Assembly (NCBI GenBank): GCA_031414535.1
Contig: JANNVQ010000041.1
Span: 1 to 64,000, forward strand
DNA length: 64,000 nucleotides
Origin: Gemmatimonas sp.
GTDB taxonomy: Bacteria > Gemmatimonadota > Gemmatimonadetes > Gemmatimonadales > Gemmatimonadaceae
Direction: 5' to 3'
The position numbers and the translations under genes are program-made. The notes under the pieces were generated by a model that did not search any database, was not told the origin of the DNA, and saw only the letters and a program-made list of their open reading frames with translations. This document shows, one piece after another, positions 1 through 64,000 of the stretch (position 1 is the stretch's first letter; the number at the start of each line of letters is the position of its first letter).

Positions 1-2
1 CA

Positions 3-101
3 GCCCCCGGCCGCGTCGGGCTCGATACCCTGAAGGCCAACTGGTGGAGCCGCCTCCTCGAGCTCCGGAAGGCCTCCGGTGAGCTCCCAGCCGGCGTCTA
101 A
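3..101 (+). CDS. 3' end of an upstream gene (partial), possibly the Obg-family GTPase C-terminus
   Basis: Open frame from the window edge, APGRVGLDTLKANWWSRLLELRKASGELPAGV*, overlapping the dprA start. 'G.GLD.L' resembles the helix after the GTPase G5 motif. Too short to be sure. Confidence 0.35.
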   Translation, partial: APGRVGLDTLKANWWSRLLELRKASGELPAGV

Positions 102-1023
102 GGCACCCGTCAGACTCGTCGGTGAGGCGCTGCCAGGCTGCCTCAGCAATGTTCCGGTACCGCCCAAAGGATTGTGGTGTTTAGGGGACCCAACGGTCCT
201 CGAGCTTTGCGCGAGCAGGGCCGTCGCAATCGTGGGCACCCGCGAGGCCTCCGAGTATGGAGCGCGTTCGGCGGCGCAGCTGGCCACCGCTGCGGCCAGG
301 GCTGGCATAGTCGTAGTCAGCGGGCTGGCCCGCGGTATTGACGCCGCCGCCCACCGCGCGGCCATTGAGGCTGGGGGCCGCACCATCGCCGTGTTAGGCA
401 CCGGGGTAGACGTCCCATACCCTGCCAGCCACCGCTCCCTGCATCAACTTGTCCAGCAAAATGGAGCCGTGGTCTCCGAGATGGAGCCGGGTCGCACCGC
501 CTTTCCAGGCTGCTTCCCTCGCCGTAACCGGATCATTGCCGGACTGTCCAAGCTGGTCGTGGTGGTTGAGGCGGGCTTCAAATCAGGAGCCCTCAACACG
601 GCCAATTGGGCCCAGCAAATGGCGCGCGACGTTGCGGCCGTCCCGGGCCAGATTGACGACCCCCGAGCGGCTGGTTCAAACCAGCTTATTCGGGACGGAG
701 CGATCGTGCTGGCCGATGTGGACGACCTGTTGATGGTTTGCGGGTTATCCACATTTGCCCACGCTGGTCCCGGTGGAGACGCTTCCGGCACCGGCTCGGA
801 AGCAGAGGAGATCGGGCCGGAAGACAAGGCCATCCTGCTCGCTCTTGGGCCGCGACCCATCAAGGTTGAGGAAATCGCATTCGCGTCGAGTCTGTCAGTC
901 AGGCAGGTAGGAGAGGCGCTGCTCCGACTCGAGATTCGTGGCAGGGTAGAGGCCACCCCGGGCGGCTACCTGCGGCGTGACGCCCTGGGCGATCTGCCCC
1001 AAACTTCGTCCCTCAAGTACTAG
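79..1023 (+). CDS. dprA: DNA-processing protein DprA
   Basis: VAIVGTR, VVSGLARGIDAAAH, FPRRNRIIAGLS, VVEAG..SGAL.TA motifs; C-terminal winged helix (LL.LEI.G.V). Confidence 0.95.
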   Translation: MSSQPASKAPVRLVGEALPGCLSNVPVPPKGLWCLGDPTVLELCASRAVAIVGTREASEYGARSAAQLATAAARAGIVVVSGLARGIDAAAHRAAIEAGGRTIAVLGTGVDVPYPASHRSLHQLVQQNGAVVSEMEPGRTAFPGCFPRRNRIIAGLSKLVVVVEAGFKSGALNTANWAQQMARDVAAVPGQIDDPRAAGSNQLIRDGAIVLADVDDLLMVCGLSTFAHAGPGGDASGTGSEAEEIGPEDKAILLALGPRPIKVEEIAFASSLSVRQVGEALLRLEIRGRVEATPGGYLRRDALGDLPQTSSLKY

Positions 1024-1526
1024 GATAGATCCCCGCCAACGCGTACATTGAGCTCGGCGGAAGCTGCCGTTGCACACTTGGTCAGTTTTCCACACGCATT
1101 TCAAGTAAATTCTATTCGCTATTCGTAAGATGTTGTATTGTAGTTATTTGAGAAAACACTTTAAGTCGTTATCATCTCGTGGATTCGGTCTCCAAAGCCT
1201 GCTGGCTCGGTGACTTGCTGATCCTAGTCTACCCCTCTCTCGACGGCGACGTGAACTCCTGGCCGCACATCTACATCCACGTACCTTTCTGCGGGCGGCG
1301 CTGCTCCTACTGCGACTTCGCCATCGCGGTACGTCGTGAGGTTCCGGTCTCCGAGTATGTAGACGCCATTATGGCGGAGCTGGTAACAAGAGGAATTGAT
1401 TCTCTTGAGACACCGATCAAGTCCGTCTATTTGGGTGGCGGGACGCCCTCCAAGCTCGGTGGTGCAGGTGTGAGTGAACTTTTCCACAGATTGGCCAGGC
1501 TGGCCCATGTGGATAAGTTTTCCACA
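745..1526. other. Candidate chromosomal replication origin (DnaA-box cluster plus AT-rich tract)
   Basis: TTATCCACA 745-753, TTTTCCACA 1086-1094, TTTTCCACA 1480-1488, TGTGGATAA 1508-1516, TTTTCCACA 1518-1526. AT-rich tract at about 1095-1175 in a GC-rich window. Confidence 0.6.
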
Positions 1527-2423
1527 TCTGTTGACGACATTGAGATCACGCTCGAGGCCAATCCAGAAGATGTCACTGCAGAGGCCGCTGCCCAATGGGT
1601 GGCCGCCGGGGTCAATCGGGTGTCGCTCGGGGTGCAGTCCTTCGACCCCCGCGTACTGGATTGGATGCATCGCGGGCACGGGCCCGACCGTCCCCTCGAG
1701 GCAGTACGAATCCTCAGAAAGGCGGGGGTTCAAGAGATCTCGGCTGACCTTATTTTTTCGGTTCCTGAGGTGCTGAATAGAAGCTGGACAGATGATATCA
1801 TTCGCGTGCTAGAGTTGGACGTTGACCATCTTTCTCTCTACGGACTCACCGTCGAACCGCAGACCCCTTTGGGCCGCTGGACGGCTCGTGGCGAGGTGGC
1901 CGAGTCGCCAGAGGAGCGTTACGAGGCTGAGTTTTTGGAGGCGCACGAGCGCTTGGCCGCCGCGGGATTCGAGCATTACGAGGTCTCCAACTACGCCAAG
2001 CCAGGCCGCCGCGCGAGGCACAATTCTGCGTATTGGACCGGTGCTCCCTACCTCGGCTTGGGGCCCTCGGCGCACGGATTTGATGGCAATGAGCGTCGCT
2101 GGAATGCCTCGGCGTACGCGGATTGGCTGCGGCGGGTTCAGGCGGGCGAGGATCCCCTAGAAGGTCAGGAGTTGGTGCGCGGCGCGGGTGCTGGCTCCGC
2201 GATTGTCGCCGAACCGATTGAGTCATCGGCCAACGAGTCGGCCGCCGCCGAGCGCGTGTACCTTGGCTTGCGGACCACGGACGGGCTCATGTTGAGCGAT
2301 GCCGAGTCGCTGCGGGTGCAGCCGTGGATTCAGGCGGGTTGGGCGCGCCTCGATGGGCGGCGGCTGGTGCTCACGCCTCGCGGCTGGCTGCGCCTGGACT
2401 CGCTGGCAATGCAGCTACTGTAG
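1251..2423 (+). CDS. hemW: Radical SAM heme chaperone HemW (HemN-like)
   Basis: YIHVPFCGRRCSYCDF (CxxxCxxC), GGGTPS, EITLEANP, HYEVSNYA, HN..YW. Start moved to GTG 1251 (ORF track 1179). Confidence 0.93.
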   Translation: MNSWPHIYIHVPFCGRRCSYCDFAIAVRREVPVSEYVDAIMAELVTRGIDSLETPIKSVYLGGGTPSKLGGAGVSELFHRLARLAHVDKFSTSVDDIEITLEANPEDVTAEAAAQWVAAGVNRVSLGVQSFDPRVLDWMHRGHGPDRPLEAVRILRKAGVQEISADLIFSVPEVLNRSWTDDIIRVLELDVDHLSLYGLTVEPQTPLGRWTARGEVAESPEERYEAEFLEAHERLAAAGFEHYEVSNYAKPGRRARHNSAYWTGAPYLGLGPSAHGFDGNERRWNASAYADWLRRVQAGEDPLEGQELVRGAGAGSAIVAEPIESSANESAAAERVYLGLRTTDGLMLSDAESLRVQPWIQAGWARLDGRRLVLTPRGWLRLDSLAMQLL

Positions 2424-2471
2424 TCGTCTCGAGCTTGACCCTCATCGCAAGTTCTTGGTTATCTTACACTT

Positions 2472-3518
2472 GTGGCCATTACCGAGCTCTCAGAACGCGA
2501 ACGGCAGGTCCTCGAGGCCGTCATCCGTTCGTACGTGGAGACGGCCGAGCCGGCAGGCTCCCGGACCATCAGCCGCCGATTTGGCCTCGGCGTGTCTCCG
2601 GCCACCATTCGCAACACGATGGCCGACCTCGAAGAGAAGGGATTTCTCTTCCACCCGCATACCTCGGCGGGGCGCATTCCCACCGATAAGGCCTATCGCT
2701 TCTATGTAGATGGCTTGATGCACATGGACAAGCCGCTCTCGCTGCCCGACCGAGTGCGGCTTGCCGAGGACATTGGTGAGCGTGGGTCGGCCATCGAGAC
2801 AATCCTCCGGCGGGCGGCGCAGTCCTTGGGCGTGCTGAGTCAGGAGCTGGGAGTGGCCCTTGGCCCCCGACTCGATCAAACTCTGCTGACGAAGCTTGAA
2901 CTCGTGCGCATGAGCAGCGAGCGCCTGATTCTTGTACTCACGCTTCGGGCCGGAGTGGTGCGTACAATCTTCATTGAGATCGCCGGTGAGATTGCCAACA
3001 ACGCCATCGCCGAAGTTGAGGAAGTATTGAACGCCCGTTTGGCCGGGCTGTCGTTGGCGGAGATTCGCTCCACGTTGGGCACTCGCTTGCGGGACGCCGT
3101 TGGCCCAGGTGGGGCGACGGAGTTGCTCAACATCTTCGTGCAGGAAGGGGAGCAGCTGTTTGACCTCGTGGATGCGGAGGGCGAGGAGTCGGTGCTGCTG
3201 GGGCAGGCCTCCGTTCTGGCCGAGAAGCCCGAGTTTGCCTCGGGCGACAAGCTCAAGCAGATCATCGCGCTCACGGACACCCGTACGCATTTGGCGGGCC
3301 TCTTGCGGCGGCGCGCCGCGCAGCCGGGCGTGTCCATTACCATCGGGGACGAGCACGGTTCGCAATTGTTGGGAGGGCTGACACTCGTGACCGCCGAGTA
3401 CAAGGCCGGCGGCCTGACCGGCGTCATTGGCGTGATTGGGCCGACGCGGATGCCGTATGAGAAGGTGATTGCGTTAGTGACGCATACGTCCTCGCTGGTC
3501 ACCGACCTGCTCGCCTAG
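2472..3518 (+). CDS. hrcA: Heat-inducible transcription repressor HrcA
   Basis: [42 protein letters not shown]. Confidence 0.97.
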
Positions 3519-3559
3519 GGCGCGAGCGGTATGCCGCCCCGCTAAATTCCTCGTTCTAT

Positions 3560-4696
3560 ATGGCCGACTTTTACGAAACCCTCGGCGTCGCGAAGACGGC
3601 GTCCGATGAAGAAATCAAGCAGTCGTATCGCAAGCTCGCGATGAAATACCATCCGGATCGCAACGGTGGCTCCAAGGAGGCAGAGGAGCAGTTCAAGGCG
3701 ATCATGGAGGCATACGACGTGCTACGCGATGCACAGAAGCGCGCCGCCTACGATCGCTACGGCGAGGCGGGCTTGCGTGGCGCGGGCGGTGGCGGCGCCG
3801 GCGGATTCCATCACGTGGATCTGTCCGAGGCGCTGAACATCTTCATGCGCGACTTTGGGCTTGGCGATCTGTTTGGCGGCGCGGGTGGCCAGCGGCAGAG
3901 CGCCGGTCCGCGTGCGGGCGCCGATGTGAAGGTGGACCTGCAGTTGACGATGCTCGAAGTTGCTACAGGTGTCACGAAGTCCGTGAAGATGAAGTTGCTC
4001 GATCCCTGTGGCACCTGCTCGGGCTCCGGTGCGGAAGCGGGCAGCAAGCCCGCGCGTTGCAGCACCTGCAATGGTCAGGGCGAGGTGCGTCGCGCGCAGC
4101 AGAGTTTCTTTGGGCAGTTCGTGTCGGTGGCTCCTTGCCCGACCTGCCGCGGCGAAGGCGTTATGATTGCGTCGCCCTGCAAGAACTGCCGTGGTGAGGG
4201 CCGTCAGCGCGGCGATCACACCATTGAACTCAAGGTGCCCGCGGGCGTGGCCACGGGACAGTACATGCAGCTGCGTGCCGTGGGTAATGCGGGCGTGCGT
4301 GGAGGGCCGCGCGGTGACGTGTTGGTGGTGTTTGAGGTGCTTGACGACGAGCGCTTTGAGCGCGACGGCGAGGATCTGTACTGCGAGGTGCTTGTCACCT
4401 ACCCGCAGGCGGTACTCGGCGCCGACCTTGATGTGCCTGGCGTGGTGGGGCCGCTCACGCTGCGCATACCGGAAGGCACGCAGAGCGGGGAAGTGTTCGT
4501 GATGCGTGGGCGCGGCTTGCCGCGCGTGAACGCTTCTGGCGCTGGCGACCTCCACGTGCGGGTGCAGGTGTGGACGCCGCAGAAGATGAGCAGAGAAGAG
4601 GCGAAGCTGGTGGAGAAGCTCCACGAGGTGACGCCGAAGCCGCCGGAGAAGCGGGAGAAGGGGTTCTGGGCGAAAATGAAGGAAGCGCTCTCTTGA
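3560..4696 (+). CDS. dnaJ: Chaperone DnaJ
   Basis: J domain with HPD, G/F region, four CxxCxGxG zinc-finger repeats. Confidence 0.98.
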
Positions 4697-4721
4697 CGGA
4701 TGACGGAAGACGGATGACGGA
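4694..4721 (+). repeat. Heptamer element copy (TGACGGA x4)
   Basis: TGACGGA TGACGGA AGACGGA TGACGGA; contains the dnaJ stop and the prmA ATG. Confidence 0.9.
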
Positions 4722-5556
4722 CGGGCGGTGGAATCGGGTTTCCGTTTCGCCTTCGCACGAATCGCTGCGTGACGCGCTGGCCGCGGCGATGTTTGCGGCG
4801 GGGGCTGAAGGCTTGCAGGATGCGGGGGCTTTGTTTGTGACGCATCTCGCGGCTGCGGTGGATGCGGATGCGTTCGTGGCTGCGCTGCGGGTGACTGATG
4901 CGGCGCTTGTGGCTGAGGTGACGCCGCTCGACGATACGGATTGGTCGGAGAAGTGGAAGGAGAGGATTACATCGCACGAGTTGGGCGCGCTGACGGTGAC
5001 GCCGCCTTGGTTGGCGGCGGGGCGTGATCCGGCCACGACAATCGTGATTGAGCCCGCGATGGCATTCGGCACTGGAGAGCATCCGACCACGCGCGGCGTG
5101 GTGCGGCTCATGCAGGGCGTCATTCGCGCGGGTGATGCCGTGGCGGATTTGGGTTCGGGCTCGGCCGTGCTCTCCATTGCGGCCGCGAAGTTGGGCGCGG
5201 CGCGGGTGTATGCCATCGAGATTGATCCGGATGCCACGGGCAATGCGGAAGAGAACATTGCGCGCAATGGTGTGGCGGACCGTGTGGCGGCGCTCGAAGG
5301 CGATGCCGCCGTGTTCTTGCCGCTGGTCGCGCCGGTGCGTGTGATTCTCGCCAATATCATTTCTTCTGTGCTCGTGGATCTCCTCCCACTGATGGCGATG
5401 ACCATTGCGGATGACGGGGTGATCATTTTGTCGGGTATTCTCGCCGAGGAGCGTAGCCGCATGATTGAGGCACTCACAGGCGCGGGCTGGCGCGTGGACG
5501 CTGAGGATGCGGAAGACCAGTGGTGGAGTGTGCGCTGCGTGCCGGCTCGCGTCTGA
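4714..5556 (+). CDS. prmA: Ribosomal protein L11 methyltransferase
   Basis: DWSEKWK, IEPAMAFGTGEHPTT, DLGSGSAVLSI, ANI, ILSGIL; start reassigned to ATG 4714. Confidence 0.95.
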   Translation: MTDGRWNRVSVSPSHESLRDALAAAMFAAGAEGLQDAGALFVTHLAAAVDADAFVAALRVTDAALVAEVTPLDDTDWSEKWKERITSHELGALTVTPPWLAAGRDPATTIVIEPAMAFGTGEHPTTRGVVRLMQGVIRAGDAVADLGSGSAVLSIAAAKLGAARVYAIEIDPDATGNAEENIARNGVADRVAALEGDAAVFLPLVAPVRVILANIISSVLVDLLPLMAMTIADDGVIILSGILAEERSRMIEALTGAGWRVDAEDAEDQWWSVRCVPARV

Positions 5557-5567
5557 GCCCGTTCGGG

Positions 5568-5600
5568 GTGAGATTCGACACGTGAGATTCGACGCGTGAG
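5568..5600 (+). repeat. 14-bp tandem duplication at the rsmE start
   Basis: GTGAGATTCGACAC GTGAGATTCGACGC GTGAG. Confidence 0.8.
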
Positions 5601-6327
5601 CCTTCCGACGTTCTTCGCCGAGGAACCATTTCATGCGCCGTCGAGCATCACGCTCGGCGAAGACGCGGCGCATCATATGCGGGTCCGCCGTCTGGAAATT
5701 GGCTCGCGACTCCGCCTGTTGGATGGTGCCGGGTCGCGGGGCGAGGGCGTACTCACGCAGCTGGCCAAGCGCCACGCCATCGTGAGCGTGGAAGAAGCCG
5801 AGGTGTCGGACGCTGGTGCCGCGATTCATCTCATGCTCCCGGTGGCCGATAAGGACCGGATGCTGTGGCTGGCGGAGAAGGCCGCCGAGCTTGGTGTGGC
5901 GAGTTGGCGACCCGTGCTCTTTAAGCGCTCGAAGAATGTGAATCCGCGTGGTGAGGGGCCGGTGTTTCAACAGAAGGTGCGGGCCCGGATGGTGAGCGCC
6001 TTGGAGCAAAGCGGTGGAGCTTGGCTCCCCGCGATGTATCCCGACGCCGTGGTTGAGCACGCCATCACGTCAAAGCCGGAAGGCGTGGCCATCGTGCTCG
6101 ACGCGGGAGCCCCGCCGATCTTGGACGTGCTGCGGAGCGCGGGTTCACTCGCCGACGGCGTGACGGTGGTGATTGGCCCCGAAGGAGGCTACGAGCCCGG
6201 TGAGCGCGCCGCGATGGAAGCTGGCGGATTCCTCGCCGCCTCCATCGGGAGCAATGTGCTGCGCTTTGAGACTGCCGCCATTGCCGCCATCGCTGCCGTA
6301 AGAGCCTCCCAAGACGCTGCCCGGTAG
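5596..6327 (+). CDS. rsmE: 16S rRNA m3U1498 methyltransferase RsmE
   Basis: HH.RVRR, EKAAELGV, IGPEGG, LRFETAA (SPOUT family). Confidence 0.95.
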   Translation: MSLPTFFAEEPFHAPSSITLGEDAAHHMRVRRLEIGSRLRLLDGAGSRGEGVLTQLAKRHAIVSVEEAEVSDAGAAIHLMLPVADKDRMLWLAEKAAELGVASWRPVLFKRSKNVNPRGEGPVFQQKVRARMVSALEQSGGAWLPAMYPDAVVEHAITSKPEGVAIVLDAGAPPILDVLRSAGSLADGVTVVIGPEGGYEPGERAAMEAGGFLAASIGSNVLRFETAAIAAIAAVRASQDAAR

Positions 6328-6336
6328 TGGCTGTGA

Positions 6337-6360
6337 GCGTCCGTCATCCGTCCTCCGTCC
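6337..6360 (-). repeat. Heptamer element copy (reverse)
   Basis: GCGTCCGTCATCCGTCCTCCGTCC, ending 10 nt before the hinT ATG. Confidence 0.85.
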
Positions 6361-6370
6361 AGTATTCGTT

Positions 6371-6709
6371 ATGACTGCCTGCCTCTTCTGCCGCATCGTC
6401 GCCAAGGAGATTCCCGCCGCCATCGTCGGCGAATCCGAGCACGCCTTGGCCTTCCGCGATATCAACCCGCAGGCGCCGGTGCATGTCTTGGTGATCCCCA
6501 AGCGGCATCTGACGTCGATGAATGACATCACCGACGGGGCTGAGGTCGCGGAGATTTCGAAGCTCGCGCTTCAGGTCGCGAGGGAGCTGGGCGTGGCCGA
6601 GTCTGGCTATCGGACCGTGATGAATACCGGCGGGGATGGGGGGCAGACGGTGCATCATTTGCATATGCACGTTTTGGGCGGGCGGGCGATGGATTGGCCG
6701 CCGGGGTGA
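6371..6709 (+). CDS. hinT: HIT-family nucleotide-binding protein
   Basis: CLFC, AFRDINPQAPVHVLVIPK, GQTVHHLHMHVLGGR, WPPG. Confidence 0.95.
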   Translation: MTACLFCRIVAKEIPAAIVGESEHALAFRDINPQAPVHVLVIPKRHLTSMNDITDGAEVAEISKLALQVARELGVAESGYRTVMNTGGDGGQTVHHLHMHVLGGRAMDWPPG

Positions 6710-6718
6710 GGTGAGGAG

Positions 6719-6792
6719 CGAGGAGCGAAGAGCGACAACGGAAGAGCGAAGTATTGAAGAGCGAGGGGGGAAGGGAGGAAGGGAGGAAGGGG
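6719..6792 (+). repeat. About 75-bp purine-rich dispersed repeat (GAAGAGC/GAAGGGAG units), copy 1
   Basis: Close match to the reverse complement of 47099-47173. Confidence 0.85.
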
Positions 6793-6824
6793 AGGATTGG
6801 AGCCACCCAGATTTGGGGGAGCGA

Positions 6825-6892
6825 GGGAGTAGTCCCCGCCCGTAGGGGTCGTGCTCGAAGAGGTCAGGCCCCGTAGGGCGGGGGCTGCTCCC
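6825..6892 (+). ncRNA. Candidate structured RNA or long hairpin
   Basis: 17-bp stem, symmetric GUA/GUA internal loop, 6-bp stem; all three non-Watson-Crick stem pairs are G-U on the + strand. Confidence 0.4.
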
Positions 6893-6926
6893 GAGCGCGC
6901 GCACAGAAACTAGCCCATCCCCGTCC

Positions 6927-6955
6927 TTGCCTAAGTCAAGGAACAGCCGTAACTT
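6927..6955 (+). promoter_or_regulatory. Sigma70-type promoter of the rpsU operon
   Basis: TTGCCT-17 nt-TAACTT. Confidence 0.6.
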
Positions 6956-7006
6956 GCGTGGCTACCTATGCCGGCGCCGAAAGCGCCACGAAGGGGGGAA
7001 ATCAGT

Positions 7007-7195
7007 TTGTCGGAAATTGTCATCCACGAAGACGAAAATTTCGAACGCGCGCTCAAGCGCTTCAAGAAGAAGTGCGAGAAGGCCGGGATCCTAGCGGACC
7101 TGCGCAAGCATCGCCACTACGAGAAGCCCAGCGAGAAGCGGAAGCGGAAGCTCAACACCGCTCAGCGTAAGAACCGTCGCACCCGCTCGACCTGA
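7007..7195 (+). CDS. rpsU: 30S ribosomal protein S21
   Basis: [28 protein letters not shown] start at 7007 after a G-rich SD. Confidence 0.97.
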
Positions 7196-7638
7196 TGTCG
7201 GAATTGGCGACTCGGCTGCAGGGCGAGCTGAACGTCGCCCGCAAGGCGCAGGACAAGGCGCAAGTCCTGTTGCTCGGCACGATGTTGTCCGACATTCGCA
7301 ACCACGAAATCGCGATTAAGCGCGCGCCATCCGATGACGAAGTCATTGAGGTGATTCGCAAGGCGATCAAGCGGCGGCGGGAATCAGTGGATATGTACGA
7401 GAAAGGCGGTCGCGAAGAACTTGCGGCCGTCGAGCGGCGGGAGGCACAGGCCCTTGAGGTCTATCTCCCCGCCGCCCCCTCGGAAGACGAGATTCGCGCA
7501 GCAGTTCGCGCGGCCGTCGCCGGTGGCGCCACGCAGATGGGCGCCGTGATGGGCAAGGTGATGCCCGCATACAAAGGCAAAGTGGACGGCAACGTCCTCA
7601 ACCGCATCGTGCGCGAGGAGCTCGGGACGTCTCCGTGA
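7195..7638 (+). CDS. yqeY: GatB/YqeY domain protein
   Basis: IKRRRES...Y..GGR.ELA..E, YLP, MGAVMG, GKVDG; usual position after rpsU. Confidence 0.92.
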   Translation: MSELATRLQGELNVARKAQDKAQVLLLGTMLSDIRNHEIAIKRAPSDDEVIEVIRKAIKRRRESVDMYEKGGREELAAVERREAQALEVYLPAAPSEDEIRAAVRAAVAGGATQMGAVMGKVMPAYKGKVDGNVLNRIVREELGTSP

Positions 7639-10103
7639 CGGTCCAGGCCCACGCACTCGACGTCCTCGAATTCGCGCGACTGCTTGAGTATGTCGCGGGG
7701 CACGCGTCTACCAGTCCGGGCGCAGCACGCATTCGCGCGCTGCGCCCGACGCGCGTCGGTGGCACGCACTTGGACCGAGCGGAACGCTTAAGCGCGTTGC
7801 ACAGCGAGCACTCGCGTGTAGCAGCCATGCGCGCGATGGTCGTGGGTGAGAATCCGTTTCGCTGCGAAGCCATTCCTGATTTGGAAGTCGCCTTCCAACG
7901 CCTCCGCGTTGCGGGTGCGGCGTGGAATGGCGTTGAGCTACGCGGTGCGTTCACCCTGCTGCGTTCATCACGGCTGACGCAACTCGCGTTGCGCGACGAG
8001 GCGCGGCATCCCGCCGCGCGCGCGCCGCTGGCCGCGCTCGCGAATCGCTTGATTGCACTGCCGAGCATTGAAGCCCAGCTCGATCGCGTGCTCAATGAAG
8101 AAGGCGAGCTGAAGGATGACGCGTCGCCCGCGTTGCGTCGCATTCGCCGCGAGTTGCGCGCCTCCGAAGGCGAAATCGTGCGCCTGCTCGAGCGGCTGAT
8201 GGCCAAGCTTGAGCCGCATCATCGCGTGGACGATGCCTCCGTGACGCTGCGCAACGGGCGTTGGGTCATCCCTGTGCGTCGCGAAGGTCGCAGCGGTGTG
8301 GGCGGCATCGTCCACGACAGCTCGCAGTCAGGGCAGACGGTGTTCGTGGAACCGCCGGCGGCGGTTGAAGCGGGGAATCGTATTCGCGAGCTGGAATCCG
8401 AAGAGCGCACGGAATGCGAGCGCATTTTTCTGGAGCTCACGGATGTCCTTCGCCCCGAGCGAGATGCGCTCGCGGATGCGTGGGATGCGCTCGTGGCACT
8501 GGATTCGCTCTACGGCCGCGCACGCTACGCGCTCAGTGCCAAGTGCTCGGACGCCGAGATCGCGCCGGCGCGCGAGGGCTGGCACATCCGCGATGGCCGG
8601 CATCCGCTCTTGCTTGCCCAGGGCATTGCCGTGGTGTCATTTGATTTGGCCATGGAGCCGGCTGAGCGTACGCTCTTGGTGTCGGGCCCCAACACCGGCG
8701 GCAAGACCGTGCTGCTGAAGGCGCTGGCCCTGATAGCGCTGATGATGCAATGTGGCATTCCGGCGCCGGTCGCCGCGGAGAGCACGGTGCCGGTGTTTGA
8801 TGACGTTTTCGCCGACATCGGTGACGAACAGTCGCTCGAAGCCTCGCTCTCTACCTTCTCGGCGCATTTGAAGCACCTGAAGGAAATCATCGATCACGCG
8901 TCGGCCGATGCGCTCGTGCTGGTAGACGAATTGGGGTCGGGCACGGATCCGCTCGAAGGCGCGGCGCTCGGCGGCGCGATTCTCGAGGCGCTCACGCGGC
9001 GTGGAACGACAACCATCGCCACGACGCACCTCGGCGCACTCAAGGAGTTGGCGAGCGAAGTGCCGGGCGTGGTGAACGCGTCATTGCAGTTTGACGCCGA
9101 GCGCCTTGCGCCCACGTATCGCCTCATCAAGGGCATTCCGGGGCGCTCGTACGGATTGGCGATTGCACGGCGCTTGGCGATGAGTGAGGATGTGCTCACT
9201 CGTGCCGAGGAGCGCGTGCCACAGATGGAGCGCGATCTGACCGCGCTGCTCGCTGACGTCGAGGCGCGCGCCGAATCACTGGCTCGCCGCGAGAAGGCAG
9301 TGGCTGAGCAGCAGGATGATCTGCAGCGGCGTGCCGAGCGCGTGGGTGAGCGTGAGGCAACAATGAAGACTAAGGAGCGGGAGATTGAGCGCGCTTCGCG
9401 CGCGGAGTCGCGGCGCTACCTGCTTGAGGCCCGTCAAGAAGTCGAGCGGACCATTCAGCAGTTGAAGGCGGCGGGTGCCGCGAGCATTGACGAGACGGCC
9501 TCCAAGGCGAGGCGAACGTTAGAACAGCGCGCCAATACTGAGCGCGATGCGCTCGACGCGTTGGATGCCGCGGAACGCGCGGCGCAGGAGGCGCTGTGGA
9601 AGGCGCGCGTCGCGGCCGATGCGGCAGCTGCTCCCTCGCGTGACTCGCGCGGCGTGGCCATCGTGCCCGGTGACGCGGTTGAAGTATCCTCACTGGGCGG
9701 GAAGACGGGCAAGCTCATTGAGCGCCGCGGCGATGACGCGGTGGTGGCCGTGGGTGCGCTCAAGATGACTGTGCCGTTCTCGACGCTTCGGCGGCTATCG
9801 CAACGACACCTCAAGGAAGCCGCGGTGCCGCTGGCGATCATTGACGTACCCGAGGTGATGGCCAAGACCGAAGTGGACCTGCGAGGCATGCGCGTGCATG
9901 AGCTGGATGACGCGCTGGTGCAGGCCATTGACGCCGCACACCGCGCGGACCTGAACGCCCTGCGCATCATCCACGGCAAGGGGACGGGGGCGCTGCGCGA
10001 GCGCGTGAACCAGTTGCTCAAGGGCGACAAGCGCGTGAAGGCCTTCCGCATGGGCGCTTGGAACGAAGGAGGCGCCGGCGTGACGGTGGCGGAGCTCTCG
10101 TGA
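7635..10103 (+). CDS. mutS2: MutS2 endonuclease/ATPase with Smr domain
   Basis: SGPNTGGKT, ADIGDEQS, DELGSGTDP, TTH; coiled coil; C-terminal Smr (DLRGM, IIHGKGTG). Confidence 0.95.
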   Translation: MTVQAHALDVLEFARLLEYVAGHASTSPGAARIRALRPTRVGGTHLDRAERLSALHSEHSRVAAMRAMVVGENPFRCEAIPDLEVAFQRLRVAGAAWNGVELRGAFTLLRSSRLTQLALRDEARHPAARAPLAALANRLIALPSIEAQLDRVLNEEGELKDDASPALRRIRRELRASEGEIVRLLERLMAKLEPHHRVDDASVTLRNGRWVIPVRREGRSGVGGIVHDSSQSGQTVFVEPPAAVEAGNRIRELESEERTECERIFLELTDVLRPERDALADAWDALVALDSLYGRARYALSAKCSDAEIAPAREGWHIRDGRHPLLLAQGIAVVSFDLAMEPAERTLLVSGPNTGGKTVLLKALALIALMMQCGIPAPVAAESTVPVFDDVFADIGDEQSLEASLSTFSAHLKHLKEIIDHASADALVLVDELGSGTDPLEGAALGGAILEALTRRGTTTIATTHLGALKELASEVPGVVNASLQFDAERLAPTYRLIKGIPGRSYGLAIARRLAMSEDVLTRAEERVPQMERDLTALLADVEARAESLARREKAVAEQQDDLQRRAERVGEREATMKTKEREIERASRAESRRYLLEARQEVERTIQQLKAAGAASIDETASKARRTLEQRANTERDALDALDAAERAAQEALWKARVAADAAAAPSRDSRGVAIVPGDAVEVSSLGGKTGKLIERRGDDAVVAVGALKMTVPFSTLRRLSQRHLKEAAVPLAIIDVPEVMAKTEVDLRGMRVHELDDALVQAIDAAHRADLNALRIIHGKGTGALRERVNQLLKGDKRVKAFRMGAWNEGGAGVTVAELS

Positions 10104-12052
10104 TCGCCGACGAAGTGGTGGAGCAAGTATCCGCTGCGGCGGACATCGTGGCCATCATTGGCGAGCACGTGAAGCTCAAGAAGACGGGCAGCGTGTGGCG
10201 CGGGCCATGCCCCTTCCATCAGGGCACAAACTCCAACTTCTCGGTGCTGCCGCGCGGGGGCTACACCTGCTTCGTGTGCGGCGAGAAGGGCAGCGTGTTC
10301 ACCTTCGTGCAGAAGCGCTTAGGCATGAGCTTTGTGGAAGCCGTGAAATACGTCGGCGCCAAGAGCGGCATTGAAGTACCGGAGGTGCAGCGCAAGCGCG
10401 AAGGGCCGGACCCGCGCGAGCCCTTGTGGGAGTTGCATGGGATTGTGGCGGAGTATTTCCAGCGACAGTTGTGGGACGAACCCGCCGGCGAGCAGGCCCG
10501 TGCGTATCTCAAGAATCGCGACGTTTCGCGGGCCACTGGCGAGCGCTTCGGGCTCGGCTACGCGCCGCGGGATGTGAATGCGCTCCGCGCGTATCTCAAT
10601 GGACTCGGCATTCCCGAGGACCGAACGATTGCGGCGGGCTTGCTGGTACAGCGCGAAGAAGGTGGCGAGTTGCGCCCGCGGTTTCGCGACCGACTCATCT
10701 TCCCCATTCTCGAGCAGGGCGGCAAGACCGTGGGCTTCGGTGGCCGCCTGCTGGGGCCAGGCGAGCCGAAGTATCTCAACTCCGGCGAGAGCGACATCTT
10801 TTCCAAGGGGAAGATTCTCTACAATCTCGGCAATGCGCGCAATGCCATTCGTCGCGAAGATCGCGTGATTGTGGTTGAGGGCTACTTCGATGCCTTGCGC
10901 TTGGTGGAGAGCGGAGTGGAGCACGTGGTGGCGCCGATGGGCACCGCACTCGCCGACGGACAGGCCGACTTGTTGGGGCGCTTCACCAAGCATGCGGTGC
11001 TGCTCTACGATTCGGACGGGCCGGGGCAGAAGGCGACGTTTCGCGCGGCTGACATCCTGCTTGCGAAGGGCTTCGAGGTGCGCGTCGTGACGTTGCCGGA
11101 AGGCGAGGATCCGGACACCTTCGTGCGGGCCAAAGGCCGCGGCGGGATTGAGTCGCTGATTGACGACGCGATGGATGTGTTTGACCGCAAGGTGCAACTG
11201 TTGCAGCGCGCCGGCTGGTTCAATGACCTTCAGCATAAGCGTCGTGCGCTCGACCGTCTGTTGCCGACGATTCGCGCGGCGAGCGATCCGATCACGCGCG
11301 ATCTGTACCTGGCGCGTGCCGCCGACGCGGCGGGCATTGCGCGCGAGGTGCTGCTGAGTGAATTGCACACCGTGCGCCGCGGTACGCGGACGACTGGACG
11401 GCCGAACGTAGCGGATGCTCAGGGTTCATCGCGTCGCCTGAGCGGGGCGGCAACTGGCGCGCATGATGCAGACCGTGACCCGGACGCACCTGCGCCCAGC
11501 GACGAGCCCACAGCGTTCGTGCCCAACGGCCCGTATAAGTCGCAGGTGGCGCAGGGCAACGCCGAGCAGGTGCTGCTCCGTGTTCTCCTCACGCAGACCG
11601 TGTGGCAGGACTATATCGCCGAGGAATTGGGCAAGATTGAGATGGAAGAGATGCCCGAGGGAAACTCCGAGCATGGCGACGCGTTTGGAGAGGACCAAGG
11701 CGGCGCGCTTCGCGATCCGGTGTACGCGGCGATCTATGCCGCCGCCACGCGGCACGGCGCCGACGCCGCTCCGGAGACGCTGACGGCATCGCTCGAGCCC
11801 CTAGAGATATACGTCTACGAGACCCTGCGCGGCGAAGCGGATGCGGTGGTGGACGCCAAGCAGAGCATCGCCGATGCGCTCCGGCAGTTACGCGGGCGCT
11901 CCCTCGATGCCCGCGTGGCCGAACTCACGTCTATTCTTCCGTTAGCCGATAGTCAGGAGAAGGACCGCATCAATGTGAAAATCAAGCAACTCACCGACGA
12001 AAAGCGCGCCATCGGCGCGACCCGTTGGGGTGCCACCAGATCTCGTCGTTAG
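10100..12052 (+). CDS. dnaG: DNA primase
   Basis: CPFH...CFVC zinc finger, FRDRLIFPI, PKYLNS, VVEGYFD, TOPRIM D.D; GTG start overlapping the mutS2 stop. Confidence 0.97.
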   Translation: MIADEVVEQVSAAADIVAIIGEHVKLKKTGSVWRGPCPFHQGTNSNFSVLPRGGYTCFVCGEKGSVFTFVQKRLGMSFVEAVKYVGAKSGIEVPEVQRKREGPDPREPLWELHGIVAEYFQRQLWDEPAGEQARAYLKNRDVSRATGERFGLGYAPRDVNALRAYLNGLGIPEDRTIAAGLLVQREEGGELRPRFRDRLIFPILEQGGKTVGFGGRLLGPGEPKYLNSGESDIFSKGKILYNLGNARNAIRREDRVIVVEGYFDALRLVESGVEHVVAPMGTALADGQADLLGRFTKHAVLLYDSDGPGQKATFRAADILLAKGFEVRVVTLPEGEDPDTFVRAKGRGGIESLIDDAMDVFDRKVQLLQRAGWFNDLQHKRRALDRLLPTIRAASDPITRDLYLARAADAAGIAREVLLSELHTVRRGTRTTGRPNVADAQGSSRRLSGAATGAHDADRDPDAPAPSDEPTAFVPNGPYKSQVAQGNAEQVLLRVLLTQTVWQDYIAEELGKIEMEEMPEGNSEHGDAFGEDQGGALRDPVYAAIYAAATRHGADAAPETLTASLEPLEIYVYETLRGEADAVVDAKQSIADALRQLRGRSLDARVAELTSILPLADSQEKDRINVKIKQLTDEKRAIGATRWGATRSRR

Positions 12053-12068
12053 CTTTCATTCGCCTGCA

Positions 12069-12092
12069 GCATCCGTCATCCGTCATCCGTCC
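12069..12092 (-). repeat. Heptamer element copy (reverse)
   Basis: GCATCCGTCATCCGTCATCCGTCC, ending 7 nt before ATG 12100. Confidence 0.9.
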
Positions 12093-12099
12093 CCAGACA

Positions 12100-12801
12100 A
12101 TGTCTGACATCCAGTCTCTGCTCGCCCTACAGTCCGACGACCTCGTCATCCACGAGATCGAAACCAAACTCGCCGCGCTGCAGCCGCGCATTGCCGAGCT
12201 CGACGCGCGCAAGAGACGCCTCGCCGAGGGTATGGAGCGCCAGCAGACCCTGGTGACCGCGGAGGAGAAGAAGCAGGCCTTCCTGCGCGACAAGATTGCC
12301 GAGCACCGCGCACTCATTGACCGCAATCAGGCCCAACTCGATGCCGTGACGAATATGCGGCAGGCCACCGCGGCCGCATCACAGATGGAGCAGGCCAAGA
12401 AGATCGTGGCCGGCGAAGAGAGCGACCTGTTGTCCCTCAACCGCCGCCTCGAGGAAATGCGCGGCGGGCTGAAGGCAGTGAAGGACGATCTCGCGGCGCT
12501 TGAAGCCGAGCAGGCGACGGCGCGAAGCGAAGTGGCGGAGCAACGCGCATCGTTCGAGACTGAACTCACCGCCGCCACCGCCACTCGCGCCGAGACGGCG
12601 AAAGCCGTGCCAGCCGACCTCCGCACTCGCTACGACCGCATCCGCAGCAAAAAGCGCGTGACCGTGGTGGTGGCCCTCAACGGTCTCTCCTGCGGCGCCT
12701 GCGATACGGCGATCCCCATGCAGCGCCGTCATTCGATGCTGGCGACCAAGGCGATTGAGCTGTGTGAGGTCTGCGGCGTGTTGATGTACAACCAGGTTTG
12801 A
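12100..12801 (+). CDS. Coiled-coil protein with C4 zinc ribbon (CT398/DUF164-like)
   Basis: LLALQ..D N-terminus, long coiled coil, Y.RIR, CGAC...CEVCG. Confidence 0.85.
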   Translation: MSDIQSLLALQSDDLVIHEIETKLAALQPRIAELDARKRRLAEGMERQQTLVTAEEKKQAFLRDKIAEHRALIDRNQAQLDAVTNMRQATAAASQMEQAKKIVAGEESDLLSLNRRLEEMRGGLKAVKDDLAALEAEQATARSEVAEQRASFETELTAATATRAETAKAVPADLRTRYDRIRSKKRVTVVVALNGLSCGACDTAIPMQRRHSMLATKAIELCEVCGVLMYNQV

Positions 12802-12808
12802 GCAAGGC

Positions 12809-14626
12809 GTGAGTCGGACGCGCCCCGCGGCGCGCTGGCAGCAGGCCCCGGCGGTGGACCCGGCGGTGGTCACCGAGCTCAGCGCCGGATTGCGCGGCCT
12901 CACCGACCGCGCAGGGAAGCCCGCGCTTCCGAGTGCCTTGGTGCGCCTGCTCGCGGTGCGCGGGATGCGGGCCGTGGACGAAGCGGCACGGTATCTCAAG
13001 CCGCAGCGGGAGAACCTCACGCCCCCCGAGGCGCTGACGGACCTAAGACGCGCGGCTGAACGGCTGGCGGCAGCGGTGCGCGCGCGTGAGCCCATCATGG
13101 TGCACGGCGACTATGATGTAGACGGCATCTGCTCTACGTCGCTACTCACTCGGATTCTGCGCGCGCTCGGTGCAGACGTGACGCCGTTCATTCCCGATCG
13201 CAAAGCGGACGGCTACGATCTGGGGCCGGCGGGCGTGAAGAAGGCGTTGGAGATCAAGGCGCGCGTCGTGCTTACCTGCGACTGTGGCACCACCGCCCTC
13301 CAACCGGCGCGCGATCTGCGGGCGGCCGGTGTGGACCTCATCATCACGGATCATCATCGGCTGGCGGCCGAGGTGCCCGTCGCCTACGCGATCGTGAATC
13401 CGCAGCGTGAAGTGGACGTAGACACGCGTGCGGATCGCCACATGGCCGCCGTGGGCGTCGCCTGGAAGCTGGCCCTCGTCGTCACGGAATTGCTCGCGGC
13501 CGAGCGGAGCGAGGCCGAGCACGCGGAACTGCGCGCGATTGTGGACGATCAACTCGAACTCGTCGCGCTCGCGACCGTCGCGGATGTCGCGCCGCTTGTC
13601 GGTGACAACCGCATTATGGTGGCCGAGGGGCTGAAGAAGATGTCAACGCCGCCAAAGCCTGGCGCTCAAGATCGCCGCAACCTCGGGCTGCGCGCCCTCA
13701 TCCGCTCCGCGAGCTTGGATGAGAAGCGGCTCACCGCTGGACGACTCGGTTTCGTCGTCGCTCCGCGCCTGAACGCCCTCGGCCGCATCCGGCAGGCGCT
13801 CACGGGCGTTGAATTGTTGCTCGCGAGCGACGAAAGCCGCGCCATGGACCTCGCGGCGGAATGCAATCGGGCCAACGATGAGCGCCAACAGTTGGATCGC
13901 GACATTCTCGAGCAGGCGCAGGCATTGCTGGAGGGTCGTGATTTGTCTGCCGCGCGCGGTCTGGTATTGCACGGCGAAGGCTGGGAGCCCGGCGTGATTG
14001 GCATCGTGGCCTCCCGCGTGGTCGAAATGACGCATCGGCCCACCTTCATGATTGCGGTGGGCACTGATGGTGGTGTGCGCATCGGCAAGGGCTCGGGGCG
14101 TTCGATTCCGGGGTTCGACTTGCACGCGGCACTCACGGCCTGCGGCGACCTGCTGCAGAAATACGGCGGACACAAGGCGGCGGCGGGGCTCACCATTGAT
14201 GCCAATCGCATTGCGGAGTTCGCGGAGCGCTTCAATGCGGTTGCTGCCGCGGCGCTCACGGATGAGCAACTGATTCCCGAATTGCGCCCAGACCTTGAAC
14301 TCCCCATTGACGCCGCCAACGAAGCCCTGCTCGGCGCCATTCGGTTCATGGAGCCATTTGGCATTGGCAACGCCGGCCCCGTGCTGCTCTCGCGCGGTGT
14401 CCCGCTGCGTGGTGGCGCTCGCAAAGTGGGTAGTGACGGACTGAAGCTCGAATTCATCACCGAGGGCGGCCCCCGCGAGGCCCTCGGGTGGGGCATGGCG
14501 GCGCGGTCGGCGGAGATTCCCCGCGATGGCACGGTGGACGTGGTGTACCGACTCGAGATGAATGAGTTTCGCGGCGCACGCACGTTGCAGGCCTCCTTGC
14601 TCGACCTGAGGCCGAGCAGTGTCTGA
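12809..14626 (+). CDS. recJ: ssDNA-specific exonuclease RecJ
   Basis: GDYDVDG, TCDCG, ITDHH, ATVAD, PRLNALGR, GSGRS, GGHKAAAG. Confidence 0.97.
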   Translation: MSRTRPAARWQQAPAVDPAVVTELSAGLRGLTDRAGKPALPSALVRLLAVRGMRAVDEAARYLKPQRENLTPPEALTDLRRAAERLAAAVRAREPIMVHGDYDVDGICSTSLLTRILRALGADVTPFIPDRKADGYDLGPAGVKKALEIKARVVLTCDCGTTALQPARDLRAAGVDLIITDHHRLAAEVPVAYAIVNPQREVDVDTRADRHMAAVGVAWKLALVVTELLAAERSEAEHAELRAIVDDQLELVALATVADVAPLVGDNRIMVAEGLKKMSTPPKPGAQDRRNLGLRALIRSASLDEKRLTAGRLGFVVAPRLNALGRIRQALTGVELLLASDESRAMDLAAECNRANDERQQLDRDILEQAQALLEGRDLSAARGLVLHGEGWEPGVIGIVASRVVEMTHRPTFMIAVGTDGGVRIGKGSGRSIPGFDLHAALTACGDLLQKYGGHKAAAGLTIDANRIAEFAERFNAVAAAALTDEQLIPELRPDLELPIDAANEALLGAIRFMEPFGIGNAGPVLLSRGVPLRGGARKVGSDGLKLEFITEGGPREALGWGMAARSAEIPRDGTVDVVYRLEMNEFRGARTLQASLLDLRPSSV

Positions 14627-15170
14627 AGTGCGCATCATTGCCGGCCAGTATCGCGGCCGCCGCATTGCCGTGCCCGCCGCCGGCGTGCGTCCCACGGCCG
14701 ATCGCGTGCGCGAGGCCTGGATGAGCATCATCCAGATGAACATCCCGGACGCCCGGTGCTTGGACCTCTGCTCGGGCAGCGGCGCGCTGGGCCTCGAACT
14801 CTTAAGCCGCGGCGCCGAGCACGTCGACTTCGTGGAAAAGGACCCCGAGGTGCAGAAAGTGCTGGAGGCCAACATCGTCACCTTGGGCGCCACAGACCGC
14901 GCCACGGTCCACAAGAGCAGCGCCGAGAAGTTCGTAGAACAGCTTCCGTCATCCGTCATCCGTCCATTTGATCTTGCCGTCACCGACCCCCCCTACAACA
15001 AAGACATCGCCAGTTCTCTCGCCCACTACTGGCTCAAAGCGCCGTTCTCGACAATCTTTTGCTTAGAGCACGAAGCGTGGATTTCGCTGCCGGAGCCGGC
15101 AGAGGACGCCAGCGTTGACCGACGCCGTTACGGCGACACCGCCCTTACCATCTACCGTCTCAAGCACTGA
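14619..15170 (+). CDS. rsmD: 16S rRNA m2G966 methyltransferase RsmD
   Basis: RIIAG, RPT.DRVRE, LDLCSGSGALG.E.LSRGA, DPPY; sits upstream of coaD. Confidence 0.93.
   Translation: MSEVRIIAGQYRGRRIAVPAAGVRPTADRVREAWMSIIQMNIPDARCLDLCSGSGALGLELLSRGAEHVDFVEKDPEVQKVLEANIVTLGATDRATVHKSSAEKFVEQLPSSVIRPFDLAVTDPPYNKDIASSLAHYWLKAPFSTIFCLEHEAWISLPEPAEDASVDRRRYGDTALTIYRLKH
14942..14965 (-). repeat. Heptamer element copy inside rsmD, frame preserved
   Basis: GCTTCCGTCATCCGTCATCCGTCC, read as LPSSVIRP. Confidence 0.85.
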
Positions 15171-15646
15171 TGCCGCAGACCGCCCTGTACGCAGGCAGCT
15201 TTGACCCCATCACCAACGGGCACACCGACCTCATCAAGCGGTCGCTGCAGTTTGTGGACCATCTCGTGGTGGGTGTTGCGGTGAACGTGTCCAAGCAACC
15301 GCTGTTCAGCGACGAGGAGCGTGTGGCGCTGATCAAGCAGGCGCTTGACGACGATGCGCGGGTGGAGGTGCTGGCCTTCCGCGGCTTGGTGGTGGAGTTC
15401 GCGCAGAAGGTTGGCGCCAAGGTGATTCTCCGCGGTCTGCGCGCGGTGGCGGACTTTGAGTACGAATACCAAATGGCGCTGATGAACCGGCACTTGGCAC
15501 CGAACCTCGAAACGATGTTCATGGTGCCCTCGCTGGAGGTCAGCTACCTGAGTTCCTCGCTGGTCCGCGAAGTGGCTCGCTTCGGCGGCGACATTGAAAA
15601 GCTCGTGCATCCAGCCGTCGCGCAGGCATTGCGCGGCAAGTTCTGA
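15170..15646 (+). CDS. coaD: Phosphopantetheine adenylyltransferase
   Basis: GSFDPITNGH, RGLRAVADFEYE, SSSLVRE. Confidence 0.98.
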   Translation: MPQTALYAGSFDPITNGHTDLIKRSLQFVDHLVVGVAVNVSKQPLFSDEERVALIKQALDDDARVEVLAFRGLVVEFAQKVGAKVILRGLRAVADFEYEYQMALMNRHLAPNLETMFMVPSLEVSYLSSSLVREVARFGGDIEKLVHPAVAQALRGKF

Positions 15647-15682
15647 CGGTATCTTTCTCACTCCACCCCATCGCGAGTCGTT

Positions 15683-16015
15683 ATGCCCCTGCATGTGTCA
15701 CGCCAAGGCGATGTTGTCATCGTCGAGATCGAGGGTCAGCTCATCGTGAGCAACCGCCAGGAGCTCAAGCAGCGCGTGCTTGACGAGGCGGAGACGGGTG
15801 GCCGCAAGATTCTCGTGGACTTCTCGCGCACCGGCTACATCGACTCGGCCGGACTCGGCGTGCTCGTGTCGCTGGCTAAGCGCCTGCGCGAACTCGGCGG
15901 CGACATCCGTCTCGCGAATCTCAACGATGACCTGCAGACCCTGTTCGAGCTGACCAAGCTCGATACGCTGTTCCAGATTGCCGACAGCAAAGAGCGCGCG
16001 CTCGAGACGTTCTAA
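15683..16015 (+). CDS. STAS-domain anti-sigma-factor antagonist
   Basis: 110 aa, YIDSAGLGVL phosphoacceptor motif (RsbV/SpoIIAA type). Confidence 0.92.
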   Translation: MPLHVSRQGDVVIVEIEGQLIVSNRQELKQRVLDEAETGGRKILVDFSRTGYIDSAGLGVLVSLAKRLRELGGDIRLANLNDDLQTLFELTKLDTLFQIADSKERALETF

Positions 16016-16447
16016 ATGGCGGGACTGCGTACGCTAGATCTGCGCATCCCGAGCGAGTTGCAGCACATCGAAGGCGTCGTGGCGGCCGTGGTGCATCGTT
16101 GCGCCGGCCACGCCTTTGATGATCGCCAGCTGGCGCTGAATCTCCCGGTGGCGCTCACCGAGGCGCTGTCCAACGCCATCCTGCGCGGAAACGGCGAAGA
16201 CTCGGCCAAGGAAGTGCGCGTGCGCGTGGAGCTCACCGACGATGCCGTCATCGTGGAAGTGGAAGATGACGGGCAGGGATTTGATCTCGACGCCTGCACG
16301 GAAGATCCCACCACGCCTGAGAACATCGAGCGTGAGGATGGGCGAGGGCTGTTCTTGATGCGCGCGCTGGTGGACCGCGTGGAGAACTTCCGCGGGGCGG
16401 GGAACGTGGTGCGTTTGACGCTGCGCCGTCCGGGCCACGCGGCGTGA
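16016..16447 (+). CDS. Anti-sigma factor / Ser kinase (RsbW/SpoIIAB-like HATPase)
   Basis: EALSNAI, VEDDGQGFD, GRGLFLM. Confidence 0.9.
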   Translation: MAGLRTLDLRIPSELQHIEGVVAAVVHRCAGHAFDDRQLALNLPVALTEALSNAILRGNGEDSAKEVRVRVELTDDAVIVEVEDDGQGFDLDACTEDPTTPENIEREDGRGLFLMRALVDRVENFRGAGNVVRLTLRRPGHAA

Positions 16448-18045
16448 GCGACTTCGGCAAGGCGCTCTCGGCGTTTTCCGAAGCGTACGGCTGCGGAGCC
16501 ACGCTGTGGACCCAGTCGGCGCCGGGTGCGACGATTGAAGTCACCGCGACATCCGGTGGCGACGTGACGCCGCCCGATGGCTTTGCCCGCATTGAAGGTC
16601 CGGAGCCCGTGCCGCGCGACACGGCGCTGGGCCTGCAACTCGTGGTGCGCATCCCAGGACGTACGCGGGCCTGGCTGGGCATTGGCCCCGTAGCCGACGA
16701 CGACGTGGATGTGCGGAAGTGGCTGCGCGTGCTGGTGCCGGTGTTCTCCGAGATGCTGCAGGCCCACTGGGAGTCCAGCCACGCGGCGGACGAACTGATG
16801 GAGCGCTACGAGGAGATCAATCTTCTCTATTCCATCAGCGAAATTCTCGGGCGCACCGTCACGCTGGAGGAAGCCGCCAAGACGATCCTGCTCGAAGTCT
16901 CGGATACGGTGGGCGCAGACTATGGTGCGTTGCTCGTGCACGACGCCGCATCGGGACTGCTGCGGCCCGTGACCTCGCTACGCGCACCCAATGCGCCACC
17001 GGCGCTGCCGATTCCCACGGATGATCCCATTGCGGTGTCGGCGCGCGTCTTCCGCACGCGGCACGCGCTCTTGGTGAATGCCGGCGTGCTCGAGAGTCTG
17101 CTCGAAGCGCCGTTTCGCTCCGGGTCCATGCTCTCGGTGCCCATCACCTGGACCACGCCAGAGGGTGGAATCCCGCTCGGCGTGGTGTGCTTGAGCGGAC
17201 GTCGCAGCGGAGAGAATTTCACCGCCGGTGACGAGAAGCTCGTGGCGGCCGTGGGCTCGCAGATTGGCACTGCCATTCAGAACGCGAGGCTCGTACGGGC
17301 CACGATTGATCAAGAACGTCTGCAGGGTGAGATGCGCCTCGCGCACGACCTACAGATGAAACTGCTGCCATCGGGCGAGGTGGTGGCGCCCGACGCGCTC
17401 TGCGCCGTGCGCGTGGAGCCGGCCGAAGGTGTGGGCGGGGATTTTTACAATCTCTTCCAGCTCGGCAACGGTCGTATTGGCGTATTGGTGGGCGATGTGT
17501 CGAGTCACGGCTACCGCGCCGCCTTGATCATGGCGCTCGTGATGAGCGCGAGTGCCATCCATGCGCAGACCACGGCGGACCCCGCGGAGACCGTGACTGC
17601 ACTGTTCGCCACGCTCGACGAGGAACTGCGCGAGACGGAGATGTTTCTCTCGCTCTGCTACTGCGTGGTGGACCGTGAGGCGCGCAGCATTCGCTGGACC
17701 AACACCGGGCACCCCCACGCCTTCGTGATTGGCGCCGATGGCGTTCCTGTGCGACTCGCCGCCACCGATCCGCCGCTCGGCCTGGGACCTGAAGAGTTGC
17801 ACGTGAGCGAGCGGGCCTGGGATCCAGCACATGATTTGTTGGCATTGTTCACCGACGGCGTGTGCGACGCACGCAATCCGCGTGGCGAGGCGCTGGGCGA
17901 GGCCGCCGTCCTCGAGGTCCTCCGTGCACGGCGCAAGGAAGTGCCCTCGCGCATTGTGGATGGCGTGTTTGCGATGGTGGAAGGACATATGGGACGCGCC
18001 AAGCCACACGACGACCAAGCCGTGGTGATTATGAGGCTCGCGTGA
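16444..18045 (+). CDS. GAF plus PP2C (SpoIIE/RsbU-like) phosphatase
   Basis: GAF ending in AIQNARL; VGGDFY, GDVSSHG, FTDG, DDQA. Confidence 0.92.
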   Translation: MSDFGKALSAFSEAYGCGATLWTQSAPGATIEVTATSGGDVTPPDGFARIEGPEPVPRDTALGLQLVVRIPGRTRAWLGIGPVADDDVDVRKWLRVLVPVFSEMLQAHWESSHAADELMERYEEINLLYSISEILGRTVTLEEAAKTILLEVSDTVGADYGALLVHDAASGLLRPVTSLRAPNAPPALPIPTDDPIAVSARVFRTRHALLVNAGVLESLLEAPFRSGSMLSVPITWTTPEGGIPLGVVCLSGRRSGENFTAGDEKLVAAVGSQIGTAIQNARLVRATIDQERLQGEMRLAHDLQMKLLPSGEVVAPDALCAVRVEPAEGVGGDFYNLFQLGNGRIGVLVGDVSSHGYRAALIMALVMSASAIHAQTTADPAETVTALFATLDEELRETEMFLSLCYCVVDREARSIRWTNTGHPHAFVIGADGVPVRLAATDPPLGLGPEELHVSERAWDPAHDLLALFTDGVCDARNPRGEALGEAAVLEVLRARRKEVPSRIVDGVFAMVEGHMGRAKPHDDQAVVIMRLA

Positions 18046-18072
18046 GCGATCGCGTGAGCGATCGCGTGAGCG
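18042..18072 (+). repeat. 12-bp tandem repeat at the PP2C/rsmA junction
   Basis: GTGAGCGATCGC x2 + GTGAGCG. Confidence 0.8.
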
Positions 18073-18869
18073 CAGGGGATCGCCTCCCGCGCCCCAAGAA
18101 GCGGCTAGGTCAGCACTTTCTCACAGATCCGCGACTGCTCGGCCGCATTGCCGACACGCTCGGCGCCACACGCGACGATACCGTGATTGAGATTGGTCCT
18201 GGGCGCGGTGCGCTCACGGAACAACTGCTCAAACGTGCGGGGCGGGTGATTGCCATCGAGCTGGACCGTGAACTCGCGCCGATGCTCGCCGAGCGCTGGA
18301 AGGATGAGCCGCGCTTTCAGTTGGTAGAGGGCGATGTGCTGGAGCAGGACTTGGGCGCGCTCGCTGGCGCCCCCTACCTGCTCGCCGGCAATGTGCCCTA
18401 CAACATCACGACGCCGATTCTTTTTCACGCCATGCGTAGGCCGCGGCCCGTGCGCGCGTGCTACTTGGTGCAGAAGGAAGTCGCGGACCGCATCGTGGCA
18501 GCGCCTGGCAGCGATGTCTACGGTGCGTTGAGCGTGAACGTGCAGGCATTGGCCGAGGCCAAGCTGCTGTTCAACGTGGGCGCGAAGTCCTTTACGCCAG
18601 CGCCCAAGGTTGAGAGCGCAGTTATTCGCATCGTGCCGCGAGTCGTACCGATGCTGAACGCGGACGAAGAAGAACCATTCCGTCTGCTCGTTCAGGGCAG
18701 CTTCAGTTTGCGCCGCAAGCAAATGCGGCGTGTGTTGCGCACCGTGAAGAGTTGGGACGCCGAGCGCGCTGATGTGGTGCTCGCCGCTGCGGGCATTGAT
18801 CCCGAGGCGAGGCCGGAGACTTTATCTCCGGCGGATTTTCTGCGGCTACTGCGGGCGATGCGTGACTAA
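18042..18869 (+). CDS. rsmA: 16S rRNA dimethyladenosine transferase RsmA (KsgA)
   Basis: KKRLGQHFL, EIGPGRGALT, NVPYNITTP, F.PAPKVES; start at one of three in-frame GTGs (18042/18054/18066). Confidence 0.96.
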   Translation: MSDRVSDRVSAGDRLPRPKKRLGQHFLTDPRLLGRIADTLGATRDDTVIEIGPGRGALTEQLLKRAGRVIAIELDRELAPMLAERWKDEPRFQLVEGDVLEQDLGALAGAPYLLAGNVPYNITTPILFHAMRRPRPVRACYLVQKEVADRIVAAPGSDVYGALSVNVQALAEAKLLFNVGAKSFTPAPKVESAVIRIVPRVVPMLNADEEEPFRLLVQGSFSLRRKQMRRVLRTVKSWDAERADVVLAAAGIDPEARPETLSPADFLRLLRAMRD

Positions 18870-18885
18870 GACTGAGGGCGAGTTA

Positions 18886-18945
18886 CTCACGTCCCCCTTC
18901 TCACGTCCCCCGTCTCAAGTCCCCCGTCTCAAGCCCCCCGCCTCA
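18886..18945 (-). repeat. 14-bp tandem repeat (about 4 copies) starting at the rex stop codon
   Basis: Minus strand TGAGGCGGGGGGCT TGAGACGGGGGACT TGAGACGGGGGACG TGAGAAGGGGGACG TGAG. Confidence 0.85.
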
Positions 18946-19578
18946 GCCACCGTGCGTGAGCGAGTAGGCCAAGATCTCGAGCTCCGTCGCCATATTCACG
19001 GCGCGCACGGTGACTCCGGCCGGCGCGTGCAAAGGCGCAGGGGCGAAGCTGAGCACGGCGTGCATACCGGCCGCGACCACGCGGTCTACGATGGGCTGCG
19101 CGGCCTCGGCGGGCACCGCGAGCACGGCGATGCGCGGCTTGTGCTTGGCGATGTCAGCCTCGAGCTCGCTCTCGTGCTTGACGATGACGCCGTCGAGCTT
19201 CGTGCCGACCTTGCTCGGATCAGCATCGTAGACGCCAACGACATGGAAGCCTCGGGTGGTGAAGCCCCGGTATTGTGCCAAGGCCACTCCGATTTTTCCC
19301 GCGCCAATGATGATGACGGGCCAGGGATGCTCGAGACCGAGAATCTCGCGAATGGAGGCGATGAGGTCTTTGACCCCGTACCCAAGGCCGCGCTTGCCGA
19401 AGGAGCCGAAGAACGAGAGGTCCTTGCGGACCTGCGCAGACGTCGTGCCACCGGAGCGGGCGAGTTCTCCAGAGGACACAGTAGACTGGCCGCGCGCCTC
19501 GAACTCCTCCAGAAAACGGAGGTAGAGGGAGAGGCGCCGGACAGTGGATTCCGCGATGTGCTTCGGAGGCGAGGTCAT
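18943..19578 (-). CDS. rex: Redox-sensing transcriptional repressor Rex
   Basis: TVRRLSLYLR, AQVRKDLSFFGSFGKRGLGY, GAGKIG; start reassigned to ATG 19578. Confidence 0.97.
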   Translation of the reverse strand: MTSPPKHIAESTVRRLSLYLRFLEEFEARGQSTVSSGELARSGGTTSAQVRKDLSFFGSFGKRGLGYGVKDLIASIREILGLEHPWPVIIIGAGKIGVALAQYRGFTTRGFHVVGVYDADPSKVGTKLDGVIVKHESELEADIAKHKPRIAVLAVPAEAAQPIVDRVVAAGMHAVLSFAPAPLHAPAGVTVRAVNMATELEILAYSLTHGG

Positions 19579-19583
19579 GATGT

Positions 19584-19601
19584 TTGTGAAATCTTTCACA
19601 A
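19584..19601. promoter_or_regulatory. Rex operator (ROP)
   Basis: Perfect TTGTGAA-atct-TTCACAA palindrome 5 nt upstream of the rex start. Confidence 0.92.
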
Positions 19602-19783
19602 TGTAGTATCAGCGTCTGTCCGGCTCAATAGGGGCGGCTTGCATCGCGGGTGGGCGCGGCCGCGGGACCTGTGACCGTCGCCCAGGCGCGCCCTCGCGCC
19701 AGGCGCACACGTGGGCACGGAACCTGTTGGATCGTCCGGCCGTAGTTGCCGCAATGCTGGAATCCTTCTCACTCGGAGATTTC

Positions 19784-20353
19784 GTGACACGTTCCTCCCT
19801 CTCTCGCCCCGCTTTCGCTGCGATCGCGGCCTTTACCGTACTGACCGTGGCGACGCGTTCCCTCGCGGCCCAGGGAGCGCCTCCCGCGCAGCCCTCCGCG
19901 CCACCAACCGCGCCACCAACCGCGCCAATAACTACGCCACCTACGGCCGGTGCCGCCGCCGCTGCACCGGTTGCTCCCGCTGCTCCGGTCTATCTCGCTT
20001 CGCACGCGGAGGCTGTGGCGGTAGGCCGCGCGACGGTGCAGGCCGCGCTCACGGGTCTCGTGGATTCACTGGTGGCCACGGCCGATCCGGCGAATGGCGC
20101 AGCAGCTGACGTCCGCACGAGAGTGACCGATGGCCTCGCACAGATTTCCTCGCAGCTTGGGGCGGAGCGTCGCATGGTGGCCGAGCGCGTGATGCTGGTG
20201 GACGGAAAGATTGAGTACTGGCGCACCTCCGAGTACGAACGGGTGCCCGTGCCCCTCGTGCTGCGCGTGACGCTGGGCGTGAAGGGCACCTGGCGTGGCG
20301 TGGCCGCGACCACGGAAGACGAGACGCCGGCCGGCGAGGAAGTGAAGCCGTAG
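19784..20353 (+). CDS. Hypothetical secreted protein with Pro/Ala/Thr-rich linker
   Basis: GGAG SD plus GTG; hydrophobic signal ending SLAA-Q; PPTA repeats encoded by a 12-bp repeat. Confidence 0.7.
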   Translation: MTRSSLSRPAFAAIAAFTVLTVATRSLAAQGAPPAQPSAPPTAPPTAPITTPPTAGAAAAAPVAPAAPVYLASHAEAVAVGRATVQAALTGLVDSLVATADPANGAAADVRTRVTDGLAQISSQLGAERRMVAERVMLVDGKIEYWRTSEYERVPVPLVLRVTLGVKGTWRGVAATTEDETPAGEEVKP

Positions 20354-20380
20354 TGCGTTAGGTCCCCGCTACATTTCGGG

Positions 20381-21019
20381 ATGGAACTGCACACCCTCCC
20401 GTACGTCGTCGTGGATGTTGAGACCACTGGGGGGCAGGCTTGGGGCGTTGATCGAGTGACCGAGGTGGCCGCCGTGCACGTGGACGGTGCGGCGATCTCG
20501 GTCGCTTTTCATTCCCTGCTGAATCCGGGTCGGCCGATACCCTGGCACATTACGCGACTCACGGGAATTGACGACGCGATGGTGCGTGAGGCGCCGCGCT
20601 TTGAGGACATCGCGGGGGAATTGGCCGCGCACTTGGTGGGGCGGGTGTTCGTGGCGCACAACGCGTCCTTCGACTTCGGGTTTTTGGACGCCGAGTTCTC
20701 GCGTGTGGCGCCGACCTCGCTGGGCTCGCTGCTGATGGGCCAGCTCTGCACCGTGCGTCTATCTCGGAAGCTGTTGAGCCATCTGCCGCGGCGGAATTTG
20801 GATGCGGTGAGCGCGCATTACGGCGTCTCCATCACCGACCGTCACCGGGCGAGTGGTGATGCTTTGGCTACGGCGGAGGTTCTGCGGGGCTTGTTGCGCG
20901 ATGCCTCGCACCGAGGCGTGCACACCTGGGAAGATCTGGACGTTCTGCTCGGCAAGCGAACGGGGCGGGCGAAGCGTACGGCGATGCCCAAGTCGAGTGA
21001 GGGGGCTGAGGGGGTGTGA
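20381..21019 (+). CDS. DEDDh 3'-5' exonuclease (DnaQ/Pol III epsilon-like)
   Basis: VVDVETTG, VAHNASFD, HRASGDA. Confidence 0.92.
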   Translation: MELHTLPYVVVDVETTGGQAWGVDRVTEVAAVHVDGAAISVAFHSLLNPGRPIPWHITRLTGIDDAMVREAPRFEDIAGELAAHLVGRVFVAHNASFDFGFLDAEFSRVAPTSLGSLLMGQLCTVRLSRKLLSHLPRRNLDAVSAHYGVSITDRHRASGDALATAEVLRGLLRDASHRGVHTWEDLDVLLGKRTGRAKRTAMPKSSEGAEGV

Positions 21020-21024
21020 GTACG

Positions 21025-21083
21025 GGACGGGTGACGGATGATGGATGATGGATGATGGATGATGGATGACGGATGACGGATGC
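21025..21083 (+). repeat. Heptamer element, longest copy (8 units + TGC)
   Basis: GGACGGG TGACGGA (TGATGGA)4 (TGACGGA)2 TGC, starting 5 nt after the stop. Confidence 0.95.
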
Positions 21084-21107
21084 GAAGACGTGCATCATAT
21101 TCCGGCC

Positions 21108-21989
21108 ATGACTGCTCCGACTCCGCTTCATCAGTCGCGCCAGCTTGGCGCCCTTCGCATTCACGCTCTGCAGGCCGGCGGGCAGCAGCTCGACGGCGGC
21201 GCCATGTTCGGCGTGGTGCCCAAGACCCTGTGGGAGAAGCGTATTCCCGCGGACGAGCGCAATCGCATTCCCATGGGGATGCGTTGCCTCCTCATTGAGC
21301 ACCCTGATGGGCTGGTGCTTATTGACAGTGGGGTGGGGAACAAGGAAGACGCGAAGTTCCTTGGGATTTATGGCGTCGAGGCGAGCGTGCCAGGGCATCG
21401 TTCGATGCTTGAGGCCGCCCTGGCGGCGGCGGGGTTTCGCGCCGACGACGTAAAGGTTGTGATCAACACGCACCTGCACTTTGATCACGCCGGTGGCAAC
21501 ACCTCGGTGACGGATTCGGGTGAGGTTGTCCCGACATTCGTGAACGCGCGTTACCTCGCGCACGCAGGGGAGATGCACTACGCCACGCACACCAACGAGC
21601 GCACGGCGGCGAGCTACTTCCCTCGCAATTGGGATTTACTCAAGTCCACGGGTCAACTGGAGCTGGTGCAGCACGATGTTGAGCTGCTGCCGGGGATTCG
21701 GATGCGGCACACGCCGGGACATACGCCGTTTCACCAAAGCATTGTGATCGAGAGCGCGGGCGAGACCGCCGTGTTCTTGGGCGACCTGTGCCCGACAGCG
21801 CATCACATACCGCTGGCTTGGATCATGGGCTACGACGTGGAGCCCCTCGTGACTCTGGAATCCAAGCGGGCGATGTGGAAGGATGTGGTGGACGGCAACT
21901 GGATGGTGATTTTTGAGCACGATGCGGTTGAGGCTTGGGGCCGGGTGCGGTTGGGATCCAAGGGATATGAGTTCGCACAGGACGGATGA
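21108..21989 (+). CDS. Metallo-beta-lactamase-fold hydrolase (YtnP-like)
   Basis: LDGGAMFGVVPK.LW, THLHFDHAGG, GHT, MGYD, FEHD. Confidence 0.9.
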   Translation: MTAPTPLHQSRQLGALRIHALQAGGQQLDGGAMFGVVPKTLWEKRIPADERNRIPMGMRCLLIEHPDGLVLIDSGVGNKEDAKFLGIYGVEASVPGHRSMLEAALAAAGFRADDVKVVINTHLHFDHAGGNTSVTDSGEVVPTFVNARYLAHAGEMHYATHTNERTAASYFPRNWDLLKSTGQLELVQHDVELLPGIRMRHTPGHTPFHQSIVIESAGETAVFLGDLCPTAHHIPLAWIMGYDVEPLVTLESKRAMWKDVVDGNWMVIFEHDAVEAWGRVRLGSKGYEFAQDG

Positions 21990-22065
21990 CGGATGACGGA
22001 TGACGGATGACGGAGGCTACGGGGCCTTCGCGACGCCTCTCGCATCCGTCATCCGTCTTCCGTCC
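21980..22065. repeat. Inverted pair of heptamer elements forming a long hairpin
   Basis: GGACGGA(TGACGGA)4 at 21980-22014 and GCATCCGTCATCCGTCTTCCGTCC at 22042-22065. Confidence 0.9.
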
Positions 22066-22074
22066 AGTTGCCGC

Positions 22075-22103
22075 TTGACCTAACCCCCACCCAGCACTAG
22101 CTT
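22075..22103 (+). promoter_or_regulatory. Sigma70-type promoter of the infC operon
   Basis: TTGACC-17 nt-TAGCTT. Confidence 0.7.
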
Positions 22104-22109
22104 TAGCGA

Positions 22110-22270
22110 TAATTCAGCCAAGTACACGAACGGGCGTTCGTGTCACCCTCTGGCCTCTCTCCTCGTGAGAGTAGTGCTGCAGGAGTCCAGAACAAGCCAC
22201 TCCGCTCGAGGAAACTCGTGCGGAGTCGTGTGTTTACGCGGACTCCGAATGCGGGGTTCGCGTTTTTTGT
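22110..22270 (+). promoter_or_regulatory. Structured leader/attenuator upstream of infC (L20-leader-like)
   Basis: AAGTA-stem-TCACC motif, GAAA-capped hairpin, intrinsic terminator 22236-22268 before the infC SD, alternative pairing available. Confidence 0.6.
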
Positions 22271-22294
22271 TTTCCCTTCGTCAGGAGCCGTCGT

Positions 22295-22819
22295 ATCCAG
22301 GAACCCGCCGCTAAGCCGAGAGGCCCCCGTATCAATCGTCAGATCCGTATTTCGCCGGTGCGTGTTATCGGGGCGGACGGAGCGCAGTTGGGGGTTCTGG
22401 AAGTGGATGTCGCGTTGAAGATGGCCGATGAGGCCGGACTCGACCTGGTAGAAGTCGCCGCAGCCGCTCGTCCACCGGTAGTCCGCATCATGGACTACGG
22501 GAAGTACAAGTTCGAGATGGCCAAGCAGGCACGACAGGCGAAGAAGAAGCAGCACGTGATCCAGCTGAAAGAAGTGAAGTACCGTCCCGGCATTGAGAAG
22601 CACGACTTCGACACGAAGACCAATCACGCACGGTCCTTCATCGGAGACGGCAACAAGGTGAAGGTGACGTTGATGTTCCGCGGTCGGCAGATCGCGCATC
22701 CTGAACTCGGCATGGCAGTCGTCGAGCGGGTGGCGCAGGCCTTGGCAGATGTGGCCAAGGTGGAAACCCCGGCCAAGCTCGAAGGCAAGGCACTTACCAT
22801 GATCCTCACACCGAAGTGA
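22295..22819 (+). CDS. infC: Translation initiation factor IF-3 (ATC start)
   Basis: The conserved RIN.QIR...VRVI lies upstream of the ORF-track start; in-frame ATC 7 nt after [21 protein letters not shown]. Confidence 0.95.
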
Positions 22820-22832
22820 GAAGGGCGAACGA

Positions 22833-23030
22833 ATGCCAAAGATGAAGACCCATAAGGGCGCAAAGAAGCGCTTCTCCGTAACGGCGAAGGGCAAGGTGCG
22901 CCGTCTCAAGGCTTACAAGAGCCACATCCTCACCAAGAAGACGTCGAAGCGGAAGCGCAACCTGCGCCGTCCGACGATTGTCGCTACGAACGGCGAGGCG
23001 AAGAATCTCAAGCGCCTGCTACAGGCCTAA
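22833..23030 (+). CDS. rpmI: 50S ribosomal protein L35
   Basis: [20 protein letters not shown]. Confidence 0.98.
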
Positions 23031-23042
23031 GGAGACCTTACC

Positions 23043-23405
23043 ATGCCACGCGTTAAGTCCAATGTGGTGCGCCTCAAGCGCAAAAAGCAGATTCTCAAGC
23101 ACGCCAAGGGCGCCTTTGGTGGCCGTTCCAAGCTCTGGAAGGCTGCGAAGGAAACCGTCGAAAAGGGCTGGGTCTACGCCTATCGGGACCGTAAGGCCAA
23201 GAAGCGCGATTTCCGTAAGCTGTGGATTATGCGTATCAACGCGGCCGCGCGCTTGAATGGCATGACCTACTCCACGTTCATCAGCGGCATCCAGGCGGCC
23301 GGTGTGGAAGTGGATCGGAAGATTATGGCTGATCTGGCGGTGCGAGATGCGGCGGCGTTCACGGAGCTCGCGGATCGTGCAAAGGCTGCTTTGACCGCGA
23401 AGTAA
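23043..23405 (+). CDS. rplT: 50S ribosomal protein L20
   Basis: [29 protein letters not shown]. Confidence 0.98.
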
Positions 23406-23407
23406 CT

Positions 23408-23431
23408 GGACGGAAGACGGATGACGGATGC
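23408..23431 (+). repeat. Heptamer element copy
   Basis: GGACGGA AGACGGA TGACGGA TGC, directly after the rplT stop. Confidence 0.9.
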
Positions 23432-23468
23432 GGGGGGCAGCCAGCAGTGGTTGCCCCCCGCAACTTTT
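23429..23468 (+). terminator. Intrinsic terminator after rplT
   Basis: TGCGGGGGGCAGCCA-gcag-TGGTTGCCCCCCGCA followed by ACTTTT. Confidence 0.75.
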
Positions 23469-23522
23469 CCCCCTCAGTCAGACGTCGCTCCGCTCGCGCC
23501 TGACCGTTAGTTTTGGCTTGTA

Positions 23523-23546
23523 GCATCCGTCATCCGTCATCCGTCC
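23523..23546 (-). repeat. Heptamer element copy (reverse)
   Basis: GCATCCGTCATCCGTCATCCGTCC, ending 5 nt before the pheS ATG; identical to 12069-12092. Confidence 0.9.
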
Positions 23547-23551
23547 CCTGC

Positions 23552-24586
23552 ATGAACCTCTCGGAATTCTTCGAACGACTCAGCGCCCTCGAAGCCGATG
23601 CGCCTGGCCGAATCGCCGGCGCTGCTTCCAGCGACGCTCTGACCGACGTCCGTAACTCGTTAGTTGGCCGCCAAGCCGGCGCCTTCACCGAGATTATGAA
23701 CGCGCTCGGTGCGTTACCCAAAGAAGACCGCCGCGAAGCGGGTGCTAAGGCCAATGCGCTGAAGGTCACGCTTGAGGAATCGCTCGACGTGCGGCGGGCG
23801 CAGCTGGCAGCTCTGGCTACAGCCTCGGGGCCGAAGCTCGATTCGACCATGCCGCCACGCGCGCACTGGCAGGGTACCGTGCACCCGGTGTCCCTGGTGA
23901 TTGACGAGGTGGTGGAGATCTTCCGCGAGTTGGGCTTCAGCATCGCGCTCGGGCCAGAAGCCGAGCACTCGTGGTACAACTTTGGCGCGCTGAACTTCCC
24001 GGCAGATCATCCGGCGATGGATATGCACGACACGCTGTACCTGGGCAGCGAGCAGGTCCTGCGCACGCACACCTCGCCGGTGCAGGTGCGCACCATGCAA
24101 CAGTACCCGCCACCAATTCGCATCCTCGCACCAGGCAACGTCTACCGCCGCGATTTCTTTGATCCTTCGCACGCGCCAATGTTTGCCCAAATCGAAGGTC
24201 TCGTCGTGGACGAGGGCGTGAGCTTCGCGGATCTCAAGGCGACGCTTTCGCACTTCGCGCGCCGCTACTTCGGCGCCAGCACGAAGACGCGCTTCCGTCC
24301 GAGCTTCTTTCCGTTCACCGAGCCTAGCGCCGAGATGGATGTCCAGTGCGGCGTCTGTGGCGGCGATGGCTGCGGCGTATGCAAGCAGAGCGGCTGGGTC
24401 GAGATCCTCGGCTCGGGCATGGTGCATCCCGCGGTGCTCGAGGCCGCTGGCCTCGACAGCGAGAAGTACACGGGCTGGGCCTTTGGCATGGGACCGGCGC
24501 GCACCGCCATCTCGCGCCACGGCATTCCCGATATCCGCATCCTCTACGATTCTGACGTGCGCTTTTTGGAGCAGTTCGGCAAGTGA
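23552..24586 (+). CDS. pheS: Phenylalanyl-tRNA synthetase alpha subunit
   Basis: LRTHTSPVQ, FRPSFFPFTEPS, GWAFGMG; start ATG 23552. Confidence 0.98.
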   Translation: MNLSEFFERLSALEADAPGRIAGAASSDALTDVRNSLVGRQAGAFTEIMNALGALPKEDRREAGAKANALKVTLEESLDVRRAQLAALATASGPKLDSTMPPRAHWQGTVHPVSLVIDEVVEIFRELGFSIALGPEAEHSWYNFGALNFPADHPAMDMHDTLYLGSEQVLRTHTSPVQVRTMQQYPPPIRILAPGNVYRRDFFDPSHAPMFAQIEGLVVDEGVSFADLKATLSHFARRYFGASTKTRFRPSFFPFTEPSAEMDVQCGVCGGDGCGVCKQSGWVEILGSGMVHPAVLEAAGLDSEKYTGWAFGMGPARTAISRHGIPDIRILYDSDVRFLEQFGK

Positions 24587-24620
24587 TGACCCCACAGGCA
24601 ACTCGCGCGGGAACGCGCCG

Positions 24621-27089
24621 ATGAATCTCTCGCACGAATGGCTGTCGCGCTTTGTCCCGCACGGGAAGAGCGCCGAACAGATTCGCGACCTGCTCACCGC
24701 GCACGTGGCCACGGTGGAAGGCTTCGAGGCACTGCGCGCTGACCTCGTGCCGATTGTCGTGGCGCAGGTGGTGGAAAGCGAGAAGATTCCCGACACGCGG
24801 CTCTCGTTCAACAAGGTGGACGATGGCTCCGGCGAGCTTCTCGAAGTCGTCTGCGGCGCGCCCAATGTGGCCGTGGGTGCGAAATATCCGTTCGCGCGCA
24901 GCGGCACGACGATTCCCACTGGCCTCAAGATTGAGAAGCGCAAGATTCGCGGCTTCACGTCCAATGGCATGCTGTGCTCGGCGAACGAACTCAAGCTTGG
25001 CAGCGATCACGATGGCATTTACACGCTGAGCACGGACGCCGCGCCGGGCACGCCACTCCTCAAGGTGCTGCCGCTCGGGGATGTGCGCTTCGTGCTCGAC
25101 GTGCTGCCGAACCGTCCGGATCTGCTGTCGCACATCGGTGTGGCGCGTGAACTCTCGGCGCTCACGGGCGTGAAGCTTGCGGGTCCCAAGGAACTCGCGG
25201 ACTTGCCCGAGGTGCCGTTGACGTTTGCGCAGGGCGCGCAAGAAGCGTCTGCCGCTGGCATCAAGGTGCGCATAGAGGATTCGCTCGATTGCGGGCGCTA
25301 CACGGCGGCGGTCATTAGCGGTGTGACCGTATGCCCGAGCCCCGTCTGGTTGCGCGAGGCCGTGGAGTCGGTGGGCGGACGTTCCATCAACAATGTGGTG
25401 GACGCCACCAACTACATGTTGCACGGTTTTGGCCAGCCCATGCACGCCTTCGATAAGGTGGCGCTGAAGGGGCAGGGCATCGTGGTCCGGCGTGCGAAGG
25501 CTGGCGAGACGCTGGTCACGCTGGACGGCGTGGAGCGAAAGCTCGATCCCGAGATGCTGGTCATCGCGGACAGTGAACACGCGACGGCGATCGCCGGCGT
25601 GATGGGCGGGCGCGCGAGTGAAGTGACCGAGAAGACCACGGACATCGTGCTTGAAGTCGCGACATTCAACGCGCAGCGCGTGCGGACTACACGACGCAAG
25701 GCCGGACTCTCCACCGATGCAAGCTACCGCTTCGAGCGCGGCATTGACGATGCGATGGTCACGCAGTCCTTGGCCCTTGGGGCAGCGCTGCTCGCGAGCG
25801 TGAGCGGTGGTCACGTGGACGCGTTTATTGACGTCGGTCGCGCGCCTGAACCCAAGAAGCCCGTGCACCTGAAGGTCGCGCGCGTGGCCAAGGTGCTCGG
25901 CGATACCATTCCTCGCGACGAGTGCGCGTCCATCCTCGCGGGCATTGGTTTTGAGATTGTCGTGGATGGCGACGCGCTGAAGGTGACGCCGCCGAGCTGG
26001 CGCCATGACGTGCATCGCGACGTTGATCTCATCGAGGAGATTGCGCGCCTGCGGGGCTTTGATCGTCTTCCCGATGCCTTGCAGGGGCATCGTCCGGGTA
26101 CGGTGTCGGATCATCCGCTGTGGACGGCGTACCAGCGCGTGCGCGACGCAATGGTGGCGACGGGACTGCACGAGGTGCGTCCGCTGCCGTTCACCTCTGG
26201 GCGCGGCGGCGGTGCGGCGACGGTAAACCTCGTGCGGGTGCAGAATCCCCTGGCCGAAGACGAGCCATTTCTGCGCGCCTCGATTCTCGACACGCTCTCG
26301 CGTCGCGCCGAATACAACTTGAACCGCATGCAGGGCAATGTACGGATGTTCGAGGTTGGCTCGGTGTTCACCGCGCGCGCGGGTGGTACGCCCACTGAAG
26401 AAGTGCGCGCGGCGCTACTCGTGATGGGTCAGCGCCGGCCGCCGCACTTCACGGAGTCGTCACCCCCGGTGTTTGATGCCTGGGACGCGAAGGCCTTGGG
26501 ACATCGTCTCGCCGAGGTGGCGTATCCGGGCGTCGCTATTCATCTCGAGCCGGCAACCGAGCCCGAGTTGTGGCACATCCTTGCTGGGGCGGCGAAGGTG
26601 GGGCGGATTGTGCGCGTGTCGCTCGATGCGCCGGTGTGGGCGAGTGCGGTGTTTGGTGTGGAACTGGTGCTCGGTGAAATGCCGAGCGCGGCGATTGCGC
26701 CGAAAGGTCAGCACGCGCACGGGAACAAGCGGCGCACGAGTGGCGTGGCTCCCGGCGTGAACGGGGAGCGTGCGGAACCAACGCGCTATGTAGCGCTCCC
26801 CACGCAGCCCGCTGCCGAGTTTGACCTAGCGCTCCTCGTGCCCGACACGGTGCCAGCGGGCGACGTGGAGAAGTTGCTGCGCACGACGAGCGGCGAGATG
26901 TTGGAGCGTTGTGAACTGTTTGACGAATTTCGTGGTAAGGGTGTGCCCGAGGGCACGCGCTCGTTGGCCTGGCGCTTGACCTTTCGTCACGCGGAGCGCA
27001 CGCTCCGTGACAAGGAACTGGAAGGGCGTCGCAACCTACTTCTCAAAGCTTTGGAGAGTCAGCTCGGTGTCAAACCGCGTGCGTCTTGA
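24621..27089 (+). CDS. pheT: Phenylalanyl-tRNA synthetase beta subunit
   Basis: VVCGAPN, S.GMLCS..EL, PNRPD.LS, INNVVD.TNY, GQPMHAFD, RFERG, DLIEEIAR; start ATG 24621. Confidence 0.97.
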   Translation: MNLSHEWLSRFVPHGKSAEQIRDLLTAHVATVEGFEALRADLVPIVVAQVVESEKIPDTRLSFNKVDDGSGELLEVVCGAPNVAVGAKYPFARSGTTIPTGLKIEKRKIRGFTSNGMLCSANELKLGSDHDGIYTLSTDAAPGTPLLKVLPLGDVRFVLDVLPNRPDLLSHIGVARELSALTGVKLAGPKELADLPEVPLTFAQGAQEASAAGIKVRIEDSLDCGRYTAAVISGVTVCPSPVWLREAVESVGGRSINNVVDATNYMLHGFGQPMHAFDKVALKGQGIVVRRAKAGETLVTLDGVERKLDPEMLVIADSEHATAIAGVMGGRASEVTEKTTDIVLEVATFNAQRVRTTRRKAGLSTDASYRFERGIDDAMVTQSLALGAALLASVSGGHVDAFIDVGRAPEPKKPVHLKVARVAKVLGDTIPRDECASILAGIGFEIVVDGDALKVTPPSWRHDVHRDVDLIEEIARLRGFDRLPDALQGHRPGTVSDHPLWTAYQRVRDAMVATGLHEVRPLPFTSGRGGGAATVNLVRVQNPLAEDEPFLRASILDTLSRRAEYNLNRMQGNVRMFEVGSVFTARAGGTPTEEVRAALLVMGQRRPPHFTESSPPVFDAWDAKALGHRLAEVAYPGVAIHLEPATEPELWHILAGAAKVGRIVRVSLDAPVWASAVFGVELVLGEMPSAAIAPKGQHAHGNKRRTSGVAPGVNGERAEPTRYVALPTQPAAEFDLALLVPDTVPAGDVEKLLRTTSGEMLERCELFDEFRGKGVPEGTRSLAWRLTFRHAERTLRDKELEGRRNLLLKALESQLGVKPRAS

Positions 27090-27372
27090 TTCATCGGCGC
27101 AGCTTGCGTTCGCCGAGCTTGAGGCACTTGTCCGCAACTTGGGTGAGGAGCTGTCGGCGTTCCGTAAGCGCGCGCACGCGGCGGAAGCGCGTCTGAAGGC
27201 TTTGGGGGCCACACCGGCGGGGGATGCCACCGCTGAGGAGCGACTCTCGACGCTGGAGGCGGAGAACGCCAAGCTCAGAGCGCGACTCGACGACGCCGCG
27301 GAAAAGACGCGCGCGATGCTCGACAAGGCGCGTTTTCTGCGTCAACAGCACGTCATCGGAGGTGATGTATGA
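27067..27372 (+). CDS. Small coiled-coil protein (ZapB-like by position)
   Basis: Coiled coil between pheT and zapA; GGAGAG SD before GTG 27067. Confidence 0.65.
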   Translation: MSNRVRLDSSAQLAFAELEALVRNLGEELSAFRKRAHAAEARLKALGATPAGDATAEERLSTLEAENAKLRARLDDAAEKTRAMLDKARFLRQQHVIGGDV

Positions 27373-27680
27373 CCCTGCATTCAACGCGCGTGCGCATTGT
27401 GGGCGAGGAGTACACGATTCGCTCCGAGGTGCCCGCTGAAGTGACGAAGGCCATCGCCGAGCACGTGGACGCGGCTATTCGAAAAGTGCTGGAGAATCCC
27501 GCCATCACAGATCCGGGAAAGGCGGCCATTCTCGCGGCGATGAGCATCACCGACGAGTTGTTTAAGGAGCGGGCCGGGCAAGAGGAGGTCTCGGAGCGCA
27601 TGCGCTCGCTCTCGGGCGAATTGCGCCGTTGGTTGCCACCGGCCAAGCGTGTGACGACATCCACGGACCTGCGCGTCTAG
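27369..27680 (+). CDS. zapA: Cell division protein ZapA
   Basis: V.I.G.EY.I, A.HVD, AILAAMSITDELF; pheT-zapA-rny context. Confidence 0.88.
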   Translation: MTLHSTRVRIVGEEYTIRSEVPAEVTKAIAEHVDAAIRKVLENPAITDPGKAAILAAMSITDELFKERAGQEEVSERMRSLSGELRRWLPPAKRVTTSTDLRV

Positions 27681-27735
27681 CAACGCGCCTCTGGCAACGC
27701 GCCTCTGGCGCCGCGCCTCTGGCGACGCGCGTCCG
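27680..27735. repeat. 14-bp tandem repeat (4 copies) between convergent zapA and kinase
   Basis: GCAACGCGCCTCTG x2, GCGCCGCGCCTCTG, GCGACGCGCGTCCG. Confidence 0.85.
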
Positions 27736-27736
27736 C

Positions 27737-30094
27737 TCAGTTGGACGGTGCGACTTCGAACAGTGCGGCCGTGAGTCGCGCCGCCGTGAACGGCTTCTGC
27801 ACAAAAATCACCGCGTCGAGCGACGTGACCTTGACGCTGAGTTCTTCGCTCGCGTAGCCAGAGCAGAGCACGGCGGGGACGTCGTCGCGAATGGCTCGCA
27901 TGGCGAGGAGCGCGTCCTGCCCACCGAGGTTCGGCATCGTCAGGTCCAACACCACGGCGCGCCATTTGCCTGGATCAGCCTGGAATACTTGGACTGCTTC
28001 CGCGCCATCGCGGCACTGTGTGACTATGAATCCCGCTCGCTCGAGTGACATGGCCGCGACCCGGCGCACGGCGGCTTCATCATCGGCCAGCAAAATGTGG
28101 CCATCGCCGCGAATCGCGCGCATGCTGCCGGGTGTCGGCGTAGGGCTCATGCGCGCGGTTCGTTCAATCGTCGGCAGATAGACGCAGACGGTCGTGCCTC
28201 GCCCCACTGTGCTACGAATGGCGATGCCACCTTTGTGGCTGCGAATGATGCCGAGCGTGGCAGCGAGCCCGAGCCCGTGGCCGGTGGACTTGGTGGTGAA
28301 GAAGGGGTCAAAGATGCGCGCGAGGGTGCTGTCATCCATGCCCGCGCCCGTGTCGGACACCTCCACGCAGGCGTAGCGCCCCGGGGCGAGCGTGGTACCG
28401 CCAACGACCGCGTGGCGCTCGGATTCGGCAGGCTCGCGCACACTCGTGCGTAGCGAGACCGTTCCGGGCGCATCGCCGAGCGCGTCGGACGCGTTGGTGA
28501 TCAAGTTCATCACCACTTGGCGGAGCTGCGTTGCGTCGGCCTCGACAGCCGGCAACTCCGGTGCGAGTTCCGACCGTAACGCGGCGTCCTTGCTCATCGC
28601 CGCGCGGAGCAACGCCGACATCTCGCCAACAAGTAGCGAGAGGTCCACGGGCTCCACGACGAAGCGCCCTCTGCCGGCGTAGGCAAGCAGTTGCCGCGTC
28701 AACTCGGCGGCACGCGTGGCCGCCGCGCGCACCTCGCCCACGAGGAACGCAGCGTCTGAATCCGGCGTCAGAATCTCTTCGGCAAGACTCGCATTGCCGA
28801 GCACGCCGACCAAGAGATTGTTGAAGTCGTGGGCAATGCCACCGGCAAGGAGCCCAAGACTCTCGAGCTTCTGGGCCTGCTGCATCTGCTCGCTGTGTCG
28901 TTCCTCGGCCGCTTCGGCGGCGCGAGTGGCCGTCACATCGGTACCGATGCCGACGATGCGTCCGTCGGGGAGCGGCACATTGTTCCACGAGATGGTGATC
29001 TCGTGTCCATCGCGAGTGCGCGCAGTCCAGTCGCGCCACTGGCTACCGCCCTCGGAGACCGCCGCCGCAACGCGCGCTCGGTAGTCGGGATCTGGGTACA
29101 TGAGCGAGAAGACATCCGTATGCTGCATCTCTTCGAGCGTCCAGCCGAGCAAGCGATGAAAGTGCGCGTTGATGTACTCGATGCGCCCAGACTGCCCGAG
29201 AATTGCGATGACAATAGCGATGTTGGAGAGCACGGAATCCAAGAGGGCCGCCTGCTGCCGGGTGGCTTGTGCTTGCGCGCGGCGTGCCGTGATGTCCGTG
29301 TGCGTTCCGACTATGCGTCGTGGCGAGCCGTCTGGGTTCCGGCCGACGACTTTGGCGCGATTAAGAATCCAACACCACGAGCCGTCTTTGCGCTGCATGC
29401 GCATCTCGAAATCAACCTGAGCGACCTCGCCGCGGACGTGAGCATCGAGATTGGCATACGCAAGCGGCACGTCATCCGGGTGCGACAATGTTTCCCAAGT
29501 GCTGATGTGCGGCACAAGTTCGCCGGGCTCGTACCCCAGCATGCGCGACCAGTTGTTGTTGACGCTGAGCTCGCCCGTGGCGAAGTCCCAATCCCAGAGT
29601 CCATCGTTCGTCGCCTCCATGGCGAAGTTCAGGCGCTCTTCGCTCGCTCGCAGCGCGTCCAGTGCGCCGTGTAGCGCGGTGTGGTCCGCCACCTCAGTCA
29701 TCAGGAGACTTGGCCTACCGTCTGCCGTGCGTTCGAGCACGCTGACGGAGACGCGCGCAAAGACCACCGAGCCGTCCTCGCGCAGGTAGCGCTTCTGCAC
29801 GCCCACTTGCGTGGTGTCTGGGGCGAACAAGCGATCGAGAAAGCTCGTGTCGCGCACCCGATCATCAGGATGCGTGACCTCGAGAAAAGAGCGGCCAGGG
29901 AACCACGAGGTCTCGCGGCCGAGCAACGCGGCATAGGCCGCGTTTACGCGCCCATAGACTCCGAGCGCCGTCATCAGGGCCGTTGGCGTGACGGCGAGCT
30001 CAAACCCCAACTCCAGGGCGTGAGCGAGGCCCGACGTCGCGCCTTCGGGCGCGAGGGCCGCAGTGACCGCCGGGGACTCCGATGTTGAGCTCAC
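27737..30094 (-). CDS. Cytoplasmic multi-PAS hybrid sensor histidine kinase (CckA-like architecture)
   Basis: Three PAS/PAC repeats, AGGIAHDFNNLL, NLITNA, DTGAGM, FDPFFTTK, GLGL, C-terminal receiver (DDE, DLTMP, KPF); start uncertain. Confidence 0.92.
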   Translation of the reverse strand: MSSTSESPAVTAALAPEGATSGLAHALELGFELAVTPTALMTALGVYGRVNAAYAALLGRETSWFPGRSFLEVTHPDDRVRDTSFLDRLFAPDTTQVGVQKRYLREDGSVVFARVSVSVLERTADGRPSLLMTEVADHTALHGALDALRASEERLNFAMEATNDGLWDWDFATGELSVNNNWSRMLGYEPGELVPHISTWETLSHPDDVPLAYANLDAHVRGEVAQVDFEMRMQRKDGSWCWILNRAKVVGRNPDGSPRRIVGTHTDITARRAQAQATRQQAALLDSVLSNIAIVIAILGQSGRIEYINAHFHRLLGWTLEEMQHTDVFSLMYPDPDYRARVAAAVSEGGSQWRDWTARTRDGHEITISWNNVPLPDGRIVGIGTDVTATRAAEAAEERHSEQMQQAQKLESLGLLAGGIAHDFNNLLVGVLGNASLAEEILTPDSDAAFLVGEVRAAATRAAELTRQLLAYAGRGRFVVEPVDLSLLVGEMSALLRAAMSKDAALRSELAPELPAVEADATQLRQVVMNLITNASDALGDAPGTVSLRTSVREPAESERHAVVGGTTLAPGRYACVEVSDTGAGMDDSTLARIFDPFFTTKSTGHGLGLAATLGIIRSHKGGIAIRSTVGRGTTVCVYLPTIERTARMSPTPTPGSMRAIRGDGHILLADDEAAVRRVAAMSLERAGFIVTQCRDGAEAVQVFQADPGKWRAVVLDLTMPNLGGQDALLAMRAIRDDVPAVLCSGYASEELSVKVTSLDAVIFVQKPFTAARLTAALFEVAPSN

Positions 30095-30194
30095 TGGCCT
30101 TGAAGAGTAGGGAAAACGGCACGGGCCGCAAGCTTCACCCGTCACGTTTGCGGCCCGGGTACCGGGCCTCGCCTCTCGTAAGTATCGAGTCTCG

Positions 30195-30223
30195 TTGCTA
30201 TTTCTTCGAGCCATCCGTAGCTT
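30195..30223 (+). promoter_or_regulatory. Sigma70-type promoter of ssrS-rny
   Basis: TTGCTA-17 nt-TAGCTT. Confidence 0.6.
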
Positions 30224-30229
30224 GAAAGC

Positions 30230-30405
30230 AGAGTGGGTGCGAAAGCTCGTAGGTGCAAGTCCTTTCTGTAGTTAGCCCGTCCCAATCCGCGCCCTTCGCC
30301 GGCGCCGATTCGGTCGGTCCGGCCTCAGGAATTGGACCGGCATCACGCGAGCCGAGAGTGCCCTCCCTCCGGACGCGGCCGCAAACAGGGTCGCCTTTCG
30401 CATAC
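30230..30405 (+). ncRNA. ssrS: Probable 6S RNA
   Basis: About 175 nt downstream of a promoter. Ends pair (GTGCGAAAG 30237-30245 with CTTTCGCAT 30395-30403), there is an apical hairpin (CGGTCC...GGACCG), and zapA-ssrS-rny is an established neighbourhood. Confidence 0.65.
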
Positions 30406-30415
30406 GAGAAAACTG

Positions 30416-32005
30416 ATGATTGTGCCGTTGATCGTGACCATCGCCCTCGGCGTGTTGGTTGCCGTGGGGACGCCAATTGCGTGGGTGCTTGGAAAGAAGT
30501 CAGGGCGTGCCGCCGAGGACGCCGCCCGCCGGGCCGCTGGAGATGCAGCGGACCAGATCGCCAAGAAAATTGTTGGAGACGCGGAGCGCGAGGCCGACGC
30601 CTCGCGCAAGCAGGCCGTCCTCTCCGGTAAGGAAGAGGTGATGAAGGTGCGCGAGGCTTGGGAGCAAGAGGCCCGGAAGCGTCGCGAAGAAGTGGTGAAG
30701 GAGGAAAAACGCGTCGGTGAGCGCGAGCAGCAGGCCGACAAAAAGTTCGAGATGGTGGACGGCAAGGAGAAGGAAGTCGCCCGCCGCGCCTCAGAATTGG
30801 GCCGCCGCGAGAAGCAGCTCGAGGAAAAGCAGACCGAACTGGACCAACTCGTGGGTGAGGAACGGCGTCGGCTGGAGCAGCTCGCCGGCCTTTCGGCCAG
30901 CGACGCGAAGGCCGAGCTCATTCGTCGCCTTGAGGAAGAGGCCCTCGCTGACGCCGGCAGTCGCCTCCGCGAGATTCGCGAAAGTGCCAAGCGCAACGCC
31001 GACCGCGAAGCCAAGAAGATCGTGGCGCTCGCGGTGCAACGCATTGCCGCTGAGCACACGGCGGAGATCACGGCCAGTGCCGTGGCCCTGCCAAAGGACG
31101 ACATGAAGGGCCGCATCATCGGCCGCGAAGGGCGCAACATTCGCGCCTTTGAGCTGGCCACCGGGGTGGACGTCATCATTGATGACACTCCGGACACGGT
31201 CGTGGTCTCCTGCTTTGATCCGGTGCGTCGCGAAGTGGCGCGCTTGGCGCTCGAGAAGCTCGTGGCCGATGGCCGCATCCATCCGGGGCGCATTGAGGAA
31301 GTGGTCGAGAAGTCCAAGAAGGAAGTGGACGCCGGCATCATTGAGACGGGCGAGCAGGCCGCTTACGAAGTGGGAGTGCACGGCCTACATCCTGAGCTCA
31401 TCAAGCTCATTGGCCGTATGAAGTGGCGCACGAGCTATGGGCAGAACATTCTCGGGCATAGCAAGGAAGTGGCGTTTCTCGCGGGCATGATGGCCGCCGA
31501 GCTCGGGCTCGACGTCGCGATGGCCAAGCGCGGCGCGCTGCTGCACGACATCGGCAAGGTGCTCACGCACGAGCACGAGGGCACGCACGTGCAGTTGGGC
31601 GTGGAGGTCGCGACCAAGTACGGCGAGAACCCGATGGTCATCAACTGCATCGCGGCGCATCACGACGACGTCCCGCACGAGAGCGAGGTGTCGGTACTGG
31701 TGCAGGCGGCCGATGCCATCAGCGGCTCGCGCCCGGGTGCGCGTCGCGAGGCGTTTGAAACCTACGTCAAGCGCTTGGAAGGCCTCGAGAAGATCGCCGC
31801 GAGCTACAAGGGCGTGGATCGCGTGTTCGCGATTCAGGCTGGCCGCGAAATCCGCGTGATTGTGGATCCGGACAACGTCGATGATGCTCGCATGGATTCG
31901 CTCACTGAGGAGATCGCCCGCCGAGTAGAGTCGGAGTTGCAGTATCCCGGACAGATCAAGGTCGTGGCGATCCGCGAGAAGAGGAGCACCAATATTGCCC
32001 GCTGA
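30416..32005 (+). CDS. rny: Ribonuclease Y
   Basis: N-terminal TM helix, coiled coil, KH ([13 protein letters not shown]), HD (LLHDIGK), SRPGAR. Confidence 0.98.
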
Positions 32006-32891
32006 GCGGATTGATGGCGTTGCCATCGCGGCCAAGGTGCGCGCCGAGGTTGCGACGCACGCCGCGGCGCTGAAGGCCGCGGGTGTGACGCCCGGTCTTA
32101 CGGTGGTACTGGTGGGCGAAGACCCGGCGAGCACCTTCTACGTGGGCGCCAAGGAGAAGGCCTGCAAAGAAGCAGGCATGCATGGCGTCACGGTTCGGTT
32201 GCCGGCGACGACGCCAGAGGCTGAGCTGCTCGCGGTGATTGATAACCTGAACGCCGACCCATCGGTGCACGGAATTCTCGTGCAGATGCCCGTGCCAAAG
32301 CACATGGATCCGCAAAAGGTGATTCGCCGCATCAATCCCATGAAAGACGTGGATGGTTTTCATCCCATCAATGCGGGCAAGGTGCTGATTGGCGACGCTG
32401 ATGGCTTTGCGCCCTGCACTCCGGCGGGCGTCCAGGTGATGTTGATGGAGAGTGGCGTCGAGACCAGCGGCAAGGAAGCCGTGATTCTTGGACGCAGCAC
32501 GATTGTCGGCAAGCCGATGGCGGCGCTACTCATGCAGAGTGGGAAGGGCGCGGATTGCACGGTGACCATCTGCCACTCGCGCACCAAGAATCTCGCTGAG
32601 CACACTCGGCGTGCAGACATTCTCATTGCGGCGATCGGCAAGGCCGAGATGGTGACGGCCGATATGGTGAAGCCGGGCGCCGTGGTGATTGACGTCGGCA
32701 TCAACCGCGTGGACGATCCGACGGCCAAGAAAGGGTACCGCATCGTAGGCGACGTGAAGTTCGACGAAGTGTCGCAGGTCGCGTCGAAGATCACGCCGGT
32801 GCCTGGTGGCGTGGGCCCGATGACCATCGCCATGCTGTTGGCCAACACGGTGCGCGCAGCCAAGCTCACGCTCGTGAGCTCACGCTCGTGA
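31995..32891 (+). CDS. folD: Methylene-THF dehydrogenase/cyclohydrolase
   Basis: [32 protein letters not shown]. Confidence 0.98.
32864..32891 (+). repeat. 14-bp tandem duplication ending at the folD stop
   Basis: GCTCACGCTCGTGA x2. Confidence 0.8.
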
Positions 32892-32904
32892 GCACGCGCT
32901 GACC

Positions 32905-34173
32905 GTGACGCATCCGGGCTCGACCGCCGCCGAGGCAATTTCCGTACTCGATTTAGCGAGCGCGGCGAAGGATTTGCTTGAAGGTGGCATCCCCAAGCTC
33001 TGGGTGCGTGGCGAAGTCTCGGGTGTGAAGATTTATCCGAGCGGTCATTGGTACTTCACCATCAAGGACGCATCGGCGGCAATCTCAGCGGTGGTGTGGA
33101 AAGGCGCGACCTTCAAGATTCCCGCCAAGCCGCAGGAAGGCGATCAGGTGATGGCCTTCGGCCAGCTCACCGTGTATCCCGCGCGCGGCAGCATGCAGTT
33201 CACGGTCACGCAGATGCTGGCGGACGGAGAAGGTCTGTGGCAGCGGCAGTTTGACGAGACGAGGCGCAAGCTCGAAGCGGAAGGCCTGCTCGACTCCGCC
33301 CGTAAGCGTGCCTTGCCACGCGTTCCGCGCACGGTCGCGGTCATCACCAGCAGCGAGGGCGCGGCACTCCGCGATGTGATCGCGGTGATTCAGCGGCGCC
33401 ACGCCGGCGTCAACGTGATGGTGATCCCGGCGCTGGTGCAGGGCGAAGGGGCGCCAGATTCAATCTGCGCGGCTCTGGAGAGACTTTCCCGTTGGGTGGA
33501 GAGCGGTCGCGCGGCGGGCGGTGTTCCGGTTCCCGACGTGCTCATCATCGGGCGCGGCGGCGGGTCGCGCGAGGACCTCTGGGCGTTTAACCACGAGAGC
33601 GTGGCGCGGGCGATTGCCGCATGCCGCATTCCGACAATTTCCGCTGTCGGTCACGAAACGGACGTGACCATCGCGGACCTCGTGGCCGATTTGCGCGCCG
33701 CGACGCCGAGTGTCGCGGCCGAACACGCGGTGCCCATGCTCGATGAACTCCGGGAGACGGTGGGCAAGCTGGCCGGCATCATGGCCGACGGCCTGCAGGA
33801 CCGCATTGAAGTTGGCCGTCGGGATGTGCAGCGTCGCGCCGAGGGTCTCTCGCAGCGCGCGCAGTTGGTCAGCGAACGGCGCCGCGCGCGCACGGAGCGC
33901 ATTGCGCAGCGCCTGGTGCAGTTGGCACCGCGGGCGGTGGAGCGGCGCCGGGCGATTGTGGCGCGGCTCGGTGCCTCGCTTGAGGCGAAGTCGCCGTTGC
34001 AGGTCTTCGCCCGCGGCTTCTCGGTGGCCCGCAGCGAGGCCGGTGCAACCCTGAGCACGCTATCGGCGTTTGCCCAAGGGCAGCATTTTGAACTATTGGT
34101 GAAGGACGGTCGCGTTCGCGCGACCACTGACTCGGTGCACGCCGATGCCCCCCATCTGCGGAAGGATGCATGA
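32905..34173 (+). CDS. xseA: Exodeoxyribonuclease VII large subunit
   Basis: WVRGEVS, SGHWYFTIKD, RGGGS.EDLWAFN, SAVGHETD, ATPS. Confidence 0.97.
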   Translation: MTHPGSTAAEAISVLDLASAAKDLLEGGIPKLWVRGEVSGVKIYPSGHWYFTIKDASAAISAVVWKGATFKIPAKPQEGDQVMAFGQLTVYPARGSMQFTVTQMLADGEGLWQRQFDETRRKLEAEGLLDSARKRALPRVPRTVAVITSSEGAALRDVIAVIQRRHAGVNVMVIPALVQGEGAPDSICAALERLSRWVESGRAAGGVPVPDVLIIGRGGGSREDLWAFNHESVARAIAACRIPTISAVGHETDVTIADLVADLRAATPSVAAEHAVPMLDELRETVGKLAGIMADGLQDRIEVGRRDVQRRAEGLSQRAQLVSERRRARTERIAQRLVQLAPRAVERRRAIVARLGASLEAKSPLQVFARGFSVARSEAGATLSTLSAFAQGQHFELLVKDGRVRATTDSVHADAPHLRKDA

Positions 34174-34373
34174 CCTTTGAACAATCTCTCGCGCGCTTGG
34201 AACAGATTGCCACGGCGCTCGACCGCGACGACATCCCACTCGAAGACGCGCTCAAACTCTTTGAAGAGGGCATCACGCGCCTGCGCGAGGCCTCAGCCGC
34301 TCTCGCCGACGCCGAGGGCAAGGTGAAGACTTTGCTCGAGCAGGCCGACGGTGTGTTTGGAGCTAAGGAATGA
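34170..34373 (+). CDS. xseB: Exodeoxyribonuclease VII small subunit
   Basis: FE..LARLEQI...L, PLEDALKLFEEG. Confidence 0.95.
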   Translation: MTFEQSLARLEQIATALDRDDIPLEDALKLFEEGITRLREASAALADAEGKVKTLLEQADGVFGAKE

Positions 34374-35272
34374 CAGGTACAGGTGTCACGCCGATTGACT
34401 TCACCAAGGACCGCGCCGCAGTGTCGCGGGCCTTGGATGCGCTCACGGTGCGATACCTCGCCCAGCACAATGGGGCGGTTGCCAACTCCATCCGCTATGC
34501 CTTGCAGGGCGAAGGAAAGCGCCTGCGCGCGGTGCTGGTGATGTCGGCCCACCGTGCGGCGGGCGGGACGTTGGACGTCTCGGGATTGGCGGCGGCCGTG
34601 GAAGTGGTGCACGCCTATTCGCTGGTGCACGACGATTTGCCCTGCATGGACGACGATGACATGCGTCGCGGTCGTCCGACGGTTCATAAGGTGTTTGGTG
34701 TGCCCGCGGCCACCGCAGCCGGTATGGCGATGGTGCCCTTGGCAGCGCGAGCCGCCATGGAGTCGGCGATGGACATCGGACTCACGCCCGAAGCCGGTGG
34801 CGAGGTTGTGCGTGTGCTCATGCGGGCGTCCGGCGCCAGCGGCATGATTGGCGGGCAGCTGCTGGATCTCGAGGGCGAAGGGTCCGAGCTGGACCTCGCG
34901 CAGTTGGAGCGCGTCCATCGGTGCAAGACGGGCGCCTTGATTGAGGCGGCGATGACCATCGGCGGTGTGGCGGCGGGTGCGCCTCCGGCTCTGCTTCAGG
35001 CTTTTGCTTCGTACGGCGCGGCGGTTGGCTTGGCGTTTCAGATCGCCGACGACGTATTGGATATCACCGCCACCACGGACCAGCTGGGCAAGACGGCCGG
35101 CAAGGACCTGGCGTTCAAGAAGAGCACCTACCCGGCCTTGTTGGGCATCGCGGGAGCGAAGGCCCGCGCCGAGGCGTTAGTACAGGACGCATGTAAGGGT
35201 TTACAGGAGCACGGCGCCCTGACGCCCGAGTTAGAGTTTCTCGCACGATTCATCGTGGCACGGCGCTCGTAG
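34370..35272 (+). CDS. ispA: Polyprenyl (farnesyl) diphosphate synthase
   Basis: GKRLR, HDDLPCMDDDDMRRG, GQ..D, KTG, FQIADD. Confidence 0.95.
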   Translation: MTGTGVTPIDFTKDRAAVSRALDALTVRYLAQHNGAVANSIRYALQGEGKRLRAVLVMSAHRAAGGTLDVSGLAAAVEVVHAYSLVHDDLPCMDDDDMRRGRPTVHKVFGVPAATAAGMAMVPLAARAAMESAMDIGLTPEAGGEVVRVLMRASGASGMIGGQLLDLEGEGSELDLAQLERVHRCKTGALIEAAMTIGGVAAGAPPALLQAFASYGAAVGLAFQIADDVLDITATTDQLGKTAGKDLAFKKSTYPALLGIAGAKARAEALVQDACKGLQEHGALTPELEFLARFIVARRS

Positions 35273-35347
35273 GGCGTCAGGCGGCACTGGCGCCACGAAC
35301 CCCGCTTTAGGCAAGCTACGTATCTCTCTCCTCGATTTCCGCTGCAT

Positions 35348-37243
35348 ATGAGCAAAAACCTCCTCGACCGCGTGCAGGACCCCGCCGACCTCAGGCGGAT
35401 GAGCTCTGCGGAACTCACGACCCTTGCGCAGGAAGTCCGCGAGTTCCTCATCGCGTCCTGCTCCGTCACGGGCGGTCACATCGGCGCCGGCCTCGGCGTC
35501 GTGGAACTCACCATCGCGCTGCATACGGCCTTCCACACGCCGAGCGACAAGCTGGTGTGGGATGTCGGACACCAGGGTTATCCGCACAAGGTGCTCACCG
35601 GCCGCAAGGACCGCATGCACACGCTGCGTCAGGAGGGCGGGCTGTCGGGCTTCTTGAAGCGCACGGAGAGCGAGTACGACACGTTCGGCGCTGGCCACGC
35701 GGCGACGTCTATTTCCGCTGCGCTGGGCATGGCCGCCGCGCGAGACATCGTCGGTGGCGACAACAAGGTCGTGGCCATCATCGGTGACGGCTCGCTCGGC
35801 TCTGGCCTCGCGTACGAAGCGCTGAACAACGCGGGCCATTCGGACCGCGACTTCATCGTGGTGCTGAACGACAACGAAATGTCCATCGCGCCGAACGTCG
35901 GGGCCATGCACAAGTATCTCACGGGTGTGCAGCGGAATCCGATTTACAATCGCCTGCGTAGCAAGATCGGTGAGATTGTGGATCAGGCGCCGGGGCCGTT
36001 CAAGGACGCCGGTGCGCTGCTGCGCCGCTGGGAAGAGTCGGTGAAGGCCTTCTTAACGCCAGGCGTGCTCTTCGAGGAATTGGGGTTTCGCTACTTTGGC
36101 CCCATCGACGGCCACGACATCCCGCAGCTGATCGAGACTTTTAAGGCGGTGCGCGAGTTCAAGGGCCCGCGCCTCGTCCACGTCATCACCACCAAGGGGA
36201 AGGGCTTCCCGGCAGGGGAGCACGGCGAGAAGTGGCATGCGCTCCCGCCCGGTCACGATCCCCAGACGGGCAAGCAGCTGAAGGCTGCAACGGGCAATCC
36301 CAACTACACCGCCGTCTACGGCAAGGCGCTGGCGGAGTTGATGGAAGAGTACCCCAAGGTCGTCGCCATCACGGCCGCCATGCCGGGCGGCACGGGCACG
36401 GCCGTGGTCGCCAAGGCGCATCCGACGCGCTTCTTTGACGTGGGCATCGCGGAAGGACATGGCGTGACCTTCGCAGCGGGCCTGGCCACCGAGGGCATCA
36501 AGCCCGTGGTGACCATCTACTCCACGTTCCTGCAGCGCGGCTACGACAACATCGTGCACGACGTGGCCATCCAGTCGCTGCCGGTGATGTTCGCAATGGA
36601 TCGCGCCGGTCTGGTTGGAGAAGATGGTGAGACGCACGCGGGGCTCTACGACATTGCGTACATGCTCGCGGTCCCTCATATGGTCGTCACGGCGCCGAAG
36701 GACGGCGCGGAACTTGTGGGCTTGCTGCGCAGCGGCATCGCACACAACGGACCGTTCTGCATTCGCTATCCGCGCGACGTAGCACCGGACCTGGTGCCGC
36801 CGGCCAAGGACATTCCCGGTGTGCCGCACGGCACGTGGGAAGTGCTGCGCAAGGGCGAGGAGGTGGCCATCCTCGCGGTTGGTACCATGGTGCAGGAGTC
36901 CCTGAAGGCCGCCGAGAGCCTGGCGGACGAAGGACTCCCGGTGACGGTGGTGAACTGTCGCTATCTCAAGCCGTATGATGCGACGACGCTCACGGCGCTG
37001 CTCGCCACGCACCAGCAGTTGCTGGTGGTGGAGGAGGGCACCGTCGTGAACGGCTTCGGGGCTTACATGGCGTCCGTGGTCAGTGCGATGGATCCGAGCG
37101 TGCGCGTCCATGCGCACGGCGTCCCCGATCGCATCATCTACGCGGCCTCGCGTCCCAAGCAACTCGCGCAGGTAGGACTCGACGCGGCGGGAATCGCCGC
37201 TCGCGTGCGCGCCATGCACGAGACGGGAGCGTTAGCGGGGTGA
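35348..37243 (+). CDS. dxs: 1-deoxy-D-xylulose-5-phosphate synthase
   Basis: GGHIG, WDVGHQ.YPHK.LTGR, GDG, LNDNEMSI, DVGIAE, DRAG. Confidence 0.98.
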   Translation: MSKNLLDRVQDPADLRRMSSAELTTLAQEVREFLIASCSVTGGHIGAGLGVVELTIALHTAFHTPSDKLVWDVGHQGYPHKVLTGRKDRMHTLRQEGGLSGFLKRTESEYDTFGAGHAATSISAALGMAAARDIVGGDNKVVAIIGDGSLGSGLAYEALNNAGHSDRDFIVVLNDNEMSIAPNVGAMHKYLTGVQRNPIYNRLRSKIGEIVDQAPGPFKDAGALLRRWEESVKAFLTPGVLFEELGFRYFGPIDGHDIPQLIETFKAVREFKGPRLVHVITTKGKGFPAGEHGEKWHALPPGHDPQTGKQLKAATGNPNYTAVYGKALAELMEEYPKVVAITAAMPGGTGTAVVAKAHPTRFFDVGIAEGHGVTFAAGLATEGIKPVVTIYSTFLQRGYDNIVHDVAIQSLPVMFAMDRAGLVGEDGETHAGLYDIAYMLAVPHMVVTAPKDGAELVGLLRSGIAHNGPFCIRYPRDVAPDLVPPAKDIPGVPHGTWEVLRKGEEVAILAVGTMVQESLKAAESLADEGLPVTVVNCRYLKPYDATTLTALLATHQQLLVVEEGTVVNGFGAYMASVVSAMDPSVRVHAHGVPDRIIYAASRPKQLAQVGLDAAGIAARVRAMHETGALAG

Positions 37244-38106
37244 GCAAGCGACTCGGCATCGTCGGGCATCAGGAGTACGAGGGACTCGAATACATCCTCG
37301 GGTTCCTCGCCCGCGAGGCGCCGGCGCTGGGTTACACCTTGGCTTACGAAGCGGAGTTGGAGCGGCACGCGCCGAAGGGCGCCCGGCTCGGACATCCCAG
37401 TCAGATTGACACGCTCATCACGCTTGGTGGTGACGGCACGCTCATTCGTGGTGCGCGGTTTCTCGGCGGCGCTGACGTGCCGATCTTCGGCGTGAACCTC
37501 GGGAAGCTTGGCTTTCTCACGACGTGCCAAGGCGAAGAGTTTGCGGCGGCCTTCGCGCGTTTCGTGCGCGGTGAGCATAGCGTGCAGCGACGCATGGCGC
37601 TCGAAGCCCGCACGTGGACGCCCACCGGCGAGCTCGGCATTCAGATTCGTGCACTCAATGACGTCGTCGTGCATAAGGGTGGATACGCACGAGTCCTGCG
37701 CATGCGGCTCTCCGCCGATGGACAGCCGATTGCGAAGCTTGCCGCCGACGGCATTGTGATCGCGACGCCCACCGGCTCGACGGCCTACTCGCTCTCCGCT
37801 GGTGGCCCCGTGGTGGTGCCCTCGCTTGAGGGGCTGATCATGACGCCTGTCGCGGCGCACACGCTGGCAATTCGCCCGACGATCTTTCCGCCGGACGTCA
37901 CCTTGCAAGTCTCCTTGGACGACGAGCAAGACGAAGTGCTGCTGACGGCGGACGGACAAGTTGGCATCGCCATTCCGCCGGGGCACAAGCTGACGGTGAC
38001 GCGTAGTCGGCATCCGGTGCAACTTGTGCGGTTTGAGGACGTCACGTTCTTCACGCGACTGCGCAACAAGTTGGGCTGGGGCGGTAACCCTGTGCGAGAC
38101 GGGTGA
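37240..38106 (+). CDS. nadK: NAD kinase
   Basis: GGDGT, GKLGFL, ALND, ADG...ATPTGSTAYSLSAGGP. Confidence 0.96.
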   Translation: MSKRLGIVGHQEYEGLEYILGFLAREAPALGYTLAYEAELERHAPKGARLGHPSQIDTLITLGGDGTLIRGARFLGGADVPIFGVNLGKLGFLTTCQGEEFAAAFARFVRGEHSVQRRMALEARTWTPTGELGIQIRALNDVVVHKGGYARVLRMRLSADGQPIAKLAADGIVIATPTGSTAYSLSAGGPVVVPSLEGLIMTPVAAHTLAIRPTIFPPDVTLQVSLDDEQDEVLLTADGQVGIAIPPGHKLTVTRSRHPVQLVRFEDVTFFTRLRNKLGWGGNPVRDG

Positions 38107-38113
38107 ACGGCGG

Positions 38114-39865
38114 GTGCTGACCGAACTTCGCATCCGGAATCTCGCAATCATTGACGCCGTGACGCTTCCCTTGGCACCGGGCTTCAACGTGCTGACAGGC
38201 GAAACCGGCGCGGGCAAGAGCATCGTCGTCGGTGCGCTCGGCCTGTTGATCGGCGAGCGTGCCTCGAGCGATCTCGTGCGCACGGGCTCCGAGAAGGCCA
38301 CCGTTGAAGGCGTCTTTGACCTGCACGACCGCGCCGATCTCCTCGCGCAGTTGGATGAGCGCGGCATTGAATGTGAAGACGGCGTGCTCGTGCTGAAGCG
38401 TGAAGTGGCCGCCGGTGCTGGACGGGCGCGGGCTTGGGTGAATGGCTCGCCCGTCACCGCGGGCGTGCTGGCGGAGATTGGACGTACGCTCGTCAACGTG
38501 CACGGGCAGCACGAGGCACAGGCGCTGCTCGAGGGCGAGGCGCAGCGCCACATTCTCGATGCCTTCGGTGATGCGGCGCGTGAAGTGGAGGCCGTGGCTG
38601 AGGCCTGGCGTGAGGCGGAACTCGCACGGCAAGCCGTGGCCACGCTCAACCAACGGCGCGACGAAGCGAGCAAGCGCGCGGATTGGCTGGCGCACGTGGC
38701 CAAGGAGATTGGCGAGGCGCAGTTAAAGGAAGGCGAGGAAGAGAAGCTCGACGACGAAGCGCGCCGCCTCACGCACGCGGAGGAGCTGCAGCAGTTGATT
38801 GCCGAACTCACCGACGCGCTGGAGTCGGATGGCGAGGCAATGCAGGCGCTGGGCCATCTGCAGAAGCCCTTGGCGGCGTTGCAGAAGATTGATCCGAGCA
38901 CCTCGCGCCTCCAGGAGCTGTACGACAACGCGTGGTACGCGCTCGAGGAACTATCGCGCGAGGCTCAGGCCTACGCCGATGGCGTGGAGCACGATCCGGC
39001 GCGCCTGAACGAGGTGGAGTCACGGCGTGATCTGCTGTTCCGGCTGATGAAGAAGTACGGCGGCTCCTTCGAGGCGGTCATGCGCACAGGGCGGGAAGCG
39101 CGCGCCGAGTTGGATCTGCTCGATACGGCTTCGTTGGACTTGCGTGGGCTGGATGCGCGCGTGAAGGAGACTGGCGCTGCCCTGACCAAGGCTGCGGTCG
39201 CTTTGAGCAAGAAGCGCGAAGCGGCGGCCAAGTCGCTGGCCAAGGCCGTCGAAGCGCGTCTGCCGGACCTCGGGATGCCTGACGGGCGCTTCCTCGTGCA
39301 CTTGAGCCCTCGCGAGGCGGCGGGGCTGCATGGCGCCGAGGATGTGGAGTTTCGGGTGGCGCTCAACTTGGGGCACGAGGCGCGCGCACTGGCCCGCGTG
39401 GCATCGGGCGGCGAACTCGCGCGCGTGATGCTCGCACTCAAGACTATCCTCGCGCGACTGGATAACGTGCCCACGCTCATCTTCGACGAAGTGGACGCGG
39501 GCATCGGCGGTCGCACCGGCCTCATGGTCGGCGATGCGATGCGCGATGTCGCTGCACATCATCAGGTCTTCGCCATCACGCACCTTCCGCAAATTGCTGC
39601 GCGCGCCCATCACCACATCGTGGTGCAGAAGGCGGCCAAGGGTGGCGTCACGACTTCAGACGTTGGTGTGGTTGAACTGGCCGCGCGTGTGGACGAGATC
39701 GCGCGTATGCTTGGTGGCGACGCCGAAAGCGTCACGAGCCGCGAGCACGCGAGAGAACTGCTCGCCGTGGCTGCCGCTACCGAACCCGTTCGCAGCGAGA
39801 ATGCTCGCGCCGAGGTCGCCCGCGCCGAGCGCGCCGCGACTCAACGCCCTAAGAAGCGCGTGTAG
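38114..39865 (+). CDS. recN: DNA repair protein RecN
   Basis: TGETGAGKS, HGQHE, ASGGELAR, FDEVDAG, ITHLPQIAA; start GTG 38114. Confidence 0.97.
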   Translation: MLTELRIRNLAIIDAVTLPLAPGFNVLTGETGAGKSIVVGALGLLIGERASSDLVRTGSEKATVEGVFDLHDRADLLAQLDERGIECEDGVLVLKREVAAGAGRARAWVNGSPVTAGVLAEIGRTLVNVHGQHEAQALLEGEAQRHILDAFGDAAREVEAVAEAWREAELARQAVATLNQRRDEASKRADWLAHVAKEIGEAQLKEGEEEKLDDEARRLTHAEELQQLIAELTDALESDGEAMQALGHLQKPLAALQKIDPSTSRLQELYDNAWYALEELSREAQAYADGVEHDPARLNEVESRRDLLFRLMKKYGGSFEAVMRTGREARAELDLLDTASLDLRGLDARVKETGAALTKAAVALSKKREAAAKSLAKAVEARLPDLGMPDGRFLVHLSPREAAGLHGAEDVEFRVALNLGHEARALARVASGGELARVMLALKTILARLDNVPTLIFDEVDAGIGGRTGLMVGDAMRDVAAHHQVFAITHLPQIAARAHHHIVVQKAAKGGVTTSDVGVVELAARVDEIARMLGGDAESVTSREHARELLAVAAATEPVRSENARAEVARAERAATQRPKKRV

Positions 39866-41511
39866 TAGCGAATCTGGATGCGGTCTTCCCAGCGCCGTGG
39901 GACCACACCGCGACTGGATGCAACCGATTGCTCGTGGGTGTAGCCAATCTCAATCGGGAGGCCCGCTTTGCCGCGCGACTCCGCCGCGAGCGTGGAATAC
40001 CCGACGGTCCAGGCCCAGCGGTGCTCGCTGCTGTTGCTCGGCGTGTTCATCGCGCCGTAGCCATCATTCACCGTCGCGCCCGCAGGCGGCACGATGCCTG
40101 GCGCGCCGAGTGCCACGACCTCATCCTCGCCGCGCGTGCGGAAGCGCCACTCAGCCCCGATGCCGAAGTAGTCGTTCACGTTCCAGCGGGGCGCCACGCG
40201 CAGCTCCAACATGTTGGCCGGCGTGATGCGCACGGGCACTTGGCGGTCGGCGCGAATGAGATCCACACCATTGAGGAGCGGCATGCGCAGCACGCGTTCG
40301 TGCGCGGCGCCGCGTGCCCAGCCGAGCCCGACCGTGGCCCACCACTTTTCACTGATGATGACGTCGGTGATGGACTGCAGAGCGATGGCGTCGTGCCCGC
40401 TGCCGGTGCCGAGATCAATGAAGTCGTCGGGGATATCGAAGTTGCCGCCACCGAGCCGGTAGGTGAGGCCCACACTCTGGCGAATGCCGAAGCTGTTGGC
40501 GGCGTGGCGGGCGGAATCGCCGGCAAAGGCGTCGAACAGCTTCACCGTCACGCCGACGTCAATGTCGCCGAGATCCTGTCGCGAGGACTTTCCGATGTCC
40601 TGGGCGCCGAAGCCTTCACCGAATGGGGCCGTGATCAAGTTTCGCAGGCCCTCAGCGATGAGCGGCACCTGCGCGCCGAGTGGCAGCCCTGTCGTGGCCG
40701 TCACGTTCGTCACACCCCAGCGCGTGAAGTTGGTGCGGAGAGACTCGCCCACGCCGCCAAGCAGAGTCTCAAGCGAGGAGCCAGCGAGTGGCACAAACTG
40801 TTGGCCAGGGGACAAGCCCTGCGCGCCGTAAATCGTCGTGAGTGCGGAGGCGAACTGCGACGCACGTGCAATCGTCGCGTTGACGAGCGCTGCCTCGGCG
40901 ATGATGCTTCCGCACTCCGGGTGCGCACCGGCACTCGCGGCGCAGGCGTTTCGGCGAGCGGTCAGCGAGTTCACGGCGTTGGTGTAGGCATCCACCACGG
41001 CGCGATTGCCTGTCGCAATGTTCGCAGCGCCTGGGAGGCCGATGAGGGCTGGGTTGATGCCAGCTGACGCAGAGCTGCCATCCAAACGCAGCTGGCCTTC
41101 AGCGCGAACTCGCACAAATGGGGCCTGCACGCGCAGCATGACCCGGTCACTGAGCCCGTAATCGAAGCCTAGTCGCGTGATGGCGAGGCGCTGACGTAGA
41201 TCCACGCGCGTGGATCCGAGGGAGGGACTGACATCCGCGATGCCGAGTGCCCCCATGAGGTCCCGAATCTCCGAAAGGTTGGCGAAGTCATCGGGGCCCA
41301 AGTTCACGGAGAGTCCGCCACCGAGCGGTTCCGCCCTGCCGTCGTTCCAGCGCCCATTCAGCAAGATGTTCTCGGAGAGAATCATCGTGCGAAGGGTGCC
41401 GCGTCTGAGCGTGGTGGCGTCGAGCGTAGGCCCAAGCACCCGCTGTGCCTCAGCGGCAGCGGGGATGGCCGCGAGGGCGGCGAGGGTAAACGCGAGGAAA
41501 GTTGGGCGCAT
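39841..41511 (-). CDS. Hypothetical exported protein, probable outer-membrane beta-barrel with a helical insert
   Basis: Signal peptide ending AEA-Q, amphipathic strands, GDIDVG and GTGSG motifs (MetA-like transporter style), ends in IRYYTRF; 3' end overlaps recN by 25 nt. Confidence 0.6.
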   Translation of the reverse strand: MRPTFLAFTLAALAAIPAAAEAQRVLGPTLDATTLRRGTLRTMILSENILLNGRWNDGRAEPLGGGLSVNLGPDDFANLSEIRDLMGALGIADVSPSLGSTRVDLRQRLAITRLGFDYGLSDRVMLRVQAPFVRVRAEGQLRLDGSSASAGINPALIGLPGAANIATGNRAVVDAYTNAVNSLTARRNACAASAGAHPECGSIIAEAALVNATIARASQFASALTTIYGAQGLSPGQQFVPLAGSSLETLLGGVGESLRTNFTRWGVTNVTATTGLPLGAQVPLIAEGLRNLITAPFGEGFGAQDIGKSSRQDLGDIDVGVTVKLFDAFAGDSARHAANSFGIRQSVGLTYRLGGGNFDIPDDFIDLGTGSGHDAIALQSITDVIISEKWWATVGLGWARGAAHERVLRMPLLNGVDLIRADRQVPVRITPANMLELRVAPRWNVNDYFGIGAEWRFRTRGEDEVVALGAPGIVPPAGATVNDGYGAMNTPSNSSEHRWAWTVGYSTLAAESRGKAGLPIEIGYTHEQSVASSRGVVPRRWEDRIQIRYYTRFLGR

Positions 41512-41556
41512 AGAGAGGTGGTCGGGTAATTTACCCCGCATACTCCAGAACTACAC

Positions 41557-43365
41557 ATGAGCCCAGTCGCAGAATCGCTCGACCCCGCAGTCGCACCGCT
41601 GCCGTCCGTGCCTTGGCAGGTCACAGGGAACCATTGGTTGTCGCTCCCGTGCATCCATCCGCACGATGGTGCCATCCATGCCGTAGGGCTGTTGCACCGT
41701 GGTGCGCGCGCTGCGGTAGAGTTTGCAGGCGCGGCGGGCTTTGTGGAGGCGGAAGGGCCGGCCTTGGCCCGTCCGGTCATCCGAGTTGATGGCGAGCCCG
41801 TTGAACTGGCGCGGGCGGGCATCGCCTGGGAACGGGCGCTGCACTGGCTGCCCACCTTCACCTCGACGGCAGGCGATCTGGTGGTGCGGGGGACAGTGTT
41901 CGCGCCGTTTGGTCGCGACGCGGATATGGCGGGCGCCGTGTACACCATTGCCTTTGAGAACCGTGGCAAGCGGCCGATGCAACTTGAGGTAGGCCTCGAG
42001 GGCACGCTTGGGCATCGGCAATTGCGTGTGCGCACGCCGCGGGCCGCCGAGGATGCGCACCGCGTACGCGAGGCGGCCGGTGGGGTGGTGATTCTCGATG
42101 GCGTGGCCGTGCCGGGCATTTGCGCGTTGGCGCTGGCTGCCGATGGCGATGCCACGGTGGCCCTGCGAGAGGGAGCCACTCCGAGCTACGCGATCACGCG
42201 CAGCATTACGCTCGGCGCGGGCGAACGCACGGAACAGGCCTTCTACATTGCGGCCGGCCCCGAGCGCGATGGTGCCGAGGCCACCGTGGGCGTGATGCGT
42301 CGCCGCGGATGGCGATCCCTCCTCACGGTGACGCGTGATTCACTGCGCCTGCTCGAGCAGAGCACAGGAATGGAATCGCTCGACGCGTTGATCAATCGCA
42401 ATCTCTGCTTCGCGTACTTCTACGGCGTGGCGCGCGCGCTGGACGATGCGCAGTTCTATTTGGTGCGTAGTCGCGCGCCATGGTGCGCTTGGGGCGTGAC
42501 GGTGCGCGATTGGGAAGCTCTGGCCTGGACCGTGCCGGCGGTGCAGTTGGCGGACCCGCCGCTGGCCCGCGAACTGATCCTGCGGGCCTGTGAGTTGCAC
42601 GGCTATGCGCCGGGTCGTGGCGTCCACTACCTCGACGGGACGCTGTTTGAGCCCGGCTTCACGCTCGAGGGCTGTGCGTCCTACGCCGTCGCAACCGAGC
42701 GCTACATCCGCGAAACCGGTGATGATCAGATCGTGGAAGAGCCGGTGCTTGCCGACACGCTCTACGCCACTAACGATGATCTCTCCGCGCGCCGCGACGA
42801 GACGCATCCCCTGTATCACACCGAGGTGACGCTCGATCGTAGTCCGGCGGCGCTGCCGTACACCCTACACGGCAATGCCGTGGCCGCCTACGCCCTCGAT
42901 GCACTGAGCCGCACCCTCGATGAAGAAGCCGCACGCGAGGTGCAGGATGCGGCGGCGGTTCGCGCTGCGCTACGTCGGCTCTTCAGCGTCGGCAGTGACT
43001 CCAAGAACACGCTAGCCTCAGCGTCTGATCTGCGCGGCAAGCACGACCTTGAGGACGATGCCGTAGGTTCCGCCCTCTGGCTCCCAATGTGGGAAGCGAT
43101 TGAACGCACGGATTCAGTGTTCCGGCGCACGGCCAAGCGCCTGCCGGAGAGCGATCGCCTCGTCGTAAAGATCGCGCGACTCTTCGGCCCTGACTCGGCT
43201 GAGGTCTTGGAGTGGCTTCGTGTTGCCCCCCTGCATCAGGGACTGGCCGCGGAGCTGGTGGATGAGGATGGCGCGGCTCGCTCACATGGTGGCGATGCGG
43301 CGCTAAGTGGTCTCTTGGCCTATACGGTGTGGTACACCGTGCACGCGTACGGCATTAGGCCCTAA
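41557..43365 (+). CDS. Six-hairpin glycosidase-like protein (possibly GH125-related)
   Basis: N-terminal beta-rich domain then a helical domain with N..FAYFYG, RD.E..W..PA, YLDGT..EPGF, E.VD. Confidence 0.5.
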   Translation: MSPVAESLDPAVAPLPSVPWQVTGNHWLSLPCIHPHDGAIHAVGLLHRGARAAVEFAGAAGFVEAEGPALARPVIRVDGEPVELARAGIAWERALHWLPTFTSTAGDLVVRGTVFAPFGRDADMAGAVYTIAFENRGKRPMQLEVGLEGTLGHRQLRVRTPRAAEDAHRVREAAGGVVILDGVAVPGICALALAADGDATVALREGATPSYAITRSITLGAGERTEQAFYIAAGPERDGAEATVGVMRRRGWRSLLTVTRDSLRLLEQSTGMESLDALINRNLCFAYFYGVARALDDAQFYLVRSRAPWCAWGVTVRDWEALAWTVPAVQLADPPLARELILRACELHGYAPGRGVHYLDGTLFEPGFTLEGCASYAVATERYIRETGDDQIVEEPVLADTLYATNDDLSARRDETHPLYHTEVTLDRSPAALPYTLHGNAVAAYALDALSRTLDEEAAREVQDAAAVRAALRRLFSVGSDSKNTLASASDLRGKHDLEDDAVGSALWLPMWEAIERTDSVFRRTAKRLPESDRLVVKIARLFGPDSAEVLEWLRVAPLHQGLAAELVDEDGAARSHGGDAALSGLLAYTVWYTVHAYGIRP

Positions 43366-44452
43366 GCACTTCTGCGAGCGCGGCGAGGCAGGCCTCGAGG
43401 CCTGCCACCGTGTGGTCACCCATGTGGCCGATGCGCACGGTGGAGTCTTGCAGCTGTCCGTATCCGCGCCCGATGGTAAAGCCGCGCTCCTGCATCGCGA
43501 GCACTACCTCGCGCGATGTACGCTCGGGTGGCAGCACGAGGCAACTGATGCTCGGACTCCGCTCTCCCGCTCGCGCCTGCAGGGTTATCGCAAGCCCGCG
43601 CGAGCGCTCGGCCGCTACCCACGCGTCGAGCATCTCGCGCATCGAAGTGTGACGGGCCCAGCGCGCTTCTATGCCTTCGTTGAGGATGCTACGCAGTTGC
43701 GCATCGGCCGCGTAGAAGAGTGGAATCGCTGGTGTGCTCGGTGGACCGCCGCGGATGAATGCTTCTTCGTACTCAACGGGGTCCAGATAGCGCCCGCGTG
43801 CGGGAACGACTGAGGCCTGAAGGATGTAGGCCTCGCTTGCGACCGCGAAGGCGAGGCCCGGCGGCATGGCTAGAGCCTTCTGCGAGCCCGTGAGCACAAA
43901 ATCCACGCCCCAGGCTTCCGTCTCCAGCTGTGCGGCGGCGACTCCAGTCACGGCATCCACTAGGCACATCACGCCGTATCGGTGTGCGAGCTCCGTGAGG
44001 ATGCGCACATCGCTCAGCGCACCCGTGCTGGTCTCAGAATGCACCAGCGTCATCGCTGCGTAAGGCTCCGAGGCGAGATGCTGTTCCACGAGATCAAACG
44101 GGTGCGTCTCCCCCCAGGGCACCGAGACCACGCGCGTGCGGCGTCCGCAGCGCTGGGCGATGCGGGCAAACCGCTCAGCAAATCCGCCATTCACGAGCGA
44201 GAGGATTGGGCCTTCGGGTGCACCACGAATCGCCATCTCCATCAGCGCCGTTGCCGAGGCGCTCACGCAGTACACCGGACGCGTCGTGCGGAACACTTGC
44301 TGCATGCCGGCGACGACACGCGCGTAGATGGCGGAGAACTCCGGGCCACGGTGCGCAATCATGGGCTGCGCCATCGCCTGAAGGATCTCTGGGCGGACTT
44401 CCGTGGGGCCCGGGAGGAAGAAGCGGCCGAAGTCGCTCACGTGCTCGCTCAC
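43355..44452 (-). CDS. Class V PLP-dependent aminotransferase (alanine-glyoxylate/serine-pyruvate type)
   Basis: FLPGPT, HRG.EF, HSETSTG, VDAVT, GSQKALAMPPG, RIGHMG; GTG overlaps the crcB stop. Confidence 0.93.
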   Translation of the reverse strand: MSEHVSDFGRFFLPGPTEVRPEILQAMAQPMIAHRGPEFSAIYARVVAGMQQVFRTTRPVYCVSASATALMEMAIRGAPEGPILSLVNGGFAERFARIAQRCGRRTRVVSVPWGETHPFDLVEQHLASEPYAAMTLVHSETSTGALSDVRILTELAHRYGVMCLVDAVTGVAAAQLETEAWGVDFVLTGSQKALAMPPGLAFAVASEAYILQASVVPARGRYLDPVEYEEAFIRGGPPSTPAIPLFYAADAQLRSILNEGIEARWARHTSMREMLDAWVAAERSRGLAITLQARAGERSPSISCLVLPPERTSREVVLAMQERGFTIGRGYGQLQDSTVRIGHMGDHTVAGLEACLAALAEVLRA

Positions 44453-44853
44453 GCACTGGCTCCGCGTGCGAGCATCATGCCGGCTGCCGCGGCGCCAACC
44501 GAAAGCGTTACGCTCGCGAGAGTGTAGAGCGCCGCGCGCGGCATGGCGCCAGCCTGCAGCATTGACACTGTGTCCAATGAAAAGCTTGAGAATGTCGTGA
44601 AACCGCCGAGCACGCCGATAGTAACCATGGCGCGCCACTGGGGTGAGGCGGATTCACCCAGAATAGCACCGCCGGCAAGAGCACCGAGAATCAACGAACC
44701 CGCCACGTTGATTCCGAGCGTTGCCCAAGGAAAGCCGTCGAGCGCCGCGTGCTGGCGAGCCCACTCGCCGATGAGAAACCGGCAAGACGCCCCGATCGCG
44801 CCGCCGGCGGCGACCCAGAGCACGGTGAGGGCGGGAAGCGCTGTCGCTTGCAT
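44449..44853 (-). CDS. crcB: Fluoride channel Fluc/CrcB
   Basis: GGAIGA.CRF, FPWATL.IN..GS, G.LGGFTTFSSF. Confidence 0.95.
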   Translation of the reverse strand: MQATALPALTVLWVAAGGAIGASCRFLIGEWARQHAALDGFPWATLGINVAGSLILGALAGGAILGESASPQWRAMVTIGVLGGFTTFSSFSLDTVSMLQAGAMPRAALYTLASVTLSVGAAAAGMMLARGASA

Positions 44854-44906
44854 ACCGCCAAATATGGCCGATGCGAGCCGAGGCGGGAGCAGGCAAATTC
44901 CATGGT

Positions 44907-45191
44907 ATGAGCACAACCGGTTACGGCGGCACCTTCACCGCCACGCTTTTCCGCTGGAGCGAGGGGAAGGGCAGTTGGTATTTTGTGCAGGTGCCCGAGC
45001 GCTTCTCTCCCCCTGTGACGCACGGATGGGGCCGCACTCCCGTGACCGCCACCGTGGACAATCAGACGTGGGAGACGTCGGTCTGGCGGGGCAAGGACGG
45101 TCGAACCCTCCTCGCGGTTCCCAAGAAGATCAGGGGGCGCAAGGAGGATGGGGAGCGCATGAACGTGACACTCCGCTTTCGCTCACTCTGA
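44907..45191 (+). CDS. DUF1905-like small protein
   Basis: F.A.L.RW.G.GSWYFV.VP, GWGR.PV.ATV...W.TSVW, L.VPKKIR. Confidence 0.75.
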   Translation: MSTTGYGGTFTATLFRWSEGKGSWYFVQVPERFSPPVTHGWGRTPVTATVDNQTWETSVWRGKDGRTLLAVPKKIRGRKEDGERMNVTLRFRSL

Positions 45192-45206
45192 AGCGACGTC
45201 CGGACG

Positions 45207-45644
45207 CTAGTCCACGTAAAGCTTGTAGTTGCCGCGTTCGCCGCCGTCAAAGGACGTGACCGCAATGTAGTAGCGCCCTGCCGGCAACTTCACCGTGATC
45301 CACGCGTCAGTGCTCTCTCCGCTATCGTCGTCCTCGACAATGAGCTCGTCAAATTCGTCGAAGACCATCAAATAGGCGTCGAAGTCCAAGGACTCGAGGT
45401 AGAGATCCACGTCGGTCGTGCGATAGAGCGTGAGCTCGTAGTAATCCACGTAGCTCTCGGTATCATCCTGGGTCACGCAGTCATAGCTGCTCAGCGACCC
45501 AGTGATCGTGCTGCCAATGCTGACGTAGCGCGCATTGCAGGCGTCATCCTCGACCACGGCAACAGGCCCCGTCACCTCCACGCAGGCAGCGAGTGGGATG
45601 GCGAGGGTGGCAATGAGGCTGCGGAATCGGCTAGCGGCGCGCAT
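45207..45644 (-). CDS. Lipoprotein with a PPC-like beta-sandwich domain
   Basis: GGGAGG SD; lipobox LAAC; DYY, S.DFDAYL, DDDSG..TDA, LPAG.Y. Confidence 0.75.
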   Translation of the reverse strand: MRAASRFRSLIATLAIPLAACVEVTGPVAVVEDDACNARYVSIGSTITGSLSSYDCVTQDDTESYVDYYELTLYRTTDVDLYLESLDFDAYLMVFDEFDELIVEDDDSGESTDAWITVKLPAGRYYIAVTSFDGGERGNYKLYVD

Positions 45645-45747
45645 CGGAGTAGTCCTCCCCAAGTGGGAAACGAGGTGCTTCTCCGGGCTGCTAACCCGCG
45701 CGATGCAAAAAGGTGCCGCGAGTTCCGTTCTTGTGCTGCGCACGCAA

Positions 45748-45832
45748 TGCCGGGGGCGGGAATCGAACCCGCACGGGGTTACCCCCAAGGGATTTTAAGT
45801 CCCTCGCGTCTCGCCAATTTCGCCACCCCGGC
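45748..45832 (-). tRNA. tRNA-Leu (TAA)
   Basis: GCCGGGG acceptor stem, anticodon loop CTTAAAA, long variable arm, GGTTCGATTCC; CCA not encoded. Confidence 0.95.
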
Positions 45833-45839
45833 AACGCAA

Positions 45840-45868
45840 ACGGGAGCGGCTTATTCGGCCGCTCCCGT
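45840..45868. other. Inter-tRNA hairpin
   Basis: ACGGGAGCGGC-ttattcg-GCCGCTCCCGT. Confidence 0.7.
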
Positions 45869-45889
45869 GGTCCTGCTCCATCCGTTCAG

Positions 45890-45962
45890 AGCGGGAAACG
45901 GGACTCGAACCCGCGACCCCAACCTTGGCAAGGTTGTGCTCTACCAACTGAGCTATTCCCGC
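45890..45962 (-). tRNA. tRNA-Gly (GCC)
   Basis: GCGGGAATAGCTCAGTTGGTAGAGC...TTGCCAA...GGTTCGAGTCCCGTTTCCCGCT; CCA not encoded. Confidence 0.97.
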
Positions 45963-46058
45963 GTGAGGAGAATGGTAGATAGGCTCGGCGTGTGAGGCAA
46001 GCGGTTCCTGTGAAACGCTCTGCAAGACACCGTCGCCCATGAGTAAGTTTCTCTCCTT

Positions 46059-47060
46059 ATGAGCGCCCCCACCGACGTCGTCTCGCTGGCCGCCGAATTA
46101 TTGGCCATTCCCTCTACCACACGCGACGAAGGCGCGGCGGTGGAGTTCGTGTCCCGTTGGCTGGTGGCGCGCGACTGGAACGTCACCGTGCAGGAAGTCA
46201 CGCCAGGTCGCGGCAATATCTGGGCCTCGCGGAGGGGCGGGGGCGTGACACTCTCCACGCACCTCGACACCGTGCCGCCCTACGTGCCGCCCCGCCGCGC
46301 CGACGGCAAGCTCTACGGGCGGGGGGCCTGCGACGCCAAGGGCATCGCCGCCGCCATGATGGTGGCCGCTGATCGGATGGTGCTGGCCGGCGAAGAACGC
46401 GTGGATCTGCTGTTCGTGGTGGGCGAGGAGCGCGGCTCCGACGGCGCCCGCATGGCCAACCAATTGCCGGCCACGTCCAAGTGGCTCATCAACGGCGAAC
46501 CCACGGAGAGCCTGCTCGCTTCGGGTTGCAAAGGCGCCCAGCGCGTCATCGTGCGCACCAGCGGCCGCGAAGCGCACTCCGCCTACGCGCAGCTCGGTTC
46601 ATCCGCCATCACGCCAATGTTGCAGATGCTGCAGGAGCTGCAGTCACTTGAGCTCCCGGTGGACCAAGTGCTCGGCCCCAGCACCGTGAACGTTGGCTTG
46701 ATCCGTGGCGGCACAGAGGCCAACATCGTCCCCGGCGCCTGCGAAGCCGAGATGATGTTCCGCTTGGTAGGTGACGTGAAGGAGATCAAGGCCGCGTTAA
46801 AGCCATGGGCCCATGGCCGCGCCGAGCTCGAGTACGGCTCCCACATCCCCGCCCAGCATTTTCACACAGTCCCCGGCTTCCAGACCGCCCCCATGGCCTA
46901 CACCAGCGACATCCCATTGCTCGGCAACTGGGGCAAGCCATTGCTCTTCGGCCCAGGCTCCATCCACGTCGCACACACGCCTGACGAGTACATCGAGGAG
47001 TCGGAGCTCCGCGCCAGCGTAGACTCGTACATTGCCTTAGTGAAGCATTTACTCTCGTAG
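46059..47060 (+). CDS. M20 family metallo-hydrolase (ArgE/DapE-like)
   Basis: THLDTVPP, GRGACDAKG, GEE, GEPT, AHS, FGPG....AHT.DE. Confidence 0.9.
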   Translation: MSAPTDVVSLAAELLAIPSTTRDEGAAVEFVSRWLVARDWNVTVQEVTPGRGNIWASRRGGGVTLSTHLDTVPPYVPPRRADGKLYGRGACDAKGIAAAMMVAADRMVLAGEERVDLLFVVGEERGSDGARMANQLPATSKWLINGEPTESLLASGCKGAQRVIVRTSGREAHSAYAQLGSSAITPMLQMLQELQSLELPVDQVLGPSTVNVGLIRGGTEANIVPGACEAEMMFRLVGDVKEIKAALKPWAHGRAELEYGSHIPAQHFHTVPGFQTAPMAYTSDIPLLGNWGKPLLFGPGSIHVAHTPDEYIEESELRASVDSYIALVKHLLS

Positions 47061-47173
47061 TCTCTTCCGCTCGTAGTCTCTTCCCCTCGTAGTCTCTTCC
47101 CCTTCGTCCCTTCGTCCCTTCAGTTTCCTCGCTCTTCAATACCTCGCTCTTCACTTTCGCTCTTCGCTCCTCG
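47054..47173 (-). repeat. Composite repeat: three 16-mers plus copy 2 (inverted) of the 75-bp dispersed repeat
   Basis: CTCGTAGTCTCTTCC(G/C) x3, then CCCTTCGT and CGCTCTT units; ends 2 nt before the asd start. Confidence 0.85.
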
Positions 47174-47175
47174 TC

Positions 47176-48252
47176 GTGACCGATCCCCGCCTCCCCGTCG
47201 CAGTACTCGGTGCCACCGGCGCCGTCGGACAGACCTTCATCCGTCTGCTCGCCGGTCACCCGTGGTTCCGCCTCGCCGAAGTCGCCGCCTCTGATCGTTC
47301 GGCGGGCAAGCGCTACGAGGACGCCACGAAGTGGATTGAGGGCACGATGCCAGATGAGGCCAAGGACCTCATCGTCACGACCTGTGATCCGCAGTCGGTG
47401 AAGAGCCCGCTCGTGTTCTCCGCGATGGACGCCGTCGCCGCAGAAACGGTTGAGCCCGCGTTCGCGATGGCTGGTCGCTTCGTGCTCAGCAACACGAAGA
47501 CCTTCCGCATGCACGACGATGTCCCGCTCGTCATTCCGGAAGTGAACGCGAACCATCTCAAGCTGCTCGACGCGCAGAACGCCAAGGGATGGACCGGTGG
47601 TGTGGTGACGAACGCGAATTGCGCCGCCATTGCCGCAACGATGGCCCTCGCGCCCCTACACGAGCGCTTCGGTCTCACCGAGCTGTTCATCGCGACCATG
47701 CAAGCCGTCAGTGGCGCTGGCTACCCAGGCGTTCCCTCGCTCGACATCCTCGGCAACGTCATCCCGTTCATCGGCGGCGGCGAGGAGGACAAGCTTGAGC
47801 GTGAAATGCAAAAGATGCTCGGCACCGTCGAAGGCACTCGCATCGCGCACGCGCCATTTGTGGTGAGCGCACATGCCAATCGCGTACCGGTTGAGCATGG
47901 ACACACGGTCGTGATGTCGGCCAAGTTCCGCATCAAGCCGACGGTGACTGAAGCGAGCGCCGTGATTCGCGCGTGGAGGTCGGAGATTGCCGACCTCGGG
48001 TTGCCAAGCGCACCGCGGTACCCGCTGGTGATTGCCAGTGAGGAAAATCGCCCACAGCCGCGCCGCGACGTCAACGCAGGGAATGGGATGACCGTCACGG
48101 TGGGTCGCATCCGCGAGGATTCCATCTTCCACCTCAAGCTCGTGGCGATGGGACACAACACCATTCGTGGCGCGGCTGGTGGAGCGGTGTTGAACGCCGA
48201 GGTGCTGGCTACCACGGGACGGCTGGGCTGGACCCCGCCGGCGACCCCATGA
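47176..48252 (+). CDS. asd: Aspartate-semialdehyde dehydrogenase (archaeal/fungal-like type)
   Basis: GATGAVGQ, PLVIPEVN, NANC, QAVSGAG, RVPV.HGH, HNTIRGAAG. Confidence 0.96.
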   Translation: MTDPRLPVAVLGATGAVGQTFIRLLAGHPWFRLAEVAASDRSAGKRYEDATKWIEGTMPDEAKDLIVTTCDPQSVKSPLVFSAMDAVAAETVEPAFAMAGRFVLSNTKTFRMHDDVPLVIPEVNANHLKLLDAQNAKGWTGGVVTNANCAAIAATMALAPLHERFGLTELFIATMQAVSGAGYPGVPSLDILGNVIPFIGGGEEDKLEREMQKMLGTVEGTRIAHAPFVVSAHANRVPVEHGHTVVMSAKFRIKPTVTEASAVIRAWRSEIADLGLPSAPRYPLVIASEENRPQPRRDVNAGNGMTVTVGRIREDSIFHLKLVAMGHNTIRGAAGGAVLNAEVLATTGRLGWTPPATP

Positions 48253-49601
48253 TCGTCTGCAAGTTTGGTGGTACCTCCGTCGGTGACTCCGAGGCCATCG
48301 CGCGCACGGTGGGTATCGTCCGCAGCAAGCTGGAGCGCGAGCCAGTCGTTGTGGTATCCGCGCTCGCAGGTACGACGAACCGCCTGATTGAGATTGCGGA
48401 GCAGGCCGCGAAAGGCGAATTGATCGTGGCGCTCACGATTTGCGAGGAGCTGCGCGCTCGGCACTTTGCCACGATCACCGAATTGCTGGGCACCCACGAA
48501 AGTCACGACGACGTTGCCGCCGACACCGGTGCGATGTTCGACGAATTGGCGCACTTGGCAGAAGCCCTTTCGGTGCTCGGGCACCTCACACCGCGCTCGC
48601 ACGATGCCGTCGCGTCCATCGGCGAGCGACTCTCGGCACCCATCGTCGCCGCAGCCATGCAGCGAGCCGGCCTGCCCGCGGTTTTCGTGGATGCTCGTCG
48701 TGTGATGGTCACGAATGAGGACTTCGGCCGTGCTGAACCAATCACCGACGACATCGCCCTGGCGTGCCGCGCCGTACTTGGCCCCTTGCTTCGTGAGGGC
48801 AAGGTCCCAGTGCTGGGCGGCTACATCGGCAGCACGCGGGTCGGCGTCACCACCACGCTTGGACGCGGTGGTTCGGACTACTCGGCCTCGCTCCTCGGCG
48901 CCGCGATGGAATCCGAGGCCATCGAGATCTGGACTGATGTGGATGGGATGCTCACCGCAGATCCCCGCGTCGTCAGCAACGCCCAGCTCATTGGTCACAT
49001 TCGGTTTGACGAAGCCGCGGAGCTCGCCAACTTCGGCGCCAAAGTGCTGCACCCCAACACCATCGCCCCGGCGGTGAAGCGCGGCATTCCCGTCTACGTG
49101 TTCAACTCGCGCAAGCCCGAGGGCACCGGTACGCGCATCACCTTCGACGCGCCGCGCACGCCCGTCCGCGCCATCGCCGGTAAGACGCGCACGGTGGTGG
49201 TGAAGATTCGCTCGCCTCGGATGCTCGCGACGCCAGGCGCGCTTCGAAAGATCTTTGAGGTTTTCGAGAAGAACCGAACCTCAGTGGACGTCGTGGCCAC
49301 GAGTGAAGTGAGCGTCAGCGTCACGCTCGACGATGATCAGCATCTCGAGGCGGTCGTAGCGCAGCTCTCGGCATTCGGTGACGTGGCGGTGGAACGTCAT
49401 CGTGGCATCGTGGCCCTCGTGGGTGCAGGGCTGGGCGAGCACACGGCGACCATGGCCACGGCGCTCGCCTCGCTCGGCGACCTCCGCCTGCACATGGTCT
49501 CGCTCAGCGCGACGGGCATCAATCTCACGCTCATCGTGGATGGCGATCAAGTGAACGAAGCGATGCAGCGCCTCCACGCGGCATTCTTTGGAGCCGCGTG
49601 A
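48249..49601 (+). CDS. lysC: Aspartokinase (LysC type, ACT domains)
   Basis: KFGGTSV, TLGRGGSDYSA, WTDVDG, FGAKVLHP, TSEVSVS. Confidence 0.95.
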   Translation: MIVCKFGGTSVGDSEAIARTVGIVRSKLEREPVVVVSALAGTTNRLIEIAEQAAKGELIVALTICEELRARHFATITELLGTHESHDDVAADTGAMFDELAHLAEALSVLGHLTPRSHDAVASIGERLSAPIVAAAMQRAGLPAVFVDARRVMVTNEDFGRAEPITDDIALACRAVLGPLLREGKVPVLGGYIGSTRVGVTTTLGRGGSDYSASLLGAAMESEAIEIWTDVDGMLTADPRVVSNAQLIGHIRFDEAAELANFGAKVLHPNTIAPAVKRGIPVYVFNSRKPEGTGTRITFDAPRTPVRAIAGKTRTVVVKIRSPRMLATPGALRKIFEVFEKNRTSVDVVATSEVSVSVTLDDDQHLEAVVAQLSAFGDVAVERHRGIVALVGAGLGEHTATMATALASLGDLRLHMVSLSATGINLTLIVDGDQVNEAMQRLHAAFFGAA

Positions 49602-50296
49602 TGATCAAGCTCGCGATTCTCGGTGCCGGCAAAATGGGCTCGCTACTCTCAGCGCTTGCGCCAGAGAGCGGGTTCACGCTCGTCGCCCATCTCGACAAGG
49701 CACACACGCGCCACGGCCTCACCCTACACGCACTGAATGGCGCCGAGGTGGTGATTGAGTTCACGGAGCCGCAGGCGGCTGCCGCCTTAGTGAAGCAATG
49801 CGCAGAACTCGGCGTGCCCGTCGTCAGTGGCACCACCGGATGGGATGCTGAGAAAGCCTTAGTGGAAACCTTTGTGCGCAACTCCAGTGGGGCCATGCTC
49901 TGGGCTCCAAACTATGCGCTCGGTGTTCACCTGTTTGCCAAGGTCGTAGAGGAGGCCGCGCGCCGCTTTGCGCACGACCGCGCGGGATTCGATCTGCACC
50001 TCATCGAGACGCATCACAGCAAGAAGCTGGACGCGCCGAGCGGCACCGCGCGTATGCTGGCGACCATCGCCGAGCGAGCGCAGGGGAAGGCCGTGCCGGT
50101 GACGAGTGTGCGCACGGGCCATGTACCTGGCACGCATGAGTTCGTATTTGACGCAGCGTTTGAGCAGGTGCGACTCGTTCACGAGGCACGCGACCGTCGT
50201 GTATTTGCCGCGGGCGCGCTCGCGGCTGCTCGTTGGTTGGCTGGCAAGCGCGGCGTGTTTACCCTCGATGACTTTCTGGGAGATGTAATCCGATGA
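49598..50296 (+). CDS. dapB: 4-hydroxy-tetrahydrodipicolinate reductase
   Basis: GAGKMG, GTTG, ETHH..KLDAPSGTA, H.A.DR..FA.GA. Confidence 0.95.
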   Translation: MMIKLAILGAGKMGSLLSALAPESGFTLVAHLDKAHTRHGLTLHALNGAEVVIEFTEPQAAAALVKQCAELGVPVVSGTTGWDAEKALVETFVRNSSGAMLWAPNYALGVHLFAKVVEEAARRFAHDRAGFDLHLIETHHSKKLDAPSGTARMLATIAERAQGKAVPVTSVRTGHVPGTHEFVFDAAFEQVRLVHEARDRRVFAAGALAAARWLAGKRGVFTLDDFLGDVIR

Positions 50297-51180
50297 CCCA
50301 AACCCTACGCGGCGCCATCACGGCGCTCGTCACGCCGTTCACGGCCGACGGTAAAGTGGATGAGCGCGCCTTGGCTGCGCTCGTGGAGTGGCAGATCGCC
50401 GAGGGCATTCACGGCATCGTGCCTGTGGGTTCGACCGGTGAGGCCGTGACGCTCTCGCTGGCCGAGCGCGAACGCATCGTGCGCGTGGTGGTCGAGGCCG
50501 TAAAGGGACGCGTGCCGGTGATTGCAGGGGCTGGCTCCAACGATACGTCCGCGGCCATCGAAGCTTCTCGTGTGCTCGGCAAGGCCGGGGCGACGCATCT
50601 GCTCCACGTCTCGCCGATGTACAACAAGCCGCCGCAACGGGGCATCGTGGCGCACTTCCGCGCTGTGGCCGATGCGTCGCCGCTGCCAGTGGTGCTGTAT
50701 AACGTGCCAGGACGCACGGGCAGCAACATGAGCGCCGAGACCACGCTGGAGCTCGCGGAGCACGCGAACATCTGCGCGGTCAAGGAAGCCTCGGGCAACA
50801 CCGGGCAGATTGACGCCATCCTGCGCGGACGCCCTGAGGGCTTCGCTGTACTGTCTGGCGACGATGGCCTCACGCTCGCCGTGATGGCGGCGGGCGGCGA
50901 CGGCGTGATTTCCGTCATCTCCAACGCGGTGCCAAAACTTTGTGCGCAACTCACGGACGCGCTCGCCAAGAGTGATCTCGCCACGGCGAGCCTTATTCAT
51001 CACCGGCTGGCTCCGCTCGTGGATGCGGCGTTCATCGAGAGCAATCCGATTCCCATCAAGGCCGCGCTCGCCATGATGGGCAAATTGCAGAACGTCCTGC
51101 GCCTCCCGCTCGTGCCGCTTGAGTCCAAGCACGAGGCGCGGATGTCGGCGGCGCTGCGCATCGCCGGAGTGTCGCTGTGA
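50293..51180 (+). CDS. dapA: 4-hydroxy-tetrahydrodipicolinate synthase
   Basis: ALVTPF, GSTGE, YNVPGRT, KEAS, SGDD, NPIPIK. Confidence 0.96.
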
Positions 51181-52028
51181 AGCTGACCGCGCAACAGTTG
51201 GAGCACGAGATCGAACGCCTTTTCCCGATGGCGGCGGACAAGCTCCCAATCGAGACGGAGGCCGTGGTGCTTGCCTTGCTCGACTCGCTGGAAGCGGGCG
51301 AGGTCCGTAGCGCCACCAAGGGCGATGACGGACACTGGCGCGCCGTGCCGTGGGTGAAGCGCGGTATTCTGCTCGGCTTCCGTGCAGGCCGCATCGTCGA
51401 GATGGGCGACAAGCACTCGCCGTTCCGATTCTTTGACAAGCATACGTATACCACGCGGCCGCTCACGCTCGCGCACAATGTGCGCGTGGTGCCCGGCGGC
51501 TCGACGATTCGTCGTGGCGCGTACTTGGCACCCGGCGTCGTCTGCATGCCGCCCATGTATGTGAATGTTGGCAGTTGGGTCGGTGCCGGCACGATGATTG
51601 ATTCGCACGTGCTCGTCGGCTCCTGCGCGCAGATCGGTGCGCGTGTGCACTTGAGCGCGGCCGCGCAGATTGGCGGCGTGCTGGAGCCGGTGAATGCATC
51701 GCCCGTGATCATCGAAGATGACGTGATTGTCGGGGGAAATTGCGGCGTATACGAGGGTACCGTGGTGCGCGAGAAGGCGGTGCTCGCGGCCGGTGTCGTG
51801 CTCACGCGCGGCACGCCCGTGTTCGATCTCGTGAAGGAGGCCGTGTATCGCGCCACAGCCGATGCGCCGCTCGAGATTCCAGCAGGCGCCGTGGTGGTCC
51901 CCGGTGCACGCGCCGTGAAGGGTGGCTTCGCGGCGGAGCAGGGGCTCTCGCTCCAAACGCCGGTGATTGTGAAGTACCGCGACGAAAAGACAGACCTCGC
52001 AACTGCGTTAGAAAGTTGGTTGCGCTGA
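51177..52028 (+). CDS. dapD: Tetrahydrodipicolinate N-succinyltransferase
   Basis: [33 protein letters not shown] hexapeptide repeats. Confidence 0.95.
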
Positions 52029-52044
52029 GTCGGCGCGCTCCGCG

Positions 52045-53304
52045 ATGAACACGCTCCGCGTTCCCGGCGACAAGTCCATCTCCCACCGCGCGCTCATGCT
52101 CGCGGTGCTGGGCAACGGATCTTCGCGCATTCGCGGCATCCTGCAGAGTGCCGATGTGCACTCCACCGCGGCGGTGTTGCGCGCGCTCGGTGCGCAGATT
52201 CCTGAGCTCGACGCGCCCGAGATTGTGATCAACGGATTGGGCCTGCGCGGTTTGCGCACGTCGAGCGTTGAGCTCGACTGCGGAAACTCTGGCACGACGG
52301 CGCGCCTGATGTCTGGTGCGGTAGCTGGGGCTGGCGTGGATGCCACGTTCATCGGAGATGCGAGCCTCAGCCGGCGCCCCATGGAGCGTGTCGCAGCGCC
52401 GCTCTCGGCGATGGGTGCACGGGTGGAACTCCCCGAGCACGGCGGACTCCCGATGGTCATGCGCGGCGCGCCGCTGAAGGGCATTACCTGGCATCCCGAT
52501 ATCGCAAGCGCACAGGTGAAGAGCGCCATCTTGCTGGCTGGACTGGTGGCCGATGTGCCGGTTGAAGTGCACGAGCCTGCCACCACCCGCGATCACAGCG
52601 AGCGCATGCTGCGCGCGCGTGGCGTGGACGTGCGCAGCGACGGCAATGTGGTGTCGCTCAATCCGCGTGCGCGCTTGGACGCTGGGGATGTGGATGTGCC
52701 TGGCGATCCGTCGTCCGCTGCATTCGTCGCAGGCCTCGCTGCGCTGAACGGAGTGAAGGACGCAGCGGTGCGCATCGAAAACGTCGGCATCAACCCCGGT
52801 CGGCTCGGTGCCTTCGCCGCACTACGTCGTATGGGTGCCCAGATCGCCTTCGAGGACGTTGCGGACCAGGGTGGGGAGCCCGTCGCCGCTCTCGTATGCC
52901 GTGCGGGCGCGCTCAAAGGCATCACCATCACGCCAGATGAAGTGCCGAGCCTCATTGATGAATTGCCGCTTTTGGCCTGCGTTGCGGCGAGGGCCGAAGG
53001 CGAGACGCGCGTGACTGGTGCTGGCGAGCTGCGCGTGAAGGAGAGCGATCGCATCAAGACCGTCGTCAGCAACCTGCACGCCCTTGGTGTAGACGCCGAG
53101 GAGTTGCCCGATGGCTTCATTGTGCGCGGAACCCAACAGCGCCTCATGGGCAAAGCCACCACCCACGGCGACCATCGCATTGCGATGGCCTTTGGTGTGC
53201 TGGGTGCGCTACCTGGCAATGCGGTTGAAGTAGACGACCCGTTCTGTTGTGCGGTCAGTTGGCCTAGTTTCTGGGACGACCTCCAACGCGTGAAACGTGA
53301 CTGA
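52045..53304 (+). CDS. aroA: EPSP synthase
   Basis: PGDKSISHR, CGNSGTT.R, SAQVKSA, RDHSE, ELRVKESDR, DHRIAM. Confidence 0.98.
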   Translation: MNTLRVPGDKSISHRALMLAVLGNGSSRIRGILQSADVHSTAAVLRALGAQIPELDAPEIVINGLGLRGLRTSSVELDCGNSGTTARLMSGAVAGAGVDATFIGDASLSRRPMERVAAPLSAMGARVELPEHGGLPMVMRGAPLKGITWHPDIASAQVKSAILLAGLVADVPVEVHEPATTRDHSERMLRARGVDVRSDGNVVSLNPRARLDAGDVDVPGDPSSAAFVAGLAALNGVKDAAVRIENVGINPGRLGAFAALRRMGAQIAFEDVADQGGEPVAALVCRAGALKGITITPDEVPSLIDELPLLACVAARAEGETRVTGAGELRVKESDRIKTVVSNLHALGVDAEELPDGFIVRGTQQRLMGKATTHGDHRIAMAFGVLGALPGNAVEVDDPFCCAVSWPSFWDDLQRVKRD

Positions 53305-53998
53305 GCGCCGCAAACCATTGGTCATCGCCATCGATGGCCCCGCTGCATCCGGAAAATCCTCCACGGCGAAGTGGGTCGCGCGGGAGTTAGGCGTGCTGCA
53401 CGTGGACTCGGGTTCGCTGTATCGCGCCGCGACGGCCGCCGCGTTGCGCACGGAGCCGGACGTAACCAAGTGGACGGAGTCAAGCGTGCTCACTGCCGCG
53501 CAGCCGATTCACTTGGTCCCGGGCGAGACCACCTTTCACCCGTACATCGGCGACCAAGACCTCGAGGCCGACCTGCGCGGGAAGGCCGTCACAGCGAATG
53601 TGAGCTTTGTGGCGCAGATGCAGGGCCTTCGTGCTTGGGTAAATGCACAGGTGCAGGCTGCGGCCGAGGGTCACGCGGTGGTGGTGGATGGCCGTGACAT
53701 GGGCACCGCGGTTTTTCCAAAGGCTCGCGTGAAGATTTTTCTCGTCGCCGATTCGTGGGAACGGGCGCGCCGTCGCTTGGTACAGCGTCTGCAACGCGCC
53801 CCGGGCGACGACGAGATCGCCGCTGAGGTCGAGGCCCTTATCCAGCGCGATGTGAAGGATGAAGCACAGACCAAGCAGGCCGCGGACGCCGTACGTATCG
53901 ATACCACTGCGCTCACGCAGGAAGAGCAGGTCGAGCGCATCGTGGCTATGGCACGCCAGGCAATGCGCGGTGCGCTCTTACCCCCAGTCGCTGACTGA
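53297..53998 (+). CDS. cmk: Cytidylate kinase
   Basis: AIDGPAASGKSS, DSGSLYR, DGRDMGT.VFP. Confidence 0.96.
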   Translation: MTERRKPLVIAIDGPAASGKSSTAKWVARELGVLHVDSGSLYRAATAAALRTEPDVTKWTESSVLTAAQPIHLVPGETTFHPYIGDQDLEADLRGKAVTANVSFVAQMQGLRAWVNAQVQAAAEGHAVVVDGRDMGTAVFPKARVKIFLVADSWERARRRLVQRLQRAPGDDEIAAEVEALIQRDVKDEAQTKQAADAVRIDTTALTQEEQVERIVAMARQAMRGALLPPVAD

Positions 53999-54062
53999 CG
54001 CACCTGTCTACTGCTAACCCGCTAGTTGTTCGTACGAGGAAGTGCGGCTACTGACTTTATCG

Positions 54063-55511
54063 CTACGCAATCTCTTCGCGATGCAGGTCCATGTTGTGCC
54101 GCCGCAGCCATCCGGAGTACAACGAGTCTTTCTCGTAGCGGTTCATCACCGCCTTCGTAAACACCACCGCGAGCATGAGCGGCATCACGAGCTCGAAGTC
54201 GTGCGTCATTTCAAACACGAGGAGAATGCCCGTGATAGGCGCGCCGGTCGCCCCCGCGACCATCGCCCCCATGCCCGCGAGTGCGTAGAGGGCAGGGTCC
54301 ACCTGCGCGGCGGGAAACGCCGACTGCACGAGCACACCGAACGCGCCGCCGGTTGTCGCGCCCACGAAGAGCGCTGGCGTAAACACTCCCCCCGACCCGC
54401 CGGCGTTCAACGTCAACGATGTGGCGAGAATCTTTGCGACGGCGAGGCTGATGAGCGTCCACCAAGGCATGCGGCCAAATAGTTCCAGTGGCGCATTCAG
54501 ATGGCCGTCTCCTGCCGTTGCACCCTGCGTGACAAATGCAATGATGCCAACGAGCATACCGCCGAGCCACGGCAACCAGCGCGCGCTGATGCGACCCGTG
54601 CGCACAAACGCATCCACGCCAAAGTACGTGCGCACGAACAACGTGCCCATCAGCGCACAGATGACACCGAGCGCGGGGAGCAGTAGCCCGATTTCCCAAC
54701 CGCTGAGTGCGCCGAGCTCGCCTGGAACGGGGAACGCCGGACCCGAGCCAAAAATGCCTCGCGCCACCACCGCCGCCACCACCGCCGCCACCACGACGGG
54801 CGAGAAGTATCCGCCAGCAAAGGTGCCGAGTATTTCCTCAAGCGCGAAAAACGCACCGGCGAGCGGTGCATTGAACGCGGCAGAAATTGCGCCCGCCGCG
54901 CCGCAGGCCACGAGCACACGCAGGCGGCCCGGCTTGAAGCGAAACATTCGCCCAAGCCAAGAACCCAGCGTGGCGCCGATGACGACCACTGGCCCCTCTG
55001 CGCCGGCCGAACCGCCGCCACCAATCGTGATGGCACTCGCCAGCGTGCGACCAAGCGCAGGGCGAGGGGCGATGCGGCCACCCCGATGCTCCACGGCGGC
55101 CTGAATATCTGGAACGTTCATGCCGTCGTGTTCGCGCCCCACGATACGCATCGTCCACGATGCCACGGCAAACGTCACGGCAGTCAGGAGCGGCCGGAAC
55201 GCGAGGAGGCCCAACTCTGGCAGCACCAGCGCTGGCGCCACCACGAGCGCCGAGTGCGCAAGCGAGATCCCTTTGTAGAAACCCAGCACCCCGAGGGCAG
55301 CACCGATTCCGATCACCACGGCGAAAGCCACGAGCGTCGGTTCGGCCCCGAGCCGAAGTGCGGTAAAACGCTGTACGAGGTGGTCGCGACCCGACCGCAG
55401 CGCGTGCAGCAGGCGACGTCGGCCCCGGCGCACCCGCGTGCGGACGACCCGGATAGACCGGCTCGAACGTCTCGCCCGAGGCGAGCCGTCGTCGGGGGGT
55501 GGTGCGTTCAT
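54063..55511 (-). CDS. ClC-family anion channel/transporter without CBS domains
   Basis: GMNVP, GAEGP, AFNAPLAG.FF.LE, GGVFTP, SLY; start uncertain. Confidence 0.9.
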   Translation of the reverse strand: MNAPPPDDGSPRARRSSRSIRVVRTRVRRGRRRLLHALRSGRDHLVQRFTALRLGAEPTLVAFAVVIGIGAALGVLGFYKGISLAHSALVVAPALVLPELGLLAFRPLLTAVTFAVASWTMRIVGREHDGMNVPDIQAAVEHRGGRIAPRPALGRTLASAITIGGGGSAGAEGPVVVIGATLGSWLGRMFRFKPGRLRVLVACGAAGAISAAFNAPLAGAFFALEEILGTFAGGYFSPVVVAAVVAAVVARGIFGSGPAFPVPGELGALSGWEIGLLLPALGVICALMGTLFVRTYFGVDAFVRTGRISARWLPWLGGMLVGIIAFVTQGATAGDGHLNAPLELFGRMPWWTLISLAVAKILATSLTLNAGGSGGVFTPALFVGATTGGAFGVLVQSAFPAAQVDPALYALAGMGAMVAGATGAPITGILLVFEMTHDFELVMPLMLAVVFTKAVMNRYEKDSLYSGWLRRHNMDLHREEIA

Positions 55512-55552
55512 TGCTCGCGGAATCTAACCCCTTATGCCGCAATGCGTTCTGC

Positions 55553-55581
55553 TTGACCTTGGGGCAGTTGGCTGGTAGCTT
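55553..55581 (+). promoter_or_regulatory. Sigma70-type promoter of rpsA
   Basis: TTGACC-17 nt-TAGCTT. Confidence 0.7.
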
Positions 55582-55667
55582 TACAGGCTTGCCCGAAATA
55601 CGGGCCGCGTAGGCCAAACTTCCTTTCCTCGTCCGCGGCGAGCCGAACCCCCGCGTGTGGAGTTGTC

Positions 55668-57458
55668 ATGACCGTAGCCGATATGCTGAGCCCAGAGGAA
55701 ATCGCGCGCCAAAAGCGCGATGCCCAGCGCGCCCAGCTCCGCCCCCTCGCCAACCGCCGCCCCGAGCTCTACGACGAAGATGAAATCTCGTCGGATGAAT
55801 TCGAAGCGATGATGGAGATGTACAACGGGACCCTCGCTTCCATCGAAGAAGGCGAGATCGTTAAGTCCCGTGTGCTTGAGATTCGCGAGAACCTCGTCGT
55901 GCTCGATATCGGATTCAAGTCCGAAGGCACGATCCCGCTCGAAGAATTCAAGGACATGCCCGAGCTCAAGGTCGGGGACGAAGTCGAAGTCCTCCTTGAG
56001 CACCTCGAAGATTCCGAGGGCTCGGTCGTATTGTCGAAGAAGAAGGCCGACTTCATGCGCGTGTGGGAGCGTATCCGCGTCGCGTACGAGTCCGACCAGC
56101 CGGTGACCGGCACGCTCGTCAAGAAGATCAAGGGTGGCGTGGTCGTCGACCTCATGGGTGTCGACGCCTTCCTCCCGGGTTCGCAGATCGCGCTGCGTCG
56201 CGTGCCGAACATCGACGAGCTCCTCGGCCACACCTACGACTTCAAGATCATCAAGCTCAACAAGCGCCGCCGCAACATCGTGGTGTCGCGCCGTGTGATA
56301 CTGGAAACCGAGCGCGCCGGCAAGCGTGAGAAGTTGATGAAGGAGTTGGCCAAGGATCAGGTCCGTAAGGGCGTGGTCAAGAACATCACGGACTTCGGTG
56401 CCTTCATCGATCTCGGCGGTGTTGACGGTCTGCTTCACATCACCGACATGTCCTGGGGCCGCATCTCGCATCCGAGCGAGATGGTCCACATCGGCATGGA
56501 GCTCGAGATCAAGGTGCTTGATATCGATTGGGAGCGCGAGCGCATCTCGCTCGGCCTCAAGCAGCTGCAGGCGTATCCGTGGAAGGATGTGGCGGACAAG
56601 TTCCCGGTCGGCACGCGCGTCTCGGGTAAGGTCGTCTCCATCACCAACTACGGCGCCTTCATTGAGCTCGAGCCGGGCATCGAAGGCCTCGTGCACATCT
56701 CCGAGATGAGCTGGACGCGCAACGTCCGTCATCCGTCGAAGCTCGTCAGCATTGGCGAGGCGATTGACGCGGTGGTGCTCAAGGTCGATCCGACCGAAGA
56801 GAAGATCTCGCTCGGCATGAAGCAGACTGAGCAGGATCCGTGGATGGTGTTGCCGCTCAAGTACCCGGTCGGCACCCGTCTCAACGGCAAGGTTCGTAAC
56901 CTGACCTCGTTCGGCGCCTTTGTCGAAATCGAGCCGGGCATCGACGGCCTCATTCACATCTCCGACATGTCCTGGACCAAGCGCGTCCAGCATCCGTCGG
57001 AAGTCGTGAAGAAGGGTGACGCGGTGGACGTGGTGATCCTCAACATTGACGCCGAGAACAAGCGCATCTCGCTCGGCCTCAAGCAAGCGTCCGAGGATCC
57101 GTGGCTGCGCATCGGCGAGACCCTGCCAGTTGGCACGGAAATGCCGGGCAAGGTCGCCCGCCTGATGGACAAGGGCGTGGTCGTGGACATCGGCAACGAC
57201 ATCGAAGGCTTCGTGCCGCTCTCGCACCTCAACATCTCGGGCCAGCAGGTCAACAGCTCGGCTGACGTGGCGTGGGAAGCGATGTTGATGAACGTGAAGA
57301 TTCTCGAGATTGACCCGATTCATCGTCGTATCGTGCTGGGCGTGACGGACATTCCGGCTGGTCAGGAGCGTCCGGCGGAGCCGAGCAAGGTGCACACGGA
57401 AGACGAAGAGCTGGCGCCGATTCCGGCTGACCTCGACGCGGTTGTTGACGACGAGTAA
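55668..57458 (+). CDS. rpsA: 30S ribosomal protein S1
   Basis: Six S1 repeats (DIGFKSEG, AFLPGSQ, FGAF.D/E, GL.HI(T/S)DMSW, RISLGLKQ). Confidence 0.98.
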   Translation: MTVADMLSPEEIARQKRDAQRAQLRPLANRRPELYDEDEISSDEFEAMMEMYNGTLASIEEGEIVKSRVLEIRENLVVLDIGFKSEGTIPLEEFKDMPELKVGDEVEVLLEHLEDSEGSVVLSKKKADFMRVWERIRVAYESDQPVTGTLVKKIKGGVVVDLMGVDAFLPGSQIALRRVPNIDELLGHTYDFKIIKLNKRRRNIVVSRRVILETERAGKREKLMKELAKDQVRKGVVKNITDFGAFIDLGGVDGLLHITDMSWGRISHPSEMVHIGMELEIKVLDIDWERERISLGLKQLQAYPWKDVADKFPVGTRVSGKVVSITNYGAFIELEPGIEGLVHISEMSWTRNVRHPSKLVSIGEAIDAVVLKVDPTEEKISLGMKQTEQDPWMVLPLKYPVGTRLNGKVRNLTSFGAFVEIEPGIDGLIHISDMSWTKRVQHPSEVVKKGDAVDVVILNIDAENKRISLGLKQASEDPWLRIGETLPVGTEMPGKVARLMDKGVVVDIGNDIEGFVPLSHLNISGQQVNSSADVAWEAMLMNVKILEIDPIHRRIVLGVTDIPAGQERPAEPSKVHTEDEELAPIPADLDAVVDDE

Positions 57459-57464
57459 GTAGCG

Positions 57465-57488
57465 GGACGGATGACGGAAGACGAATGC
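57465..57488 (+). repeat. Heptamer element copy
   Basis: GGACGGA TGACGGA AGACGAA TGC, starting 6 nt after the rpsA stop. Confidence 0.85.
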
Positions 57489-57490
57489 AA

Positions 57491-57531
57491 ACAGCGCCCC
57501 GGTTGAGCTTAGGCTCGGCCGGGGCGTTTGT
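57491..57531 (+). terminator. Probable terminator after rpsA
   Basis: GCGCCCCGGTTGAGC-ttag-GCTCGGCCGGGGCGT followed by TTGT. Confidence 0.7.
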
Positions 57532-57670
57532 CATACTGAGGGCTTAGCACGAAAACCACCCATTCGTGCGATGTGGAGATCCGGCGCCCACCGCGAGGCT
57601 TAGTTGCAGTCCTCCAGCGCGGTCCCGCGCTGCACGTGATTGCTTGGCTTCTCGGTCCCAGGACTTCGAT

Positions 57671-58549
57671 ATGCAGTACACCACTCGCTCTCTCCTCGCG
57701 CTGACGCTCGTTCTCGCGGCATGTACGGACGGCGGCTCCATCACCGGCGCAGACGCAAGCGCCAGCGTGCGGTCCTCCATGCAGTCGGCACAGTCCAGCG
57801 ATTTCGCCGTGCTCGCGAACGCGGCCGCCACCTGCACAAACGGCACGATTCTCGGTGACGTCGGCACCAATCAGGCGACACCCACGGGCTCGTTCACGCA
57901 GACCGTTTGCCCCGTGACCGGTTCCATCCACATCGGTGATGGCGCCGCGCAGGGTGCCTATGCCTCGTTCCTCGCTTCCTACGCCGCCCTCGCGCCAGTT
58001 GCTGGCGAGAGCTGCACGATGTTGACCGGCACCTTGGCCGGCGTCACGCTGGCTCCTGGCACGTACTGCTTTGATGCCGCCGCCGCACTCACGGGCACGC
58101 TGACCCTCGACGGGCCCAGCAACGGCACGTGGATCTTTAAGATCGGCACCAGCGGCACCGGTGCGCTGACCGGCACGAACTTCAACGTTGTGCTCGCCAA
58201 CGGCGCCAATGCCTGCAACGTGACCTGGTGGGTGTCGCAGGCCGCGACGCTGACGACCTCGAACTTCCAGGGCAGCATCTGGGCCGGCGCTGCGATCACC
58301 CTCACGGGTGGGAGCTTCAACGGCAACGTCTGGTCGATGGCTGACGTGACGATCACGGGCACCGCGTTGGTTGGTTGCGGTGGCAGCACACCGGGCAACG
58401 GCAACGGTGGAAACAATGGCAGCAAGTGCAACCAAGGCGTCGGCAACGGCCCCGAGGGTTGCGATCCGGGGAAGTCGAATCGCCGGAACCCTTCGAATGA
58501 CGAACTCGGCGGACTGCCGGGCGAGCCGGGCCGGAAGGGCGGTCGCTAA
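57671..58549 (+). CDS. DUF3494 (ice-binding-like) lipoprotein
   Basis: Lipobox LAAC; FAVLA, GDVG, TLAPGTYC, GTLTLDG, WIFKIG, V.L.NGA.ACNV.W.V..AATL, F.G.I.A; Thr-rich. Confidence 0.88.
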   Translation: MQYTTRSLLALTLVLAACTDGGSITGADASASVRSSMQSAQSSDFAVLANAAATCTNGTILGDVGTNQATPTGSFTQTVCPVTGSIHIGDGAAQGAYASFLASYAALAPVAGESCTMLTGTLAGVTLAPGTYCFDAAAALTGTLTLDGPSNGTWIFKIGTSGTGALTGTNFNVVLANGANACNVTWWVSQAATLTTSNFQGSIWAGAAITLTGGSFNGNVWSMADVTITGTALVGCGGSTPGNGNGGNNGSKCNQGVGNGPEGCDPGKSNRRNPSNDELGGLPGEPGRKGGR

Positions 58550-58569
58550 GCTCCCGAACGTAAAGTGGG

Positions 58570-58608
58570 GACGTGTCGCCGCCGAGTGTTGCTCGGTGGC
58601 GACACGTC
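58570..58608. terminator. GC-rich hairpin, probable terminator
   Basis: GACGTGTCGCCGCCGAGT-gtt-GCTCGGTGGCGACACGTC; weak U-tract. Confidence 0.55.
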
Positions 58609-58649
58609 TTGCGCTGTCAGCGGCCGCGCGCAAACGCTAGTTTTGGCGC

Positions 58650-60200
58650 ATGTCCATGCGCGAAAAACTCGATCTCCTTGCCCAACGCCGCGCCGAGTCC
58701 GAGCTCGGCGGCGGGGCCGACCGCCTGAAGGCCCAGCACGCGAAGGGCAAGCTGTCCGCCCGCGAGCGCCTTGAGGCTCTCCTCGACGAAGGCAGCTTCG
58801 TCGAACTCGACCGCTTTGTGACGCACCGGAGCAATGACTTCGGCCTCGACAAGCAGCGCCCTTACGGCGACGGGGTGGTCACCGGCTACGGCAAGATCCA
58901 CGGCCGCCTCGTCTATGTGTTCTCGCAGGACTTCACTGTGTTCGGTGGGTCGCTGTCCGAGGCCCATGCCTCCAAAATCTGCAAGGTGATGGATCTCGCG
59001 GTGCAGAACGGCGCCCCGATGATTGGCCTCAACGACTCCGGCGGCGCCCGCATTCAGGAAGGCGTGGTCTCGCTCGGCGGCTACGCCGAGATCTTCTACC
59101 GCAACACGATGGCCAGCGGCGTGATCCCGCAGATCTCGGCCATCCTCGGACCCTGCGCCGGCGGGGCCGTGTACTCGCCAGCCATCACGGACTTCGTGTA
59201 CATGGTGCGCGGCACGTCGTACATGTTCGTGACGGGCCCGAACGTGGTGAAGACGGTCACGCACGAAGACGTGACCATGGAACAGCTCGGCGGTGCGGAC
59301 ACGCACGGCGGCGCGAGCGGTGTCTCGCACTTCACGGCGGGTACGGAGATTGAGTGCCTCGACGGCATCCGCACGCTGATGCGCTTCATCCCGAGCAACA
59401 ACGTGGATGCAGCACCTCGCGGAGTCGGGGCAGACCCCCGCGACCGCCGCGACGAGGCCTTGCTCGACGTCATTCCGGACTCCGCGAATAAGCCCTACGA
59501 CATTCACGACGTCCTCAAGCGCGTCGTTGACGACGGCGAGTTCCTCGAAGTGCATCGGGACTTCGCGGCGAATATCGTCTGCGGCTTTGCGCACTTGGGT
59601 GGACACTCCGTGGGCATCATCGCCAATCAGCCGGCCGTGCTCGCCGGTGTGCTCGATATCAACGCCAGCGTAAAAGCCGCGCGCTTCATCCGCTTCTGCG
59701 ATGCCTTCAACATTCCGATTGTCACTTTCGAGGATGTGCCCGGCTTCTTGCCAGGAGTCGCCCAGGAGCACGGCGGCATCATTCGCCACGGCGCCAAGCT
59801 GCTCTATGCCTACTGCGAGGCCACGGTGCCCAAGCTCACCGTGATCACGCGCAAGGCCTACGGCGGCGCGTATGACGTGATGAGCTCCAAGCACATTCGC
59901 GGTGACATTAATCTCGCTTGGCCCACGGCAGAGATCGCGGTGATGGGGCCGAAGGGCGCGGTGGAGATCCTGTTCAAGAAGGAAATCGCCGACGCCAAGG
60001 ACCCGCAGGCCGCGATGGATGCGCGCGTAGCGGAGTACACGGACAAGTTTGCGAATCCCTACGTGGCGGCGGCGCACGGCTACGTGGACGACATCATCGA
60101 TCCGCGGGACACGCGTCCGCGCTTGATTGATGCGCTCGATATGCTACAGGGCAAGCGGGCCAAGGTGCCGGCCAAGAAGCACGGCTGCATTCCACTATGA
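58650..60200 (+). CDS. pccB: Acyl-CoA (propionyl-CoA-type) carboxylase carboxyltransferase subunit
   Basis: [55 protein letters not shown]. Confidence 0.93.
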
Positions 60201-61774
60201 GCAAATCCCCTTCGGTGCGCGAACTCAAGAAAGTCCTCATCGCGAACCGCGGCGAAATTGCGCTGCGCATCATTCGCGCCTGCCGTGAACTCGGCATCGC
60301 GAGCGTGGCGGTGTACTCCGATGCTGATGCGGGCGCGCCGCACGTTCGCGCCGCCGACGAAGCGGTGAACATTGGTCCCGCGCCTGCGAGCGAGAGCTAC
60401 CTTCGCGGCGATCGTATCATCGAAGTGGCGAAGCGCGTTGGCGCGCAGGCCATTCATCCGGGCTACGGATTCCTTTCCGAGCGCGAGTGGTTCGCCAAGG
60501 CGGTCGAAGATGCGGGCCTGATTTGGATTGGCCCGCCATCCACGGCCATCGCCGCGATGGGGTCCAAGACCGCGGCACGCACGCTCGCCATCGCGGCCGG
60601 TACGCCAGTAGTGCCGGGAACCACGAAGGCACTCACAGACTCGAAGGAGGCTGAGAAGATTGCACTTGAGTTTGGTCTACCCGTGTTGCTTAAGGCCGCG
60701 GCGGGTGGTGGTGGCAAGGGCATGCGCGTCGTGCGCGAGGTTGGCGAGGTCGCCAATGCGCTAGCCTCGGCGCAGCGTGAAGCGAAGAATGCCTTCGGCG
60801 ATGACGCCGTGTACATCGAGAAGTACATCGAAGGCCCGCGGCATGTGGAGATCCAGGTACTCGCGGACCAGTACGGCCACTGCATCTCACTCGGTGAGCG
60901 CGAGTGCAGCATTCAGCGCCGCCATCAGAAGATGGTCGAGGAGGCGCCGAGCGTTGCCGTGAGCCCCGAGTTGCGGAAGCGCATGGGCGCAGCCGCCGTG
61001 GCCGCCGCCAAGGCGGCGGGCTACGTGAGCGCAGGCACCTGCGAGTTTCTGCTCGCCAAGAACGGTGAGTTCTATTTTCTCGAGATGAACACGCGCATCC
61101 AGGTTGAGCATCCGGTCACGGAGCTCGTGATGGGTGTTGACCTCGTGCAATGGCAGCTTCGGATCGCACGCGGAGAGGTGTTGACGCTCACGGATACGCC
61201 AGCGCCCAATGGTTGGGCCATCGAGTGCCGCATCACGAGCGAGGATCCGGCCAACGGATTCCTGCCGAGCACGGGGCGCATCACGCACCTGCAGTTGCCG
61301 GCGGGGCCGGGCGTGCGCTGGGATGGCGGCATCACCACGGGTTCTGTGGTTGGACTGAACTACGATCCGATGCTCGCCAAGCTCATCGTGCATGCGCCCA
61401 CGCGTGAACTCGCGATTCAGCGCATGGAGCGCGCGCTGCGTGAGTTGGTGATCACTGGCGTGGAGACCTCGCGGGAGTTTCATCTGCGCGTGATGGCGGA
61501 CGAGGATTATCGCAGCGGCAACGTGACCATTCAGTGGCTTGAAGCCAAGCTGCCGGAGATTCTCGCGCGAAAGCCATCAGCGGAGACCACGCTCGCTGCA
61601 GCGATTGCCGGCGCCTTGCTCGCGCAGCGTGATCGTGCGGGGCGTCCCGGAACGGGTGTTGCCGCCGCAGCACAAGGTGGCCAGGGCAGTGCGGCCGCCA
61701 CGCCCACGGGCAGCGATCCGTCCCGAAGCTCGTGGGCCGCTCTCGCGCGCCGCGAAGGCCTCAGGAACTCGTGA
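60197..61774 (+). CDS. accC: Biotin carboxylase subunit
   Basis: [47 protein letters not shown]; no biotinyl domain. Confidence 0.92.
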
Positions 61775-63003
61775 GTCTCGCCAGCATCGAGGTCAGTTCG
61801 CTCTCCGCAGGCGGCGATGGCGTCGGACGGCAAGACGGCCTCGTGGTGTTCACCCCGCGCACCGCACCGGGTGACAAGGTGCTCGTCGAGCTCGACGTGC
61901 AGGGACGCATTGGCCGTGGGAAACTGAAGAAGCTCGAACGCGCCGGTGCCGCCCGCATTGCGTCGAGCTGCCCGCACTACGAAGCCCCGGACCGCTGCGG
62001 TGGCTGCCAGTGGCAACACGTGGACATCACGGCGCAACGCGATGCGAAGCGCACCATGGTGCGCGATGCCTTTCAGCGCATCGCCAAGCGCGATGTGTCC
62101 ATGCCCAGCATCGTGGCTGGAGAAGAGTGGCGGTACCGACGCTCCCTAACGCTGGCGATCCGTCGCGCTGAGGATGGATCGTTCACGGCGGGCATGCGCG
62201 CGTATGACGATCCCGAGGCGGTGTTCGATCTCCAAGACTGTCTGATTACCGCACCTGCCGTGCTCGACGCGTGGAGAGAAGTGATGGCGGCCGCGGAGCA
62301 TTTGCCGCGCGAGGGCCGTCTGCGCGGCACCATGCGCGTGATCAATGAGCACGCCTACTTCACGCTCGAGGGCGGGAAGGACTGGGGCACGCTCGCCTCG
62401 TTTCTCGACGACGCGCCCGGTTTGAGTGCCGTGTGGTGGCACGCTGAGGGCAAGCGCCGCCGACTCGTGGCGGATCGTCGCCCTGTTGCTGAGCCGGGTG
62501 CGAGCTTCGCGCAGGTCAATCCTGAAATCGCCGAGCTCATGCAGGCCTCGGTGGTGGATCGCGTCATGGAGCACGCGCCGAAGCGCGTCATTGATGCCTT
62601 CAGTGGATCTGGCGACACGGCCGTCGCGCTCGCGAGGCTGGGTGCAACGGTTATTGCCATCGAAGCTGATGAGGAAGCGACAGCATACGCAGCAACACGA
62701 CTCGCTGAGCCCTCGCGCGCGATCGCGGCGCGCGTGGAGGATGTCATTGCGGCGAACCTTCCAGCCGATGTGGTGATCCTTAATCCGCCCCGGGCTGGTG
62801 TGGACGCGAAGGTCACTGCGGCAATCCTCAATGCGTCACGCCCGCCCAAGGCTATCATCTACGTGAGTTGTGATCCCGCGACGCTCGCCCGCGACGTCGG
62901 TCGGCTCCCGGGCTGGACCGTGCATTTTATGGAGTGTTTCGACCTCTTCCCGCAGACCTCGCACGTCGAGACCGTCTGCGAGCTGCGACCGGAGAACGGA
63001 TGA
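61771..63003 (+). CDS. RlmD/TrmA-family m5U RNA methyltransferase
   Basis: TRAM domain, CPHY...CGGCQWQH, SFAQVN, NPPRAG, YVSCDPATLARD, DLFPQTSHVE; GTG 61771. Confidence 0.92.
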   Translation: MSLASIEVSSLSAGGDGVGRQDGLVVFTPRTAPGDKVLVELDVQGRIGRGKLKKLERAGAARIASSCPHYEAPDRCGGCQWQHVDITAQRDAKRTMVRDAFQRIAKRDVSMPSIVAGEEWRYRRSLTLAIRRAEDGSFTAGMRAYDDPEAVFDLQDCLITAPAVLDAWREVMAAAEHLPREGRLRGTMRVINEHAYFTLEGGKDWGTLASFLDDAPGLSAVWWHAEGKRRRLVADRRPVAEPGASFAQVNPEIAELMQASVVDRVMEHAPKRVIDAFSGSGDTAVALARLGATVIAIEADEEATAYAATRLAEPSRAIAARVEDVIAANLPADVVILNPPRAGVDAKVTAAILNASRPPKAIIYVSCDPATLARDVGRLPGWTVHFMECFDLFPQTSHVETVCELRPENG

Positions 63004-63500
63004 AGTTCATCGTGGAGATTGGTGGCGAACGCCATGAGGTGGAACTTGAGGATGGCCGCGCCGAGGTCGGCGGGCAGGCCACGACAGCCGCGCTGCTCGA
63101 AGTCGCGGGGTCGCCCGTGCATGTGGTCACCGTTGGCGGCAAGCAGTACCAAGCGGTGGTGAAGCGCGAGGGCCCCAAGGGCAGCTATGTGCTGTGGATG
63201 GACGGCTGGCGCTTTGAAATCGATGCGCTTGATGCCCGCGCTCGGGCGATCCGGGATTTGAGCGCGGCAGCGGCCGGTGCGCAGGGGCCAGCGCCGATTG
63301 TGGCGCCCATGCCCGGCCTCATTGTCCGCCTACACGTGCAGGTTGGAGATCAGGTGGCAGCCGACCAACCCGTGGTCGTGATGGAGGCGATGAAGATGGA
63401 AAATGAACTGCGCGCCAAGGCAGCGGGTCGTGTGAAGGTCATTCACGCGCAACCTGGAAAGGCGGTCGAGAAGGGGACCGTGCTCGTGGAGCTCGAGTAG
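63000..63500 (+). CDS. Biotin carboxyl carrier protein (BT plus biotinyl domain)
   Basis: APMPG, EAMKMENE; ATG 63000 overlaps the upstream stop. Confidence 0.95.
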   Translation: MKFIVEIGGERHEVELEDGRAEVGGQATTAALLEVAGSPVHVVTVGGKQYQAVVKREGPKGSYVLWMDGWRFEIDALDARARAIRDLSAAAAGAQGPAPIVAPMPGLIVRLHVQVGDQVAADQPVVVMEAMKMENELRAKAAGRVKVIHAQPGKAVEKGTVLVELE

Positions 63501-63508
63501 GCGTCGGC

Positions 63509-63637
63509 TCAGGGCCCAAAGCCTGGGGGTGCCTTCTCGTTCTCGGGAGTCTGCATGACCTTCCAGAAGCACCAGAGGGTGCCGAACCAAACCAACACGA
63601 GCGAGGAAATCATTGTAATCCAACCAGCGACCGTCAT
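63509..63637 (-). CDS. 42-aa single-TM protein (resembles MetS-type NSS transporter small subunits)
   Basis: GGAG SD, then MTVAGWITMISSLVLVWFGTLWCFWKVMQTPENEKAPPGFGP. Confidence 0.6.
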   Translation of the reverse strand: MTVAGWITMISSLVLVWFGTLWCFWKVMQTPENEKAPPGFGP

Positions 63638-63819
63638 GTGCACTCCGAAGGGTGTGTGCGACGCAGAACTGCGGGTGGAAGCTGTGCTAGTGTACACCGT
63701 TGCGCCAGCCCGTACTTAAATAGGAAGGAAACGGCACTGCGTGGTCCTCCGCCCGCGAGCATCGCTGCGCCGCGAGGTGGGAGTAGGCCCGGCGCCACCG
63801 AGTGAGCCGACCCCACCGG

Positions 63820-63848
63820 TTGACCTAACCCCAATCCCCGTCTATCTT
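63820..63848 (+). promoter_or_regulatory. Sigma70-type promoter of rplM
   Basis: TTGACC-17 nt-TATCTT. Confidence 0.7.
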
Positions 63849-63940
63849 TGGGGACTGTCCCAAAAACCCTTAACTGGGTGCCAAGACCCGGGTTGCATTC
63901 CGCACCGGTGAGGCGTTCGACCTCTTCAGTTCGTATTCAC

Positions 63941-64000
63941 ATGCGTAGCACGTACACGGCCACCCCCGACGACATTGAATCCAAGTGGTTCATTGTTGAC
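63941..64000 (+). CDS. rplM: 50S ribosomal protein L13 (5' partial)
   Basis: MRSTYTATPDDIESKWFIVD matches the L13 N-terminus (T....P..I...W.VVD). Confidence 0.88.
   Translation, partial: MRSTYTATPDDIESKWFIVD

Follow-up and report, generated by a model that had tools for sequence, protein, structure and literature searches.

Dispersed heptamer arms of a Gemmatimonas genome persist at their sites, are often swapped for another family's unit, and flank small genes of their own

The genome of Gemmatimonas sp. (GCA_031414535.1) carries hundreds of short heptamer arms at gene edges, and comparison with its relatives indicated that new sites arise occasionally, that occupied sites persist across species, and that the arm sequence is often swapped for the unit of another repeat family, with the host parts between arms staying where they are. 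In addition, abundance of two of the families is confined to genomes that have the gene they enclose. The reading that best accommodates these observations, with a probability of roughly 0.55, is that the arms are recognised by a protein, that new ones are rarely seeded, and that existing ones are rewritten where they stand. The swaps at shared sites and the association of repeat types with particular small genes hint at a so far undescribed mechanism by which such repeats are written and kept. The stop/start polarity of heptamer arms has already been published for Xanthomonas (Rehm et al., 2015, PMC4692102); what the present analysis adds is site-level counts of arm-family turnover.

The window comprises 64,000 nucleotides (positions 1 to 64,000 of contig JANNVQ010000041.1). 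A previous sequence-only reading had noticed ten GACGGAW copies in it, and all of them are present (4694, 6337, 12069, 14942, 21025, 21980, 22042, 23408, 23523, and 57465). The recurrent ends that it described were also recovered, since nine copies start with GGACGG, the exception being 4694. Seven copies have three units, whereas those at 4694, 21025, and 21980 have four, eight, and five. The purine-strand copies lie at stop codons, as had been claimed, and two supply the TGA: the solo arm 4694..4722 (+), whose first three bases (4694-4696) are the dnaJ stop, and the array at 21980, which contains the stop of a metallo-beta-lactamase-like (MBL) gene (21987-21989). The expanded arm 21025..21085 (+), with GATGGAT variants, begins 5 nt after the dnaQ-like stop and overlaps the predicted MBL gene start, the array at 23408 follows the rplT stop by 2 nt, and the solo three-unit arm 57465..57488 (+) lies 6 nt after the rpsA stop, before a terminator-like hairpin. 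Three pyrimidine-strand copies end before ATG codons, again as proposed, i.e., the solo three-unit arms 6337..6360 (−; hinT, 10 nt) and 12069..12092 (−; a Zn-ribbon gene, 7 nt), and the copy at 23523 (pheS, 5 nt). The remaining two are the arm 22042-22065, which ends 8 nt before the −35-like TTGACC of infC, and the solo arm 14942..14965 (−), which is in frame within a variable loop of rsmD and reads LPSSVIRP; both locations had been correctly described.

Four of these arms form two convergent pairs. The pair 21980..22065 (5 + 3 units), between the MBL gene and the infC promoter, makes an 86-nt hairpin with a predicted folding energy of −58 kcal/mol (z −7.3). The pair 23408..23546 (3 + 3 units), between rplT and pheS, encloses a terminator-like hairpin (~23430-23461) and a −10-like TAGTTT (~23508-23513), both read by eye; a consensus scan flagged neither of them. 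A 2-unit match at 56724 within rpsA was discarded as ordinary conserved coding sequence. An Rfam search of the window returned two tRNAs and nothing else.

The same sites look different in the relatives (designated here by G numbers, the source genome being G000). At the dnaJ edge, G017 has a hairpin of the GGGAGAK family, and G004 has two arms in succession, first GAGACKT and then GACGGAW. The junction before hinT has no arm in G017 and is a stop/start overlap in G019 and G002. The site at 12069 carries GACGGAW also in G023, G004, and G024, and GGGAGAK in G017. The RsmD loop contains a whole GACGGAW hairpin in G004 and G023, a GAGACKT arm in G012, and a GAGATGT arm in G003, and is plain in 14 other genus members. 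Between the MBL gene and infC there is a GAGACKT hairpin in G012 and G023 and a GGGAGAK hairpin in G017, and no arms in G015, G021, G013, G016, and G001. At the rplT-pheS junction, which measures 3 nt in six genomes of another family, the inner hairpin and a TANNNT motif are conserved across the genus and the arm units differ. After rpsA, G017 has the same arm and the same hairpin as the window.

The window also contains arms of sister families. GARGAGC arms lie after the hinT stop (purine arm, 6713..6796, +) and before asd (47100..47173, −), where G017 has GACGGAW and GAGACKT arms instead. A GAGACKT remnant (18886..18945, −) occupies the convergent junction after rsmA, which is empty in G017, where the genes overlap. 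The 17-nt spacer of the predicted rpsA promoter (55559..55575, +) is plain in the window, but in G017 and G004 GACGGAW units fill it without altering its length, and in G023 they fill part of it.

Throughout the source genome (3.70 Mb, 98.4% complete), with families defined by hand-made patterns, we counted 328 GACGGAW arms versus 0 in two 3-nt block shuffles, and 313 sites with up to three mismatches from the 24-nt consensus versus 0 in a shuffle. This consensus, G-(GACGGAW)3-GC, has no internal palindrome. Although units range from 2 to 9, exactly three units with fixed ends were found in 252 of the 328 arms, which bears out the suggestion of a unit element rather than random slippage. The non-random orientation expected from the window extends genome-wide: the GGAC end is the side nearer a gene in 240 of 294 intergenic arms. 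Pairs within 200 nt were convergent in 107 cases, divergent in 1, and same-strand in 2. The polarity is a strand-symmetric geometry: whichever gene edge is considered, the purine arm is directed from it into the gap.

The proposal that the pairs are left and right arms of one inserted unit was not supported. No target-site duplication was detected (106 pairs, three offsets, not above the level of shuffled flanks), a common stretch of at least 18 nt occurs in just 4 of 1225 spacer pairs, and host parts lie inside the pairs, i.e., host hairpins, a tRNA-Asp, and two host genes (RecX-like and SelW-like). In line with the proposed targeting of junctions in housekeeping operons, arms are mildly enriched at conserved junctions (44/509 versus 140/2748). 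The idea that solos, about one third of the arms, are decaying scars was not supported either: their mismatches are only slightly more numerous than those of paired arms (1.06 versus 0.84, p 0.047), they have no decay tail, and no partner trace accompanies 82 of the 313 arms; the solo in rsmD, with its whole-hairpin counterpart in two relatives, does fit that idea. Spacers between paired arms range from 9 to more than 100 nt; 18 of the 50 spacers of at least 30 nt have a GC hairpin, 11 of these with an A or T run. An apparent 10.5-nt phasing of spacers disappeared after removal of those of 9-11 nt, and 5'/3' arm pairing within one mRNA showed no excess beyond general clustering.

Among 509 orthologous junctions of G000 and G017, 46 are occupied in both genomes, 13 and 10 in only one, and 440 are empty. 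By the patterns, 21 of the 46 doubly occupied junctions carry different families; this number is to be read as about 20, given that two switches are the own flanks of a PF05635 gene and at least one is a pattern miss. Family differences between relatives also occur in the RsmD loop, in a loop of IleRS, and in the promoter spacer. The unit in the IleRS loop is the one flanking the gene between hppA and ychF of the same genome in 8 of 10 genomes, and a second IleRS site is filled in a clade and empty in five outgroup genomes. Empty and filled orthologous sites, which the sequence-only reading had asked for, do exist (an overlapping TAATG versus 49 or 244 nt; 8 versus 148 nt). Arm cores are 98.5% and 97.8% consensus, compared with 55% identity at fourfold sites, so that most synonymous positions have changed in the meantime.

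Only 6 of the 3315 predicted genes of G000 are preceded by a purine arm and followed by a pyrimidine arm: both PF05635 genes, the sole GxxExxY gene, the RecX-like and SelW-like genes, and one spurious 29-aa call. Each of three repeat families encloses its own gene, the two heptamer families a PF05635 gene each and the octamer family the GxxExxY gene. A four-helix-bundle cargo had been guessed, and one GACGGAW pair (C27:29657-30248) indeed encloses a PF05635 Avd-like gene, located between hppA and ychF and antisense to both; GARGAGC flanks the second (contig C29). The predicted fold matches Xcc0516 (TM 0.82) and Avd (4DWL; TM 0.72, 11% identity). The hppA-ychF gene is one inherited locus in 21 of 25 genus genomes, and its flanks may therefore be rewritten like any other site. 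Since identical loop residues (HASQAQFNRY; HPSQAQFNR) accompany different repeat units, there is no simple residue-to-base code at residues 55-65; in the protein tree, the grouping of G000 and G024 has a support of only 87/70. In metagenomes, inverted flanks were found at 35 of 66 PF05635 loci versus 0 of 131 mismatched pairs. A loose covariation of residues and units was seen at these loci, by eye only.

Across 55 genomes, in which relatives are not independent observations, 10 of the 11 that have the matching PF05635 subfamily reach nine or more GARGAGC matches, versus 0 of the 44 that do not have it. Sister groups show the same contrast (G000/G012/G023 versus G017/G004; G018 versus G005/G006; G007 versus G015). 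All ten genomes with at least three octamer matches have GxxExxY, as do 16 of the 45 others. GAGACKT is abundant (19-134 matches) in just four genomes, where it flanks the hppA-ychF gene, and has 2 matches in G000, which belongs to the same clade. The counter-case is GACGGAW itself, which remains plentiful in G017 (117 matches; 96% complete), G023 (156), and G004 (52), with arms near consensus, although two PF05635 genes were found in each of these genomes, neither of them flanked by it. G063 and G068 also have GACGGAW without a matching flanked gene, with few matches.

Taken as arms recognised by a protein, the system would consist of a small gene (a PF05635 four-helix-bundle, Avd-like gene, or GxxExxY for octamers) inside an inverted pair of its own arms. 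By analogy with Avd, the pentameric protein may bind tandem units, one per protomer, and probably on DNA because both orientations are used alike. Binding, together with short-patch recombination between dispersed arms, would seed and rewrite them. The maintained unit would be each arm and not the pair, hairpins being the product of two facing arms. As observed, arms lead away from gene edges into the gap, or they lie in protein loops that tolerate them. A bolder version is possible but rather doubtful: Avd-like pentamers (GxxExxY nucleases for octamers) would direct copy-and-replace without a transposase or reverse transcriptase, writing their own units into tolerant stretches such as gene edges, protein loops, and promoter spacers and overwriting rival families, so that a change of protein allele would repaint hundreds of loci; the heptamer repeats that lack an explanation in many bacteria would originate in this way. 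No catalytic partner for the heptamer families was found, and reverse transcriptase (PF00078) is present in 2 of the 55 genus genomes and absent from G017.

An unlikely alternative is a non-autonomous REPIN- or MITE-like mobile element, in which a cassette or gene-less hairpin inserts whole and afterwards loses its cargo, with solos left over as remnants and each family switch amounting to a new insertion plus loss of the old copy. The clean empty/filled junctions, the second IleRS site, the rsmD hairpin of G004 and G023, and the slightly cleaner paired arms agree with it, as do a PF05635 cassette that G004, G012, and G017, but not G000, have between hrcA and dnaJ, the shared interiors of octamer copies, and nested arms of two families. 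It is opposed by the unrelated spacers without target-site duplication, by the conserved hairpin, promoter-like motif, tRNA, and host genes within pairs, by nearly pristine solos, many without a partner trace, by length-preserving replacement in the promoter spacer and the RsmD loop, and by the absence of any RAYT/Y1 transposase (PF01797) match in G000.

We consider it improbable that these are simple repeats arising independently of any protein, by slippage followed by gene conversion among copies and hairpin correction, with the enclosed genes as bystanders whose flanks acquire the locally common repeat. Unit number does vary, GACGGAW does thrive in genomes without the matching gene, and heptamers are over-represented in many bacteria (PMC4679880, PMC4692102); but this account leaves aside the predominance of exactly three units with fixed ends, the co-occurrence of two families with specific genes, and an inside-arms orientation almost confined to PF05635/GxxExxY genes that recurs in metagenomes. 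More improbable still is a mainly RNA-level role, in which facing arms would form stems for RNase III, the RNA of the junction would be cut or looped out as happens with the S23p-bearing intervening sequences of 23S rRNA, and selection on mRNA processing would keep the arms. Convergent pairs do form long-stem hairpins, occupancy is higher at convergent than at divergent junctions (15.5% versus 5.8%), and the Coxiella intervening sequence combines an S23p ORF, tandem GACAGAT heptamers, and a 28-bp terminal stem cut by RNase III (PMC4990558). However, solos cannot pair locally and are pristine, a promoter-like motif between arms may place them on different transcripts, and doubly flanked genes have pyrimidine-5'/purine-3' arms in 16 of 31 cases, not above the 58% expected from margins. 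Whole arm hairpins in frame inside ileS and other genes sit badly with obligatory RNA excision.

The heptamers of Xanthomonas and Nostoc (GGGAATC / GGGGA(C/T)T) resemble those described here in their arrays, preferred unit number, polarity (purine strand within 50 bp after stops, pyrimidine before starts), and 70-75 convergent pairs, and they are rare at divergent junctions (PMC4692102). They differ in having four units instead of three and in their G-tracts; GACGGAW has no GGG run and therefore forms no quadruplex. The portions of that account available to us do not name an enclosed gene, sister families, or same-site switches. In the S23p intervening sequence, a PF05635 gene also lies inside terminal inverted repeats, with tandem heptamers next to it that read GACAGAT instead of GACGGAT (Warrier et al., 2016, PMC4990558), but within rRNA; the gene-bearing GACGGAW copy lies between hppA and ychF, and here hundreds of dispersed gene-less arms accompany it. 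The G000 assembly has no 23S gene, so that a further copy in rRNA may exist. In REPIN/RAYT systems, too, a genome has several groups of repeats, every group flanks one gene, and inverted doublets and singlets occur (Bertels and Rainey, 2011, PMC3116915); those repeats are palindromes, whereas here we find tandem heptamers, no RAYT, spacers with host parts, and singlets only slightly more decayed. MITEs share the terminal inverted repeats but not the absence of target-site duplication and homologous interiors. The TAACTGA repeats of Beggiatoaceae are lineage-specific intergenic arrays, many just before start codons and some in frame, for which a binding protein is suspected; unlike here, they mostly have one orientation and few inverted pairs, and the terms "four helix", "helix bundle", and "intervening" do not appear in the main text (MacGregor, 2015, PMC4679880). 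Avd of diversity-generating retroelements has the same pentamer-forming fold (PMC10053308, bioRxiv 2023.10.23.563531), and all five of its protomers take part in binding an RNA stem-loop (bioRxiv 2023.10.23.563531). These retroelements also replace target sequence in place, but identity to Avd is low here and 53 of the 55 genomes have no reverse transcriptase. Cyanobacterial STRRs are lineage-specific intergenic heptamer arrays as well, and Rickettsia palindromic elements are dispersed palindromic DNA tolerated in frame in essential-protein loops; the arms described here are much shorter, built of heptamers, and swapped between families at one loop.

To our knowledge, no cause has been given for heptamer repeats with such polarity, and PF05635 proteins have no assigned function although structures have been solved. 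Our literature search, which covered main texts and few subscription papers, found no paper that connects dispersed heptamer arms with either PF05635 or GxxExxY genes or that reports family switches at one site. This genus offers a direct handle, with three repeat families in one genome, each with one enclosed gene, and with essential proteins whose loops are seen to be rewritten by repeats. Contrasts in gene and repeat presence among sister species, together with the fixed switching sites (IleRS loop, RsmD loop, rplT-pheS, rpsA promoter spacer) make the link between gene and repeat testable.

The three matches in viral contigs are all solo arrays, with no enclosed gene seen. Among the general inverted repeats listed, integron attC sites predominate. 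Pieces from sequencing runs X1, a possible source of this DNA, and X2 showed no differences, and no joint cleanly removing an arm was present among the matches listed. A ~92%-identical relative in run X3 spans the sites with net length changes of 0, +22, −14, and −8 nt; the loss of 14 nt relative to the window was seen in a contig of this run that covers 21026-22510.

The ten heptamer copies listed for the window by the sequence-only reading were all confirmed in the sequence, with their positions, ends and distances to stop and start codons. The source genome G000 (3.70 Mb, completeness 98.4%), in which the window is C41:1-64000, contains 328 (GACGGAW)n arms, 252 of them with three units, and two block shuffles of the genome yielded none. 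A G precedes 272 of the arms and follows 319, and the second following position is C in 255. Genes were called with a hexamer method of our own, which gave 3315 genes and a coding share of 92%; its stops are reliable and its starts are less so. The polarity noticed in the window holds genome-wide: the GGAC end is the one nearer to a gene in 240 of 294 intergenic arms (p = 4e-29), and in 75 of 95 when the solitary arms (solos, 114 in total) are taken alone. Among neighbouring arms at most 200 nt apart there are 107 convergent, 1 divergent and 2 same-strand cases. The polarity is a single rule on both strands: the purine arm is directed from the gene edge into the gap, at a median distance of 5 nt from the stop and 18 nt from the predicted start. 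Arms occupy 15.5% of the convergent, 11.1% of the co-directional and 5.8% of the divergent junctions of at least 25 nt. Inside predicted genes there are 27 in-frame arms, including two whole hairpins in ileS, two or three of the 27 being chance two-unit matches or ORF-end artefacts. The arms are clumped along the genome with long arm-free blocks between them (dispersion p = 5e-11); long blocks with ordinary GC content and no three-unit arm lie on C14:1-240000, C1, C9, C28 and C30:1-80000.

The sequence-only reading had guessed four-helix-bundle genes as cargo, and one GACGGAW pair (C27:29657-30248) does enclose a TIGR02436/PF05635 gene, which lies between hppA and ychF on the strand opposite to theirs. 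The model of its protein (pLDDT 92) matches Xcc0516 (TM 0.82), BT_0352 and Avd (TM 0.72). Two further dispersed arm families were found in G000. One is GARGAGC, with 37 arms counted by a single pattern, and the second PF05635 gene of the genome lies inside a pair of them. The other is an octamer family of 99 arms, a pair of which surrounds the sole GxxExxY (PF13366) gene. GARGAGC arms and a GAGACKT remnant are also present in the window. A purine arm upstream combined with a pyrimidine arm downstream occurs at only 6 of the 3315 genes, namely the two PF05635 genes, the GxxExxY gene, a RecX-like and a SelW-like gene (names assigned by eye from the translated sequences) and a spurious 29-aa call. 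Among 80 metagenomic relatives, 66 had usable flanks, and these were inverted at 35 of the 66 loci vs. 0 of 131 mismatched pairs. At six PF05635 loci (L004, L006, L008, L009, L013 and L024), the downstream arm often overlaps the last codons and the stop, giving protein tails such as SPDS, LHPTP or PSPSP.

Across the genus, the families go with their genes, apart from the case of GACGGAW. The GARGAGC count reaches nine or more in 10 of the 11 genomes (55 genus genomes in all) that have the matching PF05635 subfamily, vs. 0 of the 44 that lack it, one or two hits per genome being the flanks of the PF05635 gene itself; on the host tree, this presence/absence comprises at least three sister-group contrasts. 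GxxExxY is present in 10 of 10 genomes with at least three octamer hits vs. 16 of 45 others. GAGACKT is abundant in the four genomes whose hppA-ychF PF05635 gene carries GAGACKT flanks, and is nearly gone from G000, a member of the same host clade (support 98.7/99). GACGGAW itself was found in 11 of 54 other genus genomes and in 0 of 16 genomes of other families. There is a counter-case: G017, G023 and G004 have numerous, well-preserved GACGGAW arms, but neither PF05635 gene found in these genomes has GACGGAW flanks. Since the hppA-ychF PF05635 gene stands at this one locus in 21 of 25 genus genomes examined, it is a resident gene with changing flanks and not a recently moving cassette. Its protein tree groups partly by flanking unit, with a support of just 87/70 for G000 and G024, and identical loop residues go with different flanking units. 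G024 holds two versions of the locus (L085 and L086), both with GACGGAA arms, possibly from mixed strains in the bin.

Occupied sites persist while their arms are replaced. We compared 509 orthologous junctions of G000 and G017; 800 kb of the latter were covered, one quarter of its genome (median protein identity 85% over the first 400 kb). Arms were present in both genomes at 46 junctions, only in G000 at 13, only in G017 at 10 and in neither at 440 (p = 1.5e-43; 45, 12, 9 and 116 for gaps of at least 40 nt). There are also true cases of empty vs. filled junctions, for which the sequence-only reading had proposed to look. With hand-made patterns, 21 of the 46 doubly occupied junctions had no common family; as two of these belong to the flanks of the PF05635 gene and one or more arose because a pattern failed to match, about 20 are family switches. 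At rplT-pheS, a terminator-like hairpin between the arms and a TANNNT motif are conserved throughout the genus, but the arm units vary (GACGGAW, GAGACKT, GGTGTGA, GATGGGA, others or unrecognisable ones); the junction is 3 nt in six genomes of another family. In the RsmD loop (window 14942), the arm of G000 is solitary, G004 and G023 have a complete hairpin, arms of other families stand in G012 and G003, and 14 other genus members have a plain loop (22 rows compared, two mis-framed rows dropped). Of 10 genomes with a readable first IleRS loop, 8 show there the unit found on either side of their own hppA-ychF gene, the loop being plain in G008 and unclear in G009. The second is filled in all five clade members, short and plain in G015, G008, G007, G006 and G024, and longer with no clear repeats in G009. 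At the predicted rpsA promoter, GACGGAW units make up the 17-nt spacer in two relatives, G017 and G004, with no change in length.

Arms are maintained singly, one by one. Between G000 and G017, identity is 55% at fourfold-degenerate sites and 47-48% in the flanks of 35 orthologous arms, but agreement of the arm cores with the consensus reaches 98.5% and 97.8%, values inflated by a detection that requires two near-perfect units; a wider scan gave 131, 97, 63, 22 and 8 sites at 0-4 mismatches, with little tail. The proposal that solos are scars is not supported; they are just slightly more diverged than paired arms, a partner trace is absent at 82 of 313 arms of the wider scan, and all six solos in the window lack one. 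Nor do the arms behave as ends of one inserted element, as had been suggested: pairs lack target-site duplications and their spacers (9 to 161 nt, with GC hairpins and a tRNA-Asp among the contents) are unrelated.

Rare seeding, long persistence, in-place arm replacement, single-arm maintenance and the family-gene tie are observed. To account for them, we propose, with a probability of about 0.55, that a pentameric PF05635 protein would recognise its own tandem units, that this recognition together with short-patch recombination among arms would keep and rewrite them, and that host selection would leave them at tolerant positions only. The analogy is with Avd, stated to be homologous to PF05635 in the available text of PMC10053308, and in which all five protomers contact an RNA stem-loop (bioRxiv 2023.10.23.563531, available text). 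Unit insertion of the REPIN/MITE type seems unlikely, as the pairs carry no duplicated target. REPIN/RAYT systems have a similar layout, in which each of several repeat groups flanks one gene (PMC3116915, available text), but the repeats described here do not qualify as members. A RAYT route was rejected in G000, as was a reverse-transcriptase route across the genus genomes. Slippage and conversion with no protein involved, to be set beside both the gene tie and the counter-case of G017, G023 and G004, is more doubtful still, and RNA processing as the main role of the arms is the least probable.

Matching polarity and convergent pairs have already been published for the GGGAATC repeats of Xanthomonas (available text of PMC4692102). 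The S23p intervening sequence of Coxiella, which has GACAGAT heptamers, shares its layout with the gene-bearing G000 copy, but the latter lies outside rRNA (PMC4990558, available text). In a search of openly accessible main texts, we found no paper tying dispersed heptamer arms to PF05635 or GxxExxY genes and no report of arm-family switches. The present locus contributes measurements of turnover at the level of sites, a genome in which three families go with three genes, and the presence/absence contrasts.

Several other features were observed. The words ACTGC, ACGGC, AAAGC or ACAGC continue 94 of the 328 arms inward, identical words precede octamer arms, and loops of rsmD in G017 and of ileS in G004 are filled with such hexamer runs; they are possibly a fourth arm family, for which no enclosed gene was found. 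The infC leader (window 22103-22297) contains the motifs CCACCCTCTGGCC ... GTGCTGCAGGAGTCC and a closing hairpin, conserved genus-wide and into another family, with no Rfam match at gathering score; infC probably starts at the in-frame ATC at 22295 behind GGAG, and our guess is a lineage-specific leader of the L20/IF3 type. More short tandem arrays (periods 8-16) lie at window gene junctions (5568-5600, 18038-18072, 27671-27730, 32863-32900, 44433-44462 and 47054-47121), several with a CGTGAG/CTCACG core, and pattern counts revealed no large dispersed family of them. Contigs C3, C6, C9, C31, C36, C42 and C52 of G000 carry integron-like arrays in which an attC-type palindrome recurs, together with toxin-antitoxin cassettes, and the sole reverse transcriptase of the genome (C9:45871-46395) lies within this set. 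In two related phage contigs (L241 and L243), a solo GACGGAW array lies between genes that look structural. A gene for an ice-binding-like protein (PF11999) lies directly 3' of rpsA (window 57671-58549). Small genes at C49:21017-21668, with arms close by, resemble light-harvesting (puf) subunits by eye, and G000 is likely a phototrophic Gemmatimonas.
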